Origin: Diplonema japonicum
Lineage: Eukaryota; Protista; Euglenozoa: Diplonemea
Assembly (NCBI GenBank): GCA_964019335.1
Contig: OZ025710.1
Coordinates: 186,001-250,000 of the forward strand
Direction of reading: 5' to 3'
DNA length: 64,000 nucleotides
Of the stretch, positions 1-64,000 are shown piece after piece; the stretch's first letter is position 1; each line of letters starts with the position of its first letter. Position numbers and translations under genes: made by a program. The notes beneath the pieces are model-generated. The model was not told where the DNA came from and ran no database searches. It saw only the letters and a list, made by a program, of their open reading frames with translations.

Positions 1-458
1 CCTGCAACGTCTTTCAGTTTTGAACATTGGAGGTATACGGATTCACGTTTTGAGAGCTTTCCTCTGTGGTATCTCCAGAGGAATGTTACGGCTTTTCCAA
101 GCTGGGCGCCGAGCGAGCCGGGGATGACGAGGGAGATGGGGTTGGGAGGGTCGCGTGACGTGTGGATCTCGATCTTTGCGTTCTTCACGGGGTCGGCCTT
201 GAAGCTTCCCTTGACAAAGCATGTTTGTTCCCTGCGAACCACCCTCGTGATCTTCTTGACCTCTGCTGACTCGACCGACCCGTCTTCTAGCGTGATGGCG
301 AGGCCCAAGCGGAACAACCAACACTTACACTTCCTCTCTCCCCCGTCCTGCCCCACCCGAATCCCGTCGATCCCGTTCCCATTATTCCACAGCGCTCCTA
401 TAAAAATCTCATCCGGGCTGACCCCGAACCTCTCGCGGACCTGCGCTTCATTTTCCAT
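1..458 (-). CDS. Hypothetical protein, 5' part (runs off window edge)
   Basis: ATG at 458 opens a stop-free frame MENEAQVRERFGVSPDEIF...SKLKDVA to base 1. Coding-like composition; absent from the ORF track because it has no stop in the window. Confidence 0.7.
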   Translation of the reverse strand, partial: MENEAQVRERFGVSPDEIFIGALWNNGNGIDGIRVGQDGGERKCKCWLFRLGLAITLEDGSVESAEVKKITRVVRREQTCFVKGSFKADPVKNAKIEIHTSRDPPNPISLVIPGSLGAQLGKAVTFLWRYHRGKLSKRESVYLQCSKLKDVA

Positions 459-563
459 GTGGCATTTTTTTTTTTTTTTTTTTTTTTTTCTTGGGAAAGG
501 TTTTTTTTTGTGTACATATAAAAAAAAAATTTTTTTTTAAAAGTTCAACTATCGTAGAAAGGC

Positions 564-995
564 TCAGTTACGGCCGAAGTGGCTGAGGATCATGTCGAGG
601 GCCTTGGACTTCTCACCGTAGTCGGTCACGGCGACGCACGAGGCACCGATGACCTTCTTGATGTTGGCGGCCTGGTCGTACTTGGCAAGGCCAACCCACT
701 CACCGAGCTTCTTCTTCTCGGGGACCTTGATGAGGTCGATACCGTGCTCAGTGCAGAGGGCCTCGATCAGGGCAGTGTAGGCACCCTCGTTACAGTCCTC
801 GGCAAGAACGCACAAGTGCGCCACACGCTTGTCAAGGGCCTTGACGGTCTCGTGGAGACCCCTGCACAGACCCTTGTGGAACCTGGCCCTCTTCAGAACC
901 TGCTGAAGGGCGGCGTTCATGTCCTCCGGCTCCTCATCCTCCTCAACGGGGGTCTCCTCGACCTCAACCTCCTGGACAATGTCTTCGTCGGCCAT
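564..995 (-). CDS. RPS12: 40S ribosomal protein S12 (eS12)
   Basis: GLCRGLHETVKALD, LIEALCTEH, KLGEWVGL and GASCVAVTDYG are the eS12 signature; intronless. Confidence 0.97.
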   Translation of the reverse strand: MADEDIVQEVEVEETPVEEDEEPEDMNAALQQVLKRARFHKGLCRGLHETVKALDKRVAHLCVLAEDCNEGAYTALIEALCTEHGIDLIKVPEKKKLGEWVGLAKYDQAANIKKVIGASCVAVTDYGEKSKALDMILSHFGRN

Positions 996-1170
996 GTTGA
1001 TAGTTATTTTTTACTTGATATCTGAGTGTATGATGTGGGGGGGGGGGTATTTTGTTTTAAACAACAGGGGGGGGGTAAAAAAGTTTTTTTTTCTTCTTTG
1101 ACTATAAAAATAAAGGGGAATCTTGATATGGATACTTTAAAAAGAGAACATGAACTCCGTCTTTCGATTC

Positions 1171-1329
1171 TCAGTACCCGTACTGGGCGAGCAGCTTGGC
1201 CTGCTTGGGGAGCTCCTTCGACGCCTCAGACTTGGCCTCAGCCCACATCTTGTCGGTGGCCTTCTTGGACTCGAAGTACTTGGCACCACGGACCTTGCGC
1301 TCCTCCTCAAGCTTGGCGACGTCGGCCTG

Positions 1330-1364
<35 letters not shown>

Positions 1365-1901
1365 CCCACACACCTGGTGCTTCCACCCGAGCTCGTGGGA
1401 CAGACGTCCGAGCCTGCAGTACTTCCTGTTGGGGGCAAGACGGAGCACCCTAAGGGCCTGGGGGCACACAACCCTCTTCACACGCTCCATGTTCTTGGGG
1501 ACACCCTCGAAGCACACAAGGCGCTTCAAGGCGGCCCTCCCGCGCTTCTGGTGGTTGCGCTCGTTCTTAGTGATCATCCCACGGATCTGTGAGGTGGGGG
1601 GATTAGATGAGGTAAAAAAAAAAAAACATACAACACGGGTGATCATGGCCGAGGGGGCACGGTGGTGGAAGGGACCCTTCCCGGGGTTGGTGAGGGTGCG
1701 CTTCCTCAGGAAGTCAAGCATCTTCAGCTTGTTACGGATGTGGGTCCCGGAGATGTTGGTTTCCTCGCACCTCACAAGGGTCACCTTCTCGCCGTTCTGG
1801 AGCTTCTTGGCCACAATACCGCAGATACGACCCATCAAGTGTCCCTTCATGTCCACGCAGGTCGCCTTCGCCTTCTTCTCGGTGATGGTGTGCTTACCCA
1901 T
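1171..1901 (-). CDS. RPL13A: 60S ribosomal protein L13a (uL13), copy 1; introns 1587-1631 and 1327-1373
   Basis: DMKGHLMGR, GPFHHRAPS, RGRAALKRLVCFEGVP and LGRLSHELGWK motifs. Removing the two GT-AG introns gives a continuous frame ending LAQYGY*. Confidence 0.96.
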
Positions 1902-1993
1902 TTTTTTATATTTTTTTAAAGTATACAAACGATAAGTTCTGTTGAAAAACTCAATTAAGAAGGAGCAACAGCACAAAAAAGAAAAAAAAAAAA

Positions 1994-2869
1994 TTACTCA
2001 CACCCCTTGACCACCCTGGTAAGCGGGAGTCTGTACCCATCTAAAGATAAAGCTCGTGCGATTTCCAACACGTTTCGAACTGTTTGTCGTGATGTGTGTC
2101 CCTTGTGGGAAGGCCGTCGTTGGCTGTTACGACAGGCCTGGGTGCCGTGGTGGTCCAGCATGTCTCGAACGGAACGGACTTTCTTACCATACGAAGATGA
2201 GAAAACATCCTTCAAATTGCACCATTTTGCAAGGTACACCGCAAAGCACCCGTCTCTTGACGCAAGCTCCACCACGCGTCTGCCAGTAAAATCATCAGAG
2301 AGAAGCAACGAGAAGCGATGAAAGGCAACAGGGTTTGTTACATTCTTAACGGACGTTGATAACGGTGGCGGGTCATCTCCCGGAGGTTTGTCCCATGGAA
2401 GCATCAAACCAATATTGTCGAGATAAACATGGAAATCTTGCATTGCGTTTTTGAAGCAAGGTGCGAGGGTGAGGTTCCCCAGCTTGACGGTGGGAGGTAG
2501 GAGCTTCTTGTCGATGTTTTCCGCTCCGGTGGAGGGCTGTACCAATGTGAAGAATTCCTTCCCTACTTGTCGAAACGTTCTAGCATCTACTACAGCTGCC
2601 CTGAGACCCACAACGTCGCTTTCATCGTTAAGAAGGTCCACACCCACAGCCACGTACCACACAAAGGGTTGCTCAGTGAAACCTGTCCACTTGTTTTGGA
2701 TGTATTCTTTCCGGGTGCCTTCACCATCGTATTCTATTTGATACAGCCGTCCCCATTGTTCGTTAACCCAAGCTAGCATCGTCTTGCATGTTAAGCCCCA
2801 GTTCAAGGCGTCAGTAACTTCATCGAAGAAGTCTAAAATGTCACTTCTAAGTTCGACCGCGAAGAGCAT
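1994..2869 (-). CDS. ERI1-like DEDDh exonuclease-fold protein, apparently degenerate, with possible F-box-like N-terminus
   Basis: AAVVDA..EFFTLVQP, APCFKNAM, WCNLKDVFSSSY and HTSRQTVRN resemble ERI1/3 segments, but the acidic catalytic residues are not evident. Confidence 0.5.
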   Translation of the reverse strand: MLFAVELRSDILDFFDEVTDALNWGLTCKTMLAWVNEQWGRLYQIEYDGEGTRKEYIQNKWTGFTEQPFVWYVAVGVDLLNDESDVVGLRAAVVDARTFRQVGKEFFTLVQPSTGAENIDKKLLPPTVKLGNLTLAPCFKNAMQDFHVYLDNIGLMLPWDKPPGDDPPPLSTSVKNVTNPVAFHRFSLLLSDDFTGRRVVELASRDGCFAVYLAKWCNLKDVFSSSYGKKVRSVRDMLDHHGTQACRNSQRRPSHKGHTSRQTVRNVLEIARALSLDGYRLPLTRVVKGCE

Positions 2870-3510
2870 GTGTGGAGTGTGTATGTGTGTATGGGGGAGG
2901 GGGGGGTTATTACTTTTTTTCTTTTCTTTTTTTTTTACCGGAGAGGATTAGACAAAAAAAAAGGAAAGAATATAAGGAGAGAGGAGAAGACGGAGAGAAG
3001 GAAGCATTTGTGAGAGGGATGGAAAAAAAAAAAAAAAAAAAAAAAGAGAACTCACTGTGATGGGAGAGAGGAAATGTTTGCAACGCGACCCACCGGGATA
3101 CAAAAAAAAAAAAAAGCGATAACTTACGGTTAAGAAAAAAAAGGGTCTTTTTTTTTGATGCAAAAAACATTCACAAAAATAGAAGACTGGACTCACCCCA
3201 ATATAAAAAAAAGTAAAGGCTTTTTTTTGGTCCTCTTGGGGGGGGGGTTTTTTTTCTCTCTCCCCTCCCCACACCCCTCTCTACACCACCTTTTTTTTTT
3301 TACTTCTTCTCCTCCTTGTTCATCTGATAAAAAAAATACACGTTTATTTTTTTTTAAACCGAATCAAGAGAGAGAAGGCGAGAGAAAGGGGGGGGAGGAG
3401 AAAAAAAAAGAGAAAAAGAAGAAACAAAGGAGCGGAAGAAGGAAAGGAGAGGAAACCTTTGGAAAGAATATAAAAGAGAAAAAAAAGGGGGGGGTAAATA
3501 AAAAAAAAAA

Positions 3511-4171
3511 TTAGTTCCTCTTCTTAGGAACACCGTTCTGCTGCTCGGCGGGTCGTTTTCCAGACGTAATGGGGACATCTGTCACACTGTTCACAACAGA
3601 GAATGCTCCTGCTTTTACAAGGGTTTCTCTGTTGTCAGCACCGGTGAGGCAGCCATAAACGTAAGGTGTGCCTGCATTGAGGCCTTCTTCAATGTCCCTT
3701 ACGGTATCGCCCATTTTAGCGACTTGCTGGATTTTTTCAATACCGCACTGCTTCATTAACTCATATATCATGAAAGGGTAGGGCCTCCCTTGGCCAACCT
3801 CCATGGCGACGCAAGAACCGTCGATGTAGCTTCCAAATCCGAGTTTTTTAATAATATGGGATGCGATGTTCCTTGGGAAACCGGTGTCAAGACCGATCTT
3901 GATCCCGGCTTTTCGGAGCTTTGTGAAGTATTTGGTGATGCCCGGGATGGGTTTCAGAGGGCTGTCCTTGTCAAAGTACACTGCAACGAGTTCCTCTTCA
4001 AAGTCGGCGTACAGGCCGTTGATTTCCTCTTCGCCGCCTGCGTTGTTCTTTGCGACGAAGTGCGCGATCACCTCCCTTTTGTTGGCACCGTGCCATGCGT
4101 TGAACTCATCATCGTCCACCTTAAGCCCCGCCTCCTTCATCACCGCCTTCAGCGTTGTGTATACAATACCA

Positions 4172-4208
<37 letters not shown>

Positions 4209-4422
4209 ACACCTCGTCGACGGTGGTGCCCGCCATGTCGAAAACCACCAATTTCACGCCCAGTTCTGTCAACGGTGTGCAGGGCGACGGGCTCGCTGAG
4301 GCGGCGGCAGGGCTCGCCTCGATCGACAGCGGGGCCGCGACGGAACCGGAAGCAGCCGTGCTCTGCTGCTTCAAAACAATCTCCCCGTTCGGGAGAACTC
4401 TGATCTCAGTCACCGCCGACAT
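3511..4422 (-). CDS. Phosphonatase-like (PhnX-like) HAD hydrolase; intron 4174-4212
   Basis: After splicing, VVFDMAGTTVDE|GGIVY; also GLDTGF, GRPYPFMI and KMGDTVRDIEEGLNAG (HAD motifs). Confidence 0.85.
4174..4212 (-). other. 39-nt poly(A) intron GTGTGTTT(A)30G
   Basis: Interrupts the family motif GTTVDE|GG; GT and AG ends; no pyrimidine in the last ~30 nt. Confidence 0.9.
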
Positions 4423-4529
4423 TTTTTTTCTTTTTTTTTTTTCTTTACAAATAATCTCTTTTCCAAAAGATTTTTTGACGTTAACAAAAAAAAAAAAAAA
4501 AAAAAAAAAAAGAAAATATCATAAAACAC

Positions 4530-5720
4530 TCACCACCTTGTGCCGGCCCACCTCGCCACCGCCGGGATCATTTTAATATACGTATCGATGCCGTGACCTT
4601 CCATGTTCTGCACCCACAGTTCACCACCGAAATAATTCGCTCTGGCTTTTGACAGTGGTAAACCAAACCCGTACCCGGACAATCTTTGTGCGCTGACGAC
4701 ATCACGTATCCCTAGAACGGGTGTGGTGGCAGCAGATGGTTTGGTTTTCCTTCTCCCGTGCTTGTCAAGGAGAGTGGTCCCGGACACTCCGTACCGCCAA
4801 AGCGACGCTTCAGAAGCAGAGGACATCCCGCCACCTTGGTCGGACAGTTCAATGAGAACTGTCCCTTCTGGTGAGCTTGAAATCGTAGCCTCAATGGGTG
4901 GCAACAACGGCGACAGGGAATGCCGTTCAACAGTGGCCTTCATGGAGTTTTTTAAAAGCTCTACTAGAATAGCCTGCAGGTTCGCAGGGACACAAAATAA
5001 TTCTGCGTTCCTTGGGTCGACGATGTCAATCTCTGGGAATTGTCCGTACTCGGCTGAACACAGTTCCTGCGCCTCCTCGGCAGCCGCGTCGAGGATGAAG
5101 CGTATGGGAGCAGCTCTGTGAAAAACTCCAACATCGTGTGGTGAAAAACCTGTTTTAAAATGGTCGGTTAAGGCCTGATGATTGGCACCGATCAGCCTTC
5201 TTGAAATGCGATGGCCTATGAACAAATGTATGAACTCGTCAAGCCGTTGGACTTCTTCTTGCGTCATGTGCCGTTTAGCATTGGCAACGCCTTCCGAAAG
5301 AGATGTTAAAAGCGTTGCGTTCTTCTTCAGCAAGGATTCTACCACTGTTGTGTATTCGAACGCGTCTTGTAAGGTTTCAGGGGTTTTCGCGGGCGCCAGA
5401 ACGTCGAAGGAGATTCGGTACTCTTTGAACACCAAAAGCATGCCGGGTTGGTTTAACACTATAAGTGGGAGGTTTTCAAAGCTCATTATCGTCCTCGCCA
5501 GACGGAGAGGGAGTTCCCTGTGCATCGCCTTTGCGCTTTCTATCACGTTCTCCTCCGTTATGGTGCCGGAGTCGTACCACTTGATCATGTCATGCAAGGG
5601 TATAGACCTTGGTGTCTGCCGCGCGTACTTCTCGATGGTCACGTCATAGAAGTCAAAGTCGAAAGCCGACCCTAAAACATCCCGTTCAAGCACCGCGAAA
5701 AGAGGACGGCATCTTCTCAA

Positions 5721-5723
<3 letters not shown>
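4530..5723 (-). CDS. Mitochondrial PDK/BCKDK-family protein kinase
   Basis: MLRR presequence-like start, RELPLRLA, HRISRRL, ELLKNSMKAT, DQGGGM, SGYGFGLPLS and EGHGIDTYI. Confidence 0.92.
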
Positions 5724-5758
<35 letters not shown>

Positions 5759-5884
5759 GTGTATGTTTTTTTTTTTTTTTTTTCACCTTTTTTTTTTTTT
5801 TTTTTAAATGGCACGGAACGGGGGGGAAATTATGAAACTGGAAAGTTTTTTTTTTGTTCATTTTTTTTTTTTTCTTTTTTCTTG

Positions 5885-6505
5885 CTACCCTGTTAAAGGT
5901 CGTCCATATTTCTCTAGAATTTCACGTTTTTTCCTCTGCCTCCTCCCAACGTCTTCAACTGCCAGCCTGGCGACTCCGTCTTCCACGATACACCGTTCCA
6001 TCACCGCAGGGGGCGGTCGGGGGGGGTATTTCCTGTCAAGTTCCAAATTCACACACTGCCGTTTCGCTAAAGGCCGTTCGAAAAATCTTGCGAAGAACAT
6101 AGGAGAGACGGGGGGCTTGGGTTTGGAAGAAGAGGTGGTTGAGGTGGCCATCGTTGCACGCAGATCCAAAGACCAACTGAATGGGCTCTGCTCGAGGTTC
6201 TTTCTCGATCGGTACAAAACAGGCTTCAAGGGAAACAACCGCTCTGACACACCGATTACTTTTTTTTCGTGTTTTTTGTCCTCGATTCTGGGAACTGGTG
6301 GAGTGCAAACTTTTCTCTCCGTCAGCCGCTTGCTTGTGTTTTTTACCTTCTTCACCTCGGCGAAATCCTCTTCCAACTGCATACGGATCGCCATCCTCAC
6401 AAACTTCTCTCTGAGCTCTGGGTAAGGCGAGGCCTCTCCCATCAATAACATCCTGCCCTGCTCACTTACTGGTATAGTTCGAAAGCGTTTTGAGCGGGGG
6501 TGCAT
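5885..6505 (-). CDS. Hypothetical basic protein
   Basis: 206-aa ORF with an A-tract before the ATG and coding-like composition between low-complexity spacers. Confidence 0.65.
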   Translation of the reverse strand: MHPRSKRFRTIPVSEQGRMLLMGEASPYPELREKFVRMAIRMQLEEDFAEVKKVKNTSKRLTERKVCTPPVPRIEDKKHEKKVIGVSERLFPLKPVLYRSRKNLEQSPFSWSLDLRATMATSTTSSSKPKPPVSPMFFARFFERPLAKRQCVNLELDRKYPPRPPPAVMERCIVEDGVARLAVEDVGRRQRKKREILEKYGRPLTG

Positions 6506-6739
6506 TTTTTTTTCCCCCCTCTTTTCTTGTTTGTTAAAATCCCCTTCTCTCTCCCCCCCCGCCTTCCCCGCCAGTTAAATTTTCATAGACAGCAAACAAG
6601 AATGGAAGAAAAAAAAGAACCTCGAAGCGGGAAGGGGGGGGGTAAAAAAAAGGGGGGGGGTGTAGCTAGGTGAAAAAAAGAAAACACTCAATAATAAATA
6701 GGAACTCTTTTTTTTGTTTTTGTTTTATATATATATTTT

Positions 6740-9279
6740 TTAATGCCCGCCCTTCATTAGATTAAGCGCTCGAATCTGGTGTGCAGGCAGATCTTTTCGA
6801 AGAAGCAGGACTTTTTTCGCCTCGTCTGGGTTGAGCCTCCACATGAGGGCACCACTGCTGTACGCACCGCCTGTCCAAAGGTCCTCAACTTCGGCAAGCT
6901 GGATTTTTTTTTTTTTTTGGGATTTAAGATTCTTGGCATACTCGATCAACGATGAGCAGAGCGGCGATGTGGGAGAGCCTAGTAAACTTCTCACGGATGG
7001 GTTTTTCTGTTTTGCCGGAAAAATATTGTTTCACAGCTCTGATGTCACGGTCTAGCTGTAGCCCACCGCAAACGTCATAGCTTTTCTTCATGAGGATAAC
7101 CTCCATTTGCTTCACAGTCCATCTGGGGGGAGGGTGTTTTTTCTTCTTTTTTTTTTCTTTTCACCCATACCCCACTATCTCCGCAATCAACACATTCATG
7201 TTCTCGATATTCAAAATATCCGTGTAGGGCCGCAGCATTTCCTCCCACTGTTGTATAGCGGCTCGTACCCAGGCGTCACAGATTTCATAATGGATTAGTT
7301 TTTCCTTTTTTTTTTTTTTTTTTTTGAAATAATAAAAAAAAAAAAAAGAAAAAAAAAAGTACCTCTCCAAGCACGTAGCTCAGCTCATCGAACGATTTCA
7401 GACCTTTCTCGTACATTTGCTTGGTTATCAGGGTTTTAGTCTTCCCGATGACCGATAGCAGAAGTTCGTCGAACAGCGAACCCGCCGTGAGCAGGTCTTG
7501 ACCGGATGCTTTGTACTGCTCCATCGCAGCTTCCCCTTCCGCAGCGAAGTCCTTTGGACACAACGCCATGAAAAAATCGTTTAGCTTGGCGCAGTATTCC
7601 TTGCACGTCAGACACGCGTTCATCCAGTAAAGGTTTTTCGGGGCGATCTGGTTCTCCCGCTTCAGTGTAAGCTTTTCTTTCAAGACGATGAGGAGGTTGT
7701 CTCTGATGAGGTCGGTGATAATGTTGAGGACGGACCCGATGATGGGCCCTGACCTAGTACGCACTACACGTTCTACAGTCGTGCGGAGAATGAAAAAGAT
7801 ATCATCGACGAAGGTTGTGGCAGCCTCTCCATCGCAGTGCTCTTCCTCTTGGTTCAAACCGAGAAAATTTGTCCCTTGTACAGTCACGTCCATTAAATTT
7901 TTCCACGCTTTGGGGTCGGAGAACCTTGTAGGGGACTGTGATGTCGCCGATCCCTTTGAAGTGTTACCGGGGGTGTTGCCGCTGTCGGCGGATCGAGAGG
8001 AAGTGAGTAGTACATCAAGAGCCTTTCCAAAGGCTGCTGCTAGATACTCCCGCTGAAGAGGAATGTAACATCCCAAAAGCTCGTGCAGTTTGTCCGTCAG
8101 CGCCGGTTCCCCGGTCACCCCGCGTTTCTTCTTCAAAAAATCAAAGTATAAAAAGCAGAAGTATGACAGATGGCTGATCTCCTCAAGAGTCTGGTCCATT
8201 TTTTTCGTGTCGGTGTCGTTGCCGAGGCCTTGTCCTTGATGTGTTGGGGTTGATTGAGGTGTGGGGCTCCTCGATCCAGTTAACGTGAGGTTTCTGTTCG
8301 TCAGGAAACTGTTCAGAACACTGACAGAGTGTTTCGTGCATTCCTCGTGCAATGCGTTCACCATGACGGCTACACCGGATTCCCCGAAGAATTCGGTGAT
8401 GTGTGCGTCCTCTGCTTCGATGGTGCTGACGATGTGATCGAGAACCTCGGAGACAAGAGTGAGATGAGTGGCGGTTTTTGATCCTTTTGCGATGGTGTCG
8501 AGTGTGGACTCGACGTGCAGGGTGAGCTGTGCCCCGCAGCCTTGCTGCAGCCAGCGTGAGTATTGTTCCACACCTTCTTGGGTGAGCCCGACCTTTTTGT
8601 ACAATTTGGAGAACCGGACAACACCATCGCGATCCTGCGCTGCTGCAGATTCGTTGAACTCCTTTCGAACTGCATCGCGAACTTCATCACGTTTTGCGTG
8701 TAACAGTTGCGCTGTGGCGCGTGTGCCTGGCTTTCTCACACCAACCACATCGTCGTCCTCTGAGTCGGTTTTATCGATTACTTCTTGCGTTGCAAGTTCC
8801 TCATCACTGTCTTGTTCTTCAAGAGCTGCGATGTCTTTGAGTTGATCTTCGATAATGTAATATTCAGAGATGATTTCCGCGGCAGCTTCATAGTCGCATT
8901 TTGACAGTGCGGTTGTGATGCCTTCAAGGGAGCTGCCTTGTTTTGAGACGCCTGTGGCGAGGTCTAAGGTGCTGTTTACTCTTGCTTTGAGTTTGTCGAT
9001 TTCTTTTACCCGCCGGGAGGATTGCTTTGCGATCTTGGCGGATTCTGCGATGGAGGTGGCGAGTTTTGCGGCCTTCTCCTTTGCAGAGTACAGTTGGTGG
9101 TATTTCGTGTCGCTGATCAGTTCCACCTGGAGGCCCACGTCGTCCTCGTCCGTCACCACGTCCCCCACCTCTGCCCAGATCGCATCCTGTTCTTTCGTGA
9201 CCCTTTCGATTTCCTTCAGCAGCGCAACGCATTCCTTGTTCAACGCTGAGCCTTGCGACGGGTCCGGTGTGTATGGCAT
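6740..9279 (-). CDS. COG4: Conserved oligomeric Golgi complex subunit 4; introns 7305-7362, 7123-7170, 6899-6941
   Basis: DYEAAAEII, FVDDIFFIL, SYVLGE|EKLIHYEICDAWV, GGLQLDRDIR, IREKFTRL and WRLNPDEAKKVLLLR, assembled by removing three GT-AG introns. Confidence 0.88.
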
Positions 9280-9418
9280 TTCCCCCCCCCTTTTTTTTCT
9301 TTTTGGATTTGAAATGTTAAGAAAGGAAAAAAAAAAATTTTTTTTTCTTTGGAAAGAGGCGGGAGAGAGAGAGAGAGGCTATAAACATCAAAAAAAAAAA
9401 GTAAAATAATGCTGTGTT

Positions 9419-10484
9419 TTAGTTCAAAACCCTTCCAAACTCAATAGACTTCACCGGGAGGGATTTGGATATGGAAACCTGAACGTTTTTTTTTTTTTTT
9501 TTTTTTTTTTCCCAGCGTTTTCCATACTGGTCTCCAAGTACCGAACCTCGGCCGATCCCTTGCACGCTCCTCCTTCTCCGTCGCCTCCTTAATCTCGAAG
9601 GGATCTTCTCGGTAAGGGGGGAAGGCGGCCTCGTTGTTCCCAAATAAAGCCCCGACACCGGATTTTCCTTTGTGGCTGGGCTTCCAAGGAGAGTCTTTCG
9701 GGGGCGGCGTAGTGGAGGCTACCGGCTTGCGCGGCTGGAGGGGTTGTTTCAACCGATAGACTTGCGACGCTCCGCACTGTAGGGGGAGGGTGGGATTCAA
9801 AATTTAGGGGAAAAAAAAAAAAAAAAAAAAAAATCATACATTCCCCGATTCATCGAAAAATTTTGTGTTTTTGCACGCTGATTTGAAAGGGACCTTTTCG
9901 GCCAGCATTGCACGGTCCTTCTCCCTTGCTTTTTGCTCCAGTTTTTTTGGATTGTCGAAGGGGTCACATATATACGTGCACCCTTCCCAGTCAGAGTTCG
10001 CCCCACCCAGCGAGTTTGAAAGCAATGTGCCTGGCACCCCGTAGGTACCTTTTTTGCAGGGACCTATCACAATGTTGCGCTGCTCTGGTTCTTTTTTCGG
10101 AGGGTGCTCTCCTTTCTGAATGACGGTGTATTCGGTTTCATGTCTAACCCCTTGCCCAAAACAACCGAAATACCCGCCCAAGCCACAGGACTGTTTCCCC
10201 GGTGACGGGCCTTTGAAGGGTCCGTTTCCTATAAACCTGGAGTTCTTTTCCTTGATGCTTTGTTTTTCCACCCATCCTGGGTCTTTATATTCGTCGCCCT
10301 CGCTTAAACCGTTGAAGGAGGCGTAGAGGTTCCACCCAAAGGTAGTCTGAGGGAGGTTGCCCTTCTTCCCCGAGCCCGTTACGAAGCATTTTAACCCCTC
10401 GTTCCGAGGGTCTTTTGGGGCCTTCTTATCATATTCGTCACCAATAGTTATGTAGCCTGCAGCTTCTGAGAAGAGCGAGACCAT
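9419..10484 (-). CDS. CFAP96/C4orf47-like (DUF4586) ciliary protein; introns 9777-9839 and 9479-9527
   Basis: LFSEAAGYITIGDEY, NIVIGPCKKGTYG, WKPS and FPPYREDP match my recollection of the family; the spliced frame is continuous. Confidence 0.75.
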
Positions 10485-11196
10485 CTTCCTCTCTCTCCCC
10501 CCTTTTTTTTTGTGTGTAACAAGAGAAGAAACGTGTGGGTTCTCCCTCTTACCCGACCCTTTTTTTTTTTTTTTTTTTTCGCGGAGTGACAGAAAGAAAA
10601 AAAAAGTAGTGGGTGGTGGGGGAGTGCGAGGTAAAAAAAAAAAAGAAGAAAATGGACGACGAGAGTAAAGGTGAGTAATAAAAAGAAACAAGGGAAAGCA
10701 AAAAAAAGGGGGGGGACAATAAACTATTTTTTTCTTGTGAAAGGGGACGAGAGGGGGGGGGGGGGGGGGATGATGCTCTTACTAAAGAAAGAAAAAGGGA
10801 GATGGGGAAGAAAAAAAATGAAAGAAAAAAAAAAAACCAATAATCAAATGTGTGAGCTACATATTTTTTTTTTTAAAAAAAAAAAACTTTCTTCTTTTCC
10901 TCCCCTTCCTCCAATAAAAACGAGCACAAAAAAAAGGTGTGGGGAAGGGGTGCGAAACGTGTGTGTGAAAAAAAAAAGGTCTAATCAAACAAAAAAAATC
11001 GTGGGTGTGTGGTTGGTGGGGCAAAACTAAGGGGTGTGAACGAAAAAAAAAAAAAAAAAAAAAAGTGGCAAGGGACAAAAAAAAAAAAAAAGTGGGCTGG
11101 TAGAAAAAAAAAAAAAAAAAATCTAACACTTGATATTTTTTTTTGATTTTTTTTTTTTTTTTTTTTAGAAAAAGAAAAAAAAAAATTACTCATCAT

Positions 11197-13068
11197 CTAC
11201 CTCCTCTGCCTGGGGGCGCACCTGATGATGTCGTCAACCCTTAGGATCATTTCGGCAGCCTCCACCGCGTACTCCAAAGAGGAGGACTTCGACAGGAAGG
11301 ACTCGGTAATACCCGCAGCCTGCGCGTCGAGGAAGGTCCCGTTGTTGATGTCAAGACCCTGTCGGCAAGTACCGTCGGAACGACGGTGGATCTCAGCTAA
11401 ATCGTGAGCGAACTGGGCAGGCATACCAGCCGACTCCCCGATGATAAGAGGAATCTGGACAAGAGCCTGTGCGAAGGCCTCCATGGCCTTCACCTTACCG
11501 AAGGACTTCTTTTCGGCGGTCTTGAGCTCTTCATCAGTTCGGAGGGATGTCGCGGCCTTGGAGACGGCAGCAGCCATGAGAGCCTCACTGCACCCAGCAC
11601 CGAAAACAACCCTGGAGTCCCTCACAGTCGAGGCAACAATGCACAGTGCGTCCCTCAGGGAACGGTCGGCCTCCTCCAACAGCTGAGCAGAGGAACCCCT
11701 CAGAACAATGGTGCAGGCCCTGCCGCCCTTGAGCCCGCTGAACCTGATCAGCGTGTCCTCACCGATCATGACCTCGTCGATTAGGTCGCAACCGCCCATC
11801 TTAACGCCAGTGGGGTCGTCGAACTGCGACACCACCTCACCACCCAAGGCGCTCGCCAGCCTCTCGATCCCGTCGAAATCAGCGTGTTCAATGGCCATCA
11901 TACCGGCGTTGGCGAAGAGCTCCTCCGGGTAGTTGTAGATCAGCTGCCTGTTGATGAAGCAGTTGCAGTTGAAGTTGATAATTTTCTCGACCTACAAAAA
12001 AACGGGTGTAATTTTTTTTTTCTTCTTCTTTTCTCCCTTCAATAATACCTTGGCCTTCATCTTCTCCTTCTCCGCCTTTTCTATCCCTGCAACCGTGTCG
12101 ATGTTGTCAGTCTTTAGGTTTTTTTTTTTTTTTTTTTTTTTTTTAAATACCTTCACCCTCGCTCCGAAGATCTTGATTTTGTCGGTGTCCATGGATGTGT
12201 TTGCGACAAGGATCTTGGCGTTTTCAAGCCTCTTGGGCTGGCCGATACCGATCCTTTTGTTGAGGAGGAACCCGTCTTCAAGGTAGGAGTCCTGCATGGT
12301 CCCACCGAGCTTCTTCATGACGGAGATGAGTTCGAGGTTTCGGGGGCGCTTGTTGAGGGACTTGGGGGAGTTGGGCATGTCACCGATACGGAGGACTGCG
12401 TTGACAGCGAGGTTGGCGAAATGGTCTTTGTCGATGGAGAGGACCTTTGAGGACAGGGTGGTGCTGGCAATGTCGATAAGATCCTTCCTGAAGGTCTCTG
12501 GGTCGGAGAAGTGGTTAACTGCGGAGGCTTCAAGAGCCTTCTTGGCAACCTCAGCGGCCTCCCTCCAGCCTTCGATGATGGTCTGGGGGTGCAGCTGCTC
12601 GATGAGGATCAGCTTCTCTGCCTGTCTCAGAAGCTCGCCAGCCAGAACGCACACGGTAGTGGTACCGTCACCCACCTCGTCATCCTGTGTCTTGGAGATA
12701 TCGATCAAAATTTTCGCCGCTGGGTTGTCCACCAGAATGCTTTTCAGAATCGTGGCACCGTCGTTGGTCACGTTCACGGTCGCGTTCCCAGTCCTCCCGC
12801 TGCTCTGAAGGATCTTGTCCATACCCTTCGGCCCGAGCGTTGTCTTCACAAGGTCAGACAGCTGGGTTTTTTTTTTTTTTTTTTTTGTTTTTTTTTTTTT
12901 TTTTTTTTGTCATACCGCGATCGCGCCCATGAAGTTGCTCAGACGGCACTCCTCACCCTTCATCTCCATGGATCCCGCCTGTTTTTTTTTTTTTTCTTTT
13001 TTTGTGGATATTTTTTTTTCTCATACCTTCAAAATATCTACATTCGGGTTATACCTTGCTTCTTGCAT
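11197..13068 (-). CDS. CCT2: T-complex protein 1 subunit beta; introns 12979-13026, 12862-12915, 12112-12150, 11992-12048
   Basis: [54 protein letters not shown] and [13 protein letters not shown]. Confidence 0.97.
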
Positions 13069-13210
13069 TTTACTTTTCTTTTTTGGATAATTCTCTCCTG
13101 CTTTTTCATTTTTTTTTCCCCCCGTTTGCATCACGGAATAATATGAAAAAAAAAAAAAAAAAAAGAGAGATGGAGTGGTTTTTTTTTTTTTTTTTTTTTC
13201 ATTTTCATTT

Positions 13211-15106
13211 TCATTTTCTCCTCCTCTTAGCTTCGCTGCCGGCTTTACCATCGCCGCCCCGTTTTTTCGCAGCTGGTTTTTTGGCCCTTTTCGCTTGCAT
13301 CTGCGGGGTGGGTGACGCACGCGGTTTCCTGGCAGGCGCAGCCTGCTGCTCCACGTCCTTGCCGTAAAGCGAAGAGTACGCCGACCACAGCTCGTACTCC
13401 TTCCTGTTGATCTTCCGGTCGAAAATGTGGTGCCCGGTCTGAAGGTTCACCTTCACAAGGTGGTAGCTCACAGGCCGAGCCTCAGATGGGTCATCATTAA
13501 ACCCAAGATCATCATCTGAATCATGAATATACTGCCTCGTAGTCAGATGCCTGCAGACTACGGATAGAGGCGCCCGGTTTTGCGTTAGAAGCGGTACCTC
13601 ATTGTTGAACATGGTTTGGTACTGGTCAGCGATGGGGGTGGTTGTTGCTGCGGTCTTGGCGAACTGGCTTTTAAATATGGTGACCTTCGCTCTCTTTTGC
13701 TTTGGTGTGAACGAGTCGACCTCCTGCGGTGTGAAATATTTCAACAAATAATCTGAATCGGAAACCCCCGTAGAGCTCTCCACCACCTCCCGTTGTATAA
13801 ACTGTTTGAAGTCTTTGTAAGAAAGTGTCATCTTTGCAAGGTTGATCAAAGCAGCACCTGCTCCGGGGTCCTTTTTCAAACCAGATCTGAAATTGTTAAC
13901 TTGTGTTGCATAAAGAGTTATTTGAGCCATCCGAACTTTCTCATATTCTGCTTGAACACCGGAAAACCGGTGCACACCGCGTAACCGGGATAAAGTCCCA
14001 TTGAGAAAATTATCTGTTATTCCGATTTTCCACATTTTTGAGATGTCTCTGAAGACGACATCAAGCTGGCAGTATTCCACAGGTGTGATTTCTTCAATGA
14101 TTCGGCCAGATATTCGTGTGTAACCGGTTTCGCCTTGTCCGGGTTTTTTTGTATAATTTTCGGATAATGTCAACGAAACAGCTTCCTGAAGGGGTTCGTA
14201 CTGGTGAAGGCTGTCGACGAGAAGCGTTGGGTTGTCTTGAAACCCGTACTCACGCAACCAGAAGTCGGCGAGTTTCCGGCACGACGCGGGGAAGTTAGGG
14301 TCAGACGGTATAATGTTAACCGCTTTCGGTTGAGAATGCCCTGCAACAAGAACAACCTTCGGCATGCTCCTAACGGTATACTCCTCCCGTGTCTTTTTTT
14401 TTTTTCTCCCCACCCTTCGAACCAACAGAAAATCTGTTTTTTTCGGTCTGTGGATGTACAGCCTCGAGACAGAGACCTGATCGTCCAGCATAGGCGGGTT
14501 TCTAACAGGCACGTCAGGGTGAGTCCCTACAAAACAGTTTTTATTGTGTTTTGTAATGCTCACCGCCATGCCTGGTTTTGCCGAAATGGGTGGGTTTTGT
14601 TCAATTCGCTCGATCAGCGTGATAGTTTGGTTTGAGGTTGCCAAGGTAAGGGTTTGGTTCAAGGTACCGTGGCTCGGATCGGTAAGGGGCGGGAGGATTT
14701 TGAAGTTCACACCGATTTTGCGCTTCACGCCATTTGAGACAATCGGGAAATAGAATTCTTTTTCCAGTCTTTTTGCGGTCTGATGGTCGTAGCTTCCCAG
14801 CGAAGCTGAGAGATTTTCGTATCTTGCGATTTTTAGCTCCTTGTGGTCTTCGTGGTCCAGGCTATAACCCGGTTCCTTGTCCTTCCCCACGGACTTCCAT
14901 ATCCTGCCTCCTTGGTTTCTTTCTGTTACGGTTCGCCGCGTTTGTCGGTTCTCCCTCCCCCACAGGGAGGTTAGCTTTTCTTCTTTGACCAACCTTGCGC
15001 CCTGCACCCATTTGCTCAACCCTCCTATCGTTTCATTCCATCTTCCAACACACTCGTTACCTCCTTGAGTCGCTGCGAGTTGTAATTTATAGTCCAGTGG
15101 GTTCAT
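13211..15106 (-). CDS. Divergent TAF1-like (TFIID subunit 1, DUF3591 core) protein
   Basis: LIERIEQNPPISAKPGMA, YIHRPKKTDFLLVR, YTVRSMPKVVLVAGHSQP and ITPVEYCQ align by eye with the TAF1 central domain. ATG follows an (A)~67 tract. Confidence 0.65.
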   Translation of the reverse strand: MNPLDYKLQLAATQGGNECVGRWNETIGGLSKWVQGARLVKEEKLTSLWGRENRQTRRTVTERNQGGRIWKSVGKDKEPGYSLDHEDHKELKIARYENLSASLGSYDHQTAKRLEKEFYFPIVSNGVKRKIGVNFKILPPLTDPSHGTLNQTLTLATSNQTITLIERIEQNPPISAKPGMAVSITKHNKNCFVGTHPDVPVRNPPMLDDQVSVSRLYIHRPKKTDFLLVRRVGRKKKKTREEYTVRSMPKVVLVAGHSQPKAVNIIPSDPNFPASCRKLADFWLREYGFQDNPTLLVDSLHQYEPLQEAVSLTLSENYTKKPGQGETGYTRISGRIIEEITPVEYCQLDVVFRDISKMWKIGITDNFLNGTLSRLRGVHRFSGVQAEYEKVRMAQITLYATQVNNFRSGLKKDPGAGAALINLAKMTLSYKDFKQFIQREVVESSTGVSDSDYLLKYFTPQEVDSFTPKQKRAKVTIFKSQFAKTAATTTPIADQYQTMFNNEVPLLTQNRAPLSVVCRHLTTRQYIHDSDDDLGFNDDPSEARPVSYHLVKVNLQTGHHIFDRKINRKEYELWSAYSSLYGKDVEQQAAPARKPRASPTPQMQAKRAKKPAAKKRGGDGKAGSEAKRRRK

Positions 15107-15174
<68 letters not shown>

Positions 15175-15832
15175 CCCCCACCTTTTTTTTTTGTCGGATG
15201 GATGAACGATACGGGGGGGAGGGGAACATAAACTTTTTTTTTTATATTTTCTTCGTCTTGTGAGAGAAAGACACAAAAAATAAAAAAAAAAAAAAACTAA
15301 AAAAAATAATCAAAAAAAAGGATGAGGTGCGTGTACAGTTTATACCTATCTCTTTTTTTTTTTTTTCACTCTCCGTTTTTTTTTTTTTTTACGGGCGGGT
15401 TCTTCGGGGTTACGTACGGGTATTTTTTTTTAAAACTTTGCTCTATGAAAAAAAAAAGAAATGGGGGAGAAAATTAGAAATACCCCGATCCCCAACCACG
15501 CTCCTTCATTCGTATTATTTTTTAATTATTTTTTTATATAAATATAATCTCTCTTAGATACCGCATCTGGTCCCTCGCAGGAAAAAAAAAGAAAAACTTT
15601 TGCAAAAAAAAAAAGAGTTTTTTTTTTTTTTTTTTTTTTTTTTCAATATGTCTGAGCCAACTGCTGGAGTAGGGGTTAGTTTTTTTTTTTTTTTCGTTTT
15701 TTTTTTTTTTCTGCAGTTGAGGCTGCTAAGACACACCAAAAAAAAAAAAAAAAAGAAGAAGAACGAAAAAAAAAAAAAAGCGGTGGGAAATAAAGAAAAA
15801 AAAAATAACAAATAAGAAAAAAATTTCCCCCC

Positions 15833-15983
15833 TTAAACCGGTTTTTCATCATCATCAGCATGCAACTCACTGCTCACGGGAACCACCCCTCCACTGGGAC
15901 CCGTGCCACCGGGCTCAAAATCATACCCAGACCCCATCCACTCCTTAGTGGTTGGGTTCCTCAAACCGGTTACCGTCCCGAGA

Positions 15984-16015
<32 letters not shown>

Positions 16016-18314
16016 TCCCCTTAAAACCAAACCTTGGTGCGGCCCTCACGAAAGACTAATTTTGCCCCAATGGTAAGGTACTCCGGCCGATAAAGGAATT
16101 TGAAACACACACGAGCCTATGTAAAAAAAATTTTTTTTATATTAAAAAAAAAAAAAAAAAACCCTCCTCCTCCTCCCACACCTTATCCCCTGTGCGTAAC
16201 AAATCGGTGTCGAAAAGCGTAATCTTCGCAGACTGCCGAATAGTGGAACAATGGATCACGGGTTCGTACTTGGACTTGATTGTGGTGGAGTGGTAAAGAA
16301 CGATAATCTCGGCCGAGAACTCTCGGTAGGCCATGGGCGGGGCTTTCGGGGTGTATTCGAGAAGAACGTTCCCCTTTCTGACGGCAGAGCGTTTCTCTTT
16401 CTTCAAAGCGATGGCCGCATCATGCCCGGCTTCTACCTGATGAACATCCAACCCTTTCACCTGTATGCTCTTTATCTGAACAGGGCGGAACTGTCCGTTC
16501 CCGTTAGGCCCGATGAACAGGGAGTCGTTGACTTTAAAAGTACCCTTTGTGATGATCCCTCCGACAACTGTCCCGACCCCACTGACATAGAATGTCGAAT
16601 CGATGATGAGTTCTTTAGGTTCTGTTGCAAGGGATGCCCAGTCCCGTCTTATAGGGGATATGTTCAAAAAATTGATTATTTTGTTGATGTTTTCTCCGGT
16701 TACGTTCGAAACCTGGAAGACGGGGGTGATCTTGTCGTTTTTTAGGTTCTTGGCGCAGATTACAACATCCACCTCGTTCTTCACAAGATACGGTAGCTTC
16801 CTCACAGTAGGGAGCTTTAACATCTTTGTGATGGATTCCATCGTTGCTTTAATAACAGGTGCCGGGGTACTGTCCATTCTGGTCACCACGACGAAGAACG
16901 GGATGCGCAGTGCTAGACAGAGTCCTAAGTGTTCCTTCGTCATTCGTTGAATTCCGTTGTTTGCAGATATCACTATGCAAGCGTAGTCTGGAACGGATCC
17001 TGTTATACCCTGAACGGTTGTTTTGAGGTATTTTTCGTGGCCGGCGAGGTCGTACAAAGTAATGACCTTGGCAGAACGGCCGGAAAGTTCCTTGGCGGTG
17101 AGCTTGTGAACCTTTTGTGTGGTGGACGGACTGTCGCCGTCCCACGAGGCGTAGTTTACGGGATCTCCATTAGCATCAAACCCAAGGTATTGTTCACTTA
17201 CCGACGATGTTCTACCCGTGTCCTGCTCATGCTTGTGATTGAAAATTTTCGCGCGGACCAACCCACGGCCATCGTCTAGCGTCCCTCGTGTCAAAACACC
17301 TGTTAATGTTGATTTCCCGGAATCAACGTTTCCGCATATTGCAACGCGCATGTCGATGTATGTGTCTTCGCTGTCCATTCGCAGGAGGACTTCGCAACAT
17401 ACTTTCCCCTTCGGGAGTTTTTTGGTCGCGGTTACCTTCATCCCGCACCCTGTCTCGACGGCGATTTTTTTGATGACATCGAGGTTGTCTTGAAGCTGGT
17501 CTTCCTGAACACCTTCTTGCGTACCATCCCCTGCAATCCCTATCTTCATGGTGTGCTCCCGTTGATTCTCCCTCAATCGAACAAGTGTTGATTCGCAAAG
17601 CCGTGACAATCTGTCTACTGAAAGATCTAAATAGTTTGCAGGTTCAGGTTCCATAGGATGCGATGCAGGGGGTAGTGATAAAGGTGGTTCTGGTGGTGTG
17701 GAAGCAGGGCTGCTTGAAGCCGCGGAGAATGGTGTTGTTGGGTGCTGTTCGGGTGTGTGATGGAGTTGGTCGGGTTGGGGTTCTAAGTGGGTTGTTTTGG
17801 AGGATTTTTTGGGGCGTCTTTCGATTCCCTTTAGCTTTCTTGAAACGGTTGTGGCGAGGTTCCCCTGTACTATTTTGATGTCCAGTTTTCGAGTCCAATA
17901 GTTATGCTCGCCGTTCTTCCCGTTAATGGCCTGGATGGTGACCATTGGGTCTGCGATAGCCCATGTCTTTAACTCTAAAAACTCTTTTTTCCCATCGGCG
18001 CTCATTCCGTCCATAAAACAGGCCACAACCAGAAGAACAACATCATCTGTGGTGTCCATGTGCCGTTCAGGTCTGCAGCATTCCAAATAACCCCTCCCGG
18101 CCCGCTCCAAAAATTTTGTTTCCCCTACAATTTCAAAATCCTCCTTGTCCGGTGCCTCGTGGACGCCCGTTACTAGTATCTCGCTTATCCATCTCCCCAG
18201 TCCTTCTGTCTCCTCATCTATTATGGTCACGATTCGAAACCGTATTTTCTCTCGAGGGCCCGTCAATGCTTCCTCTTCTATTTTCGACGAATATTCTGCT
18301 GCTGGTCCAGCCAT
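15833..18314 (-). CDS. GTPBP1/GTPBP2-family translational GTPase with long N-terminal extension; introns 16117-16181 and 15986-16032
   Basis: GNVDSGKSTL, LDDGRG, HKHEQDTGRTSS, DLAGHEKYLKTT, LRTGDK|ARVCFKFLYRPEY and FREGRTK|GLG. Start codon uncertain. Confidence 0.9.
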
Positions 18315-18579
18315 TACCGCATATGAGGGATAGAGGGCTAAGTGGGAGGTTGGGGAAAAAATTGAGGATACAATATAAAAAAAAAAAGAGAGACGAGAAC
18401 AAAATAATAAAATAACCATGTATGAGATATTATATTTGAAAGTCAAGAGTTTTTTATTTTTATTATTATTTGTATTTTTTTCCCCCCCTCTTTAGCTTAT
18501 TTTATGTTTTCTTCTTTCTAAAAAAAAAAAAAAAAGGAAAAAAAAAAAGAATAACGAAACAGACCGACAAGTGCAGACG

Positions 18580-18613
<34 letters not shown>

Positions 18614-18692
18614 AACAAACGGATCCTACCAGAAATGACGGGGGGAAAGGAGGAAGAAGTAAAAGGAAAACTCCCATAGTTTCAATAACTGT

Positions 18693-21600
18693 TCATATGT
18701 TCCCAGTTTCAATTATTTTCTTGTTCTCTGTTTGCGCGTTGGTCGCGGTGGCATTATACGAGTTCGCCACCAGATGCATTTCAAAATCCTGCGTGTGGAC
18801 ATCAGCAAAGGTCTTGCCTGGCTGCTCACCGTAACCCCTTTCAGCAATCTCCTTAGCACGCGCCTTACGCATCACAGCAAAGTACACAACAACAGGTAAG
18901 GTCATCACCCCACACCCAATAATAATGAAAATCCACCAAGGCGCACCCGATCCCGAACCTCCTGAAGAATCACCGTTTTCCAACACTGTCAAAGGCTGAC
19001 TCCCATAAGGGCCGATAACATAAGTTGTACCTCGTGAACTCTGGCTTAACGGACCCTTGTTCACCTTTCCGTTCATAACCGCATCAACTAGGTTTTTGTC
19101 GCTCTTGTCGAACACCTCCGCAGGGGCATCCATTGTAAAATCGACGAAGATTTTGTTCTCAGTTCCAAGTTCTTTGTACACGGGGTCGGATGGCGATGGA
19201 CTGCCTCCCATAACAGTGGATTGTCTTACGTTGCTGTGCTCCTCATCACTTCCTGATGAGTCGGAGCTGTCGGACGCCGTCCATTCTTCAGGGAACCTAA
19301 AGAGTTGTTCGCCTCTCGGTGAGAATTCCTCCGGTACGTCCCCATCATCATTCAAAGGCCCAGTCTGCAGGACGCGCATGTAGCTGCCCACTTCGGTGAC
19401 AGCCTGAAGAGTAACCGCAAATTTTTCCAGAAATCTTTTGGGGTTGCGAACAACCTTGTTCCACGACGCTGTAAGGGTTAGACGGTACACCCTCCAGTTT
19501 TTCGAACCTGCTGGGTTGGGTGGTGTCGATGCCCCGCACCCTACCCCTTTCACATTGCAGCAATACGTTTTCTGACCCGATGCCATGTTCGTGGTGATGT
19601 AAGGATCCGCAGGGCATTCGTATTCACACCATTTTTCATGTAGTCTGCAACAGTCTTGTTGGGATTGTGTGTTGGTTGGTCTTGTGGAGCAGGACAGTGC
19701 GATAGGGGTCTCGCAGACACCTCGGTACGTGCAACACCAGTCTTTCTCCACAGAACTTTGATTGTTCGCATTCTTCGTGCAGTCGAACGGGCCTTGAGTC
19801 GCATTGTCCCCTTCGCATCCACGGGAAACAGTATCGCAACAGTACTCTCTTTGAACTGTCGTCCACTGGCTTGCGTCGCTTGTAGGGCAGTTCTGGACCG
19901 GTTTGTTGTCAAAACAACCGAAACCGAAATTCGCGCAACAATAACCCTTCTTCTCCGAGGAGAACACCTCCGCCGTGGAGCAGTTGTACACCGGAGTGGG
20001 GAGGTTGCGACACCCTTTCTTCCTTACGACGCAGCACCATTTGTTCTTCAACTCCGACCACGCAGAGGTGTCCGATCCCGAACAGTCGAATGTGTCGATC
20101 GGACAGCCCAGTTTTTCGTTCACACAGCACCACTGGACCTTCTCAGCAGTCCACTCTTCCGTCGTCGTGCAGTCGTAGGGCTTTGTGGTGGGGCATCCTA
20201 AAACACCAGTTTTTTCACAGCATGCTTTTTTCTTCGCGTCGGTCCAGTTCTCCGGTTGCTCTCCTGAGTAAGGGGATGTTTTGCAGTGGAAGGTTCCGCA
20301 GTGTTTTCCGCGAACGTTGCAGCACCATTCGTTCTCCTCTTCGCCTGTGATGGTGCCTTCTTTGCACGCCCAGATCTCAGGAACGCAGTAACGGTGGTCG
20401 GTGAAAACGGAGTTGACGCACTTCCAGGGCTTACCGGTGTCAGGGTTGCATTCGCACCACTTCGACACCAAACCCGATTTGACAGCGTTTGAAAACGACG
20501 GGCAGACCATACCTGAAGAGCAGTCTGCGTCGACTGTGCACACGCCTTCCTCGGGCGGCCATGAAAACTCTTTGCACAGATCGTTTGCAATGCATGTTGT
20601 CGTGTTTGAGTCGACAGACATACATGTTTCAGTGGAGGCACAGTCCTGTGTGCACGTGTTCGGGACGCACCTTCCGTTTTCACAGTGGGACGTCGCGTTG
20701 CACACAGGACATTGGGATCGGGGCTGACAACTTGTTTGGTCCTCCATCACCAGGCAGTCGTAACCCGGGGAACACACGATTTGAGAACAAAGGTCTTGTT
20801 CAGTCGGTGCGGTTCGAAGGAGGCACTCGTACGACTTACCATCGTTGGTCAGCGTGCACTGTTCCAGTGACGAGCAAGGCCGTCCAGAACAGGAACACGC
20901 GTCGCGACACTCCGACGGGGCTATGCATTGCCAAGACGTGATTTGCAGAGACGGCTTCAACACAGAGACGCACTTCTGCGAGTTGATGCAGCCCCCACAG
21001 TTGACCTCATTGGTGTCTATGCACATCGCAGTTCGGATATCTTTAAGATGGCAGGACGTCCCATGCGGGCATGTCAGGAGTTCACACAAATCATCGTCAC
21101 CGTGGTTAACACATTTCGGGCCGCTCTGCAGCACTTTGCACACCAAGGGCGCCGTGCAGGTGATGGTCTCGCATAGATTTATCGGGGTGCAAATCTCCTT
21201 TCCACAGGTGTGGACGGGACACCCATCCTGTCCTATCACAATGTCTTTTGAGAATGTGCACCCCAGCGACGGGGTGCACGCTTGCTTCATCATTGGGCAT
21301 TCTTTCCCCACGCATACCCCTTGTCCAGCGCCTGACGGGATGCAGGCCTTGTTCTGCAGCACACATTGTTTTCGTTGGTCTTCCGTGCAGGTTTCCTGCG
21401 TGCTGCAGTCCAACATCCCGCATGGGTAGATAGGGCAGCCCTTCACGTCCATCGGTGTACCGCCTTTGATCGTTGTGTAAACACACCCAGAGGGGGGCTG
21501 GGAACAGTCGGTGGTGGGGCACTTAAATTCAACACACTCAGGCTCGCCTGCAGCATTGATGGTGCAGTCCTTTCGAGGGGACGACACAGCACAGAGAGCA

Positions 21601-23801
21601 CGGTCGTTCCACGCACAAGAAGGACGACAGACTTCGATACCGCATGGGTTGATAGGACAGCCTGTTGTGTCCATACGAATCTTCCCTTTAGCATCGAGAT
21701 CTGCATAATAAGAACAGTCGATGGGAGGCTCGCGGCACCGTGGGGTAGGGCACGACATCTCTGTACAGGTCTCTGTTCCCTGTTCGATGGTGCAGATGAG
21801 ACGCTTGCTTGAAGTGCGTGCTTCACGTTGGCATTTTTTCTCGCCGTCTGCTGAACAGCCCGAAGTGCAGACATAATGGCACGGGTCGGCGGGGCACCCG
21901 TCATACGGGTCCACCTTACCATCAGACTGGTAACTGCACCCTGGAGGAAGTTTCGGACAAGTTATACCAGGACAAGGCCTGTCAACGCATGTGGTCGAGC
22001 CATCTGGCTCCACCTGACAGTCTTTGTATTGTTTGGAGCATGCTGCTGCGGCAGCGATGTTGCAAACCGTGCTGCTAGCCACGCAAGCACCCGAGGTGTC
22101 CTCTGCTGTTTCGGGAAGGCATGTGCAGGTGTACTCCCCGTTGACCTTCCCATCGGGGTCGAAACAGGTTTTGTCCTTGTCGCATGGTAGTGTGCTGCAG
22201 TCTGTTGTCAAAGAAGTCAGCTTCACGCACTTTCCAGCGGTGTCGCAGATCCCATGTATCTGGTTCACTGTGCAGTCCCACCCTGAGCGGGTTTTTTTGA
22301 TGCACTTCCCATCAACACACGTCATGTAGAAGCATTGGTCGCTGCCGTAGTCACAGGTCGTAGCGCACGTGCTTCCCTCCTGCACCACGCAGACCCCGCT
22401 GTTGCATGTCCCCGCAACCTTTTGATCGTTCTCGCACGCAAGCGAGTTCGCCATGTCCTGTATCATGCACAGCCCCGCCTTGCACACCCACTCCCTACAG
22501 CTCTCCTTCAGCGAACCACTGCACACGACCCCTTGGCATGCTTCAAAACACGTCCCGTTCCCTTCGTACGACTGCGTGCCAGGATTGCACTTGTAAGCCT
22601 GCACGACACGGCACCTGTAGTCAGGGGATACAGGCACCAGCCTGCAGGCATTTGTGCTTACATTGCAAAGCAGCTCGCCGTTGGGGACGGACGGCGGGGG
22701 GCCGCAAACAATAGGCGGCGACGGCGTGGGCGGTGGGCTTGGTGTAAGGGGACTAACTGTCATAGGAGGCTGTGGTGTAGGAGGACTACCTGTCATAGGA
22801 GGCTCCGGTGTATCTGTCACACGACCCTGCGGTGGTGACGTAGGAGGAAAGGGTGTCGGAACGTTGGTGCTTGGAGGCTGCGGTGTAGGAGGCTTGTTGG
22901 GGGGGTAGGTGTCAGGTATAGGGGTGTTAGGACTAGAGGTATAAAAAACCACAGGAGTGGGGGTCGGTGTATTGGTTCTCGGGGAGGGAGTATCCGGGGG
23001 GTCGGTGTCCGCAGGAGTGGGGATCGGCGCCAGGGTGTCCAAAAAGCAATCTGTCTTATCTTCGTAAGCTCCGTCCAAACACCGCAAGGCCCCTGGACAG
23101 GTGGTGCCTTGGCCTATTGTGATGTCGCAGGTCGTATTGTGTTTCTTGGCATTGGAACAGTCTGCAGTGAAGAGGGCGTTAGCCTTTACGTTATAGGTAC
23201 CACTGCAGTCGTCGTGGCAGCTGATGGTGTTCACCCACTCGTAGCTGGAGTTACACTTCAGGACGCCCAAGCAACTATGTCCTGGGTTAGGTGTGATGGT
23301 GCATGTCTCATCTATATCGGTGAAAGGCGACGGGCATGTGTAGCCAGCGTGGTCGATGTTAACACCAGGGTGACTGCAACCGCAGGAAAACGATGAAGTG
23401 TCGTAGTTACCTGATTTGCACACCGGTGGTTCGGAGCACGCTGTGTTTTGGATCCCGTTGTTTACGACGCAGGACTCGTCTTTTTTTTTCGCGAGCGAAC
23501 AGTCGAAAGTTACCCCAGAGATCGGGGAAGGGGGTGCCTGCCCATCGCACGTCTTATCACATGCCACAGTGTTCTGCCAGTCTGAAGTTGTGGAGCCTCT
23601 CACGCACGTCACGTCACCTGTACATGAATAACCCGCTGTAGGTGTCACTGTGCAAGTTGTGCCTGGGTCTTTGCTCATGCAGGAGATAGTCCGTTCTGAG
23701 CTTGCCTGCTTGTCTGAAAAAACAGGGCACTCTTGCCCTGCTGCGGTCCCTGCTGATACCAACATAATTATCGCAATTTGTTTTTTTATTCTCGTTATCA
23801 T
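18693..23801 (-). CDS. Large cysteine-rich type I membrane/surface protein (1702 aa)
   Basis: Signal-peptide-like N-terminus, Cys-rich modules, Pro/Thr linker, GCPxxPC repeats, ~9 CCxxxxxGC-type repeats and a C-terminal TM segment (WWIFIIIGCGVMTLPVVVYFAVM); intronless. Confidence 0.9.
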   Translation of the reverse strand: MITRIKKQIAIIMLVSAGTAAGQECPVFSDKQASSERTISCMSKDPGTTCTVTPTAGYSCTGDVTCVRGSTTSDWQNTVACDKTCDGQAPPSPISGVTFDCSLAKKKDESCVVNNGIQNTACSEPPVCKSGNYDTSSFSCGCSHPGVNIDHAGYTCPSPFTDIDETCTITPNPGHSCLGVLKCNSSYEWVNTISCHDDCSGTYNVKANALFTADCSNAKKHNTTCDITIGQGTTCPGALRCLDGAYEDKTDCFLDTLAPIPTPADTDPPDTPSPRTNTPTPTPVVFYTSSPNTPIPDTYPPNKPPTPQPPSTNVPTPFPPTSPPQGRVTDTPEPPMTGSPPTPQPPMTVSPLTPSPPPTPSPPIVCGPPPSVPNGELLCNVSTNACRLVPVSPDYRCRVVQAYKCNPGTQSYEGNGTCFEACQGVVCSGSLKESCREWVCKAGLCMIQDMANSLACENDQKVAGTCNSGVCVVQEGSTCATTCDYGSDQCFYMTCVDGKCIKKTRSGWDCTVNQIHGICDTAGKCVKLTSLTTDCSTLPCDKDKTCFDPDGKVNGEYTCTCLPETAEDTSGACVASSTVCNIAAAAACSKQYKDCQVEPDGSTTCVDRPCPGITCPKLPPGCSYQSDGKVDPYDGCPADPCHYVCTSGCSADGEKKCQREARTSSKRLICTIEQGTETCTEMSCPTPRCREPPIDCSYYADLDAKGKIRMDTTGCPINPCGIEVCRPSCAWNDRALCAVSSPRKDCTINAAGEPECVEFKCPTTDCSQPPSGCVYTTIKGGTPMDVKGCPIYPCGMLDCSTQETCTEDQRKQCVLQNKACIPSGAGQGVCVGKECPMMKQACTPSLGCTFSKDIVIGQDGCPVHTCGKEICTPINLCETITCTAPLVCKVLQSGPKCVNHGDDDLCELLTCPHGTSCHLKDIRTAMCIDTNEVNCGGCINSQKCVSVLKPSLQITSWQCIAPSECRDACSCSGRPCSSLEQCTLTNDGKSYECLLRTAPTEQDLCSQIVCSPGYDCLVMEDQTSCQPRSQCPVCNATSHCENGRCVPNTCTQDCASTETCMSVDSNTTTCIANDLCKEFSWPPEEGVCTVDADCSSGMVCPSFSNAVKSGLVSKWCECNPDTGKPWKCVNSVFTDHRYCVPEIWACKEGTITGEEENEWCCNVRGKHCGTFHCKTSPYSGEQPENWTDAKKKACCEKTGVLGCPTTKPYDCTTTEEWTAEKVQWCCVNEKLGCPIDTFDCSGSDTSAWSELKNKWCCVVRKKGCRNLPTPVYNCSTAEVFSSEKKGYCCANFGFGCFDNKPVQNCPTSDASQWTTVQREYCCDTVSRGCEGDNATQGPFDCTKNANNQSSVEKDWCCTYRGVCETPIALSCSTRPTNTQSQQDCCRLHEKWCEYECPADPYITTNMASGQKTYCCNVKGVGCGASTPPNPAGSKNWRVYRLTLTASWNKVVRNPKRFLEKFAVTLQAVTEVGSYMRVLQTGPLNDDGDVPEEFSPRGEQLFRFPEEWTASDSSDSSGSDEEHSNVRQSTVMGGSPSPSDPVYKELGTENKIFVDFTMDAPAEVFDKSDKNLVDAVMNGKVNKGPLSQSSRGTTYVIGPYGSQPLTVLENGDSSGGSGSGAPWWIFIIIGCGVMTLPVVVYFAVMRKARAKEIAERGYGEQPGKTFADVHTQDFEMHLVANSYNATATNAQTENKKIIETGNI

Positions 23802-24333
23802 GATTTAAAAAATATTTTTTTTTTCTTGGGTCCGGTGTTGTGTTTTTTTTTGTCCCCTCCCTCCTTTTTTTTGGGGTGGGTGGGTGGGTGAGGAGAAAAG
23901 GAGAAAAGATAATATAAAAAAAAGAAAGTGTAGGAAGGGTAGAGGGGAGGGGGGGGGGGGGGGGGATATCTTTTTTTTGTTATAAAAAAACCAATTCTTT
24001 AGTAAAAAAAATCCCCTTCATTCTAGTTAGGGAGTCTAAAAAAAAAAAAAAATAGGGGAGAGAAAAACACCAAAAACTCTTATGGGCCACACTAAAAAGT
24101 TAGGAAGGTTATTTAACATGCTTCTTACCCCCCCCCCCCCCATACACACACACAACGAGAAATAAATCGCTCTAAGAATTTTATGGAAAAAGAAAAAAGG
24201 AACTAATATTTCCTTGTATTTTTTTTCTCCTGGAGTGTAGTCTCTCTCTCTCTCTTCCCTTCCCCTCCACCCTTTGTTTTAAAAAAGAAAAAAAAACACT
24301 GAACAAATATAAAAAAAATATGTTCTTCCCCTT

Positions 24334-25778
24334 TTACAGATAAAGCCCAGCTGGAGCACCTTCATCTTTTTTGTACATAACATTTTCTTTACCCTTCAAG
24401 AAGTCATCTTGACAGACCTTTTTTTTTTTTCTTTTTTTTTTCCCTCCACCAGAATACCTTCATTCTCCTATCACGTAAAGCAATCAACCCAGCTTCCGTG
24501 CACATGGCCTTAATATCAGCGCCGGACATGTCATCTTTAGAGTGGATGAATTCCTCAAGTTTTACGTCTTCCCCGAGAGACATCTTACCGGTGTGGATTT
24601 CAAAAATCATCTTTTTGGTTTTTTCATCGGGGAGAGGGAACTCAATTTTTCTGTCGATTCGCCCAGGACGGATCAGAGCAGGGTCTAAGGAGTCTATTCT
24701 GTTCGTCGCCATGATAACCTTGACCTCGCTGTTCGACTCGAAACCGTCCAACTGAGTGAGGAGCTCCAACATGGTTCTCTGGATCTCCTTCTCCCCAGAC
24801 GAAGAAGTGTCGTACCTAAAAAAATTTTTTTTAGGGAAAAAAAAAAAAAAATACCGTTTGGTTCCAATCGCATCGATCTCGTCGATGAAAACGATGGACG
24901 GGGCGCATTCCTCAGCCACTCTGAACACCTCCCTTACAAGCTTCGGGCCTTCCCCGAGGTATTTCTGAATGAACTCCGACCCCACAACCCTCAAGAACGT
25001 CGCAGATGTTTGGTTCGCAACAGCCTTGGCTAGCAACGTTTTACCCGTCCCAGGCTCCCCGTACAAAATAACACCTTTGGGAGGCTTGATACCGATGGCT
25101 TCGTAAAGCTCGGGATGGGTCAGAGGGAATTCGACTGCTTCCTTGATTTCTTGAATTTGAGATTGAAGACCACCAATATCGGCGTATGACTCCAAAGGAG
25201 CCTTGTCAACCTTCATTACATTGACAAGGGGGTCTGTTTCATGCTGGAGGATACCTACGACAGTGTGGTTTCTGTTGCCCAAGAGGAGGGAACATCCAGG
25301 GTGCAGCTCCTCCTTGTCAACGAAGGATAGGACGGGCACATAGTACTCGCCTTGTGTAGAGACGATTGCGTGATTGTCGTCAATCATCTCCTCCAGCTGG
25401 CCCACCTGGAGGGGCATTCCTCGTAGTTCCTCAACCTTAGCCAGTTCTTCTTCAATTGTGGAGGGCGGGTTGGGCCTGTCCATACAGGTTTTAATGAACT
25501 CCTCTTCCATCAGCAAGAAATCCTTCACTCTTTCCAAACGGAGCTGCCTGAGTCTGCATTTTGTCAAGGGTTTGATGGTGGGCATCCGGTGGGCTGTGTC
25601 GGGTCCCTTCTTCCGCTTCCTAGTAGAGGATTTTTTTTTTCTTTTTTTTTGTGAAAACATACTTCTTTCCCACTGTAGGTGCCGGTGGTGGTTCCCATTT
25701 CTTCTGTTCTTTTTTATTCCCTTGCCCTGCGCCCTGGCCAGCCTGCCCTCCCTGGCGCTGGCTTTGCTGGTTACCCAT
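24334..25778 (-). CDS. PSMC1: 26S proteasome regulatory ATPase Rpt2; introns 25620-25662, 24816-24854, 24418-24457
   Basis: MGNQQS N-terminus, [30 protein letters not shown] and the C-terminal GLYL* reached after splicing. Confidence 0.97.
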
Positions 25779-25994
25779 TGTGTTTTTTTTTCCCCCTCCT
25801 TCTTTTGTGTTTTTTTTGGGGGGGGGAAGAATGAAACCAAAAACAATATGAACAGATAGAAAATATAAGAAAGAAGAAAGAAAGAAAAACTGAACAATGA
25901 GAATTAAAAGAACGAAAGCTCTTTTTTTTGTTGTTTGTTTGTTTGTTTTGTCTGCGGAAAAAAAAGGAATTTATGAGCTAAAAAAAAAAAAAGG

Positions 25995-26025
<31 letters not shown>

Positions 26026-26027
26026 GA

Positions 26028-26627
26028 TTACAATATACGGCAATTAACATGGCAAAACGCATCATGGTGAGTACAAGGGTCGTGCCGGTACTTTTTGGAA
26101 ACCAAAGACTTGGGCAAGCTTGTGGAGCCTTCGGAGCAGGGGTCAGGTGATGCCACACGAGAAGGGGGGAGGGAAGGCGAAGTGGGCCTTGTGGTCACTT
26201 TCGTGAATGAAAAATCTGTCGGAAGCCGCGCTGCTGACGTAATATTAAGAAAACCGGTTTTCGGAGTGGGGTGGTAGTGGCTTAATGTCACAGATTTTTC
26301 AATGATTTTGTCGGTTTCAAGGGACACGCGGAAGGAAAGGACAATTGGTGTCAGAAGCCGTGTCTTGTTGCTCACAACACTCAAGCACACAAATTCTCCT
26401 GGCTCAGTGATCATGCACCTGTCACCCCACCATACAGAGAGTCTTTCTCCCTTGCCTCCCCATATTAATTTTCCTACTCTTACCCTTACAGTTACTATGC
26501 CTTTTCCCTTGCCCTTCTTGACTCTTTCAGATCGTCCTGCCGTGCTTGCGCTTTCGGCATCGCTGAGCACATTCTCAACCAGTTCAGCCTCTTCTTCGAA
26601 AAGAGGAAGCTGTACTTCTGTGTCCAT
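26028..26627 (-). CDS. Hypothetical protein
   Basis: ~199-aa frame starting MDTEVQLPLFEEE just downstream of an A-tract; no recognised family. Confidence 0.6.
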   Translation of the reverse strand: MDTEVQLPLFEEEAELVENVLSDAESASTAGRSERVKKGKGKGIVTVRVRVGKLIWGGKGERLSVWWGDRCMITEPGEFVCLSVVSNKTRLLTPIVLSFRVSLETDKIIEKSVTLSHYHPTPKTGFLNITSAARLPTDFSFTKVTTRPTSPSLPPSRVASPDPCSEGSTSLPKSLVSKKYRHDPCTHHDAFCHVNCRIL

Positions 26628-27502
26628 GTGTAATGTTTTTTTTTTTTTTTTTTTTTTTTTTTGCCTAATTGGTACGGAAACAGGGGAAAATAAATTATTG
26701 TAAAAAAAAAAAAAAAAAATGGAGACAGTAAAAAGAAAAATAAAAATAAAAAGAGAGAAGGAATATGTGGAACGCGTGAGAGGGAAGAAAAAAAAATAAT
26801 AATAGGGGAGAGCGAGAGGGGGAGGTGCTTTCCTCCCCCCTCCCAACACACCTGTTTGTATATGGACACGCCAGTTTTTTTCTTTTTTTTTTTGACCTTT
26901 TCTTATTGTATCGGTTCTTCTTGTGAGAGTTTTGTTAAGGTTTTTTTATAAAAAAAAAAGAAGGAAAGGGGTTCCGAAGAGAGAGAGAGAGAGAAAGAGA
27001 GAGCAGGGGGATTAAAAAAAAATAAGGAGAACAAAAAACATGGGGAAAGAGTAGTAAAATTAGTATAAAAAAGGAATAGAAGAAAATGACAAAGAGATGG
27101 GGGGGGGGGGTAGGTACATCGATAGCAGTTTTTTTTTAAAGAATGACGAAAACTTTTTACAAAAAAATTCCCTCTGAAGTGTCCGTTCACTCGCTCGCTC
27201 CCCCCTCCCCCCCCCCCCCAATTCTCACATATTTTATTTCTTTCTTTTTTTTTAATTTTCTTCTCCCCCCCCCCCCATTTCCTCCTTCAAGTTAACACGT
27301 CTTATGCAAAAGAAAAAAAAAAGAAAGAAGCGAGTGTCGAAAAAAAAAAAGAGACAGTGGGAAGAGAAAGTATATATAAAAAAAAAAGCCTTTATCCAAA
27401 GACCCGTTTTTCTTCTTTTTTAATCTTCTTCTTCCCCCTCCCTCTTTCTTCTTTCTTATTTGTTTTTTCTTTTCTTTTTTTTTCTTTTTTTTTTTTTTTT
27501 TT

Positions 27503-28000
27503 TTAGACTTTACCCTCGTCCAACTGGCTTTTAATTTCCTTGTTCACATAAGCTATGGATGAAGAGTTGACACAATGTCGCTGGTTGGTAGCGGTGAGGC
27601 CTTCGCCATTAAAAACGTGTCCTAAATGCCCGTCGCAAATCTTGCAGAGAATTTCTGTTCTTGCCATTCCACCAGAGCCGTCGGATCGCGTCGCTACAAA
27701 TTCAGTGTAACATTTATCGAAAGCAGGCCAACCGCAACCGCACGCGAATTTAGATTTTGCACTGTATAGGGGTGTCCCACAACCCTTGCAAGAGAAATAA
27801 CCGGTCAGAGGAAGGACCTTGTTTAAGTCCCCCCGGTGAGGCGAGTCTGTGGCTCCTTGCCGCAGCACTTTGTACTCCTGTGAAGTCAGCTCGCTTCTCC
27901 ACTGCGCGTCAGATTTTTCGACCTTAGTGCTTCTCATCCTCAAAGGTTTCGCTTTTGAAGACAGGTGGCAGGTGCAGCAGTTGAACAGCTTTGAGAGCAT
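27503..28000 (-). CDS. msrB: Methionine-R-sulfoxide reductase (Cys-type)
   Basis: Two CxxC zinc motifs, GCGWPAF, GHLGHVF and RHCVNS. Confidence 0.95.
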   Translation of the reverse strand: MLSKLFNCCTCHLSSKAKPLRMRSTKVEKSDAQWRSELTSQEYKVLRQGATDSPHRGDLNKVLPLTGYFSCKGCGTPLYSAKSKFACGCGWPAFDKCYTEFVATRSDGSGGMARTEILCKICDGHLGHVFNGEGLTATNQRHCVNSSSIAYVNKEIKSQLDEGKV

Positions 28001-29536
28001 AAAGTGTTATCCTTTTTTTTTTGTTTATTATTATTATTACCTTCGTTGTGAACGAAAGACCCCCCCCCCCCCCCCGGCAAAAGAAGGAAGAAAAAAAAAA
28101 AGCAATACAGGAACGGCAAAAAAAAAAAAAAAGGTGACAGGTTTTCAATCACGGTAATGCCCTAACTGCGATGGTAACTAAAAAAAAAAAGACCGAAATA
28201 TAAAAAAATAAAAAAAAAAGGGAAAATAAAAAAAAATGAGAGGTAGAAAGAGAGGGAAAGACAAAAAAGAAAGGAACGGGTCAAGGGAAGGGTGGGCATG
28301 GGACCTCGTCATGTGAGACAGAAGTCTTAGCAAAAAACCCACAATAGGGGGGGGGGGGGGGGGGGGTAGAAGGCTTACAAAAGGGAATAAGACAAAAAAT
28401 ACACGGTGATTATGCAAATTAAGAAAAGGGGGAGGAGGCTGGGGAGAATAAGGAGAGGGTGTTTTTTTTTCCCCCCCTCCTTCTTCCCTACCTCCCCTCT
28501 GATTTCCTTGTGTGTATATTGCTGCTAAAGGGGGGAAAGGGACGATAAAGTACCCCAAGGAAGAATAAAAAAAAAGGAAGTAGGAGAGAAGAAAAAAATA
28601 AAAGTATGGGCAATCACGGCAATATACCCAGGACAAGGTTGTCCTACCTAAGTAACTGGGCATGGAGTTGTGTTTTTTTTTTTTTTTTTTTTTTTTTTTT
28701 GATTTCCTTCTTTTTTCTCTCTCTTCTATGCCTCCTTTCATTGCCTTTTTCTTTCTTTCCAAGCAGTCGGAACACCCCTATGATATTTGTTTTTTTTTTC
28801 TCGCAGCAGTAATAGAAAAGAAAAAGAAAAAAAAAAATAGCAAGCACAAGATAAGTATAAAAAAATTCCAACTTTCAAAAAAAAAAAAAAAAAAAAGAAA
28901 AACTATTTGCAAACTGCGGCGAGAGTAAGTGGAAATAAAGAGTTTGAAAAAAAAGAAAAAGGAAGGAAGAGGCACTGTGAAAAAGAAGAAGGGAAAAAAA
29001 AATGACAATTTTTTACCCCCCTCCATCTTCTATATATAATGACACAGCCCTTGTTTGTTGAGAATACGAATGCACTTCTCGCTTTTTCAGGAAAGAAAAA
29101 AAAGCATTCCTCTTTCTTTTTCCCTCTCTTCTTTCGCTTCGTTTCCTTTTCTTCCCCTTTTTCTCTTTTGGGGGAAAAAGGGTTGGAAAAAAAAAACAAA
29201 AGGGATGAAAGAAAAGAAAAATAAAAAAAGTGACAAAGAGGGAAGGGAGGACCTCTTGCCTGTATACGGAATGTATTTCTTTAACTGAAATAAGGGGGTC
29301 GAAAAAAAAGTTGGAAATAGAAAAAAAATAATAATAATAATAATAAAAAACCGAGAGGAAGAAATTGAAGATTGTTGGCGATTAAAAAAAGCTGCTTGAC
29401 CCGAATTCTGAAGAATTTTTTTCACGGTGGCGCGGTTGGGGGGATAAAAAGAAGAAAGAAGGAGCAAAAACAAAAAACAATATATGAGTTAAAGGAGGCC
29501 GGTGTTGGCGGCGCCCTTTTAAAACAAAAACAAAAA

Positions 29537-29572
<36 letters not shown>

Positions 29573-30424
29573 AGAAAACGAAAAAAAGGAAGAAGGGAGG
29601 GAAAAGAAAAAAAGAAAGAAAAAAAGAAAAAAAGAAAAAACCACCAGAAATAGAGGACCCTGCCTCTACATTCCAGTTTTATGTTTCTCGTTTCATTTCC
29701 CTTTTTTCTCTTTTTTTCCTTCCGCTTTTTTTTTTTTTTTTTTAAATCTCTACCCTTTTTTTGCTTTACCTTTTTTTTTTTTCCTTCTTTTTTTTTTTTG
29801 CTCCCTCTTAAAACTAGTAACCCACCGAGTGTCTACACCCCCTTGTTTAATTCTTCTTCCTTTTTTTCCATCTTTTTGTTCCTCAGCTTTTTCAACCATT
29901 GCCACCAATATTTATTTTTTTTGTTCTTTTTCTTCTTTTTTTTTGTTTTGTTTTTTTTTGCCTTGCTTTCCGTAATCCTTTTTTTTTTATTTATTATTTC
30001 TGTCCTTCATCGCCTTTCAGGCCGACTGGGCAGGAAAAAAAAAAAAAGAAAATTGTGAAAATCAAGGTAGATCGGGGGGGGCTCGTGATATTTCTTCTTT
30101 TTTTTTAAAAAAAAAAGTTCACTTTTCCTTTGGAACGCCCTGTTCTTCTTTTTTTTTTCTTCTCTTTCTTTATCAAAAGAAAGAAAAGAAAATGAAACTG
30201 AGAAAACCATTCACAGGGTAAAGCGGTGGTGGGTGGGGGGGAGGTGGTAAAGAGCATATTTCTTTGAGTTTTTTTTTTTTTCCCGCATAATTTTTTTTAT
30301 CGAAGAAAAAAAAAAAAAAAAAAGGGGGAAAAAAAAAAAAAAAAAAAAAACTATTTGTGTATAAAAATAATGTATTCGAAGGGAAAAAAAAAAAAAAAAA
30401 AAAGCACTTTTTTTTTTTTTTTTT

Positions 30425-33097
30425 TTAAAGCTCAAACACCTCTTTATGGAAAGGCACACCCGCATTCAATGAAGCGGACTCCACGTCAAACACCATCGGC
30501 CCAGGACCGCATGCAAAAACTACGCTTCGCGAAGGATCAACACTGCCGAAAATACCCTGCCAGTTAGGCCGCCCATACGAAATGGGAAGCAGTGTCTCAT
30601 AAAGCCCACCACCAACTCCTTGATTCTTGGAGAAGCTCGGGAAGGAAGAAAGCTCAGTGTCGCCATCAGTGTTGTAAAGATGCCACTCAATAGCGTCACC
30701 AGCCGCTTGCTTAATCGCCTCGATTTCATTTGCAAACGGCTCATACGCAGCGGTACCTCTAAACACCCAAGTGACGACCGCCCGTTGGTGCTTCCTCACA
30801 GCTGTGAAGGCCATTTCATGAAGGTAGGAAAGAACAGGGGTGATGCCTACACCACCAGCACAGAAGTAAACGGTAGGAGAGCTGTCAATAGGCGCCATGG
30901 GCACACCCCAAGGGCCTTGAACTTGAACATTGGTAACATTGGTAATTGTTTTTGCCATGTTTGTCCACTGTCCCATCCCCATGTCTTTGATGTGAACGGA
31001 AAATGTGGTAGTCCCGTCGAGCTCCCTGTCGAGGGAGGAGATGGAGAACGGGTGCCATTCGTGGAAGGAGATCTCGGGTACCTTCAAGCTGACCCACTGT
31101 CCGGGCTTTGCGTCGAAACCTTCCTTGTTGATGGTCACCTTTGTGATGTTGTTGATCACCGTTACCTTCGTCACTATAGTGGCCTTCGTCGCCCTGTAGT
31201 ACCTCAGGCAAATATCGAACACGTACAACAACAACGGAACTGCGCTGAACACCATGAGCGAGGGGTAGTGGATCCATGCCATCGGGTACAAGATGGCGTA
31301 GCCCAAGTGCATAATGACGAACAAGTTCCACTGCTTCCTCCTCAGGAAGGCAGCGGTGACCACCATAACGATGCACACGACCCACGCCAAGAACCCTGCA
31401 AGGGGGGGACCGTGTGGGTACCCAATGTCCCATTTGAACAGCCTCTCCCAACCCTTTTTGATCGAATCGCGCATGGAGTCTCCCTTAGCGTAGTTCCCTG
31501 TGTACGCACCGTTCCATACAAGCGGTGCACCGTGGCGGTAGTACTGCGAGTGGGCCACCCACATCCCCAACATATGCGCCGTCATGAGGATCAGGATCCA
31601 AAGGCCGAGCTTCTTGTGGAACTTCAAAGCGCGTTCGAAGGGGATCCCGAAAAGGCCCAGGAGGACGCTGTTTCTCGACACAGGGAAGAGCTGTATGGTC
31701 AGCATACCCACCACCATGCCGCCCAGCCCTCTAGGGATCTTCCCCACCAGGTTGTTGAGCGTTGCGTGGTTCCACACGTACAGGAAGCACAGCACAAGCC
31801 ACCCCACGATCCACAGCGAGATGCACAGCTCCGCCCACGTTGTCCTCAACGGCACAGGGGAGTACAGGTCCAAGTAGAACAACGGTGTCCCTGGACGGGT
31901 CGGGCCGCACAGAGGGGCCTGGTATGTCCCCTTGAAGTAGATACCTGCAATGCCCATGACAATGAAGAGCATCACCCACACAGCAATGAGGGCCACGATG
32001 GGCTCGCCATTGGTGCCCCTCGAGTCGAAGTAGATCATGCCCCCGTACCTGTGCTTGTGCTTGTTCTCCGTCATCTTCGACCAAATGAAGTACGGCTGGT
32101 GGGCGTTGGTCGACCGCGAGCATCCGTGGTGCCCCGTGCAGCCCTGGCCGTCGATCACGCCATACTTAGGAAGGAAGGGTAGCTTTTGTGCGTTTCCGGC
32201 GTTATCCCCAGCGTCGTCTCCATGTGCGTCGCCGGTGTCTCCCTTTGCATCGCCAGTGTCTCCATGTGCATCGCCAGTGTCCCCCTTTGCATCGCCAGTG
32301 TCCCCCTTTGCATCGCCAGTGTCCCCCTTTGCATCGCCAGTGTCCCCCTTTGCATCGCCAGCAGCATCAGCAGTGTCAGCAACCGCGTCACCCCCAGCAG
32401 TGTCAGCAGCAGTGTTATCTCCAGCAGTGTCACCTGCCTTTGCAGTGTCACCAGAGGCAGTGTCGGCAGCAGTGTCACCACCAGCGTCGTCACCGGTAGC
32501 CACCGCCCTCCTGACCTTGCTCGAGTCCCCATGGGCGTCACCAGTATCGCCTGCCTTTGCAGTGTCGCCAGAGGCAGTGTCGCCATGGGCAGCGTCACCG
32601 GCAGCAGTGTCTCCTGCCTTTGCAGTGTCACCAGAAACAGCGTCCCCTGCAGCAGTGTCCCCTGCCTTTGCAGTGTCGCCTCCAGCAGTGTCTCCCGCCT
32701 TTGCAGTGTCACCAGAAACAGCGTCCCCTGCAGCAGTGTCCCCTGCTTTTGCAGTGTCACCTCCAGCAGTGTCACCTCCAGTAGTGTCGCCTCCAGCAGT
32801 GTCACCTCCAGCAGTGTCACCTCCAGCAGTGTCACCTCCAGCAGTGTCACCTCCAGCAGTGTCGCCTCCAGCAGTGTCACCTCCAGCAGTGTCGCCTCCA
32901 GCAGTATCGCCATGCCCATCGGTCCCTGTGGAGTCCCCACTCTTCCCGTCACCACCATCCACGTCACCACCGCCGTCATCACCATCGCCACCACCATCGC
33001 CATCGCCCCCGCCAACTCTTTCCACTCTCGCGAAGCCCATGCTCATCATGATTACCCATACGGCAAGGAGTAAGAGTGCAAAAGATAATTTTAACAT
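30425..33097 (-). CDS. Ferric reductase/NADPH-oxidase superfamily flavocytochrome with N-terminal Gly/Asp/Thr/Ala repeat domain
   Basis: SRNS..GIPFERALKFHKKLG, heme His residues, EWHPFSISS (FAD), GPWG, AGGVGITP, ACGP and HKEVFEL*. Confidence 0.92.
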   Translation of the reverse strand: MLKLSFALLLLAVWVIMMSMGFARVERVGGGDGDGGGDGDDGGGDVDGGDGKSGDSTGTDGHGDTAGGDTAGGDTAGGDTAGGDTAGGDTAGGDTAGGDTAGGDTTGGDTAGGDTAKAGDTAAGDAVSGDTAKAGDTAGGDTAKAGDTAAGDAVSGDTAKAGDTAAGDAAHGDTASGDTAKAGDTGDAHGDSSKVRRAVATGDDAGGDTAADTASGDTAKAGDTAGDNTAADTAGGDAVADTADAAGDAKGDTGDAKGDTGDAKGDTGDAKGDTGDAHGDTGDAKGDTGDAHGDDAGDNAGNAQKLPFLPKYGVIDGQGCTGHHGCSRSTNAHQPYFIWSKMTENKHKHRYGGMIYFDSRGTNGEPIVALIAVWVMLFIVMGIAGIYFKGTYQAPLCGPTRPGTPLFYLDLYSPVPLRTTWAELCISLWIVGWLVLCFLYVWNHATLNNLVGKIPRGLGGMVVGMLTIQLFPVSRNSVLLGLFGIPFERALKFHKKLGLWILILMTAHMLGMWVAHSQYYRHGAPLVWNGAYTGNYAKGDSMRDSIKKGWERLFKWDIGYPHGPPLAGFLAWVVCIVMVVTAAFLRRKQWNLFVIMHLGYAILYPMAWIHYPSLMVFSAVPLLLYVFDICLRYYRATKATIVTKVTVINNITKVTINKEGFDAKPGQWVSLKVPEISFHEWHPFSISSLDRELDGTTTFSVHIKDMGMGQWTNMAKTITNVTNVQVQGPWGVPMAPIDSSPTVYFCAGGVGITPVLSYLHEMAFTAVRKHQRAVVTWVFRGTAAYEPFANEIEAIKQAAGDAIEWHLYNTDGDTELSSFPSFSKNQGVGGGLYETLLPISYGRPNWQGIFGSVDPSRSVVFACGPGPMVFDVESASLNAGVPFHKEVFEL
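32205..32912. repeat. Coding minisatellite: 15-nt (GDTAG) and 21-nt (GDAKGDT) units
   Basis: About 10 tandem CCAGCAGTGTC(A/G)CCT units at ~32756-32910 and GCATCGCCAGTGTCCCCCTTT units at ~32230-32360. Confidence 0.95.
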
Positions 33098-33184
33098 TTT
33101 TTAGACTCACTTCCTTAGAAGGAACCTGTAGTATGGATAAGTGACGTGGAAAGAAACAGGGAAAGGGGCAAACAAGAAAAGAAA

Positions 33185-34477
33185 TCAACTCTTCCTACCT
33201 TTTCTAAAGGCAGCCAGCAATTCGCTCTGCAGTTCAGCCCGAAGGTCCCCCGCACCTGTGCCCGGAGGTTTCGCAGCGCTACTGCATTCACCCTCTTCTT
33301 CTTGCAGCATGCAAACGGTGGTTTCACGGGGTTTTGGCAGCGGTGGAGGAGGTGCTTGCAAAGGTGTTGCGGTGGGTCCCTGGAACGAGGGCCGGCTGGT
33401 GGCAGGGAGCAGCCCTGCAGCCATGTAAACGAGGTTTCTCTCCTCGTATTCTTGTTCTTGTAGGTTATCGGTTTCTTCCCCCTTTTGTTCTTCTTCGCAT
33501 TCTCCTATTTCATCAACTGAACGACATTCTCCACCATGAGCAAACCCCATGTCCTCCATCACAGGCAATCCCACGTCTATCTGCCTCCACTTCACCATCA
33601 CACGCTCCAGAACCTCAATTCCCTCTTTTCGCCCGAAAATGGCGTCGGTGTCATATTTTAACAATTCACTGTCCACCACACGCTTGAGGCTGTCAAGGGA
33701 GCAGACTGTGTTAGTTCCTTCAGAAGACCGGTGTAGATATGCGGCTGGGCTATGGCAAACCGGGAACCGCGTAGTCAATGCAGGCCTTAAACAAGCCTCC
33801 GCACGGCGCATGTTAACATTGAAGAGAGCAGCTTGGAAAAACCACAGGAAGGTCCCGGTTTTGAAATCCTGTCTTAACGTGGTGGAAGAAGTGTGTATGT
33901 CTATCTCAATAGATTTTCGCAGGGATTTTATACATGTAAGGGAACATACAGCGTTCGAGTTGGGTGCGAGACCACCAAGTTGTTTTTCGCATTTGAGCAG
34001 GGATCTGTGGAAGAATTCAAGGGACCGTTCGGTGTGGTGCTGCTCCGGTGTTCGTTTAAGCGCTTGTGTCATGACATCCTCGGTGGCTTTTGTTTCGATG
34101 TTTCTGCATTTTGCGATTAGGTTTGAGGAGAGTTCTTCACATTGGTTCAACAGTTTTCTTTCGATAAGAGTTTTCAGCTTTTGTACGCCCAAGGCCGTTC
34201 CCACCAACACCGGGAGCCACAGGAATAAAACCCGGTTTTGTTTTTTCTGTGTGGACGTAGACAGTGCAGCCCCTGCAAAACATGTTATGATTAATGAGGT
34301 GGCAGTGTCAACGGGGGAGCGTGACGGTCCGGCTTTGTTGGATTGGGTATTGTCGGTACCTTTGGGGATTTCTTGTGTTTCCCCTTCCCCTTCCTTGCTG
34401 GAGCGAATATTCCCGAAATCGTTTAAAGATTCCGGACCCATCTCCATTTGTTCCAGCGCTTCTAGATATGGATCCAT
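33185..34477 (-). CDS. Hypothetical protein with two N-proximal hydrophobic segments and Pro-rich C-terminus
   Basis: 430-aa ORF with an A-tract before the ATG; ends APPPPLPKP...LQSELLAAFRKG. Confidence 0.8.
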   Translation of the reverse strand: MDPYLEALEQMEMGPESLNDFGNIRSSKEGEGETQEIPKGTDNTQSNKAGPSRSPVDTATSLIITCFAGAALSTSTQKKQNRVLFLWLPVLVGTALGVQKLKTLIERKLLNQCEELSSNLIAKCRNIETKATEDVMTQALKRTPEQHHTERSLEFFHRSLLKCEKQLGGLAPNSNAVCSLTCIKSLRKSIEIDIHTSSTTLRQDFKTGTFLWFFQAALFNVNMRRAEACLRPALTTRFPVCHSPAAYLHRSSEGTNTVCSLDSLKRVVDSELLKYDTDAIFGRKEGIEVLERVMVKWRQIDVGLPVMEDMGFAHGGECRSVDEIGECEEEQKGEETDNLQEQEYEERNLVYMAAGLLPATSRPSFQGPTATPLQAPPPPLPKPRETTVCMLQEEEGECSSAAKPPGTGAGDLRAELQSELLAAFRKGRKS

Positions 34478-35408
34478 TTTTTTTTATCTTTTTTTATTTT
34501 TTTAAAAGGTTTTACATTTGCTGGGAGGGGGGGGGGGGGGGGGGTTCTTCCTGCTTTTATTCCCCCCTGCATCGAAACGCCGCAACATAAATAGAAGTAA
34601 TACAGTAATAATAGTAAAAAAGAAAAATAAAAAACTGAAAAAAAAAGAAACGAAAGAATGAGAAACCATTTTTTTTTTTTTTGGGAAAGGATGTGGAAAA
34701 AAAAAAGAAAAAGAGGGGGACGGTTATTTCTTTTCTTTTTTTCTTTTTTTTTTTCGTTTTGGCTGGTAATGGTTTGGTTGTGTGGTGTGTGTGTGTGTGT
34801 GTTTAATGGAAACGAAAGAAAAAAAAAAGAGAAAAAAAAAAAAACAAAAGCTTGTACATATAAACCCTCGTTTGTTAAAGAAAAAAGAAAAAAAAGAAGG
34901 AAAAAAACTAAACCTGCCCGCCACATCTCTAAATACCGCCAAGCAAAATCCGACGGTGGTCCTGTAGTGACCTTTTTTTAAATATACGTTGTGCTTCCCC
35001 AGGTAAAAAAACTCTCAAAATAAATTGATATTTTCAAAGGATTTAAGGATGGGACACAGTTTTTTTTTTCTTCCTCGAGTCATACTAAAGTGGAGCTTGA
35101 TGGGCTTTTAGAGATATGGTGGGCAAACGACGAATAAAAAAAAAAAAAACTACTTCTCGGTCATTTTCTTCTTTCTTTCACCTTTTTTTTTAATGAATCC
35201 CCTTTTCCCACCTCTTGAGTCGTAAGAGTTGTAAATTTAAATGTTGATTGGAATTAAGAAAAAAAAACCTAAACCAAGGAAGCAGAGGGGGGGGGGGGGG
35301 GGGGGGGTCACATGGTCCTTAAAAACGTGGTAAACGTGAACTAAAAGGTTTTTAAAAAAATTTTCTAAGGCAAAAAAAGAAAAAAAAAAAGAAAAAAAAA
35401 TAGCTATT

Positions 35409-35470
35409 TACTGCCAACAAGTAATGACTTTACCGTTACCTCGAGGTCGGTAAAGCATTACTTGGCGGTA
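35409..35470. repeat. Near-perfect 62-bp palindrome centred on ACCTCGAGGT
   Basis: CAAGTAATG 35418-26 pairs with CATTACTTG 35456-64; CTTTACCG 35428-35 pairs with CGGTAAAG 35448-55. Confidence 0.9.
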
Positions 35471-35811
35471 GGTAAGTGGTTTTATTTCACGACACTCTGA
35501 AATTACTTCACCACGAGGGGCACAACAGGGTGACAAGGGGTACAACAAGAGAGGGGTTACAAAGGTTACAAACAAGTTGTTTTTCCTCCTTTTGTTGACT
35601 AAGAGCTGCCGCTGTCGCTGGCATTGCCACTGTCACCATCTCTAATCAGGCCTTCCCATACCTGGCGTGGCCGCTGACTCCTTTTCTTCTGCTGCTTCGG
35701 TATTTTGAAGTCTTTTGGGGTGCTTGGGTAAGCTGACCAAGTTACCCTTACCCACAGAAGAGTTACCCACAGAAACTGGGAACAAGGCCTAGCCAAAAGT
35801 GGGCAAATTGG

Positions 35812-35949
35812 GAGGAAAAAGTAGTCCAACTTGGAACTGAGCCGAGGCAAAAGTTGGCCAATTGAGCTGAACCTGGGGGGAAATAGCAAACTGAGAGGAA
35901 AAAGTAGCCCCACTGGGAACCGAACCGAGGCTAAAATTGGCCTACCGAG
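35812..35949. repeat. Degenerate ~55-bp direct repeat (83-bp offset)
   Basis: GAGGAAAAAGTAG..ACT.GGAAC.GA.CCGAGGC.AAA.TTGGCC at 35812 and 35895. Confidence 0.8.
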
Positions 35950-35953
35950 GCAT

Positions 35954-36080
35954 ATTATTTAACGGAAACCCCCTATTACTTCACGGAAAACAGGCCATTA
36001 TTTCACCGTGAAGTAATGAGATTTAGCGTGAAGTAATGGGGCCCCCAGTGCGTGAAGTAATTTTTGAAGAGTGAAATAAA
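35954..36080. repeat. Dyad-symmetric array of GTGAAGTAAT-like 10-mers
   Basis: Reverse copies at 35954, 35975 and 35997; forward copies at 36008, 36028, 36052 and 36071; further reverse copies at 35481 and 35502. Confidence 0.85.
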
Positions 36081-36406
36081 AAAAAAAACCACCCAATACC
36101 CTCTAAATTAACCAAAGAAAAAAAAAATCAAAATTCGTGCTTTATTTGTATTTTTGAAAACAGTGACCACGGTTTGGTACCTGAAATCTTTGCAGAAACC
36201 AAACTTACCCATCCTAACCTCGGGAAAATGATAGATATTCATTAGAAATACCGTGCAAAACACAGAATAGTTCACAATACAACGCAAGACTGTACTCTGC
36301 AGTTCAAACGGAAGCGGCGTCCTGCAAACCATGCGAAAATCGATTTTTTTGGTTGAGGATGGGGTGCGAATAAAAAACCCACTTAGTGCCACTACCATGT
36401 GACCCC

Positions 36407-36565
36407 CCCCCTAGGGCTATGCTGGCAAGAAACGGGGAAACGTTTCCTTATCCGTTTCCCCATTTTTCAGATACCTCAGGAAACACGTCCCCTTCTTAAG
36501 GAAACGCGCCCCAAAGTAAGGAAACGTTTCTGTTTCCGTTTCCTTGCCAGCATAGCCCTAGGGGG
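36407..36565. mobile_element. MITE-like foldback element (159 bp)
   Basis: Perfect 23-bp inverted termini CCCCCTAGGGCTATGCTGGCAAG, an inner 14-bp inverted repeat GAAACGTTTCCTTA and repeated GGAAAC; non-coding. Confidence 0.7.
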
Positions 36566-36587
36566 AGGGGAGAAACTGGGATCAATA

Positions 36588-36633
<46 letters not shown>

Positions 36634-37807
36634 AAATGCAATCTATATTTTGCATCACGAGAGAAGAAAAAGAAGAAAAAACTTAGACAAAACAAACAAA
36701 CACGGGTGGGGAGGCAACATGCGAAACGAATCAACACAAAAAAAAGGGGGAGAGCTCTGAATGTCACACAACATGCACTCCATTCGTGCCAGGAAAGCAA
36801 AATAAGAAAAAAAAGAGCTATATTTTCAAAACAAAAAATTGATTTGGCTTTTTGGGCAGAAGTCCATGGCATCAGTTTCGTACCAAATTTGGCTCGCATT
36901 CATTTATATGTTTTTTTACCCCCCCCAAAAAAGAGAGGGATCAACTCAGTAACGACCGAAAGTGTCGGCCAGAGCCAAAGAGCGCACCCGAATGGATATC
37001 AAACCTGTCAGCATTATCTATTGGTGTATTGAAAACATGTTTGAAAAGGTTAATTCTTCGTTCTTCTTCTTCTTCTTTTTTTTTTTTAAAGAATCGAATT
37101 TAAACGTTTTCATTTTTTTTTTTAAATCTTATCCTGATTTATGGCGTTCTTGCCTTCATGGTCGCGCCCTGAGCGCTCAAAAAAAAAAAAAAAAAAAAAA
37201 AAAAACCCTCATATTGTAAAGTGAAAGTCTTTGTGAACCTGACAAATAAGAATTTTTAATTTGCTCTGTTTTGAATTGAAAGGGTTTCAGTACCTACACA
37301 ACTAAATTAGGAGGAAAAATAAAAAGGAAATAAACAAAATCGTAATTGCCACCTTCATATGTTCACAGTATTTTTATTTTAATTCTTCACCTTGACAATA
37401 ACTGAGAGTTTTTTTTCCCTTTTTTTTTCCTTTTTTTTTGGTACTGCAGGTTAAATAGCAAAACAGTGTGGCAATTCCAGTCCAAGTGCAAGAAGCAGCA
37501 GTGTGGCTAATGACTAAAGACGACGGGGGCGAAAAAGAAAAAGAAATAACACAAATAGCTTTTTTTTTTTTGTTTTCTTTTTCTCTTTTTTTTTTCCCCC
37601 TTTCCCCGGACAATAGAAGCGTCGATAAAAAAAAAAAAATATGCATCAGCAAAAAAAAACTTTTTTTTTAAAGTTCTTCTTTTAGACTGATAAAATCAGT
37701 TCCGGGATGGAGGAAAAAAAAAAAAAAAAAAAAATGAAAAATAAAAAAAAGGAAGAAAGAAAACAGTAACGCAAAGAGTTAAATTTTTGACTCATTTTTT
37801 GGTCGAT

Positions 37808-37845
<38 letters not shown>

Positions 37846-38174
37846 TACACCCCCCGTTTCGTCATTTGAGCCACTCGCTGGGCCTTTGGAACCAAAATTA
37901 CTGTAATCTGCAACACAGGCCGCCGAAAGGTGTTTCGTTAGTCGTCTGTTAGTGAACAAATGACGAACAGGGTTTAAAAAAACCCTATTAGCTTACCGCT
38001 CTCTCTCTCTCTCCCCCCCCATTTTTTTTTTTTTTTTTTAGCACAAGGGTTGTGGGGGGGAGAGGGGTTTATAAAAATTCGTGAGGTTCGTGGAGAAAAA
38101 CTACTATCCCCTCATTTTTTTTTCTTTCTTTTTTTTTTTTAAATTTATCATCACTTGCCTCCCTTACTCTTAAA

Positions 38175-39185
38175 CTAATAGCCGAAATTGTACTGCTGAG
38201 CCATCAGCATTGAAGCATTGATACGATGGATGTCCGACTCTTGAAGGAAAAGGGTCTTATTTCGGTGTTCATCTGGAAAACAAATTGGGACAAAAAAAAA
38301 AAAGTAAAAACATACTTATTACATGGATGACACAACTCTGTTGTGCCATCCTAACTTGCAGTAGCGGATTATCTTTTTTTTTTTTTTTTTTCTTCTAAAA
38401 AAAAAATCATACCTACTATATACCGCTCCATTTGCTTGCCTTCCATGAAAATATATTGGTTGGCCAACCTGCGAATTGTGTCATAGTGCTGCCCTTCAAT
38501 CATGGCTTCCCGCACTGAGTTCGATCCAATTCGACGCCATTTGTGCTCGATTTCTTTTTTTTTTTTTTTTAAATTTTTTTCTCTTCCACACACCTTGGAT
38601 CAAAACGTAATCGGGGACATCCGGAAGGTTCCCTTTCTGATCGATGCATTGACATTTCTGGGACATGCTGTCGCTCCATAATATTTTTCCTTCGCTCAGC
38701 ATTCTCCGCCATGACAGCCGGTGTGCGAGGTGTTCTCGTTCCAATCTGTAAGCTTCTGAAATTAACAGTTTTATGAAAACTATTCCATCAGAAGCATTTC
38801 GAATTGCAGTACCCGCTCGCATCCGGCTGCAGTGGTGTTCCCAGGAGTGACATTTAGTTCGAAAATTATCGTTGCTAGATGAAACCTGGTCCCACGGAAG
38901 AGTTACTTCACTAGCACGGGGGCCTTGATTTCCCGCGTACATCGTATATTCAGGAGGTGTATACACACAACCTTGGCCTGGCTGTTGTTGTTGTTGTTGT
39001 TGTTGTTGTTGCTGTTGTTGCAATTGTTGTTGCTGTTCCTCCCTTTCTTCGTTTGTTAGTTTTTTCTCAAGCGACTGTAACTGCCGCATGGCCAAAGGCG
39101 GGGGTTCCAAAGATGTTGTGGGTGGGGACGGCGGTATTTCATGAGGAGACGTCCCACCTTTCACCTGAAGGTTGACCGCTGTCAT
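38175..39185 (-). CDS. Hypothetical polyQ-containing protein; introns 38554-38593, 38373-38412, 38273-38315
   Basis: Removing three phase-1 GT-AG introns gives one frame MTAVNLQV...VLIQEIEHKW...YIVDNPLL...VINEHRNK...QQYNFGY*. Confidence 0.75.
38983..39037. repeat. CAA/CAG microsatellite encoding polyglutamine
   Basis: (TGT)n/(TGC) run on the plus strand. Confidence 0.9.
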
Positions 39186-39431
39186 CTTTTTTCTCTCTCT
39201 CTCTTTTTTTTTTTTTTTTTTCTCTTTTTTTTTTTCCCCTTCTTCTTCTTTCCTTTTCTCTCTCTCTCTCAATTATGTTCTCTCTCTTTTTTTTTTTTTT
39301 TTTTTTTTGTTCCCAGAAAAAAAAAAACTTGTCAATTTCTCTCTTTTTTTTTTTTAATATAATCTTGTCTTCAGCATATAAAAAATTCTTTTTTTTTTGA
39401 GAGAAGGGGAGATACAATAAAAGGGGTGTGT

Positions 39432-39464
<33 letters not shown>

Positions 39465-39564
39465 TTGGGGATGCCTGTGGAGAAAAAAAAATGGATGTAA
39501 ATAATATGAAAAAAAAAACAACAAATATAAAAAAAAAAAAATTTTTTTTTGTTCCCCGCTTCTT

Positions 39565-40278
39565 TCAATGAAGTCTTTTTTTCTTCCGTCTTGTTCCGGA
39601 TTTAGCTTTCCCGGTGCTGAATGTTTCTGCGAGCTTGCTGCACTTTTCGCAAATTTTTCCAGCCTCTTCGTGGGTGATAGGTGTCGCGGTGGGCTCACCG
39701 CGTTGATCCTGAAGGGCTTTCTCATGGGCTGCAATAGCACCTCGGAGCAGCTTAGACCCGTCTACAGCATCAGATAAAGTATCTGTCGCCATAAGGGCAT
39801 GGACAACAGCGGCCCCAACTGGATTGTAAATCCCTGCTAGGTGGGTAGCAGTGTGAGCGTGCAGACATTTCACACGATCCGTCAGTAACGTACCCGCGTT
39901 GCCGTATTTTGGGTTGGCTGAGGATGAAGAATGCATTTTCGTGTAAAACTCAGCCTTTTTCGCGGGAAGATATTCCTGCAAAACTGTTTTTTCGTACTCC
40001 TTGTGAGAGTGGTTCAAAAGCTTTTTTGCCTCTTCGCTCCCATCCACCCACTCTTGCAGGACTGTGACTCCATTGAAGCTCTCTAACCTTCCCACACATC
40101 TTGTAATATTCTCACAGACCAGCCACAGCACCGTTGCACCCACTACCTCTTCTGTGCCACCCTTCGCTGCCTCTGCACCGCATAGGGCCTCGTGACCTTT
40201 TTCCCCGCAGGTTAGAATAACGATTTTTCTCGCGTTCTTCTCTTTGATCTCATCTTCTCTTTTTCGTTTTGCTTCCAT
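39565..40278 (-). CDS. DUF501-like protein
   Basis: TVLWLVC...VGRLE and RVKCLHAHTATHLAG..NPVG match the recalled DUF501 signature. Start uncertain. Confidence 0.75.
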   Translation of the reverse strand: MEAKRKREDEIKEKNARKIVILTCGEKGHEALCGAEAAKGGTEEVVGATVLWLVCENITRCVGRLESFNGVTVLQEWVDGSEEAKKLLNHSHKEYEKTVLQEYLPAKKAEFYTKMHSSSSANPKYGNAGTLLTDRVKCLHAHTATHLAGIYNPVGAAVVHALMATDTLSDAVDGSKLLRGAIAAHEKALQDQRGEPTATPITHEEAGKICEKCSKLAETFSTGKAKSGTRRKKKRLH

Positions 40279-40504
40279 ATTTTTTTAAATTTTTTTTTTG
40301 TTCTTTCGGGGGGGAAAAGTGTGGTGGGTATTTTTTTTTTTTTTTTTTTAAACCGGGCTTGTTCTTCGGGTCCTTAGCAAGAAGATGCCCCCTTTTTTTT
40401 GATTTCTTTTGAAAAAAAAAGTTTCCCTTTTCATAAAGAACATTTTTTTTTTCTTTTTCCCACACTTTTGATCCAGAATTTACAAAAAAAAAAAAAATGA
40501 AACA

Positions 40505-40541
<37 letters not shown>

Positions 40542-40999
40542 CGGCGAGGCAGTAGTTGTAGTTGATTTCCCATTTTTTTTTTGCTCTTTCTTACCTTTTT
40601 CGTCTCTTTCCTGCATATTTTTTTATGTTTCATGACGGGTGTTTTCTTTTTCTATTTCTTTTTTTTTTGTTCCCCCCCCTCTCCAAAAAAAAAAGAAAAA
40701 TCTCGCCTCATCACTTTTTTTTTTTCCTCTTCATTCTCTTTCCCCCCCTCAAGGGTTTATTCCCCTTTTCTTTTTTCCCGGAATAACAAATGATTGGACA
40801 ACAAGAAAAAAAAAAAAAGTATTGACATATGATACTGATATAGGGAAGAGGGTCCGAACAGTGGGCAACGACGAAAGAAAAGAACGACTTTTGTGCAGAG
40901 TATGAAAGGTGGGAGAAAGGAGTCCCAAGAAAAAGAAGCGAAAGAAGAGGAGAAAAAAAAAAATACAGCACTGCCTCACCTCTTCTGCGCTACCGATTC

Positions 41000-41158
41000 T
41001 CAGTACCCGTACTGGGCGAGCAGCTTGGCCTGCTTGGGGAGCTCCTTCGACGCCTCAGACTTGGCCTCAGCCCACATCTTGTCGGTGGCCTTCTTGGACT
41101 CGAAGTACTTGGCACCACGGACCTTGCGCTCCTCCTCAAGCTTGGCGACGTCGGCCTG

Positions 41159-41192
<34 letters not shown>

Positions 41193-41729
41193 CCCACACA
41201 CCTGGTGCTTCCACCCGAGCTCGTGGGACAGACGTCCGAGCCTGCAGTACTTCCTGTTGGGGGCAAGACGGAGCACCCTAAGGGCCTGGGGGCACACAAC
41301 CCTCTTCACACGCTCCATGTTCTTGGGGACACCCTCGAAGCACACAAGGCGCTTCAAGGCGGCCCTCCCGCGCTTCTGGTGGTTGCGCTCGTTCTTAGTG
41401 ATCATCCCACGGATCTGTGAGGTGGGGGGATTAGATGAGGTAAAAAAAAAAAAACATACAACACGGGTGATCATGGCCGAGGGGGCACGGTGGTGGAAGG
41501 GACCCTTCCCGGGGTTGGTGAGGGTGCGCTTCCTCAGGAAGTCAAGCATCTTCAGCTTGTTACGGATGTGGGTCCCGGAGATGTTGGTTTCCTCGCACCT
41601 CACAAGGGTCACCTTCTCGCCGTTCTGGAGCTTCTTGGCCACAATACCGCAGATACGACCCATCAAGTGTCCCTTCATGTCCACGCAGGTCGCCTTCGCC
41701 TTCTTCTCGGTGATGGTGTGCTTACCCAT
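41000..41729 (-). CDS. RPL13A: 60S ribosomal protein L13a (uL13), copy 2; introns 41415-41459 and 41156-41201
   Basis: Reads identical by eye to 1171-1901 including both introns, except one A fewer in the poly(A) intron. Confidence 0.96.
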
Positions 41730-42781
41730 TTTATTTTTTGGGGGGTTTTTTTTTTCCTTTTTTCTTTTTAAAGATGCGGTGGAAGGGGAAAAAAAAAAAG
41801 TTTTTTTAAAAAAAAAGGAGAGAAAAAAAAAAAGACTGATGAAAAAAAAACCCGTGTGTAATACTGGACTTTAAAAAAAACACACACAATGGGGGGGGGG
41901 GGGGGCGAGAAGAAAAAAGCGACAAAGGCAGCACACGCTTCGTTACATTGTATTTTTGCCCTAACGTCAAAAATCGGATTTCTTTTTTTGTATTTCCCCC
42001 TTTGTCTTCTTCATGTGTTTCCATTTTTCGTTATACTGAATATAAAATCTCCACGCACTTTAAAAAAGAAAAACAAGGAACTTTGCCATGCATGTGAACA
42101 AGGCCCAGAATTTGTACTGCATGTTAACACTAATCTGGCTTGTTGAATAGATAGTTGTTAACAGAAAAAAAAAAGAAGAAGAAAAAAAAAGATGAGAGAC
42201 GGAAGGAAGTGGGAGTAAGGTTGCTTTTTAGTACAGAAATAAAATAAAAAAATTAAAGGGAAAGTAAGGAGAAGAAGAAGAAGAAGAAGAAGAAGGAAAC
42301 AAAAGAGGCGAGAGAGAGAGAGAGAAGAAAAAAAAAAGAAGGGACAAAGGGGACCGACATTTCTTATTATACAATGTACTGATACCGCTTTCGAATTTTC
42401 CAAACCTGTCGCTTTTTTCGAGAATTTTCTAATGGTGCAATTTTTTTTTGGCTTATTAAAGTACACTACAAAAAAAAAAGGGAATTGAAAAATAAATCTC
42501 CTTGTGTAGCCCCTTTAGAAAACCCACGGTACAAGCTGACGGGTTTTTAGAGATATTTCAACGATTTCTTTTCCCCCCCCTCCTCATCGTTCATTCTCAT
42601 TTTAACAGAAAAATTTTACTCAAAAATATTTTTTTTTCTTAAACTCATCCCCCCTTTTTTTTTTTGAAAAAAAAAAAAAAAAAAAAAAAAAAAAACACTC
42701 ACCCGAATCCCAAGTGAAAGGATGGGGTATTTTTTTTTTTAAAAAAACACGCACCAATTTTTTTTTTTTTATTTTATTTTT

Positions 42782-44965
42782 TTAAACCGACGTCCGTTTG
42801 CCTGCTCTAAGCCAGTCAACTAACAATTCATCGGTGTGGGTGGTGGGGTGGAAAAAATGCTGGTGCACAGGTGTGGCAGAGTGCATCTTCACAGGATCGC
42901 TGAGCACGATGCTCTTCAAGTGAAGAAGCGACTCCTCCAACAAACACGCAAATACCTCCGAAGAAGTTGTCCTGCTCCCAAAGTTTGACGTAATACAGAA
43001 TGAAACCTCCTTGTTCTTAATCATGTAACCAATACCAAACCCATCCGTCACTACAGGGCCAAACCCGAAAGTGTTGAGGGAAGACGATCCACAATGTGAC
43101 GTTGAAAGGTGCCAATGGGATGATTTTCTGTAACCAGTACCTTTGAATATGGCAGGAAGAGGAAAGTTCATTTCGTCACGATTCTCCTCATATGTTAACC
43201 GCAGGCCTAGAAGATGGCGGTCGACACCATTAGCCTGCTTCGCTTGTTTCATATATTCGACGTGAGCTTGTACAGCAGATCTTAACAACCCCAATTGTGT
43301 TGGAACTTTTTGCCCTGCTTTTCTGTGGGTCAACGCTGTGTCACACACACTTTTACAGAATGTCCACACTTCGGATGTAGCACTTCGAACTACTTCTGTC
43401 CTCCCGTGCAGGTATGATCTTGTAGATGCTGCTTCGTATGTCGCATCATTCTTCCCAAAGAATTTGAAGTAAGCCAACTGGATGGCAACCTGTACAAACG
43501 CGTCAGGAGACATCCCTGCAACGGTTTTCACAAATGCACCACCGAACTGGTGGAAACGAAGAACCTGTGTTTCCGTGGAAAGAATGGATTGTTTGAAGTC
43601 GGTGAAGGCGGTTCGGAGGCAGTTTTCAATATGAACATCGAGAACCCATCGTAGTGGCGTCACTTCGCACCGCAGCCCCATTCCGGTAGATTTAAACGTC
43701 TCGTAACGTTCGGTAATTTCATGTTTGGGTCTGCCGTGTTCTACAGCGTGTTTATACATTTCATCGGCTACCCGTAGTGTAGTGGCCCCGTCTCCTACGG
43801 AATGTTCGAAGTTGATCCCCGCTTGCCCGTTTTTACAAACGATTAAATTGTGTTTATCGAACCATCTGTTAACGCCTGGTCCGTGGAGGAGTAGTCTGGC
43901 CAGTTCATCTTCATGATCGGGTTCCATCTCTTCGAGGACTACAACAAACAGTGCTTTTTGAATGGTTTCCAGAGTGTTTCGATTTTTCTCGCTTGTGATG
44001 ATCATTTTCTCGCGGATTTTCGCCCAGTCGTCTCTGTTTAAAGTTGTTACGAGTTCAACGGGTACACCGGGACCGATCTCGTCAGAGCGATCCTTGCAGT
44101 GCTGGAGAAGGATTTCAATCTCTTCGATCGACGCCAGATCCGCCCCACCATCAGACAAAACCGGAAACGAAAAAAACTTGCTTCCCACCAACACAACAAC
44201 CTCCGTTGGCTCCGTGACAGTATATTCCGTTGTTAAAGAATGCGCCTCTGCACCAGTAACTCCTTGCTTTGTATACGTTACAATCTTGTCCCTATCAAGC
44301 TGTGGAATCCTTGAAGCCCCGAACACACGTGCCATCTGCGACATGCACAGAGGACGGTCCCTTTCAAAATCCATGTCCAGTCTTTCGGTTCGGTACTTTT
44401 GGTAGAAGATCAATGCGCCGTGGAGGAGCGATGCGGCACGGCCTACTTGAGACATCTTGTCGGGGTTCGGGTCGCTTTCAAAACCGAAGAAATAATTCAC
44501 GTTGATGGAGACGGGGTCCCTGCCGCATAGGTAGGAGTCATCCCACCATGATTCGAGCCATGATGGGAGGTTGTCTGCTGTTTGTCTTTTTTTAAGCTTT
44601 TCTTGGAGGGTCGGGCCAGAGGTCTTCAAGAACTCCTGGGCCTCTTCTTCTGCTTTGTCGAACTCATCTGCTGTAAGCAGTGGTTCAAGCGTTTTTAGGT
44701 ACCTCTCAACGGTGTCCTTCAAATCGGGCACAGGTAGTTTTTTCAACTTTTCCTGGTGCTCGGGGATCTTCGTCACCAGCTCCACTTCTTCCGGTCCGTC
44801 AACTGTGTGCTCGCAGGCGTCGGTCCATCCGAACACCGAACGGACTTCATTCGTGTGCCTGACAGGTGCTTCCTGCTGCCATGTGTGTCTTCTGATAACC
44901 TTTTCTTCAAACTCCTTCTGCTCCGCTTGGTCTTGCTCGCTTTGATTGGACCTGCGGTCTGACAT
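42782..44965 (-). CDS. Choline/carnitine O-acyltransferase family protein
   Basis: LPVPDLKDTVERYL, NRWFDK, FEHSVGDG, SPDAFVQVAIQLAY, GRTE, GVDRHL, LSTS and GFGPVVTDGFGIGY. Confidence 0.95.
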   Translation of the reverse strand: MSDRRSNQSEQDQAEQKEFEEKVIRRHTWQQEAPVRHTNEVRSVFGWTDACEHTVDGPEEVELVTKIPEHQEKLKKLPVPDLKDTVERYLKTLEPLLTADEFDKAEEEAQEFLKTSGPTLQEKLKKRQTADNLPSWLESWWDDSYLCGRDPVSINVNYFFGFESDPNPDKMSQVGRAASLLHGALIFYQKYRTERLDMDFERDRPLCMSQMARVFGASRIPQLDRDKIVTYTKQGVTGAEAHSLTTEYTVTEPTEVVVLVGSKFFSFPVLSDGGADLASIEEIEILLQHCKDRSDEIGPGVPVELVTTLNRDDWAKIREKMIITSEKNRNTLETIQKALFVVVLEEMEPDHEDELARLLLHGPGVNRWFDKHNLIVCKNGQAGINFEHSVGDGATTLRVADEMYKHAVEHGRPKHEITERYETFKSTGMGLRCEVTPLRWVLDVHIENCLRTAFTDFKQSILSTETQVLRFHQFGGAFVKTVAGMSPDAFVQVAIQLAYFKFFGKNDATYEAASTRSYLHGRTEVVRSATSEVWTFCKSVCDTALTHRKAGQKVPTQLGLLRSAVQAHVEYMKQAKQANGVDRHLLGLRLTYEENRDEMNFPLPAIFKGTGYRKSSHWHLSTSHCGSSSLNTFGFGPVVTDGFGIGYMIKNKEVSFCITSNFGSRTTSSEVFACLLEESLLHLKSIVLSDPVKMHSATPVHQHFFHPTTHTDELLVDWLRAGKRTSV

Positions 44966-45301
44966 ATTTTTTTTTTTAAAACACGCCTCTTTTTTTTTTT
45001 TGACAAGGAGAGATAGCGGGGAAAAGAATTGAAAAAAAAATAGGGGGGGAAACAGTGGGAGAGGGAGGGGGAAAAAAAAACTACTGGAGTATAAAAAATA
45101 AAAATAAACAGGATAGGTAGATTAACAATGGGGGGCTTTTCTTTCCCCCTTCTCTCCCCCCCCCCCCCTCCTCCTCTTGTATTATTTTTTGAATTGAGAT
45201 AAAAAAGAATACAAGAGGGTGGGGGGGGGAAGAGGGTAAAACGGAGCAGCAACACAATGTGCCAAATAGCACAAAAAAAAAAAAAAAAAACCCTTTCCCA
45301 A

Positions 45302-46339
45302 TCACCCGCTCCAGATCTCTTGGCCCTTAGCATGGAATTGATAAACGCAGTCGGAGTTTATTTCGTCAGCCTTCCAACCGGGCTCGATTTCGCCGCCTCC
45401 GCCGAAGGTGATTATATCTTTATCAGAGAGGACCCATTGTTTTCGTTTTATACCGTTGACAAAGAATCCGTTGGTGGATTCCTCATCGCAGAGGGTAACC
45501 TCCCAAGGAGAAGCGGTCGAAGCGGTGGGTATGGTGGAGAATGTAGCGTGCTTTCTAGAAATCATGTTTTTGATCAAAACTGAATCAATGATGACATCGG
45601 CTGCAGCTCTTTTTGATGAACGGCCCACTGTGAGCTTTTCCTTTGAGAGGACTATACGAGGCGGGACTGCAGGCGCAGCTTGCTTACAGAGGAGCAGCAG
45701 AACAGGAGGGGGAGGGGACGTTGATTTCGTCAGTAAGTCCGACGAACCTTGCGAGGCACTTTGCGAATTGAACTTGGGAAGAGGTGCAGGTGTCTTTGGT
45801 TCTTCATTCGGCTGTTTATTACTACTAGAATCATTATCACCACCCTGTGCTTGCAGGCTATCCCCAGTATAGATGGAATGGAGAAATGATTTTTCGCTGT
45901 TTTTATCAAGCGTGAAAAACGCCGGTGATTTCTCTTCCTTTGAAACCGTGCCGCCGTGTAGCTCCACGAGCTCCTTTAGATTTTGTTCTCCCACAGTAGT
46001 GTCTGTCCCGTTGATAGTGAAGGAGATTTTTTGGAACATTTTTCGTTGTTCGCTCGTTTGGACTTCGGACCACTCGCCTTTTTCTCCGCAGTCGGCCAAC
46101 CATGCTAAATTTACTATAGGTATGCCTCTTCCCTTTGCGTACATTTGTTTGAGCCCCCGCTCCTCTCCCGTTATGAGATGTGTGCACCCTTCCAGATTCC
46201 TGCTGTTGGCGATTTTGTAGCCCAGTTTCTTCCCGATACTGCGCAGTAACTCTTTCCCCTTCGCTCCTATCAAACTGCAGCCGAATACGGGGCATGTTTT
46301 GGTTACTTTACCGCTTGGCTTGCTTGGCGGTCGTGGCAT
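45302..46339 (-). CDS. BRCT-BRCT(partial)-FHA protein
   Basis: CTHLIT...GIPIVNLAWLADC (BRCT), LKELVELHGGTVS, and TVGR..ISRKHA..STNGFFVNG..LSDKDIITFG (FHA). Confidence 0.85.
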   Translation of the reverse strand: MPRPPSKPSGKVTKTCPVFGCSLIGAKGKELLRSIGKKLGYKIANSRNLEGCTHLITGEERGLKQMYAKGRGIPIVNLAWLADCGEKGEWSEVQTSEQRKMFQKISFTINGTDTTVGEQNLKELVELHGGTVSKEEKSPAFFTLDKNSEKSFLHSIYTGDSLQAQGGDNDSSSNKQPNEEPKTPAPLPKFNSQSASQGSSDLLTKSTSPPPPVLLLLCKQAAPAVPPRIVLSKEKLTVGRSSKRAAADVIIDSVLIKNMISRKHATFSTIPTASTASPWEVTLCDEESTNGFFVNGIKRKQWVLSDKDIITFGGGGEIEPGWKADEINSDCVYQFHAKGQEIWSG

Positions 46340-46345
46340 TTTTTT

Positions 46346-46390
<45 letters not shown>

Positions 46391-46428
46391 GAACAAGTAA
46401 ACAAATTTTTGAAAAAGAATTGTTTATT

Positions 46429-46460
<32 letters not shown>

Positions 46461-46465
<5 letters not shown>

Positions 46466-46735
46466 TAGAGGCAGCTTGCCCGTTTATCCCTACTGTAGGT
46501 GGAAACGGCTTGCATCGACATCGATCTTTCTGAACTGACTGCTGTCCTGTACCCCGAAGGAGCACCTGCAGCGCCGGTGGATTTCGATTGCGCGGTGCGA
46601 TTGAGAACATAAGACAGCCTTCCACTGCCTGAGGTGTGGATACCTGCCCAGGTGTGACTGCCTCGCCCAATGAGGCCTGTCTGAAACGGACATACAAGAA
46701 GGAGGCAGCCCACCTCCTAAAGGAGGTCACTCTTC
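46461..46735 (-). ncRNA. Candidate structured non-coding RNA, family unassigned
   Basis: GC-rich ~275-nt island with no convincing ORF, complementary ends, several hairpins including a cUUCGg tetraloop, followed by a T-run on the minus strand. Confidence 0.35.
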
Positions 46736-47038
46736 TTCTTTTTTTTTTTTTTCGGCGGCACATTAGACGACAATCAATGGCGAGGTGAATAAGCAATAAC
46801 CTATAATAAAAAAAAAAAATACATGTTATAGGGGATAATGTTATATAAATAAGACGAGGGAGGGGGGGGGGGTAAAAGATGGGAGTGTAATAAAATAAAT
46901 ATAAAAAAGCAAGAGTATTGGAGGGTAAAAAAGAAAAAAAAAAAAAAAAAAGCGGTCCAATTATTCATTGTGATCCTTTTTTTTTCCCCCCCTCCTTCCC
47001 CCGTATTCACATGTGTAAAATGAAAAAAAAAAAAACCC

Positions 47039-47410
47039 CTAGATTTTTTTCACGAAGAAAAATTTTAGCACCTCGTAGGTGGTCTGTTGAATGGCGTCGG
47101 TGTCTTCCATGGTGATTGCGTTCGTGTCCTTCAGCACCCAGCCGCCTTCTTCTTCCAAAGCGTCTAGAAGCGAAAGGCATAACATACTTTGACCCAATTG
47201 ATCGCAGAACTGACCTATAAGCCTTACGCACCAGTGAGGGGGGGATGACTCGTGGATGAATTTTGGTGGTGCCGTCTTCGTCCCCTGCGCTGTCGAGGTC
47301 ATTCTAGGGAACAAACTGTTCAGCTTTTCGACAGTGGTCTCCTTGATAGGGCCGATAATTTTTACCTGCGGAGGGTTAAACATAAAATTCACAATGAGAT
47401 TAGGTCGGGT

Positions 47411-47413
<3 letters not shown>
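47039..47413 (-). CDS. Small hypothetical protein resembling conserved euglenozoan proteins
   Basis: 124 aa, MTRPNLIV..NPPQVKIIGP..LLDALEEEGGW; ATG directly follows (A)37. Confidence 0.8.
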
Positions 47414-47450
<37 letters not shown>

Positions 47451-47968
47451 CCCTGCAACTCCTAGGGGCGGATGGTATGGGGAGAGATTTTCAATCAACA
47501 ATACATATGGGGGTTGCCTTCATTTTGCCAGAGCACACCATTCTCTTTTTTTTTTTTCGCCCTTCTTCTTCAAAAAAATAGAAATAAAAAATTCTTTTGA
47601 AGAAAGAAAGAAAAAAAAAAGTCTGGTGTGCCCCCATTGTGCTGCTAATGAAAGCACCGAACAGAGGGCGGGTGTATTGGCACAGTTCCCTCTGGCGGCT
47701 TCTTTTTTTTATAAAGAGGGAGGGGGGGGGGTATTTTTTTTTTTAAAAAAGGGTGGGGATGATATTGGTGCGTGTGTTTGGGTAGTTTCTTTTTTTTTTT
47801 ACTATTTTCTCCTTAAACCACTACAATATAAAAAAAGCTTGTTTGGGGATTGAACTATGTGGTTGGGGGGGGGGGCTGATTTTTTTCCCGTAAACCACCC
47901 TTCAGTATTGAAAAAAAAGGGGAATATGCTACACAAGGACGCCAATACTTTTTTTTTTCTCCCCCATT

Positions 47969-48039
47969 CTAGTTGCTCTTGTGCATCTTGCTGATAATCT
48001 TGCGCACTTTGTTGTAGGACTCCTCCTTGTCTTCAGGCA

Positions 48040-48073
<34 letters not shown>

Positions 48074-48642
48074 CGACTTCAAACCTTCTGGACGATGACT
48101 GCTGAGGTAGGTCTTTTCGACAGAGTGGCGGCACCGAGGTCACCCCTGGAGGGCACCCAGATATATTGAACCTTTTTTTTTTTTTTTTTTTTTTTTTCCC
48201 ACAAACATTTTTGCTCTCGAGAAGAAGCGGCATGTGGCTGATCACGTCCAAAGGCGAAATATCGGCAGCCAAAATGACAAGGGAGTTGGAACCAGCCTTT
48301 TCCTTGCGGACAATCTTGGTAACCTCCTTGATCCCCCTCACCATTGTCTTTCCCTTGGTGGCGTACTTAACCATAGAAAGGACCTTTTTCGTCAAGTTTT
48401 CGACGTCTGTAGGTGGGGGAATAATTTAAAAAAAAGAGAAAAAAAAATTTTTTTTGAAAACTACCATTTGAAATCGGGTGCGCGATAGGCACGCAAATTC
48501 GGACTACCTCGGAGGTTTCTGCCGGGGCGGCGGTCTCAGCTTCGGGCTCCTTAGCCTTCTTTTCCTTCTTCTCCTTCTTATCTTTCTTGGCCTTCTTGGC
48601 CACGTTGTCGTCCTTCTCCTCCCTGGCGCGCTTGGTACCCAT
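47969..48642 (-). CDS. NHP2: H/ACA snoRNP protein NHP2 (L7Ae family); introns 48407-48464, 48172-48206, 48041-48084
   Basis: PIAHPI, RGIKEVTK, LAADISPLDVISHMP and WVPSRGDLGAATLSKRPTS after splicing. Confidence 0.92.
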
Positions 48643-49841
48643 TATTTTTTTTGTTGTTTTTTTTTTGTTCCCCCTTTTTTTTTTTTAAATTTTGTTTTAC
48701 AATATTCTTTTGCAAGAAGAAAGCACCGAGAGGATGGGCGAAATAGATTGAAGGCAAAAAAAAAAAAAAATGGAAAAGAAGGGGGCAGGGGGATATACCC
48801 ACGGGGAAGAAAAAAAAATTGGGGTTGCAATTTTTTTTTGATGCTTTTTTTTTTGGATTCCCCACCCCACGATACAAAGAAGGTAGCAAAGGGGGGGGGG
48901 GGGGGTGTTTCTTTCTCTGTTTCTTAGTGAAAAAAGAAAGAAATACGGAAAAAAAAAAAAAAAAAAAAAACACACTCACGGATATTTCCGAGTACAACGA
49001 GCCATTACATCTTTTTTTTTTTTTGCGACAGTTAACGCACGATGTCTTTTTTTTCTTTGTACAAAAAAAACTTAGAGGCTCATTTTCTCCTTTTTTTATT
49101 GAATGTTCGAGGGGGGGGGAGAGTACTATGGTTTTTTTATTTTTACTTAAATTTTTTTTATACCGCACAACCTCTCAAATTTCTTCTTTTCTTCAATCTT
49201 TGGGGGAGAAATGGGGGCATAAACCAACCACGGAAACTAAGGACACAACAAGTTTGAACATTTCGATTCCTCTTTCTCTTAAAAAAATAGGGGGGGGGGA
49301 GCTATTGCATCGCACTGAATTTTTATCCATTTGCGGGTCAGATTTTTTTTTTTTTCCAGTTGTCCGTGTAAAAATTTTAAAAAAAAATTTTTTTCAACTT
49401 AGCTGCTGCGTTGTTTTGCCTGCGAATAGTCTTCAGTGGGAGGCGGACAGGAAGGCAACCCAAGCCGGTTTTTTTCCTCTCTTTTCTTTCCCCCCTCTTT
49501 TTCTTTTCTTCAGGGGGGGGGAAGAAAAAAAAGAAAGAACGCATTCGCGATGCCATTTGCTGACCGGAAACCGATAAATCAGCTTTAAAAAAAAAAAAAA
49601 AAAAAAAAAACCAAACAATAGCATAATTGCGGTACCAGGGGGAACCTTGTGTCCTATAAGAACAACCCTCCTCCTCCCCCAGTCCAGCTAAGCGAATCTT
49701 TTTTTTTTTTCCTAAACAACTAAGAATTTTTTTCGGGGAGGGGGATGTTGTTCCTTCTCCTATTTAGAATAAAAAAACAAACAAAAAAACAAAGCAAAGT
49801 TAGAGGAGGGGGGGGGATGACCAACCATATATCCCTGTATT

Positions 49842-50345
49842 TTACATCAAGCATGTCACATCCCCAGCAGTAGCACTAGACGGCTTCAGAAGGAAAGGGT
49901 GGCTGCGGGTCGGGTGAAGAGAGGAGCCTGCGGAGAGCATTTCAGTGGCATGATCACAGTCACTTTGAATGGTTTTAATCAAATCGTCAAGCGAAGTAAA
50001 GGGGGTCATTGGCCGGATGTACCCCGCCACGTAGCACGTCACCATCTGCCCGTAAAAATCTTCTTCGAATTTGTGCAAGATGTGGACCTCCACAGTTACT
50101 TTGATATTCTTATAATGTGGGTTGTCCCCCACACTCATAGCCATCGCATGTACCTCGCCATCCCCCACCCTTGCCCACCCAAAGTACACCCCTTGCTTCA
50201 CTCGCCCTTTCATCTCCTCCCCTTTGTCTCCGAATTCCAGATTGGCGGTGGGGAACCCTAATTCTTTAGAACCTCTTTGGAACCCAGTCACTACCTTCCC
50301 GTACAGGAGCAAGGGGCACTTCAGGTAGTCGGATTCTTCTGGCAT
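49842..50345 (-). CDS. RFK: Riboflavin kinase
   Basis: GFQRGSKELGFPTANL, GVYFGWA, MSVGDNPHY, EVHILHKFEEDFYG and GYIRP. Confidence 0.96.
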   Translation of the reverse strand: MPEESDYLKCPLLLYGKVVTGFQRGSKELGFPTANLEFGDKGEEMKGRVKQGVYFGWARVGDGEVHAMAMSVGDNPHYKNIKVTVEVHILHKFEEDFYGQMVTCYVAGYIRPMTPFTSLDDLIKTIQSDCDHATEMLSAGSSLHPTRSHPFLLKPSSATAGDVTCLM

Positions 50346-50461
50346 TTTTTTTTTTAATTTCTCCTTTTTTTTTTTGAAGGGAAAAAAGGGCTCGACAAAG
50401 AAAAAAAAAAAAAAAAAAGAATCTCCTTCTGGGAGATCCCGAGAAAAGTTGCTAAAGTTTT

Positions 50462-50492
<31 letters not shown>

Positions 50493-50510
50493 CCTTCGCC
50501 CGCAAAGTCT

Positions 50511-51746
50511 TCACAGCAACACCTGAAACACAGAAAGACTAGTCAACAGCATAAGAGACGACGCTTGGTGCAGGACCGCCAAGGGTATAGGGGTCTCGTT
50601 CATTAGCGTGACGATGCCAAGGGAAACCTGCCAGACAGTAAGAGCCTGCACCAGAGTAAGAGCACGTCCCGCTGGCGTGCCCACAAGAGCAGCGGCAATG
50701 ACAGGATTCCGGGCTTTGTACGAAAGAAGCCCAACCGCGAGGAGCGAACTCATCGCCATGCATCTATGGGTGAATTGCGCGAAAACAGGATTTTCATAAA
50801 GGTTGCGAGGCCATGCAGAGCCGAACTTCTCAAGGAAGAGCTCATCAGCAGGAGGCACGTACCCCTTCCCCATCTTCGGGAATTCACAATATATCCACCC
50901 CGCATCCAGCCCCGCTACCGCAGCACCTGTCATGGCCGTGGCGAACACCCACCCCATGGTCCCATGGACAAATTTTTTCATTGGTTTAAACACAGGTCTC
51001 GTTCTTGCCCTTAAAGTCCCTCTGTACAAGTGGACACCTGTTGTGGTCAGGCCTAGCGTTAGTATAAAAGCGGTTCCCAAATGCAACGCGAGCCTGTAAG
51101 GCGACACTGTGGCCTTGGAGTTGTCCTTGAAATTGTTGTGCTGCAACCCCGACTTGACCATCAACCACCCAATCAGCCCTTGCAGACCACCCAAGGATCC
51201 TAGGATCGCGAGTCGCTTTGTGAGGTTGTGTTGGGACACCCTTCCCCTAGAAGCGAAGTATACTAACGGGAGGAAGTACACCATGCCAACGGTCCTGCCC
51301 AAGGCACGGTGGAACCACTCCCAGAAGAAGATCGACTTGAAGTCGGAGAGAGTACAGTGAGGGTTCTGTGCGAACTCAGGGCTGCCTCTGTACTTTTCAA
51401 ACTCAGCCGCCCATTCTTCTTCCGTCAGCGGTGGGACCATACCGGTTACAGGACGCCATTCTACTATGCTGAGCCCGCTTTCTGTAAGACGCGTGATGCC
51501 ACCCACTACCACTATGCCAAACACCATCCCAGCGCATGTGAACAACCAGTAAGCCATGGGTTTGTCGGGGTCGCTGTAGATAATCTTCTCGGTGGTGGTG
51601 TTGTTGTTGTTTTCGCTGCACCACCTGGCTTGGAACAGGCTCTTTCTCTGATTCTGAGCAACGGGGTTGTTGTTGCATCTAATGCTGTTAAAGGGTGTCT
51701 TTCCCATTACCATTCGGGCAGCGGTTCCTATCGATCTTCGTAGCAT
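50511..51746 (-). CDS. COX15: Heme A synthase
   Basis: GGITRLTESGLSI, FFWEWFHR, VSPYRLALHL, VAGLDAG, QFTHR and LHQ; MLRR presequence. Confidence 0.96.
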   Translation of the reverse strand: MLRRSIGTAARMVMGKTPFNSIRCNNNPVAQNQRKSLFQARWCSENNNNTTTEKIIYSDPDKPMAYWLFTCAGMVFGIVVVGGITRLTESGLSIVEWRPVTGMVPPLTEEEWAAEFEKYRGSPEFAQNPHCTLSDFKSIFFWEWFHRALGRTVGMVYFLPLVYFASRGRVSQHNLTKRLAILGSLGGLQGLIGWLMVKSGLQHNNFKDNSKATVSPYRLALHLGTAFILTLGLTTTGVHLYRGTLRARTRPVFKPMKKFVHGTMGWVFATAMTGAAVAGLDAGWIYCEFPKMGKGYVPPADELFLEKFGSAWPRNLYENPVFAQFTHRCMAMSSLLAVGLLSYKARNPVIAAALVGTPAGRALTLVQALTVWQVSLGIVTLMNETPIPLAVLHQASSLMLLTSLSVFQVLL

Positions 51747-51855
51747 CTTTGTTTTACTTTTTTTTTCTTCTTCTCCCTTTTCCTTTCCCCTTTCAGAAGA
51801 AAGCGGGTAAAACGGGGGAAAAAAAAAATTCTTTTTTTTTTTCTTCCACACTCTT

Positions 51856-51894
<39 letters not shown>

Positions 51895-51909
51895 CCATCC
51901 CCTCCATCA

Positions 51910-52918
51910 TCAAAATAACGCAGCTAGCTCCGCCGCTTGTTCTCTCGTGTCTAAGTAGATGTTCATGACGCTCGCTGAGGTAGTGTGTTTCCCCTCGCAC
52001 TGGCCCCACAATGAAATCGCCTTTTTAAGGATCGGGGCAGAGAGGGCGGCAGACCACGTGGGAGGTACACCGTGGATGGAGAGAGAAGCGGAGGAGTTGA
52101 AAACCGCTTCTTCAAAGAGGTTGTGGTAGGTTGACTCAAGCCACCGTGTTTCATGGAAATGCCCGTTCTGGTAGGCAGGGTACGACACGTGGAAGATGGA
52201 GGTGGCGCTGGGGAGGGAGTGGGGTGAGATGCATCCTACACAGGACATTGGGATTTCTCCGTAAAGACGACGATTGTGTTCCCGTTCCTCCTCAGCTGAT
52301 TGGCCAGCAGCCGCCATGACGGCCTCACTAGCGCCTCCCCACAGAGCCAAGCATAAGCTGCCACTGGCGTATCGGATGTCGCCGGAGATGATTTTCACGT
52401 TTATTCCCTTAACGTCGAGCTCCTTTACGATTTCTTCTGTTCTCTCCGGGTAGTACATTACTTCTGACCCCCTCGCTGCGCTCGCCACCTCTTGCCGCCA
52501 TGGCTGTCTCGTCGTACCTGGGTTCCGGGAATACCCATCTGGGGTGGGGCTCACCGTTGGCCCATAGATTTCTCGTGTCCATTGCTATTTTTTTTTTTTT
52601 TTTTTTGGAATAGCACATACACTATTTTGCGGGCTCAGTAATCCTGCATTTTTCGCTCTCATATGCATTTCAGGTGTCATGTTGTGAAGTTGCGATCCCG
52701 CTTGCTGTTTTTTTTTTTTTTTTTTTTTTTTTTTTGTTTTGCTAAATACCAAAAGAGAAGACGGGTTCACGCCGGACCAGTTGCCTTTAAACGTATCTGG
52801 TGATCTAATGGATTTGGTTTTTTTTTTTCCCTCCTCCCTTTTTTGTTTTTTTTTTCCCATACGAAAGCTTCCCCTTCCCCACTGGTTGCGCCTTCCGCAA
52901 CAAGCTGCTTGGTCTCAT
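51910..52918 (-). CDS. Hypothetical protein with degenerate macrodomain-like C-terminus; introns 52805-52862, 52705-52749, 52585-52620
   Basis: Spliced frame MRPSSLLRK...NPSSLL|QAGSQ...SPQNS|QWTREIYGPTVSPTPDG joins the 51910-52554 ORF; VKIISGDI, IFHV..P and LESTYHNL. Confidence 0.7.
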
Positions 52919-53136
52919 TTTATTTTATTTCTACCCCCCTCCTCCTCCACTTTCCATAGTTTAAATGTGGTTCCTTTTTTTTTCTCGCAAAGGGGGAAAA
53001 AAAAAATCCACAATAACAAAAAAAAAAAATTAGGAGAGAGGGGAAAAAAAAAAAAAGAATTTTTTTACCCCTCCCCGTGTTAAGTGTTAACTGTTAGGGG
53101 GTGGAATTTTTTTTTTTGTTTTATTTCACTATTCAC

Positions 53137-53194
<58 letters not shown>

Positions 53195-53199
53195 ATATC

Positions 53200-54234
53200 T
53201 CACCATGCTTTTTTAAATATAAACGCCGACTGACCATAATCGGGGAAACAGTAAGGTGGCGAAGGCCACCACCACCAAGCGGAAGAGTGCACCCCCATCA
53301 AAACACACCAGTTTTTCCGTTTGTGATGCGATGAGAGTGCGGGGAGGTCCAGCGCCTTCGCCCACTCCTTCCGCGCGACTGAAAACTTCGCAAGAAGCTT
53401 CAAAAGCGGGAACATAACCTCCAAGCTGCTAGCTCCATCAGGACAGTTCTGACCCGTTTCAGTGGTTGAGTTGAAACCATATGAGACAGCTATAACCCAT
53501 GAAAGCAGCAAGAACGCATGACACACAATTAAGAACAAAGCACAGAAAACAGTGAACATAACGAACGGGGTCGATGCAGGGGAAAAAGGTCTGAACAAAA
53601 CAGGCAGCGTGAACGTTAACGAAATTATCGACCTCAACAACCCGTAGACCAGCGTCAGGGTGTACGCCTTACAATTCCTCTCAGCCACGCAGTTGTTGAT
53701 TAAAAAGGAATGGTGGTCGAACCTCTCGACACACCTCCAACAGTAGGCACAGTGCTGGGTGTGATAATGCACCAACCTCGAGCATCTTTCACATATCGTT
53801 TCGTTTTTCTGCTTGTCTATGGTGAATAAGGAATCTGACCGTGTTTCGATTGCCCTTGTGTAGCTTACCGCCCACAGTACTGATATTATAGTGTAAATAG
53901 TCCAGTGTGTGCACACACATATATCTTGCATTTCTATGATGTTTACCCAGATTTTTAGTGAGTTTTCGACAAGTCCGGAGACGAATTCTCTTATTCCGTT
54001 TACGCCTGCGAGGTGGGGGCCAACGCACCATAGGCCCACGAAGGCCCATTCGAAGATGCCGAAGGCGGTGTTGAGCATCACCGTGATCTGGCCCACCGAG
54101 CTGCTGTGTTCCACGGGGGCGAGCCCGCCCAGGAAACAATCCTTCAAAACACCCCAAGCCAGACGTACAATAACAGGCAGACCTACCACACAGAGACCCA
54201 AACAGATCAGCCCCGTCGACATCGCATCTGACAT
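53200..54234 (-). CDS. DHHC palmitoyltransferase-like membrane protein with DHHS variant
   Basis: CERC...HCAYCWRCVERFDHHSFLINNCV..RN cysteine-rich domain plus TM segments. Start uncertain. Confidence 0.85.
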   Translation of the reverse strand: MSDAMSTGLICLGLCVVGLPVIVRLAWGVLKDCFLGGLAPVEHSSSVGQITVMLNTAFGIFEWAFVGLWCVGPHLAGVNGIREFVSGLVENSLKIWVNIIEMQDICVCTHWTIYTIISVLWAVSYTRAIETRSDSLFTIDKQKNETICERCSRLVHYHTQHCAYCWRCVERFDHHSFLINNCVAERNCKAYTLTLVYGLLRSIISLTFTLPVLFRPFSPASTPFVMFTVFCALFLIVCHAFLLLSWVIAVSYGFNSTTETGQNCPDGASSLEVMFPLLKLLAKFSVARKEWAKALDLPALSSHHKRKNWCVLMGVHSSAWWWWPSPPYCFPDYGQSAFIFKKAW

Positions 54235-54391
54235 TCTTCCTGATGATATTCTTTTATTATGAATGTGACAATGACAAATAAATAAAAATAAGCTTTTCAA
54301 AAAGTTGCACACAAATAATATAAGAAAAAAAAAGGGGGGGAGGGAGGGAACACTTTTTTTTTTTTCCTTTTGATTTTGAATAAAAACTCTC

Positions 54392-55426
54392 TTACAACCA
54401 TTCCATGTTCCAAGCTGTGGTGCCCCCTGCTCTTAAAGGAATGACCTTCGACCCTGAGAACGAGTACGACTCCGGGATTGTTTTGAGGGCGGATTCGTCC
54501 TTCGTCAAACGGACCTTTTTAACATTGACGGGTAGGTTGTAAAACTTCGCCCCGTTCAACGAAGTAAAAGCCTCAAGGTTGTCGAGCAATCCTGCACCAT
54601 CAAAAGCCTCTGCATAAAATGACATGGCAGCGTGCGCAGTAAAGACACCAGCACATCCACATGAAGATTCCTTACGCTCCACAACGTGAGGCGCTGAATC
54701 TGTCCCTGCAAAAAATTTCGGCGAACCCGAAGTCGCTGCTTCAACAAGTGCCTTTCGATCCTCCTCACGCTTCAATACCGGCAGACAATACATATGAGGA
54801 CGGATCCCTCCCTTGAAAATATCGTTCCTGTTGTGGAGGAGGTGGTGTGCTGTGATGGTGGCGGCGACATTGGGGCCAGATTGTTTCACGAATTCAACAG
54901 CGTCGCGCGTGGTGATGTGCTCGCAGACAATTTTCAACCCGGGGACCGACTTGATGAGGCCCACCATGATGTCCTTGTAAAAAATGGTCTCCCTGTCGAA
55001 AATGTCAGTTGTCTGGTCGGTGGACTCACCGTGAACACAGAGAATCATACCCAGTTCCGCCATTTTTTTCAAAGCGGGGGTGCAACCAGTGTAGTTTGTA
55101 ATCCCGAAGTCTGAGTTTGTAGTTGCCCCTGCTGGGTATAGCTTCACTGCCTTAACAAACCCCGTGTCCCAGGCCTCTTGAATCATTTCTGGGGTCGTGT
55201 TGTCTGTCAGGTAGAGGGTCATGACAAGGTTTCTTTCCCCGTCTTTGCACATCCTTTCTCTGTACCTCCTTGCGTCTTGCGCGTTGACCACCGGGGGTAC
55301 AAGGTTGGGCATTGCCAGACATCTATCAAACTGCTTAAAAGCTAGCTCCACCGTGGTTTGCAGCGCATCCCCGTCTCTAAAGTGATGATGAAAATCGTCC
55401 GGAGCAGTGATTTCCAGGGTTGTCAT
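54392..55426 (-). CDS. pyrC: Dihydroorotase, stand-alone E. coli-type
   Basis: PDDFHHHFRDG, MPNL, KLYPAGATTNS, CEHITT, YCLPVLKR and GTDSAPH. Confidence 0.96.
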   Translation of the reverse strand: MTTLEITAPDDFHHHFRDGDALQTTVELAFKQFDRCLAMPNLVPPVVNAQDARRYRERMCKDGERNLVMTLYLTDNTTPEMIQEAWDTGFVKAVKLYPAGATTNSDFGITNYTGCTPALKKMAELGMILCVHGESTDQTTDIFDRETIFYKDIMVGLIKSVPGLKIVCEHITTRDAVEFVKQSGPNVAATITAHHLLHNRNDIFKGGIRPHMYCLPVLKREEDRKALVEAATSGSPKFFAGTDSAPHVVERKESSCGCAGVFTAHAAMSFYAEAFDGAGLLDNLEAFTSLNGAKFYNLPVNVKKVRLTKDESALKTIPESYSFSGSKVIPLRAGGTTAWNMEWL

Positions 55427-56341
55427 TTTTTTTTTTTTTTTTCCCCTTCTTTTTTTGTTGAACAAAGAACTCCGGGTATAAAAAAAAAAAAAAAAAGTTT
55501 GGTTGGGGTAGAAAAAAAAAAAAAAAAATGGGGGGGGAACTTTTGTTTCAGGAAAGAGAAAAAAAAAAAGTAGGATAAAGAAAGGAGAGCTGTAAAGGGG
55601 GTAAAAAAAAAGGGGGGGTGAATGAAACAGTGAGTAAGTGCGGGTGTTTGTGTGTTTTTTTAAATCTTTTTTTTTCAAATTTCTGTCTTTTCATGGAAGA
55701 AAAGAAAGTGAAAAAAGAAACAGGAGCGGGGCACGGAGGGTAAAAAAAAAGAAAAAGATTGGGAGAACAATGGAAAAAAAAAGAGAAAAAAAAAAACAGA
55801 GGCAAGCTTACAGGTAGAAAAAAAAAAAAAAAACCTCCCTTTTAAAAATTCCTTTCTTTTTTCCTCTCAGGGCAAGAAAAATTTCACTATGATGGGGGGG
55901 GGGGGGGGGAAAGAGAGAGGAGGTTTGGGGAAGGAGAGAAAAAAAGAGGACACGAAAAAAAAAAAGCTTCATGAAGATCTCTTTTTTTCTTTTTCACTAT
56001 GTCAGCATTTCACCCCCCCTTTTTTTTCTCCCTTATCCTACAGTGCATTTCGCTCCCCCCCATCCCCCCCTCTCATCCCCCCATTTTTTAAAATGGACAC
56101 GCTAAATTGTTTTTTTTTCTCGTTTTTTTTTTAAACAGATACTTTTTTTTTCCGTGAAAAAAAATGGAGATTGTGGTGGCAGTTGGATGGAAAAAGAAAA
56201 TGGAGGAAAAACAAAAAAAAATACACACAAGGGAAGAGAGAGAGGAAAAAAAAAGGGGGGTGGAAATGACACTAAGGAAAAAAAAAGAACGTGTATATTC
56301 AAGAGAGAGAATGAAGAAAGAAAGGGAAAAAAAAGACTTAT

Positions 56342-56432
56342 TTAACAGCATCCACCCTTCTTCTTCTTCTCGGTGGTCTTATCAAGCTTCACACCACCGG
56401 GGATGAACTCACCGTCATCCTGGACCTGGGGA

Positions 56433-56476
<44 letters not shown>

Positions 56477-56769
56477 CCAAACCTTCTGTGCCTTCTTAAG
56501 CGCGTTCTTTGCCACAGCCATGAAGGCCTGTTCAACATTGAAGTTGTCCTTCGCCGATGTCTCGTAGTAAGGGATGCTCGACTGGTCATCGCCCTTCGCC
56601 TGTTTCTGCGACCACGCGATAGCAGCCTTCACAGACACACACCTCTTGTCCTCAAGATCGTTCTTGTTACCAATCAGAACAAAGTCTTTGTTCTCACCAG
56701 CCTGATGGATGAACTCCTCATGCCATGACGAAAGGTGGGCGAAGGAGTCCTGGTTCGTCAAGTCGAAAA

Positions 56770-56800
<31 letters not shown>

Positions 56801-57073
56801 CCATTCACACACCAACATGCATGCGTCGGCTCCACGGTAAAACGCAGTCCCGAGCGACTGGAACCTCTCTTGGCCTGCGGTGTCCCAGATCTGAAGCGTG
56901 ACAAGGGTGCCCTCCACCTCCAGTTCCTTGGTCAGGAAATCCGCACCGATTGTCGCCTTGTATCTGGAATCGAACCTGTTGTTCACGTACTGCCCCATGA
57001 GCGAGGACTTCCCCACACCGCTGTCACCGAGGATAATAACCTTAAGCAAAACCTTCTTGCGTCCGCCCGACAT
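56342..57073 (-). CDS. RAB7: Rab7 GTPase; introns 56771-56812 and 56426-56482
   Basis: [44 protein letters not shown]|VFD and C-terminal GGCC. Confidence 0.97.
56771..56812 (-). other. 42-nt poly(A) intron GTGTGTGAATGG(A)29G
   Basis: Splits the conserved Rab strand ACML|VFD. Confidence 0.92.
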
Positions 57074-57231
57074 TTTTATGGTATGATATTTTTTTTTTTC
57101 TTACTTTTTACGTTGACCCACTCTGATGATAATCCTTTTATTATTATTATTATTATTTTTTAAAAGGCCCTCACTTGGAGAAAAAAAAAAAAAAAAAAAA
57201 AAAAAACACTTTTTTTTTTCCCTTCACCATT

Positions 57232-57654
57232 TTAAGGAATCAATTTCCCCACTCTGAACCGTCCCTCCGACCCAAGGGAGGTTGGGAATGGATTCGTCCG
57301 TCCGGTCGTGATCCATTTTAGCAATTCTTTCGGTGTCAGCAAATCGCCTCCGGTAGGGGGACAGTGGTACCTAGGTTGGTTCCACCGCAAATATTTTGCG
57401 TAGAGAGGGTGGTAGTTAAACCAACGCCCCTTGTTGGAGGTGGTGGAAAGCTGTCGCAATTTCCAGTGCACATCGTTGAGTGCCTCTACATTGTCATAGT
57501 CACTAGTGAGGACGTAAAACTGATATTCTTCAGAGTTAGATCGCGTGGGGACCGCAACAGCTGGTTTCATGTATTTGATAGGAAAAGGACCTCTTACGAA
57601 AATAGACTCAACATGAGGTCCCAAGGATCCCGAGGAATACGCTTCCGTAAGTCG

Positions 57655-57688
<34 letters not shown>

Positions 57689-58017
57689 TATATATATATA
57701 TATATAACATACCTCCCAGTCCTCGTCGACCTCGGCAGCCTCTTCCTTGTTTTTTGGCAATGGGCAGCTCCACAGAAACATTCCTTGTTTCAAATTTTCT
57801 TTTTCCATTGCTTTTTCGTACGATGCCTGCAGTCCCGATTTTGAACTCGCAAACCCTTCTCTTACGTACCAACCGGTGCTTTGATTTTGATTCACCTTTG
57901 GTGTCGAGGTTACGGCGTAAGTAGATTTCATCATCGTTTGGTACAAATACTGCGGCATTTCGGGAAGTTGGTAATCGTCGTTATTTGCTACGAGCAGTCC
58001 GTTGTTGCCGTCTGCCT

Positions 58018-58051
<34 letters not shown>

Positions 58052-58212
58052 TGTTCCAAACAGACCTGCGTCCAATGGCTCGGCTTCTTCCTCATCGTGA
58101 ACTCTTCAAAACTTTCATGCGCTTCTTTCTTGTGAAACAGCGTGTTCTGCCATGCGCCCCGGGTTCCCTTTGAAACTTGGTTGTAGGCCAACGATAGCGG
58201 GATTCGCGACAT
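57232..58212 (-). CDS. Hypothetical protein; introns 58016-58065 and 57655-57712
   Basis: Three ORF-track fragments join in frame (SHWTQ|ADGNN...EDWE|RLTEAYSSGSLGPHVES) on removal of two GT-AG A-rich introns. Confidence 0.8.
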
Positions 58213-58511
58213 GTTATATATATATTTTTTTTTTCTTTTTTTTTTCTCCTCTCTTCTTTTTTTTTTTAAAAACTAATGTTTTGCTACAAGCAAAATAATA
58301 AAAAAAAAAAAAAAATTAGAAAAGAAAAAAAAAATATATATATATATATTACGACCAGAAGGAACGGGAATGTGTGTTTTTTTTTTTTTTTTTCTTTTTG
58401 AAAGGAGGGCCAGAATTTTTTTTTTCTCTACTTTTTTTTTTTTTTTATTTTTTTTTTAAATCTATTGTATACAAACTTTTTTTTTTTTTTCTTTTCTACT
58501 ATTTCTCACTG

Positions 58512-61500
58512 CTAGTCATGTTCTTCAGGAAGATATTCCTCCCCGCCGACGACCGACCCACCAGCTTCACCATAATCGTCCCCATCATCACCCGGCGTCA
58601 GCACGAGATATTTATGATGCTCTTCCTCATGTTCCACAGGCACCTCAACAACTCTGTTCACATCCTCTTCCACCATCACCATCTCAACCATCTTCATAAG
58701 CTCCCCATCTGAAATTTCCGAACTCGAGTCGCTGTATCCAGGCTCCACGGTATAATAGACATGCGGCCGGCAACTGTAAGAAGAAGACAGAGGTGTTTGA
58801 ACAGAGGAATAAACAGGTTTCAACGTAGTCCGCGACAACGGTGATGAAGGGACGACCATTAAACGTTGTACTGGTGAAAAGGGCATTCCTGGTGAGAGAG
58901 GGCTGTTCGGCTCGGGGTTAGCGGTGAGCATCTCTTTGAGGTGAAGGATCTCTTGTTCTAATTTCAGCTTAGCAGCATGTTTCGTCTCAAGAAGACTCTC
59001 AAGGTACTCCGCTTCCTCATCCAGAGATTCCAACACAGCAGGGTCAAAATTCACCGATTCAGCTTTAGCCCGACTAACCACGGAAGCTATTGCCCCTGCA
59101 GTCACAACACCTGCTAGCATCGGAACTGTTACATACGCATTGTAGACTAGACGGCGTGCCTCGTCGATGTTCATGTTGACGTGAGTTGATGCTGCCGCGG
59201 TGTTGTTCTTGTTGAGCTGCAATGTGATTCGTGCGCGTTTCCACCTTTTCACACCGTCGTGTAGAGGTGAGGCTTCTCTGAATGATGAGACGCTTGATCG
59301 GGAAGATGTGCTGAATGGGCTTCCTGGAGTGTCATCGTCTGCGTTCTCAAGCGCTTCTATGGCAGCCTCTACCTCCTTCGCCCTGTTTTTCAACCTCGAC
59401 ACTGTTGCTGTTAAGGATGTTAACAGTCTTCCCGTGTCTCTGCCTAGTGCTTCGTGAACGGATGACAGGGTTGTCTCCAATGCTTTTAACTCGCTGTCTT
59501 GAACTGCGAGTACTTTGTCGCGCATTTTGTTGAACGCTTTCGGTTTGGATTTTGACGACCCTCCTGCAGATGGAGCGGGCCGCATGTTCAAAACACTGTG
59601 CCGTCGAATGAGCTCTGTGGAGTTTATCCTGCTCACCTCCGGTCCCGAGTATTTCCGATTCTCCGCATTCATGCTGTTTATTGTCAAATCCAACGGGTCT
59701 AAAGATTCTTCATCGTCTTCTGTATCATGACCAGCATACATTCTTGCCTGTCCTAGCATCTGTTGATCGACAAGGCTTGACACATAGTCGTCGATGGCGC
59801 CTCTGTTGGAGTCGCCCCAATCGGATAAATACTGCCCAGGGGTACCGTATCCAATCGCGTGGTTGAGAATGCTTCCCAGTTCGGTGAGGAATGCTGTCTG
59901 CTGTTTGGTGACAGAGGTTGTTGTGATGCCCGATTCAGACGGGCTCTGGATGGAGGGCAGCCATACCCGCTGCATTAAGAATGCGCCTATACACCGGTGA
60001 ACGTTGATCGGCGAACGCGTTCTGACCATTAGCTCCTCGTCGGTGATGTCGTGGACGCAACGCTTGATCATTGCAACGATGACCTGCAGCTCGTAAGGGA
60101 AGACAGATGTGTGTTCCGTGTTGGTGATCGCGTTGAAATAAGTCCAGCAATGGTTCAACAGCTCCGATTCACGATTGTGCTTTTCTGAGAAATTTCGTTG
60201 GAACTCTGACACAGCGTTGGTCAACGTCAACCTTGCGTACTGATCAGCTTTGCTGCCCACATATAACAAGATCAAGCGTACCCCGAATGTATCTGCTTGA
60301 AACAATGTGGAAGGGCTCTTGTCCTGACCGAAGCACGACATCAACTCGTACAGAATGCATTCGTACATCAGCTGGTGTGTCAGATCCAGGTGGGCGCACA
60401 ATGCGAGGAGTGATAGTCCAAGACGGCGGCCGATAAGCTGGTCCTTGACTTTGTGTGAGACGTCAGATGCGATGTTGAGGTTTGTGAAGGTATCGATGAG
60501 GTCGAAGACCCTGACCTTTACCACCACTAGAAGCCATTTATAAGCCGCGTTGAGATCTTGTTTGGCGACAACTGCATCGGCTTCATTGTCAAGCTGCTGT
60601 TTCGTTTTTGCTTTTGACAAAAATCTCGTTAGTTTCGACCCAGCATGAATGGCTAGGTCCATTTTGGATTTAACGTGCACCTCACGCTCGAAGCGGAAGG
60701 GAAGCCTTTCTATCCGGATGTCGAGGAATGCAGTTTCAAGGTGTTCTTGGATTTTGTGGGTTGCTTTTTCAACAGAGACACCGGACCCGCTTGAGGACTT
60801 GCAGACTCTTATGAGAAGTTCACGGTCGTAGAAGTGTTCCTTTGCCTTCTCGTCACGTAAGGCACGGAGGATACCACCGTCTTTCTTCTTCCCCCGTCGT
60901 AGGTGGAGTTGTAAGACGGATTGCGATGTTGAAAAAACAGCGGATTCCAACCGTTCTACTCTGACGAATGTTTCTAGTTTGAACTCTCTTTCTGACTCGT
61001 ATAGGATGTATATTGCAGAAGTTGTTATGAGCAAGATGTGCGACAGTTTCTCAGCCTCGTTTTTCTCGTATAGAAATTGCACGCGGAGCGAGAGTTTTAT
61101 AGTGGTGTCGCCTTTGCTGCGGAGGAGCTTTGCGATGTGTGGGTTGGGAGCAAGGTTTGCAAAATCGTCCTCTGTGTCCACCATTATGGAATCGGCTTCT
61201 AAAGCCCTTCTCAGTTTTACAGATGAGATGGCCCGTTTTGCGTACTCCACGTTCAGCAACGGCTCGGACACCACCGAGACCATGATGTCCGGAAGCTTCG
61301 GTTTTATCAAAGCATGTTGTTTTAAAAGAAAACCCAAGAAGCTGTCCTTTCTGGCAGGATCGTTGAAGGTGATAACGGAGTAAGCCCAGAGATGATTTTC
61401 ATTTGAGGATTTTACGATATCGATGGCCAGGCTGAGTTCGTCGGTCTCCGTATAGAGGACTTCTTTGATGTTTCTTAATGATATGGAAACTGGGACCATG

Positions 61501-61928
61501 GTCCCGCCAGGTGCTTGGGAGAGGTCTGGGAATGAGGTTGTGGCTACACCGTTGCGGCGCAGAGTTGTTCTGGAAGACGTGACTGGTGTGAGGATAGACA
61601 CTGTTGAGGGTGTTGCGAGATCTGCGTGTTCTGTGCTTGTTAGGTAGTATAGTTGGTTAGTGGTGATTACGACAGCCATGTCGCAGCGTCCGCAGCCCCG
61701 TACCACTGCAACGGCAGTGGAGAAGTGTACGGTTTCTCGTTTTATGTTTCGCAGGTATAGCTCGTCTTTGATGTTTTCTTTTGTTGCCTTGCCGACGGCT
61801 TCTTTTTTGATCTCCTCACCGACCTTGCCATAGTCTCCTCCGGTATTCTTCACCTTTTTGTGATGGGTGTTGAGAACCTGACTCTCTTCGGCCGATGGGA
61901 GGGCAACAATGCTTTCGAATTTCCTCAT
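58512..61928 (-). CDS. PH/TH1-like plus RasGAP-like domain protein with coiled coils
   Basis: ILLITTSAIYIL-type PH/TH1 strands; STLFQADT, FPYELQ and IGAFLMQRVWLPSIQSP resemble RasGAP blocks. Confidence 0.7.
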   Translation of the reverse strand: MRKFESIVALPSAEESQVLNTHHKKVKNTGGDYGKVGEEIKKEAVGKATKENIKDELYLRNIKRETVHFSTAVAVVRGCGRCDMAVVITTNQLYYLTSTEHADLATPSTVSILTPVTSSRTTLRRNGVATTSFPDLSQAPGGTMVPVSISLRNIKEVLYTETDELSLAIDIVKSSNENHLWAYSVITFNDPARKDSFLGFLLKQHALIKPKLPDIMVSVVSEPLLNVEYAKRAISSVKLRRALEADSIMVDTEDDFANLAPNPHIAKLLRSKGDTTIKLSLRVQFLYEKNEAEKLSHILLITTSAIYILYESEREFKLETFVRVERLESAVFSTSQSVLQLHLRRGKKKDGGILRALRDEKAKEHFYDRELLIRVCKSSSGSGVSVEKATHKIQEHLETAFLDIRIERLPFRFEREVHVKSKMDLAIHAGSKLTRFLSKAKTKQQLDNEADAVVAKQDLNAAYKWLLVVVKVRVFDLIDTFTNLNIASDVSHKVKDQLIGRRLGLSLLALCAHLDLTHQLMYECILYELMSCFGQDKSPSTLFQADTFGVRLILLYVGSKADQYARLTLTNAVSEFQRNFSEKHNRESELLNHCWTYFNAITNTEHTSVFPYELQVIVAMIKRCVHDITDEELMVRTRSPINVHRCIGAFLMQRVWLPSIQSPSESGITTTSVTKQQTAFLTELGSILNHAIGYGTPGQYLSDWGDSNRGAIDDYVSSLVDQQMLGQARMYAGHDTEDDEESLDPLDLTINSMNAENRKYSGPEVSRINSTELIRRHSVLNMRPAPSAGGSSKSKPKAFNKMRDKVLAVQDSELKALETTLSSVHEALGRDTGRLLTSLTATVSRLKNRAKEVEAAIEALENADDDTPGSPFSTSSRSSVSSFREASPLHDGVKRWKRARITLQLNKNNTAAASTHVNMNIDEARRLVYNAYVTVPMLAGVVTAGAIASVVSRAKAESVNFDPAVLESLDEEAEYLESLLETKHAAKLKLEQEILHLKEMLTANPEPNSPLSPGMPFSPVQRLMVVPSSPLSRTTLKPVYSSVQTPLSSSYSCRPHVYYTVEPGYSDSSSEISDGELMKMVEMVMVEEDVNRVVEVPVEHEEEHHKYLVLTPGDDGDDYGEAGGSVVGGEEYLPEEHD

Positions 61929-62090
61929 TTTTTTTTCATGGTTTTTTTTTTTTTTTTTTTCCCTGACGAAAAATTATGTGGAGATGGAGGGGAAAAAAAA
62001 ATTTTTTTTTTTTCGTGTAAGTGTACGGAGGCAAGAGGGGTTTTTTTTGTTAAAAAAAATCTTCTTTTTTTTTTTCTCTCTTCTTTTTTT

Positions 62091-62323
62091 TCAGGCTCCA
62101 ACAACGCTTCTGATGCCGGATAGTTTTTTCTGGTTGTCAGCCCCCAGTAGTTTTGCCGCGCTGAGTTGGTCCTGTTTTTTTATTTTTTTTATATTTTTTT
62201 TTTATTATTTGTTCGTACCGAAATTACTGTGTGCGCATGTGCCATCTCAGCGAACGAACCCTTCAAAGAATTTGCCCTGGCTTCAAATTCACAGGGCTTA
62301 AGAACTGTATGGGATCCTGGCAT
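62091..62323 (-). CDS. 61-aa microprotein candidate; intron 62172-62218
   Basis: A-tract+ATG, MPGSHTVLK...HTVIS|DQLSAAKLLG...VVGA*, with a GTACGA..(A-rich)..CAG intron. Confidence 0.55.
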
Positions 62324-63007
62324 TTTCTTTTTTTTTTTTAATAGAACCACCTCCTTTTCTCTATATTTCATCAAATAGAAGAACCATCACAAAAAAGAGG
62401 GGGGGGTAAAGAAATGGCATTCTCTTTTTTTTTTGACCCACTTTATTCAAATGGAAGGGGAAAAGCAGGGAGAAAAAAAAGGGGGGGGGGGAAGTAAACG
62501 CAAAAAGAAAAAGAAAATTGCCTTCTCTTTTTTTTTTAAAGCGGGGCAAGGATGGAAGGGGGATAACAAACCTAAGAATATTTTTCTTTTTCTTTTTCTT
62601 TTTTTTTGAGGAAAACTTGGCTGCTCCTCGGTCATCCCAAGGGAAGGATAACTCGAATGACCACGTTCCATGTGTGTGCGAAGGTTCCCCGAATTTAAAA
62701 AAAAAAAGAAGAAATAAATACAATGTCCAAAGTTTTTTTTTTTTTGGCAGCACCCACTCACCCAGCATACATCAATGACACAGAAGTTTTGCTTTTTTTT
62801 TTCCCCTTCTTTTTTTTTTTCTTCTGGATTTAGTTTATCCCTTGTCCGATGAGGGAATTCACAAAAAAAAAATCTAAATTCATTTTTTTTTGTGTTTTTT
62901 TGTGCTTTTTTCCCCCCCTTGTTTTGGTGTTTGTTTTGTTCTTCGCCTTACATACACTTTATTTAAAAAATAAAAATAGAACAATAAAAAAAAGAAAAAA
63001 AAATGCA

Positions 63008-63952
63008 TCAGCTGGCTTCCTTCTCTTGTTTAACCCGTTTCAACTGTGGTAGTACGTGTGTTTTCCACCCCCCCCCCCCCCCTCCCCTCATTCATACCTT
63101 TTCTTCAAAATCCCGTTTTCTCTTCTCCTTGTCGATTTTAAGCTGCGACTCGATCTGCTTGGACAGTCTATCATAATGCTGGCTTATACTCGACAGCAGC
63201 CAATTGAGGCCTTCATCAATGTTTGCATGCGATGCATGCCCAGCATCGATGGCGCAAATAGGAAGCAATTTGTGAGGAGAGGGTATGTTGGGCATGGAGA
63301 AGGCCTGGGAGATCGCATCGAGGGGAACGGGAGAAGGGGTGTCTTGTTTATTAGAAAAGAAGAGAATGGGTTTAGTAGCCGTGCGTTCGTCAGTGAGTAT
63401 CGTCTGCACCGCTTCGACTGACTCCGCCAATGATTCTTGATCAGAACCATCAACCACATATATAATTCCGTGAACGTCTGAGAAGTAATTTGGCCACACT
63501 CCTCTGATTCTAGACCCGCCCCCTAGATCATAAAGTACGAGGTCAAACTTGTCAGTTGCCATTCTCACTGGGGTGAATCCCACAGTTGGTGTTGTTTCTG
63601 TGTCAATGTCATTTCCCATTGCCGATAACAGTGTTGTTTTGCCAGCTCCAGCGATGCCGAAAACGGCGACGGTCACCTTCAGCTTCTTCCCGTTGTTGTT
63701 GTCCCCTCGGTCCTCTTGTGTTGGGTCGTACTTTGTTGGTGGTTCCTTCTCCGGTTCTTCTTCGTCTTTCTTCTCCATGTTCTCCCTCACCTTGTCTGCT
63801 TCGGGCATCGACATCAGAACCTCGATCAAAAACGGGACCAGCTCCTTCGGCTTTATCTGGAGGATGTTCCCCGCCAACCGCTCGAAGAGAAGGTGCATCT
63901 TGTGCTCTCGGATATACTCCAGGTTTTTTTGATCCTCCATTTGCTCAGACAT
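63008..63952 (-). CDS. ARL13: ARL13-like ciliary GTPase with N-terminal dimerisation/docking domain; intron 63044-63097
   Basis: EYIREHKMHLLFERL..ILQIKP (D/D-like), GIAGAGKTT, PTVGF, YDLGGG (ARL13-type Gly for Gln), NKQD and a coiled-coil tail. Confidence 0.88.
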
Positions 63953-64000
63953 TTTTTTTTTTTAATTCTTCCCTCCCCGCTCTCCCCCCCCCCCCCCTCT

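Follow-up and report, generated by a model that had tools for sequence, protein, structure and literature searches.

Tiny GT-AG introns with A-run bodies in a diplonemid gene array

The minus-strand gene array of a 64-kb stretch of DNA from a marine diplonemid protist (the window) raises the question of how acceptors are chosen in tiny GT-AG introns that have an A-run body and no usual pyrimidine tract. The oddity is real: introns with sense-strand A-tracts are present in this array (Table 1), and the diplonemid splices them out. The trait is also already known, as it was published for Diplonema japonicum in 2025 (Thakur et al., RNA 2025, PMC12621601), contrary to a preliminary description that knew of no equivalent. 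The genome is 62.5 Mb in size, and the diplonemid/kinetoplastid-type spliced-leader (SL) 3' end is counted 254 times in it.

The intron set and its removal from RNA

Curation in coding context supports 24 distinct tiny GT-AG introns and 2 in a duplicated gene (RPL13A copy 2), not the full set of about 34 first proposed; several additional candidates are located in 5' UTRs. The sample is one window, and the intron pattern alone has poor specificity (43 matches on the sense strand vs 29 on the antisense strand). Curated introns of the window are 35-63 nt long, with a median of 45-47 nt.

Table 1. Curated and candidate tiny introns of the window, all on the minus strand
Gene	Position	Structure	Length (nt)	Basis
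RPL13A copy 1	1327..1373 (-)	GTGTGTGGG-A32-TCTCAG	47	frame restored between coding segments
RPL13A copy 1	1587..1631 (-)	GTATG-T13-ACCTCATCTAATCCCCCCACCTCACAG; U-run after donor, C-rich 3' end, CTAAT motif	45 (multiple of 3)	gene model, donor consensus
phosphonatase-like HAD hydrolase	4174..4212 (-)	GTGTGTTT-A30-G	39	transcript protein P0025
COG4	6899..6941 (-)	GTATGCCAAGAATCTTAAATCCC-A15-TCCAG	43	removal restores frame
COG4	7123..7170 (-)	A-rich then CACCCTCCCCCCAG	48	RNA-run junction
COG4	7305..7362 (-)	GTAC-T10-C-T14-ATTATTTC-A20-G	58	RNA-run skip
CFAP96-like	9777..9839 (-)	GTATGA-T23-...CCCTCCCCCTACAG	63	RNA-run skip
CCT2	11992..12048 (-)	A/G-rich, A10, then TTACACCCGTTTTTTTGTAG	57	stop codon between ORFs
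CCT2	12112..12150 (-)	GTATTT-A26-CCTAAAG	39	13-residue insertion vs human CCT2
CCT2, candidate near N-terminus	12862..12915 (-)	GTATGAC-A21-C-A20-CCCAG	54 (multiple of 3)	gene model only
EF-Tu-family GTPase	15986..16032 (-)	GTTTGGTTTTAAGGGGATATTT-A24-G	47	only these bounds keep frame into last exon
PSMC1 (Rpt2), last intron	24418..24457 (-)	GTATTCTGGTGGAGGG-A10-G-A12-G; AG 13 nt upstream skipped	40	exon-wise match
PSMC1, U-rich type	24816..24854 (-)	GTA-T15-CCCT-A8-T7-AG	39	13-residue insertion vs human PSMC1
PSMC1, candidate 5' intron	25620..25662 (-)	GTATGTTTTCAC-A9-G-A10-TCCTCTACTAG	43	donor consensus and frame only
candidate	38373..38412 (-)	GTATGA-T10-AGAAG-A18-G	40	pattern only
candidate	38554..38593 (-)	GTGTGTGGAAGAG-A7-TTT-A16-G	40	pattern only
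RPL13A copy 2	41156..41201 (-)	same as 1327-1373 except A31		
RPL13A copy 2	41415..41459 (-)	identical to 1587-1631		
NHP2 intron 3	48041..48084 (-)	GTTTGAAGTCGAATTT-A27-G	44	exon-wise match
NHP2 intron 2	48172..48206 (-)	GTTTGTGGG-A25-G	35 (shortest of set)	exon-wise match
NHP2 intron 1	48407..48464 (-)	U-rich, CCCCCACCTACAG 3' end	58	removal restores frame
Rab7, C-terminal	56426..56482 (-)	GTTTGG-A42-CTTCCCCAG	57	gene model; in hypervariable tail
Rab7	56771..56812 (-)	GTGTGTGAATGG-A29-G	42	14-residue insertion vs Rab7 structures
candidate, same gene as 58016..58065	57655..57712 (-)	GTATGT-(TA)n-A30-G	58	pattern and frame only
candidate, same gene as 57655..57712	58016..58065 (-)	GTCTGTTTGGAACAC-A31-CCAG	50	pattern and frame only
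candidate	62172..62218 (-)	GTACGAACAAATAAT-A10-TAT-A8-T-A7-CAG	47	pattern only

Removal from RNA is borne out at the proposed boundaries, with three introns skipped exactly in contigs from RNA runs. For 7123-7170, which is kept in DNA-run contigs, the junction is exact: RNA-run X2 record 8 joins 7171 to 7122 (record positions 1627 to 1628). The same record has 13 letters vs the 71 of the genome at 7294-7364, such that exactly 58 nt are gone (7305-7362), and X1 record 5 has 5 letters vs 68 at 9777-9844, such that exactly 63 nt are gone (9777-9839). The intron 4174-4212 is likewise absent from a transcript-derived protein of the same species (P0025), which is 290/290 identical to the ORF minus exactly 13 intron-encoded residues. 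An X1 joint at 11992-12048 failed to match the exon and was left out of the splicing evidence.

Excision also fits the homologues, as proposed, with exon-wise homology supporting Rab7, CCT2, PSMC1 and NHP2. The CCT2 segment 11992-12048 holds the sole stop between two ORFs that match the Cpn60_TCP1 profile (positions 1-238 and 244-488). In PSMC1, the exon right after 24418 matches human residues 415-440, while the upstream alignment stops at RRMKV. The NHP2 exon between introns 2 and 3 (48085-48171) corresponds end to end to Nhp2 residues 64-90, the ORF upstream of intron 2 matches L7Ae profile positions 2-60, and the insertion encoded by 56771..56812 interrupts the conserved GADxxxLVFD strand of Rab7. 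Ten introns had been described as running A straight into the acceptor AG. Six of these are verified (4174, 7305, 24418, 48041, 48172 and 56771); 15986, in a gene presumed from motif reading to encode an EF-Tu-family GTPase (HBS1/GTPBP-like), is plausible from its reading frame; and 38373, 38554 and 57655 remain candidates. A homologue search with the ORF that flanks 38373 and 38554 (38499-39272) found none.

The segments might instead be poly-lysine coding insertions or assembly artefacts at homopolymers, a reading that retains very little probability. Many segments are in frame and stop-free, and DNA-run contigs break or are masked at long tracts, so the tract lengths given here are assembly values. 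However, exactly these segments are missing from the RNA-run contigs and the transcript protein, they are absent from homologues, several shift the frame or hold stops, and 7123-7170 and 11992-12048 are retained with no differences in DNA contigs from two studies. The reading is refuted for the verified introns and survives only for candidates 38373, 38554, 57655, 58016 and 62172.

A-run polarity, length and splice signals

The tiny introns are not one uniform class but include an A-run type and an ordinary C/U-rich type. A long A-run adjoins the acceptor in 16/24 introns (roughly two thirds), while 8/24 end in a C/U-rich tract with CAG/TAG (e.g., 1587, 7123, 9777, 24816 and 48407), and these C/U-rich ends are found within the same genes as the A-tract introns. 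A-runs account for 46% of all intron bases, and the earlier estimate of introns three quarters filled with A-tracts was thus too high; overall, the curated introns are 57% A and their last 20 nt are nearly without G.

The runs are polar. Among runs of at least 10 nt that end within 10 nt of a curated acceptor, 16 are A and 0 are T, vs 136 A and 108 T sense-strand runs across the window (acceptor bias p about 1e-4). The five intronic T-runs each begin no more than 8 nt from the donor. Upstream of ATGs, sense-strand T-runs occur at 60-200 nt and A-runs immediately before the ATG. A-tracts range from 10 to 42 nt, with homopolymer length anticorrelated to the rest of the intron (r = -0.61) and total intron length far less variable than in permuted sets (9 of 20000 permutations); such offsetting is expected of a spacer. 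Between the two RPL13A paralogues the tract length changes by a single A, and the predicted folding of pure A-tract introns is 0 kcal/mol. Homopolymers of at least 12 nt number about 12 per 10 kb at 20 other loci vs 22 per 10 kb in the window. In the U2AF65 gene, a 1.43-kb intron contains little A (17%); a single long A/T homopolymer occurs in it, an A22 that occupies exactly -25 to -4 relative to the acceptor and resembles a positive signal and not a length filler.

The donor is GT[A/G/T]T[G/T] in 23/26 introns. AAG acceptors are frequent, with 11 introns bearing A at position -3, 10 bearing C and 3 bearing T; across positions -22 to -3, no position has more than one G among the 26 introns. 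In all introns, at least 13 nt devoid of AG (median about 39 nt) precede the acceptor, which is the next AG reached; the known first-AG scanning rule can account for such acceptor choice. In 24418-24457, an upstream AG that would make a 27-nt intron is passed over. The proposed lack of both a pyrimidine tract and a branch motif holds for many introns (YTRAY in 1/24); a C/U-rich 3' end is found in 8/24.

Splicing machinery and competing explanations

Standard splicing components are still present: U2 snRNA is fully canonical with an intact GUAGUA box, and the genome has an SF1/BBP orthologue. The box has no obvious pairing partner in the A-tract introns. A U2AF65 orthologue is present as well; its RRM2 has lost the aromatic RNP residues (KLVMSGF, KACCVFEF) while RRM1 retains its own. 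The substitutions are common to all diplonemid U2AF65 orthologues retrieved, including those of R. humris and Hemistasia. With these three components kept, C/U-rich 3' ends in the same genes and a first-AG rule that can account for the acceptors, the idea that the lineage picks 3' splice sites another way is unsupported.

The best explanation, with a probability of roughly 0.55, is that these are ordinary U2-dependent spliceosomal introns with a simplified 3' half, in which recognition would depend on a strong 5' site and a tight length, with splicing to the first AG past a spacer. Definition would span the entire short intron, from a strong donor of yeast-like sequence (AG followed by GUAUG, GUGUG or GUUUG) and within a narrow size range of about 35-63 nt. 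Any of the many adenosines in the G-free, unstructured A-rich stretch may, by assumption, serve as branch nucleophile, whatever the sequence around it, and the acceptor would be the first AG past the AG-free stretch at a permissible distance. The A-run itself may be a homopolymer grown by replication slippage, as such runs abound in the genome, and would act as a length-filling, G-free spacer. A U-run with AG upstream of start codons is the presumed SL trans-splice acceptor; inside introns, U-runs would be tolerated only beside the donor, and near cis acceptors the sense strand carries A and not U, possibly for this reason. Such a cis/trans distinction (A-run vs U-run) is suggested by base composition at presumed SL acceptors. 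The A22 in the long U2AF65 intron and the U2 GUAGUA box that has no obvious pairing partner count against this explanation.

A tentative and distinctly less probable alternative is that the A-tract truly replaces the polypyrimidine tract, as a positive 3' signal bound by a dedicated factor that recruits U2. Either a U2AF65 of changed specificity or a poly(A)-binding protein of the nucleus could play this part, and could also set cis acceptors apart from U-rich SL acceptors. The exclusive use of A in acceptor-adjoining runs, the A22 at the extreme 3' end of an otherwise A-poor intron, the frequent AAG acceptors, the contrast between RRM2 and RRM1 of U2AF65, and an A conservation termed 'significant' by Thakur et al. 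(PMC12621601) are consistent with such a reader. However, R. humris and Hemistasia share the RRM2 changes while their tracts are reported C-rich or their introns non-canonical; thus, the changes do not track the A-tract trait. The C/U-rich 3' ends of about a third of the window introns, often in the same gene, and the wide range of tract lengths, compensating the rest of the intron as a spacer would, also argue against a dedicated reader. The A-run might further persist because it guards against failed splicing: an in-frame copy left in the mRNA would yield poly-lysine from its poly(A) codons. This proposal is compatible with a simplified 3' half, not exclusive of it, but improbable. Poly(A)-codon tracts stall ribosomes and trigger decay in other eukaryotes, and 11/26 introns are a multiple of 3 and stop-free, such that they are read through as K-runs and the unspliced ORFs stay open and, thus, invisible to nonsense-mediated surveillance. 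This fraction is, however, no different from the expected one third, and both the 3'-end placement of the run and the same runs in 5' UTRs are left unexplained.

Relation to known introns

The canonical GT-AG introns of Diplonema japonicum are reported to have a median length of 41 nt, the donor G/GTATG, a 'PPT' in which A outnumbers each other base and 'atypical poly(A) tracts' occur, and a low YTRAY frequency (13.9%), with U2-type snRNAs and U2AF1/2 present (PMC12621601). The window introns are similarly diplonemid and GT-AG, with a G/GTATG donor, an A-rich stretch before the acceptor, a comparable median (about 41 nt vs 45-47 nt here), similarly rare YTRAY (13.9% vs 1/24 here), and U2-type snRNA and U2AF present. 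The published account is a sequence-logo observation on about 10,000 introns; absent from it and found here are homopolymers straight into AAG, the U-run-5'/A-run-3' polarity, length compensation and the A22 that ends a long intron.

In humans, some short introns whose pyrimidine tracts are truncated use SPF45/RBM17 in place of U2AF (Fukumura et al. 2021, PMC8363638). Like the window introns, they are about 50 nt, lack space for a pyrimidine tract or lack a functional one, and are removed by a U2-type spliceosome, but they are a minority and not poly(A). In budding yeast, the 3' site is the first AG past the branch point and the pyrimidine tract is dispensable. The window introns share with yeast the GUAUG-type donor, an acceptor that would be set by position and not by tract, and an AG-free zone before the acceptor; by contrast, they are without the rigid UACUAAC branch sequence of yeast despite the intact U2 GUAGUA box.

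In euglenids and hemistasiid diplonemids, the non-conventional introns have no GT-AG and show extensive pairing of their two ends (PMC12621601, PMC6221363). While these are of the same phylum, short and off textbook signals, the window introns are GT-AG, and the pure A-tract ones are without predicted structure. The SL trans-splice acceptors of Euglenozoa consist of a pyrimidine tract and AG, and act in the same organism and with the same spliceosome as the cis introns. Sense U-runs lie upstream of start codons, at the presumed SL acceptors, whereas the cis acceptors of the window never adjoin a U-run of at least 10 nt.

Removal and composition of the poly(A) introns

The minus strand of the window carries 26 curated tiny GT-AG introns (24 distinct), drawn from hand-curated gene models of a small dynamic-programming gene finder blind to intron composition. 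Within the window, the strict filter of the gene finder returned 11 predictions, 10 of which are real; the antisense strand yielded 0. The preliminary description had counted approximately 34 introns, compared to the 26 supported in coding context; its ten coordinates of A-runs leading straight into the AG all match real sequence of this form. Other routes to an intron catalog were rejected, including (i) a search for introns by ORF breaks, which was swamped by thousands of spurious GT..AG pairs, (ii) the sorting of homopolymers by flanking coding potential, which could not discriminate, since ORFs on the antisense strand score as coding too, and (iii) application of the gene finder to 20 other 10-kb loci, where predictions were too few, too many were false and the 3' composition was flat, such that no genome-wide share of A-tract introns is derivable.

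The example intron of the preliminary description (4174-4212), in which A30 runs directly into the final G, is spliced. The transcriptome-derived protein P0025 (a complete Trinity ORF) matches the window ORF 3514-4422 at 290/290 residues minus 13 residues, and the 13 absent residues are the translation of GTGTGTTT-A30-G. An alignment to solved structures gave an ambiguous placement of this intron, a point that P0025 settled. Evidence from reads is drawn from one stretch (window 7000-12999) and two public runs taken to be RNA (X1 and X2). These runs are ~3% different from the genome, mostly by transitions, with 3-nt and 10-nt indels (8786 and 10484), and are thus from a sister strain or species in which intron positions are conserved. 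An X2 contig (record 8) joins 7171 straight to 7122, an exact loss of 7123-7170, and has 13 letters compared to the 71 of the genome at 7294-7364; the 58 nt removed is the length of intron 7305-7362, the 3' end of which is A20-G. Similarly, record 5 of X1 has 5 letters compared to 68 at 9777-9844, and the 63 nt removed is the length of 9777-9839. An X1 joint of 11962 to 12046 was considered as splicing of 11992-12048 but is not counted, since the exon sequence differs from the 26 letters of the joint. DNA-run contigs of two studies (X3 and X7) retain 7123-7170 and 11992-12048 with zero differences. The X3 and X7 contigs end or are masked at long homopolymers; the lengths of long tracts given here are those of the assembly.

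Excision in Rab7, CCT2, PSMC1 and NHP2, proposed from the restoration of conserved motifs, is backed by exon-by-exon homology (see table). The PSMC1 exon that follows intron 24418 reveals that the second AG of ...A10-G-A12-G is used, while the AG located 13 nt upstream is skipped. An artefact or a coding insertion is refuted for the verified introns. Many of the introns are in frame and free of stop codons and, thus, are read through as false poly-lysine insertions, of which annotators should be aware.

Table. Introns of the window and of the U2AF65 gene, and A-runs of 5' UTRs
Feature	Position	Strand	Observation
Rab7 intron	56771-56812	minus	14-residue insertion within conserved strand
CCT2 intron	12112-12150	minus	13-residue insertion vs homologue
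CCT2 intron	11992-12048	minus	flanking ORFs cover profile positions 1-238 and 244-488; sole stop codon lies inside intron
PSMC1 intron	24816-24854	minus	13-residue insertion vs homologue
PSMC1 intron	24418-24457	minus	exon directly after 24418 matches last 26 residues of human PSMC1
NHP2 introns	48041-48084 and 48172-48206	minus	intervening 29-residue exon aligns end to end with Nhp2 residues 64-90
Candidate introns (starts)	38373, 38554, 57655, 58016, 62172	minus	candidates, outside verified set
Introns (starts)	12862, 25620, 56426	minus	based on gene model only
Intron (start)	15986	minus	based on reading frame
U2AF65 long intron	L007 (G000:C19:431548-435201) ~131-1560		1.43 kb, 17% A, ends GAAACGAAC-A22-CAG
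U2AF65 39-nt intron	L007 ~2596-2633		GTGTGTT-G12-A5-TTA-T8-CAG
5' UTR A-runs abutting ATGs	15108-15174 (ATG 15106), 5724-5757, 46348-46386		

All 26 introns end GT-AG, with removal demonstrated by the RNA contigs and P0025 for some and indicated by homology for those so listed in the table. The curated introns are 35-63 nt in length (mean 47, median 45.5) and are composed of 57% A, 24% T, 11% G and 9% C, with A-runs of at least 6 nt accounting for 46% of the bases. The donor conforms to GT[A/G/T]T[G/T], most commonly GTATG, and is mostly preceded by an exonic AG. At each of positions -22 to -6, A is present in 14-23 of the 26 introns, and G is found in 0-1 of the 26 at each position of the last 22 nt. 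At position -3, 11 introns have A, 10 have C and 3 have T. In 16 of the 24 distinct introns, an A-run of at least 10 nt ends no more than 10 nt from the acceptor, while no T-run is so placed (p ~1e-4 against a sense background of 136 A- and 108 T-runs). The five T-runs of at least 10 nt all start within 8 nt of the donor. Approximately 8 of the 24 introns have a conventional C- or U-rich 3' end with CAG or TAG; thus, the proposed lack of a polypyrimidine tract holds for the 16 introns with an A-run at the AG but not for these. The proposed lack of a recognisable branch point is borne out, with YTRAY detected in just 1/24 introns; CTAA or TTAA occurs in 9/24. Upstream of every acceptor, at least 13 nt are devoid of AG. 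Introns with a longer homopolymer part tend to have a shorter remainder (r = -0.61), and total intron length is much less variable than when permuted (9 of 20000). Exon position +1 after AAG acceptors has no significant excess of G (p = 0.42).

Splicing machinery and related intron classes

The U2 snRNA, SF1 and U2AF65, whose loss or divergence had been raised as a potential basis for the unusual 3' ends, are all encoded by the genome. At least seven full-length U2 snRNA genes (139-141 bits) have an intact GUAGUA box, and the 5' 66 nt, GUAGUA included, hardly differs from the Rfam consensus. One U2 gene (L002, G000:C12:799470-802662, positions 1501-1693) is followed ~780 nt downstream on the same strand by an SRP RNA gene (2468-2772); the linkage of U2 in D. 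papillatum is instead to 5S and SL RNA genes (PMC10161547). The SF1/BBP orthologue has helix-hairpin and KH domains, with human SF1 as the best solved match; it was located by the KH domain, as a search of the genome with the SF1-HH Pfam model was blank. The U2AF65 orthologue is encoded on contig 19 and includes RRM1, RRM2 and UHM domains, its orthologues are annotated as U2AF2 by other sources, and the exon structure of its gene was read against the transcript-derived protein P0001. In an alignment of diplonemid proteins (P0001-P0008) with plant U2AF65, the diplonemid proteins have large insertions in RRM1 and the UHM. RRM1 retains the aromatic RNP residues, while RRM2 is without them; its RNP2 and RNP1 read KLVMSGF and KACCVFEF, and variants thereof, in all of the diplonemid orthologues retrieved.

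The window introns resemble U2-type introns in their GT-AG ends, their removal and the presence of a GUAGUA-bearing U2 snRNA, SF1/BBP and U2AF65, but mostly lack the branch consensus (YTRAY/YNYURAY) 15-40 nt before the acceptor and the polypyrimidine tract between branch point and AG. The preliminary description knew of no described equivalent; however, the trait has been published for the diplonemid Diplonema japonicum by Thakur et al. (RNA 2025, PMC12621601). The window introns share with this class a diplonemid host, a G/GTATG donor, a median length near 40 nt (45.5 nt in the window), A as the commonest base of the last 20 nt and the rarity of YTRAY. Six diplonemids were analysed in that study, with a weaker A signal noted in L. 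lanifica and R. humris, and the mechanism is stated as no more than 'a highly adaptable spliceosome' (PMC12621601). The trait goes unmentioned in the D. papillatum genome paper (PMC10161547). To the published trait, the window adds concrete RNA-verified examples of A30 into AG and of an AG skipped 13 nt upstream, as well as the arrangement of U-run at the 5' and A-run at the 3' side and the length compensation between homopolymer and remainder.

Other intron classes are less similar. The non-conventional introns of euglenids and hemistasiids have paired ends and no conserved terminal dinucleotides, whereas the window introns are GT-AG throughout. Extended end pairing is likewise absent, as pure A-tract introns have a minimum free energy of 0 kcal/mol with no predicted structure, and introns with both a U-run and an A-run form weak A-U hairpins alone (z-scores of -0.5 to -1.6, not significant compared to shuffles). 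Thus, an end-pairing or hairpin model is rejected. Neither the U12-type donor (ATATCC/GTATCC) nor the TCCTTAAC branch motif is found in the 26 introns, and published diplonemid genomes are without U12-type snRNAs (PMC10161547, PMC12621601). Some human short introns use SPF45 in place of U2AF (PMC8363638); these SPF45/RBM17-dependent introns may be the nearest mechanistic precedent, by analogy of short length and the lack of a pyrimidine tract.

Possible roles of the A-run

In the best-supported reading, with an estimated probability of about 0.55, splicing is of the conventional U2 type and operates on minimal information at the 3' side. A strong donor and a narrowly permitted length would define the intron, a G-free, unstructured and A-rich stretch would supply many branch adenosines, and the acceptor would be the first AG past this stretch. 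A spacer grown by slippage would account for the A-run, and U-runs would be kept off the acceptor side because a U-run followed by AG is the presumed trans-splice signal. G-runs can also act as filler, as exemplified by the G12 of the 39-nt U2AF65 intron. The main rival, in which a protein would recognise the A-run as a replacement for the pyrimidine tract, is a tentative and rather unlikely alternative. A single observation favours signal over spacer: the acceptor of the A-poor 1.43-kb U2AF65 intron is preceded by A22 (-25 to -4), the sole long A/T homopolymer of that intron. The divergence of U2AF65 RRM2 is not specific and was rejected as an explanation of the A-tracts; identical substitutions are shared by all retrieved diplonemid orthologues, including those of species with tracts reported as C-rich, and alone cannot account for the A-tracts. 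Less likely still is the proposal that, in Diplonema, poly(A) is a 3' signal for a dedicated protein, which at cis-introns would stand in for U2AF65 and the polypyrimidine tract and would keep cis acceptors apart from U-rich SL acceptors; the A22 of the 1.43-kb intron is its strongest hint. Poly-lysine and poly(A) stall translation in other eukaryotes; on this basis, the A-run is possibly a fail-safe against intron retention, a role compatible with U2-type splicing of minimal 3' information.

A purine homopolymer in the textbook place of the pyrimidine tract suggests that the U2-type spliceosome needs little 3' sequence in short introns. Since every mRNA is trans-spliced in this organism, it provides a natural system for how cis and trans acceptors stay apart, and for what U2AF65 and SF1 do without their usual binding sequences.

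The locus and its homopolymers

Nearly all long ORFs of the window are on the minus strand, as a one-strand gene array, and encode ordinary eukaryotic housekeeping proteins. The products include an L7Ae-family protein, RPL13A (twice), a phosphonatase-like HAD hydrolase, a BCKDH-kinase-like protein, COG4, a CFAP96-like protein, CCT2, an EF-Tu-family GTPase, PSMC1/Rpt2, ferric reductase, carnitine acyltransferase, NHP2, riboflavin kinase, COX15, Rab7, a RasGAP-like protein and an Arf-like GTPase. The assembly that holds the window (G000:C63:186001-250000) has 62.5 Mb in 132 contigs and is of an intron-rich genome. The SL 3' end TTTCTGTACTTTATTG followed by GT has 254 genome matches compared to 0 for the reversed control; the query was a pattern of diplonemid/kinetoplastid type, and the control count carries the weight. 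These copies are dispersed genome-wide (e.g., L004 1478-1517) with no single tandem array, and could represent SL RNA genes, SL-headed retro-copies or a mixture. The closest proteins are diplonemid transcriptome entries, with orthologues labelled Rhum_ (Rhynchopus humris), Sspe_ (Sulcionema specki) and Hpha_ (Hemistasia) at 41-67% identity and unlabelled Trinity entries at 96-100% identity. With just 54% identity, R. humris is excluded as the source. Based on the SL counts, the intron-rich one-strand array and the nearest proteins, the source is a diplonemid of the Diplonema group, for which a same-species transcriptome is public.

The window has 380 A or T homopolymers of at least 8 nt, distributed alike in intergenic DNA, UTRs and introns. 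Runs of at least 12 nt number 22 per 10 kb in the window compared to ~12 per 10 kb on average at 20 other 10-kb loci; the window is thus run-rich, yet not unique in the genome. Sense A-runs are the rule directly before start codons, reaching A67 ahead of ATG 15106, with sense T-runs 60-200 nt farther upstream, in a zone that is presumably the position of the SL acceptor. Genome-wide, GTDTG-N(0-14)-A18-G is found 475 times compared to 255 for the reversed control, counts that skip simple repeats and are therefore not relied on.

The lowest-GC part of the window (34500-39500, 0.38) is doubtful in coding status; a search of 5.8 billion proteins gave no homologue of its ORF 38499-39272, which adjoins candidate introns 38373 and 38554. 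Short low-complexity motifs at 9282-9304, 10716-10773, 12011-12037 and 12978-12982 are at 20-40x the surrounding depth in the DNA runs and, with many false joints among these four places, are indicative of dispersed micro-repeats at gene boundaries. The two RPL13A genes (1140-1997 and 41000-41870, minus strand) are 40 kb apart and share the same two introns, with a difference of one A (32 or 31 nt) in the A-tract of the first.
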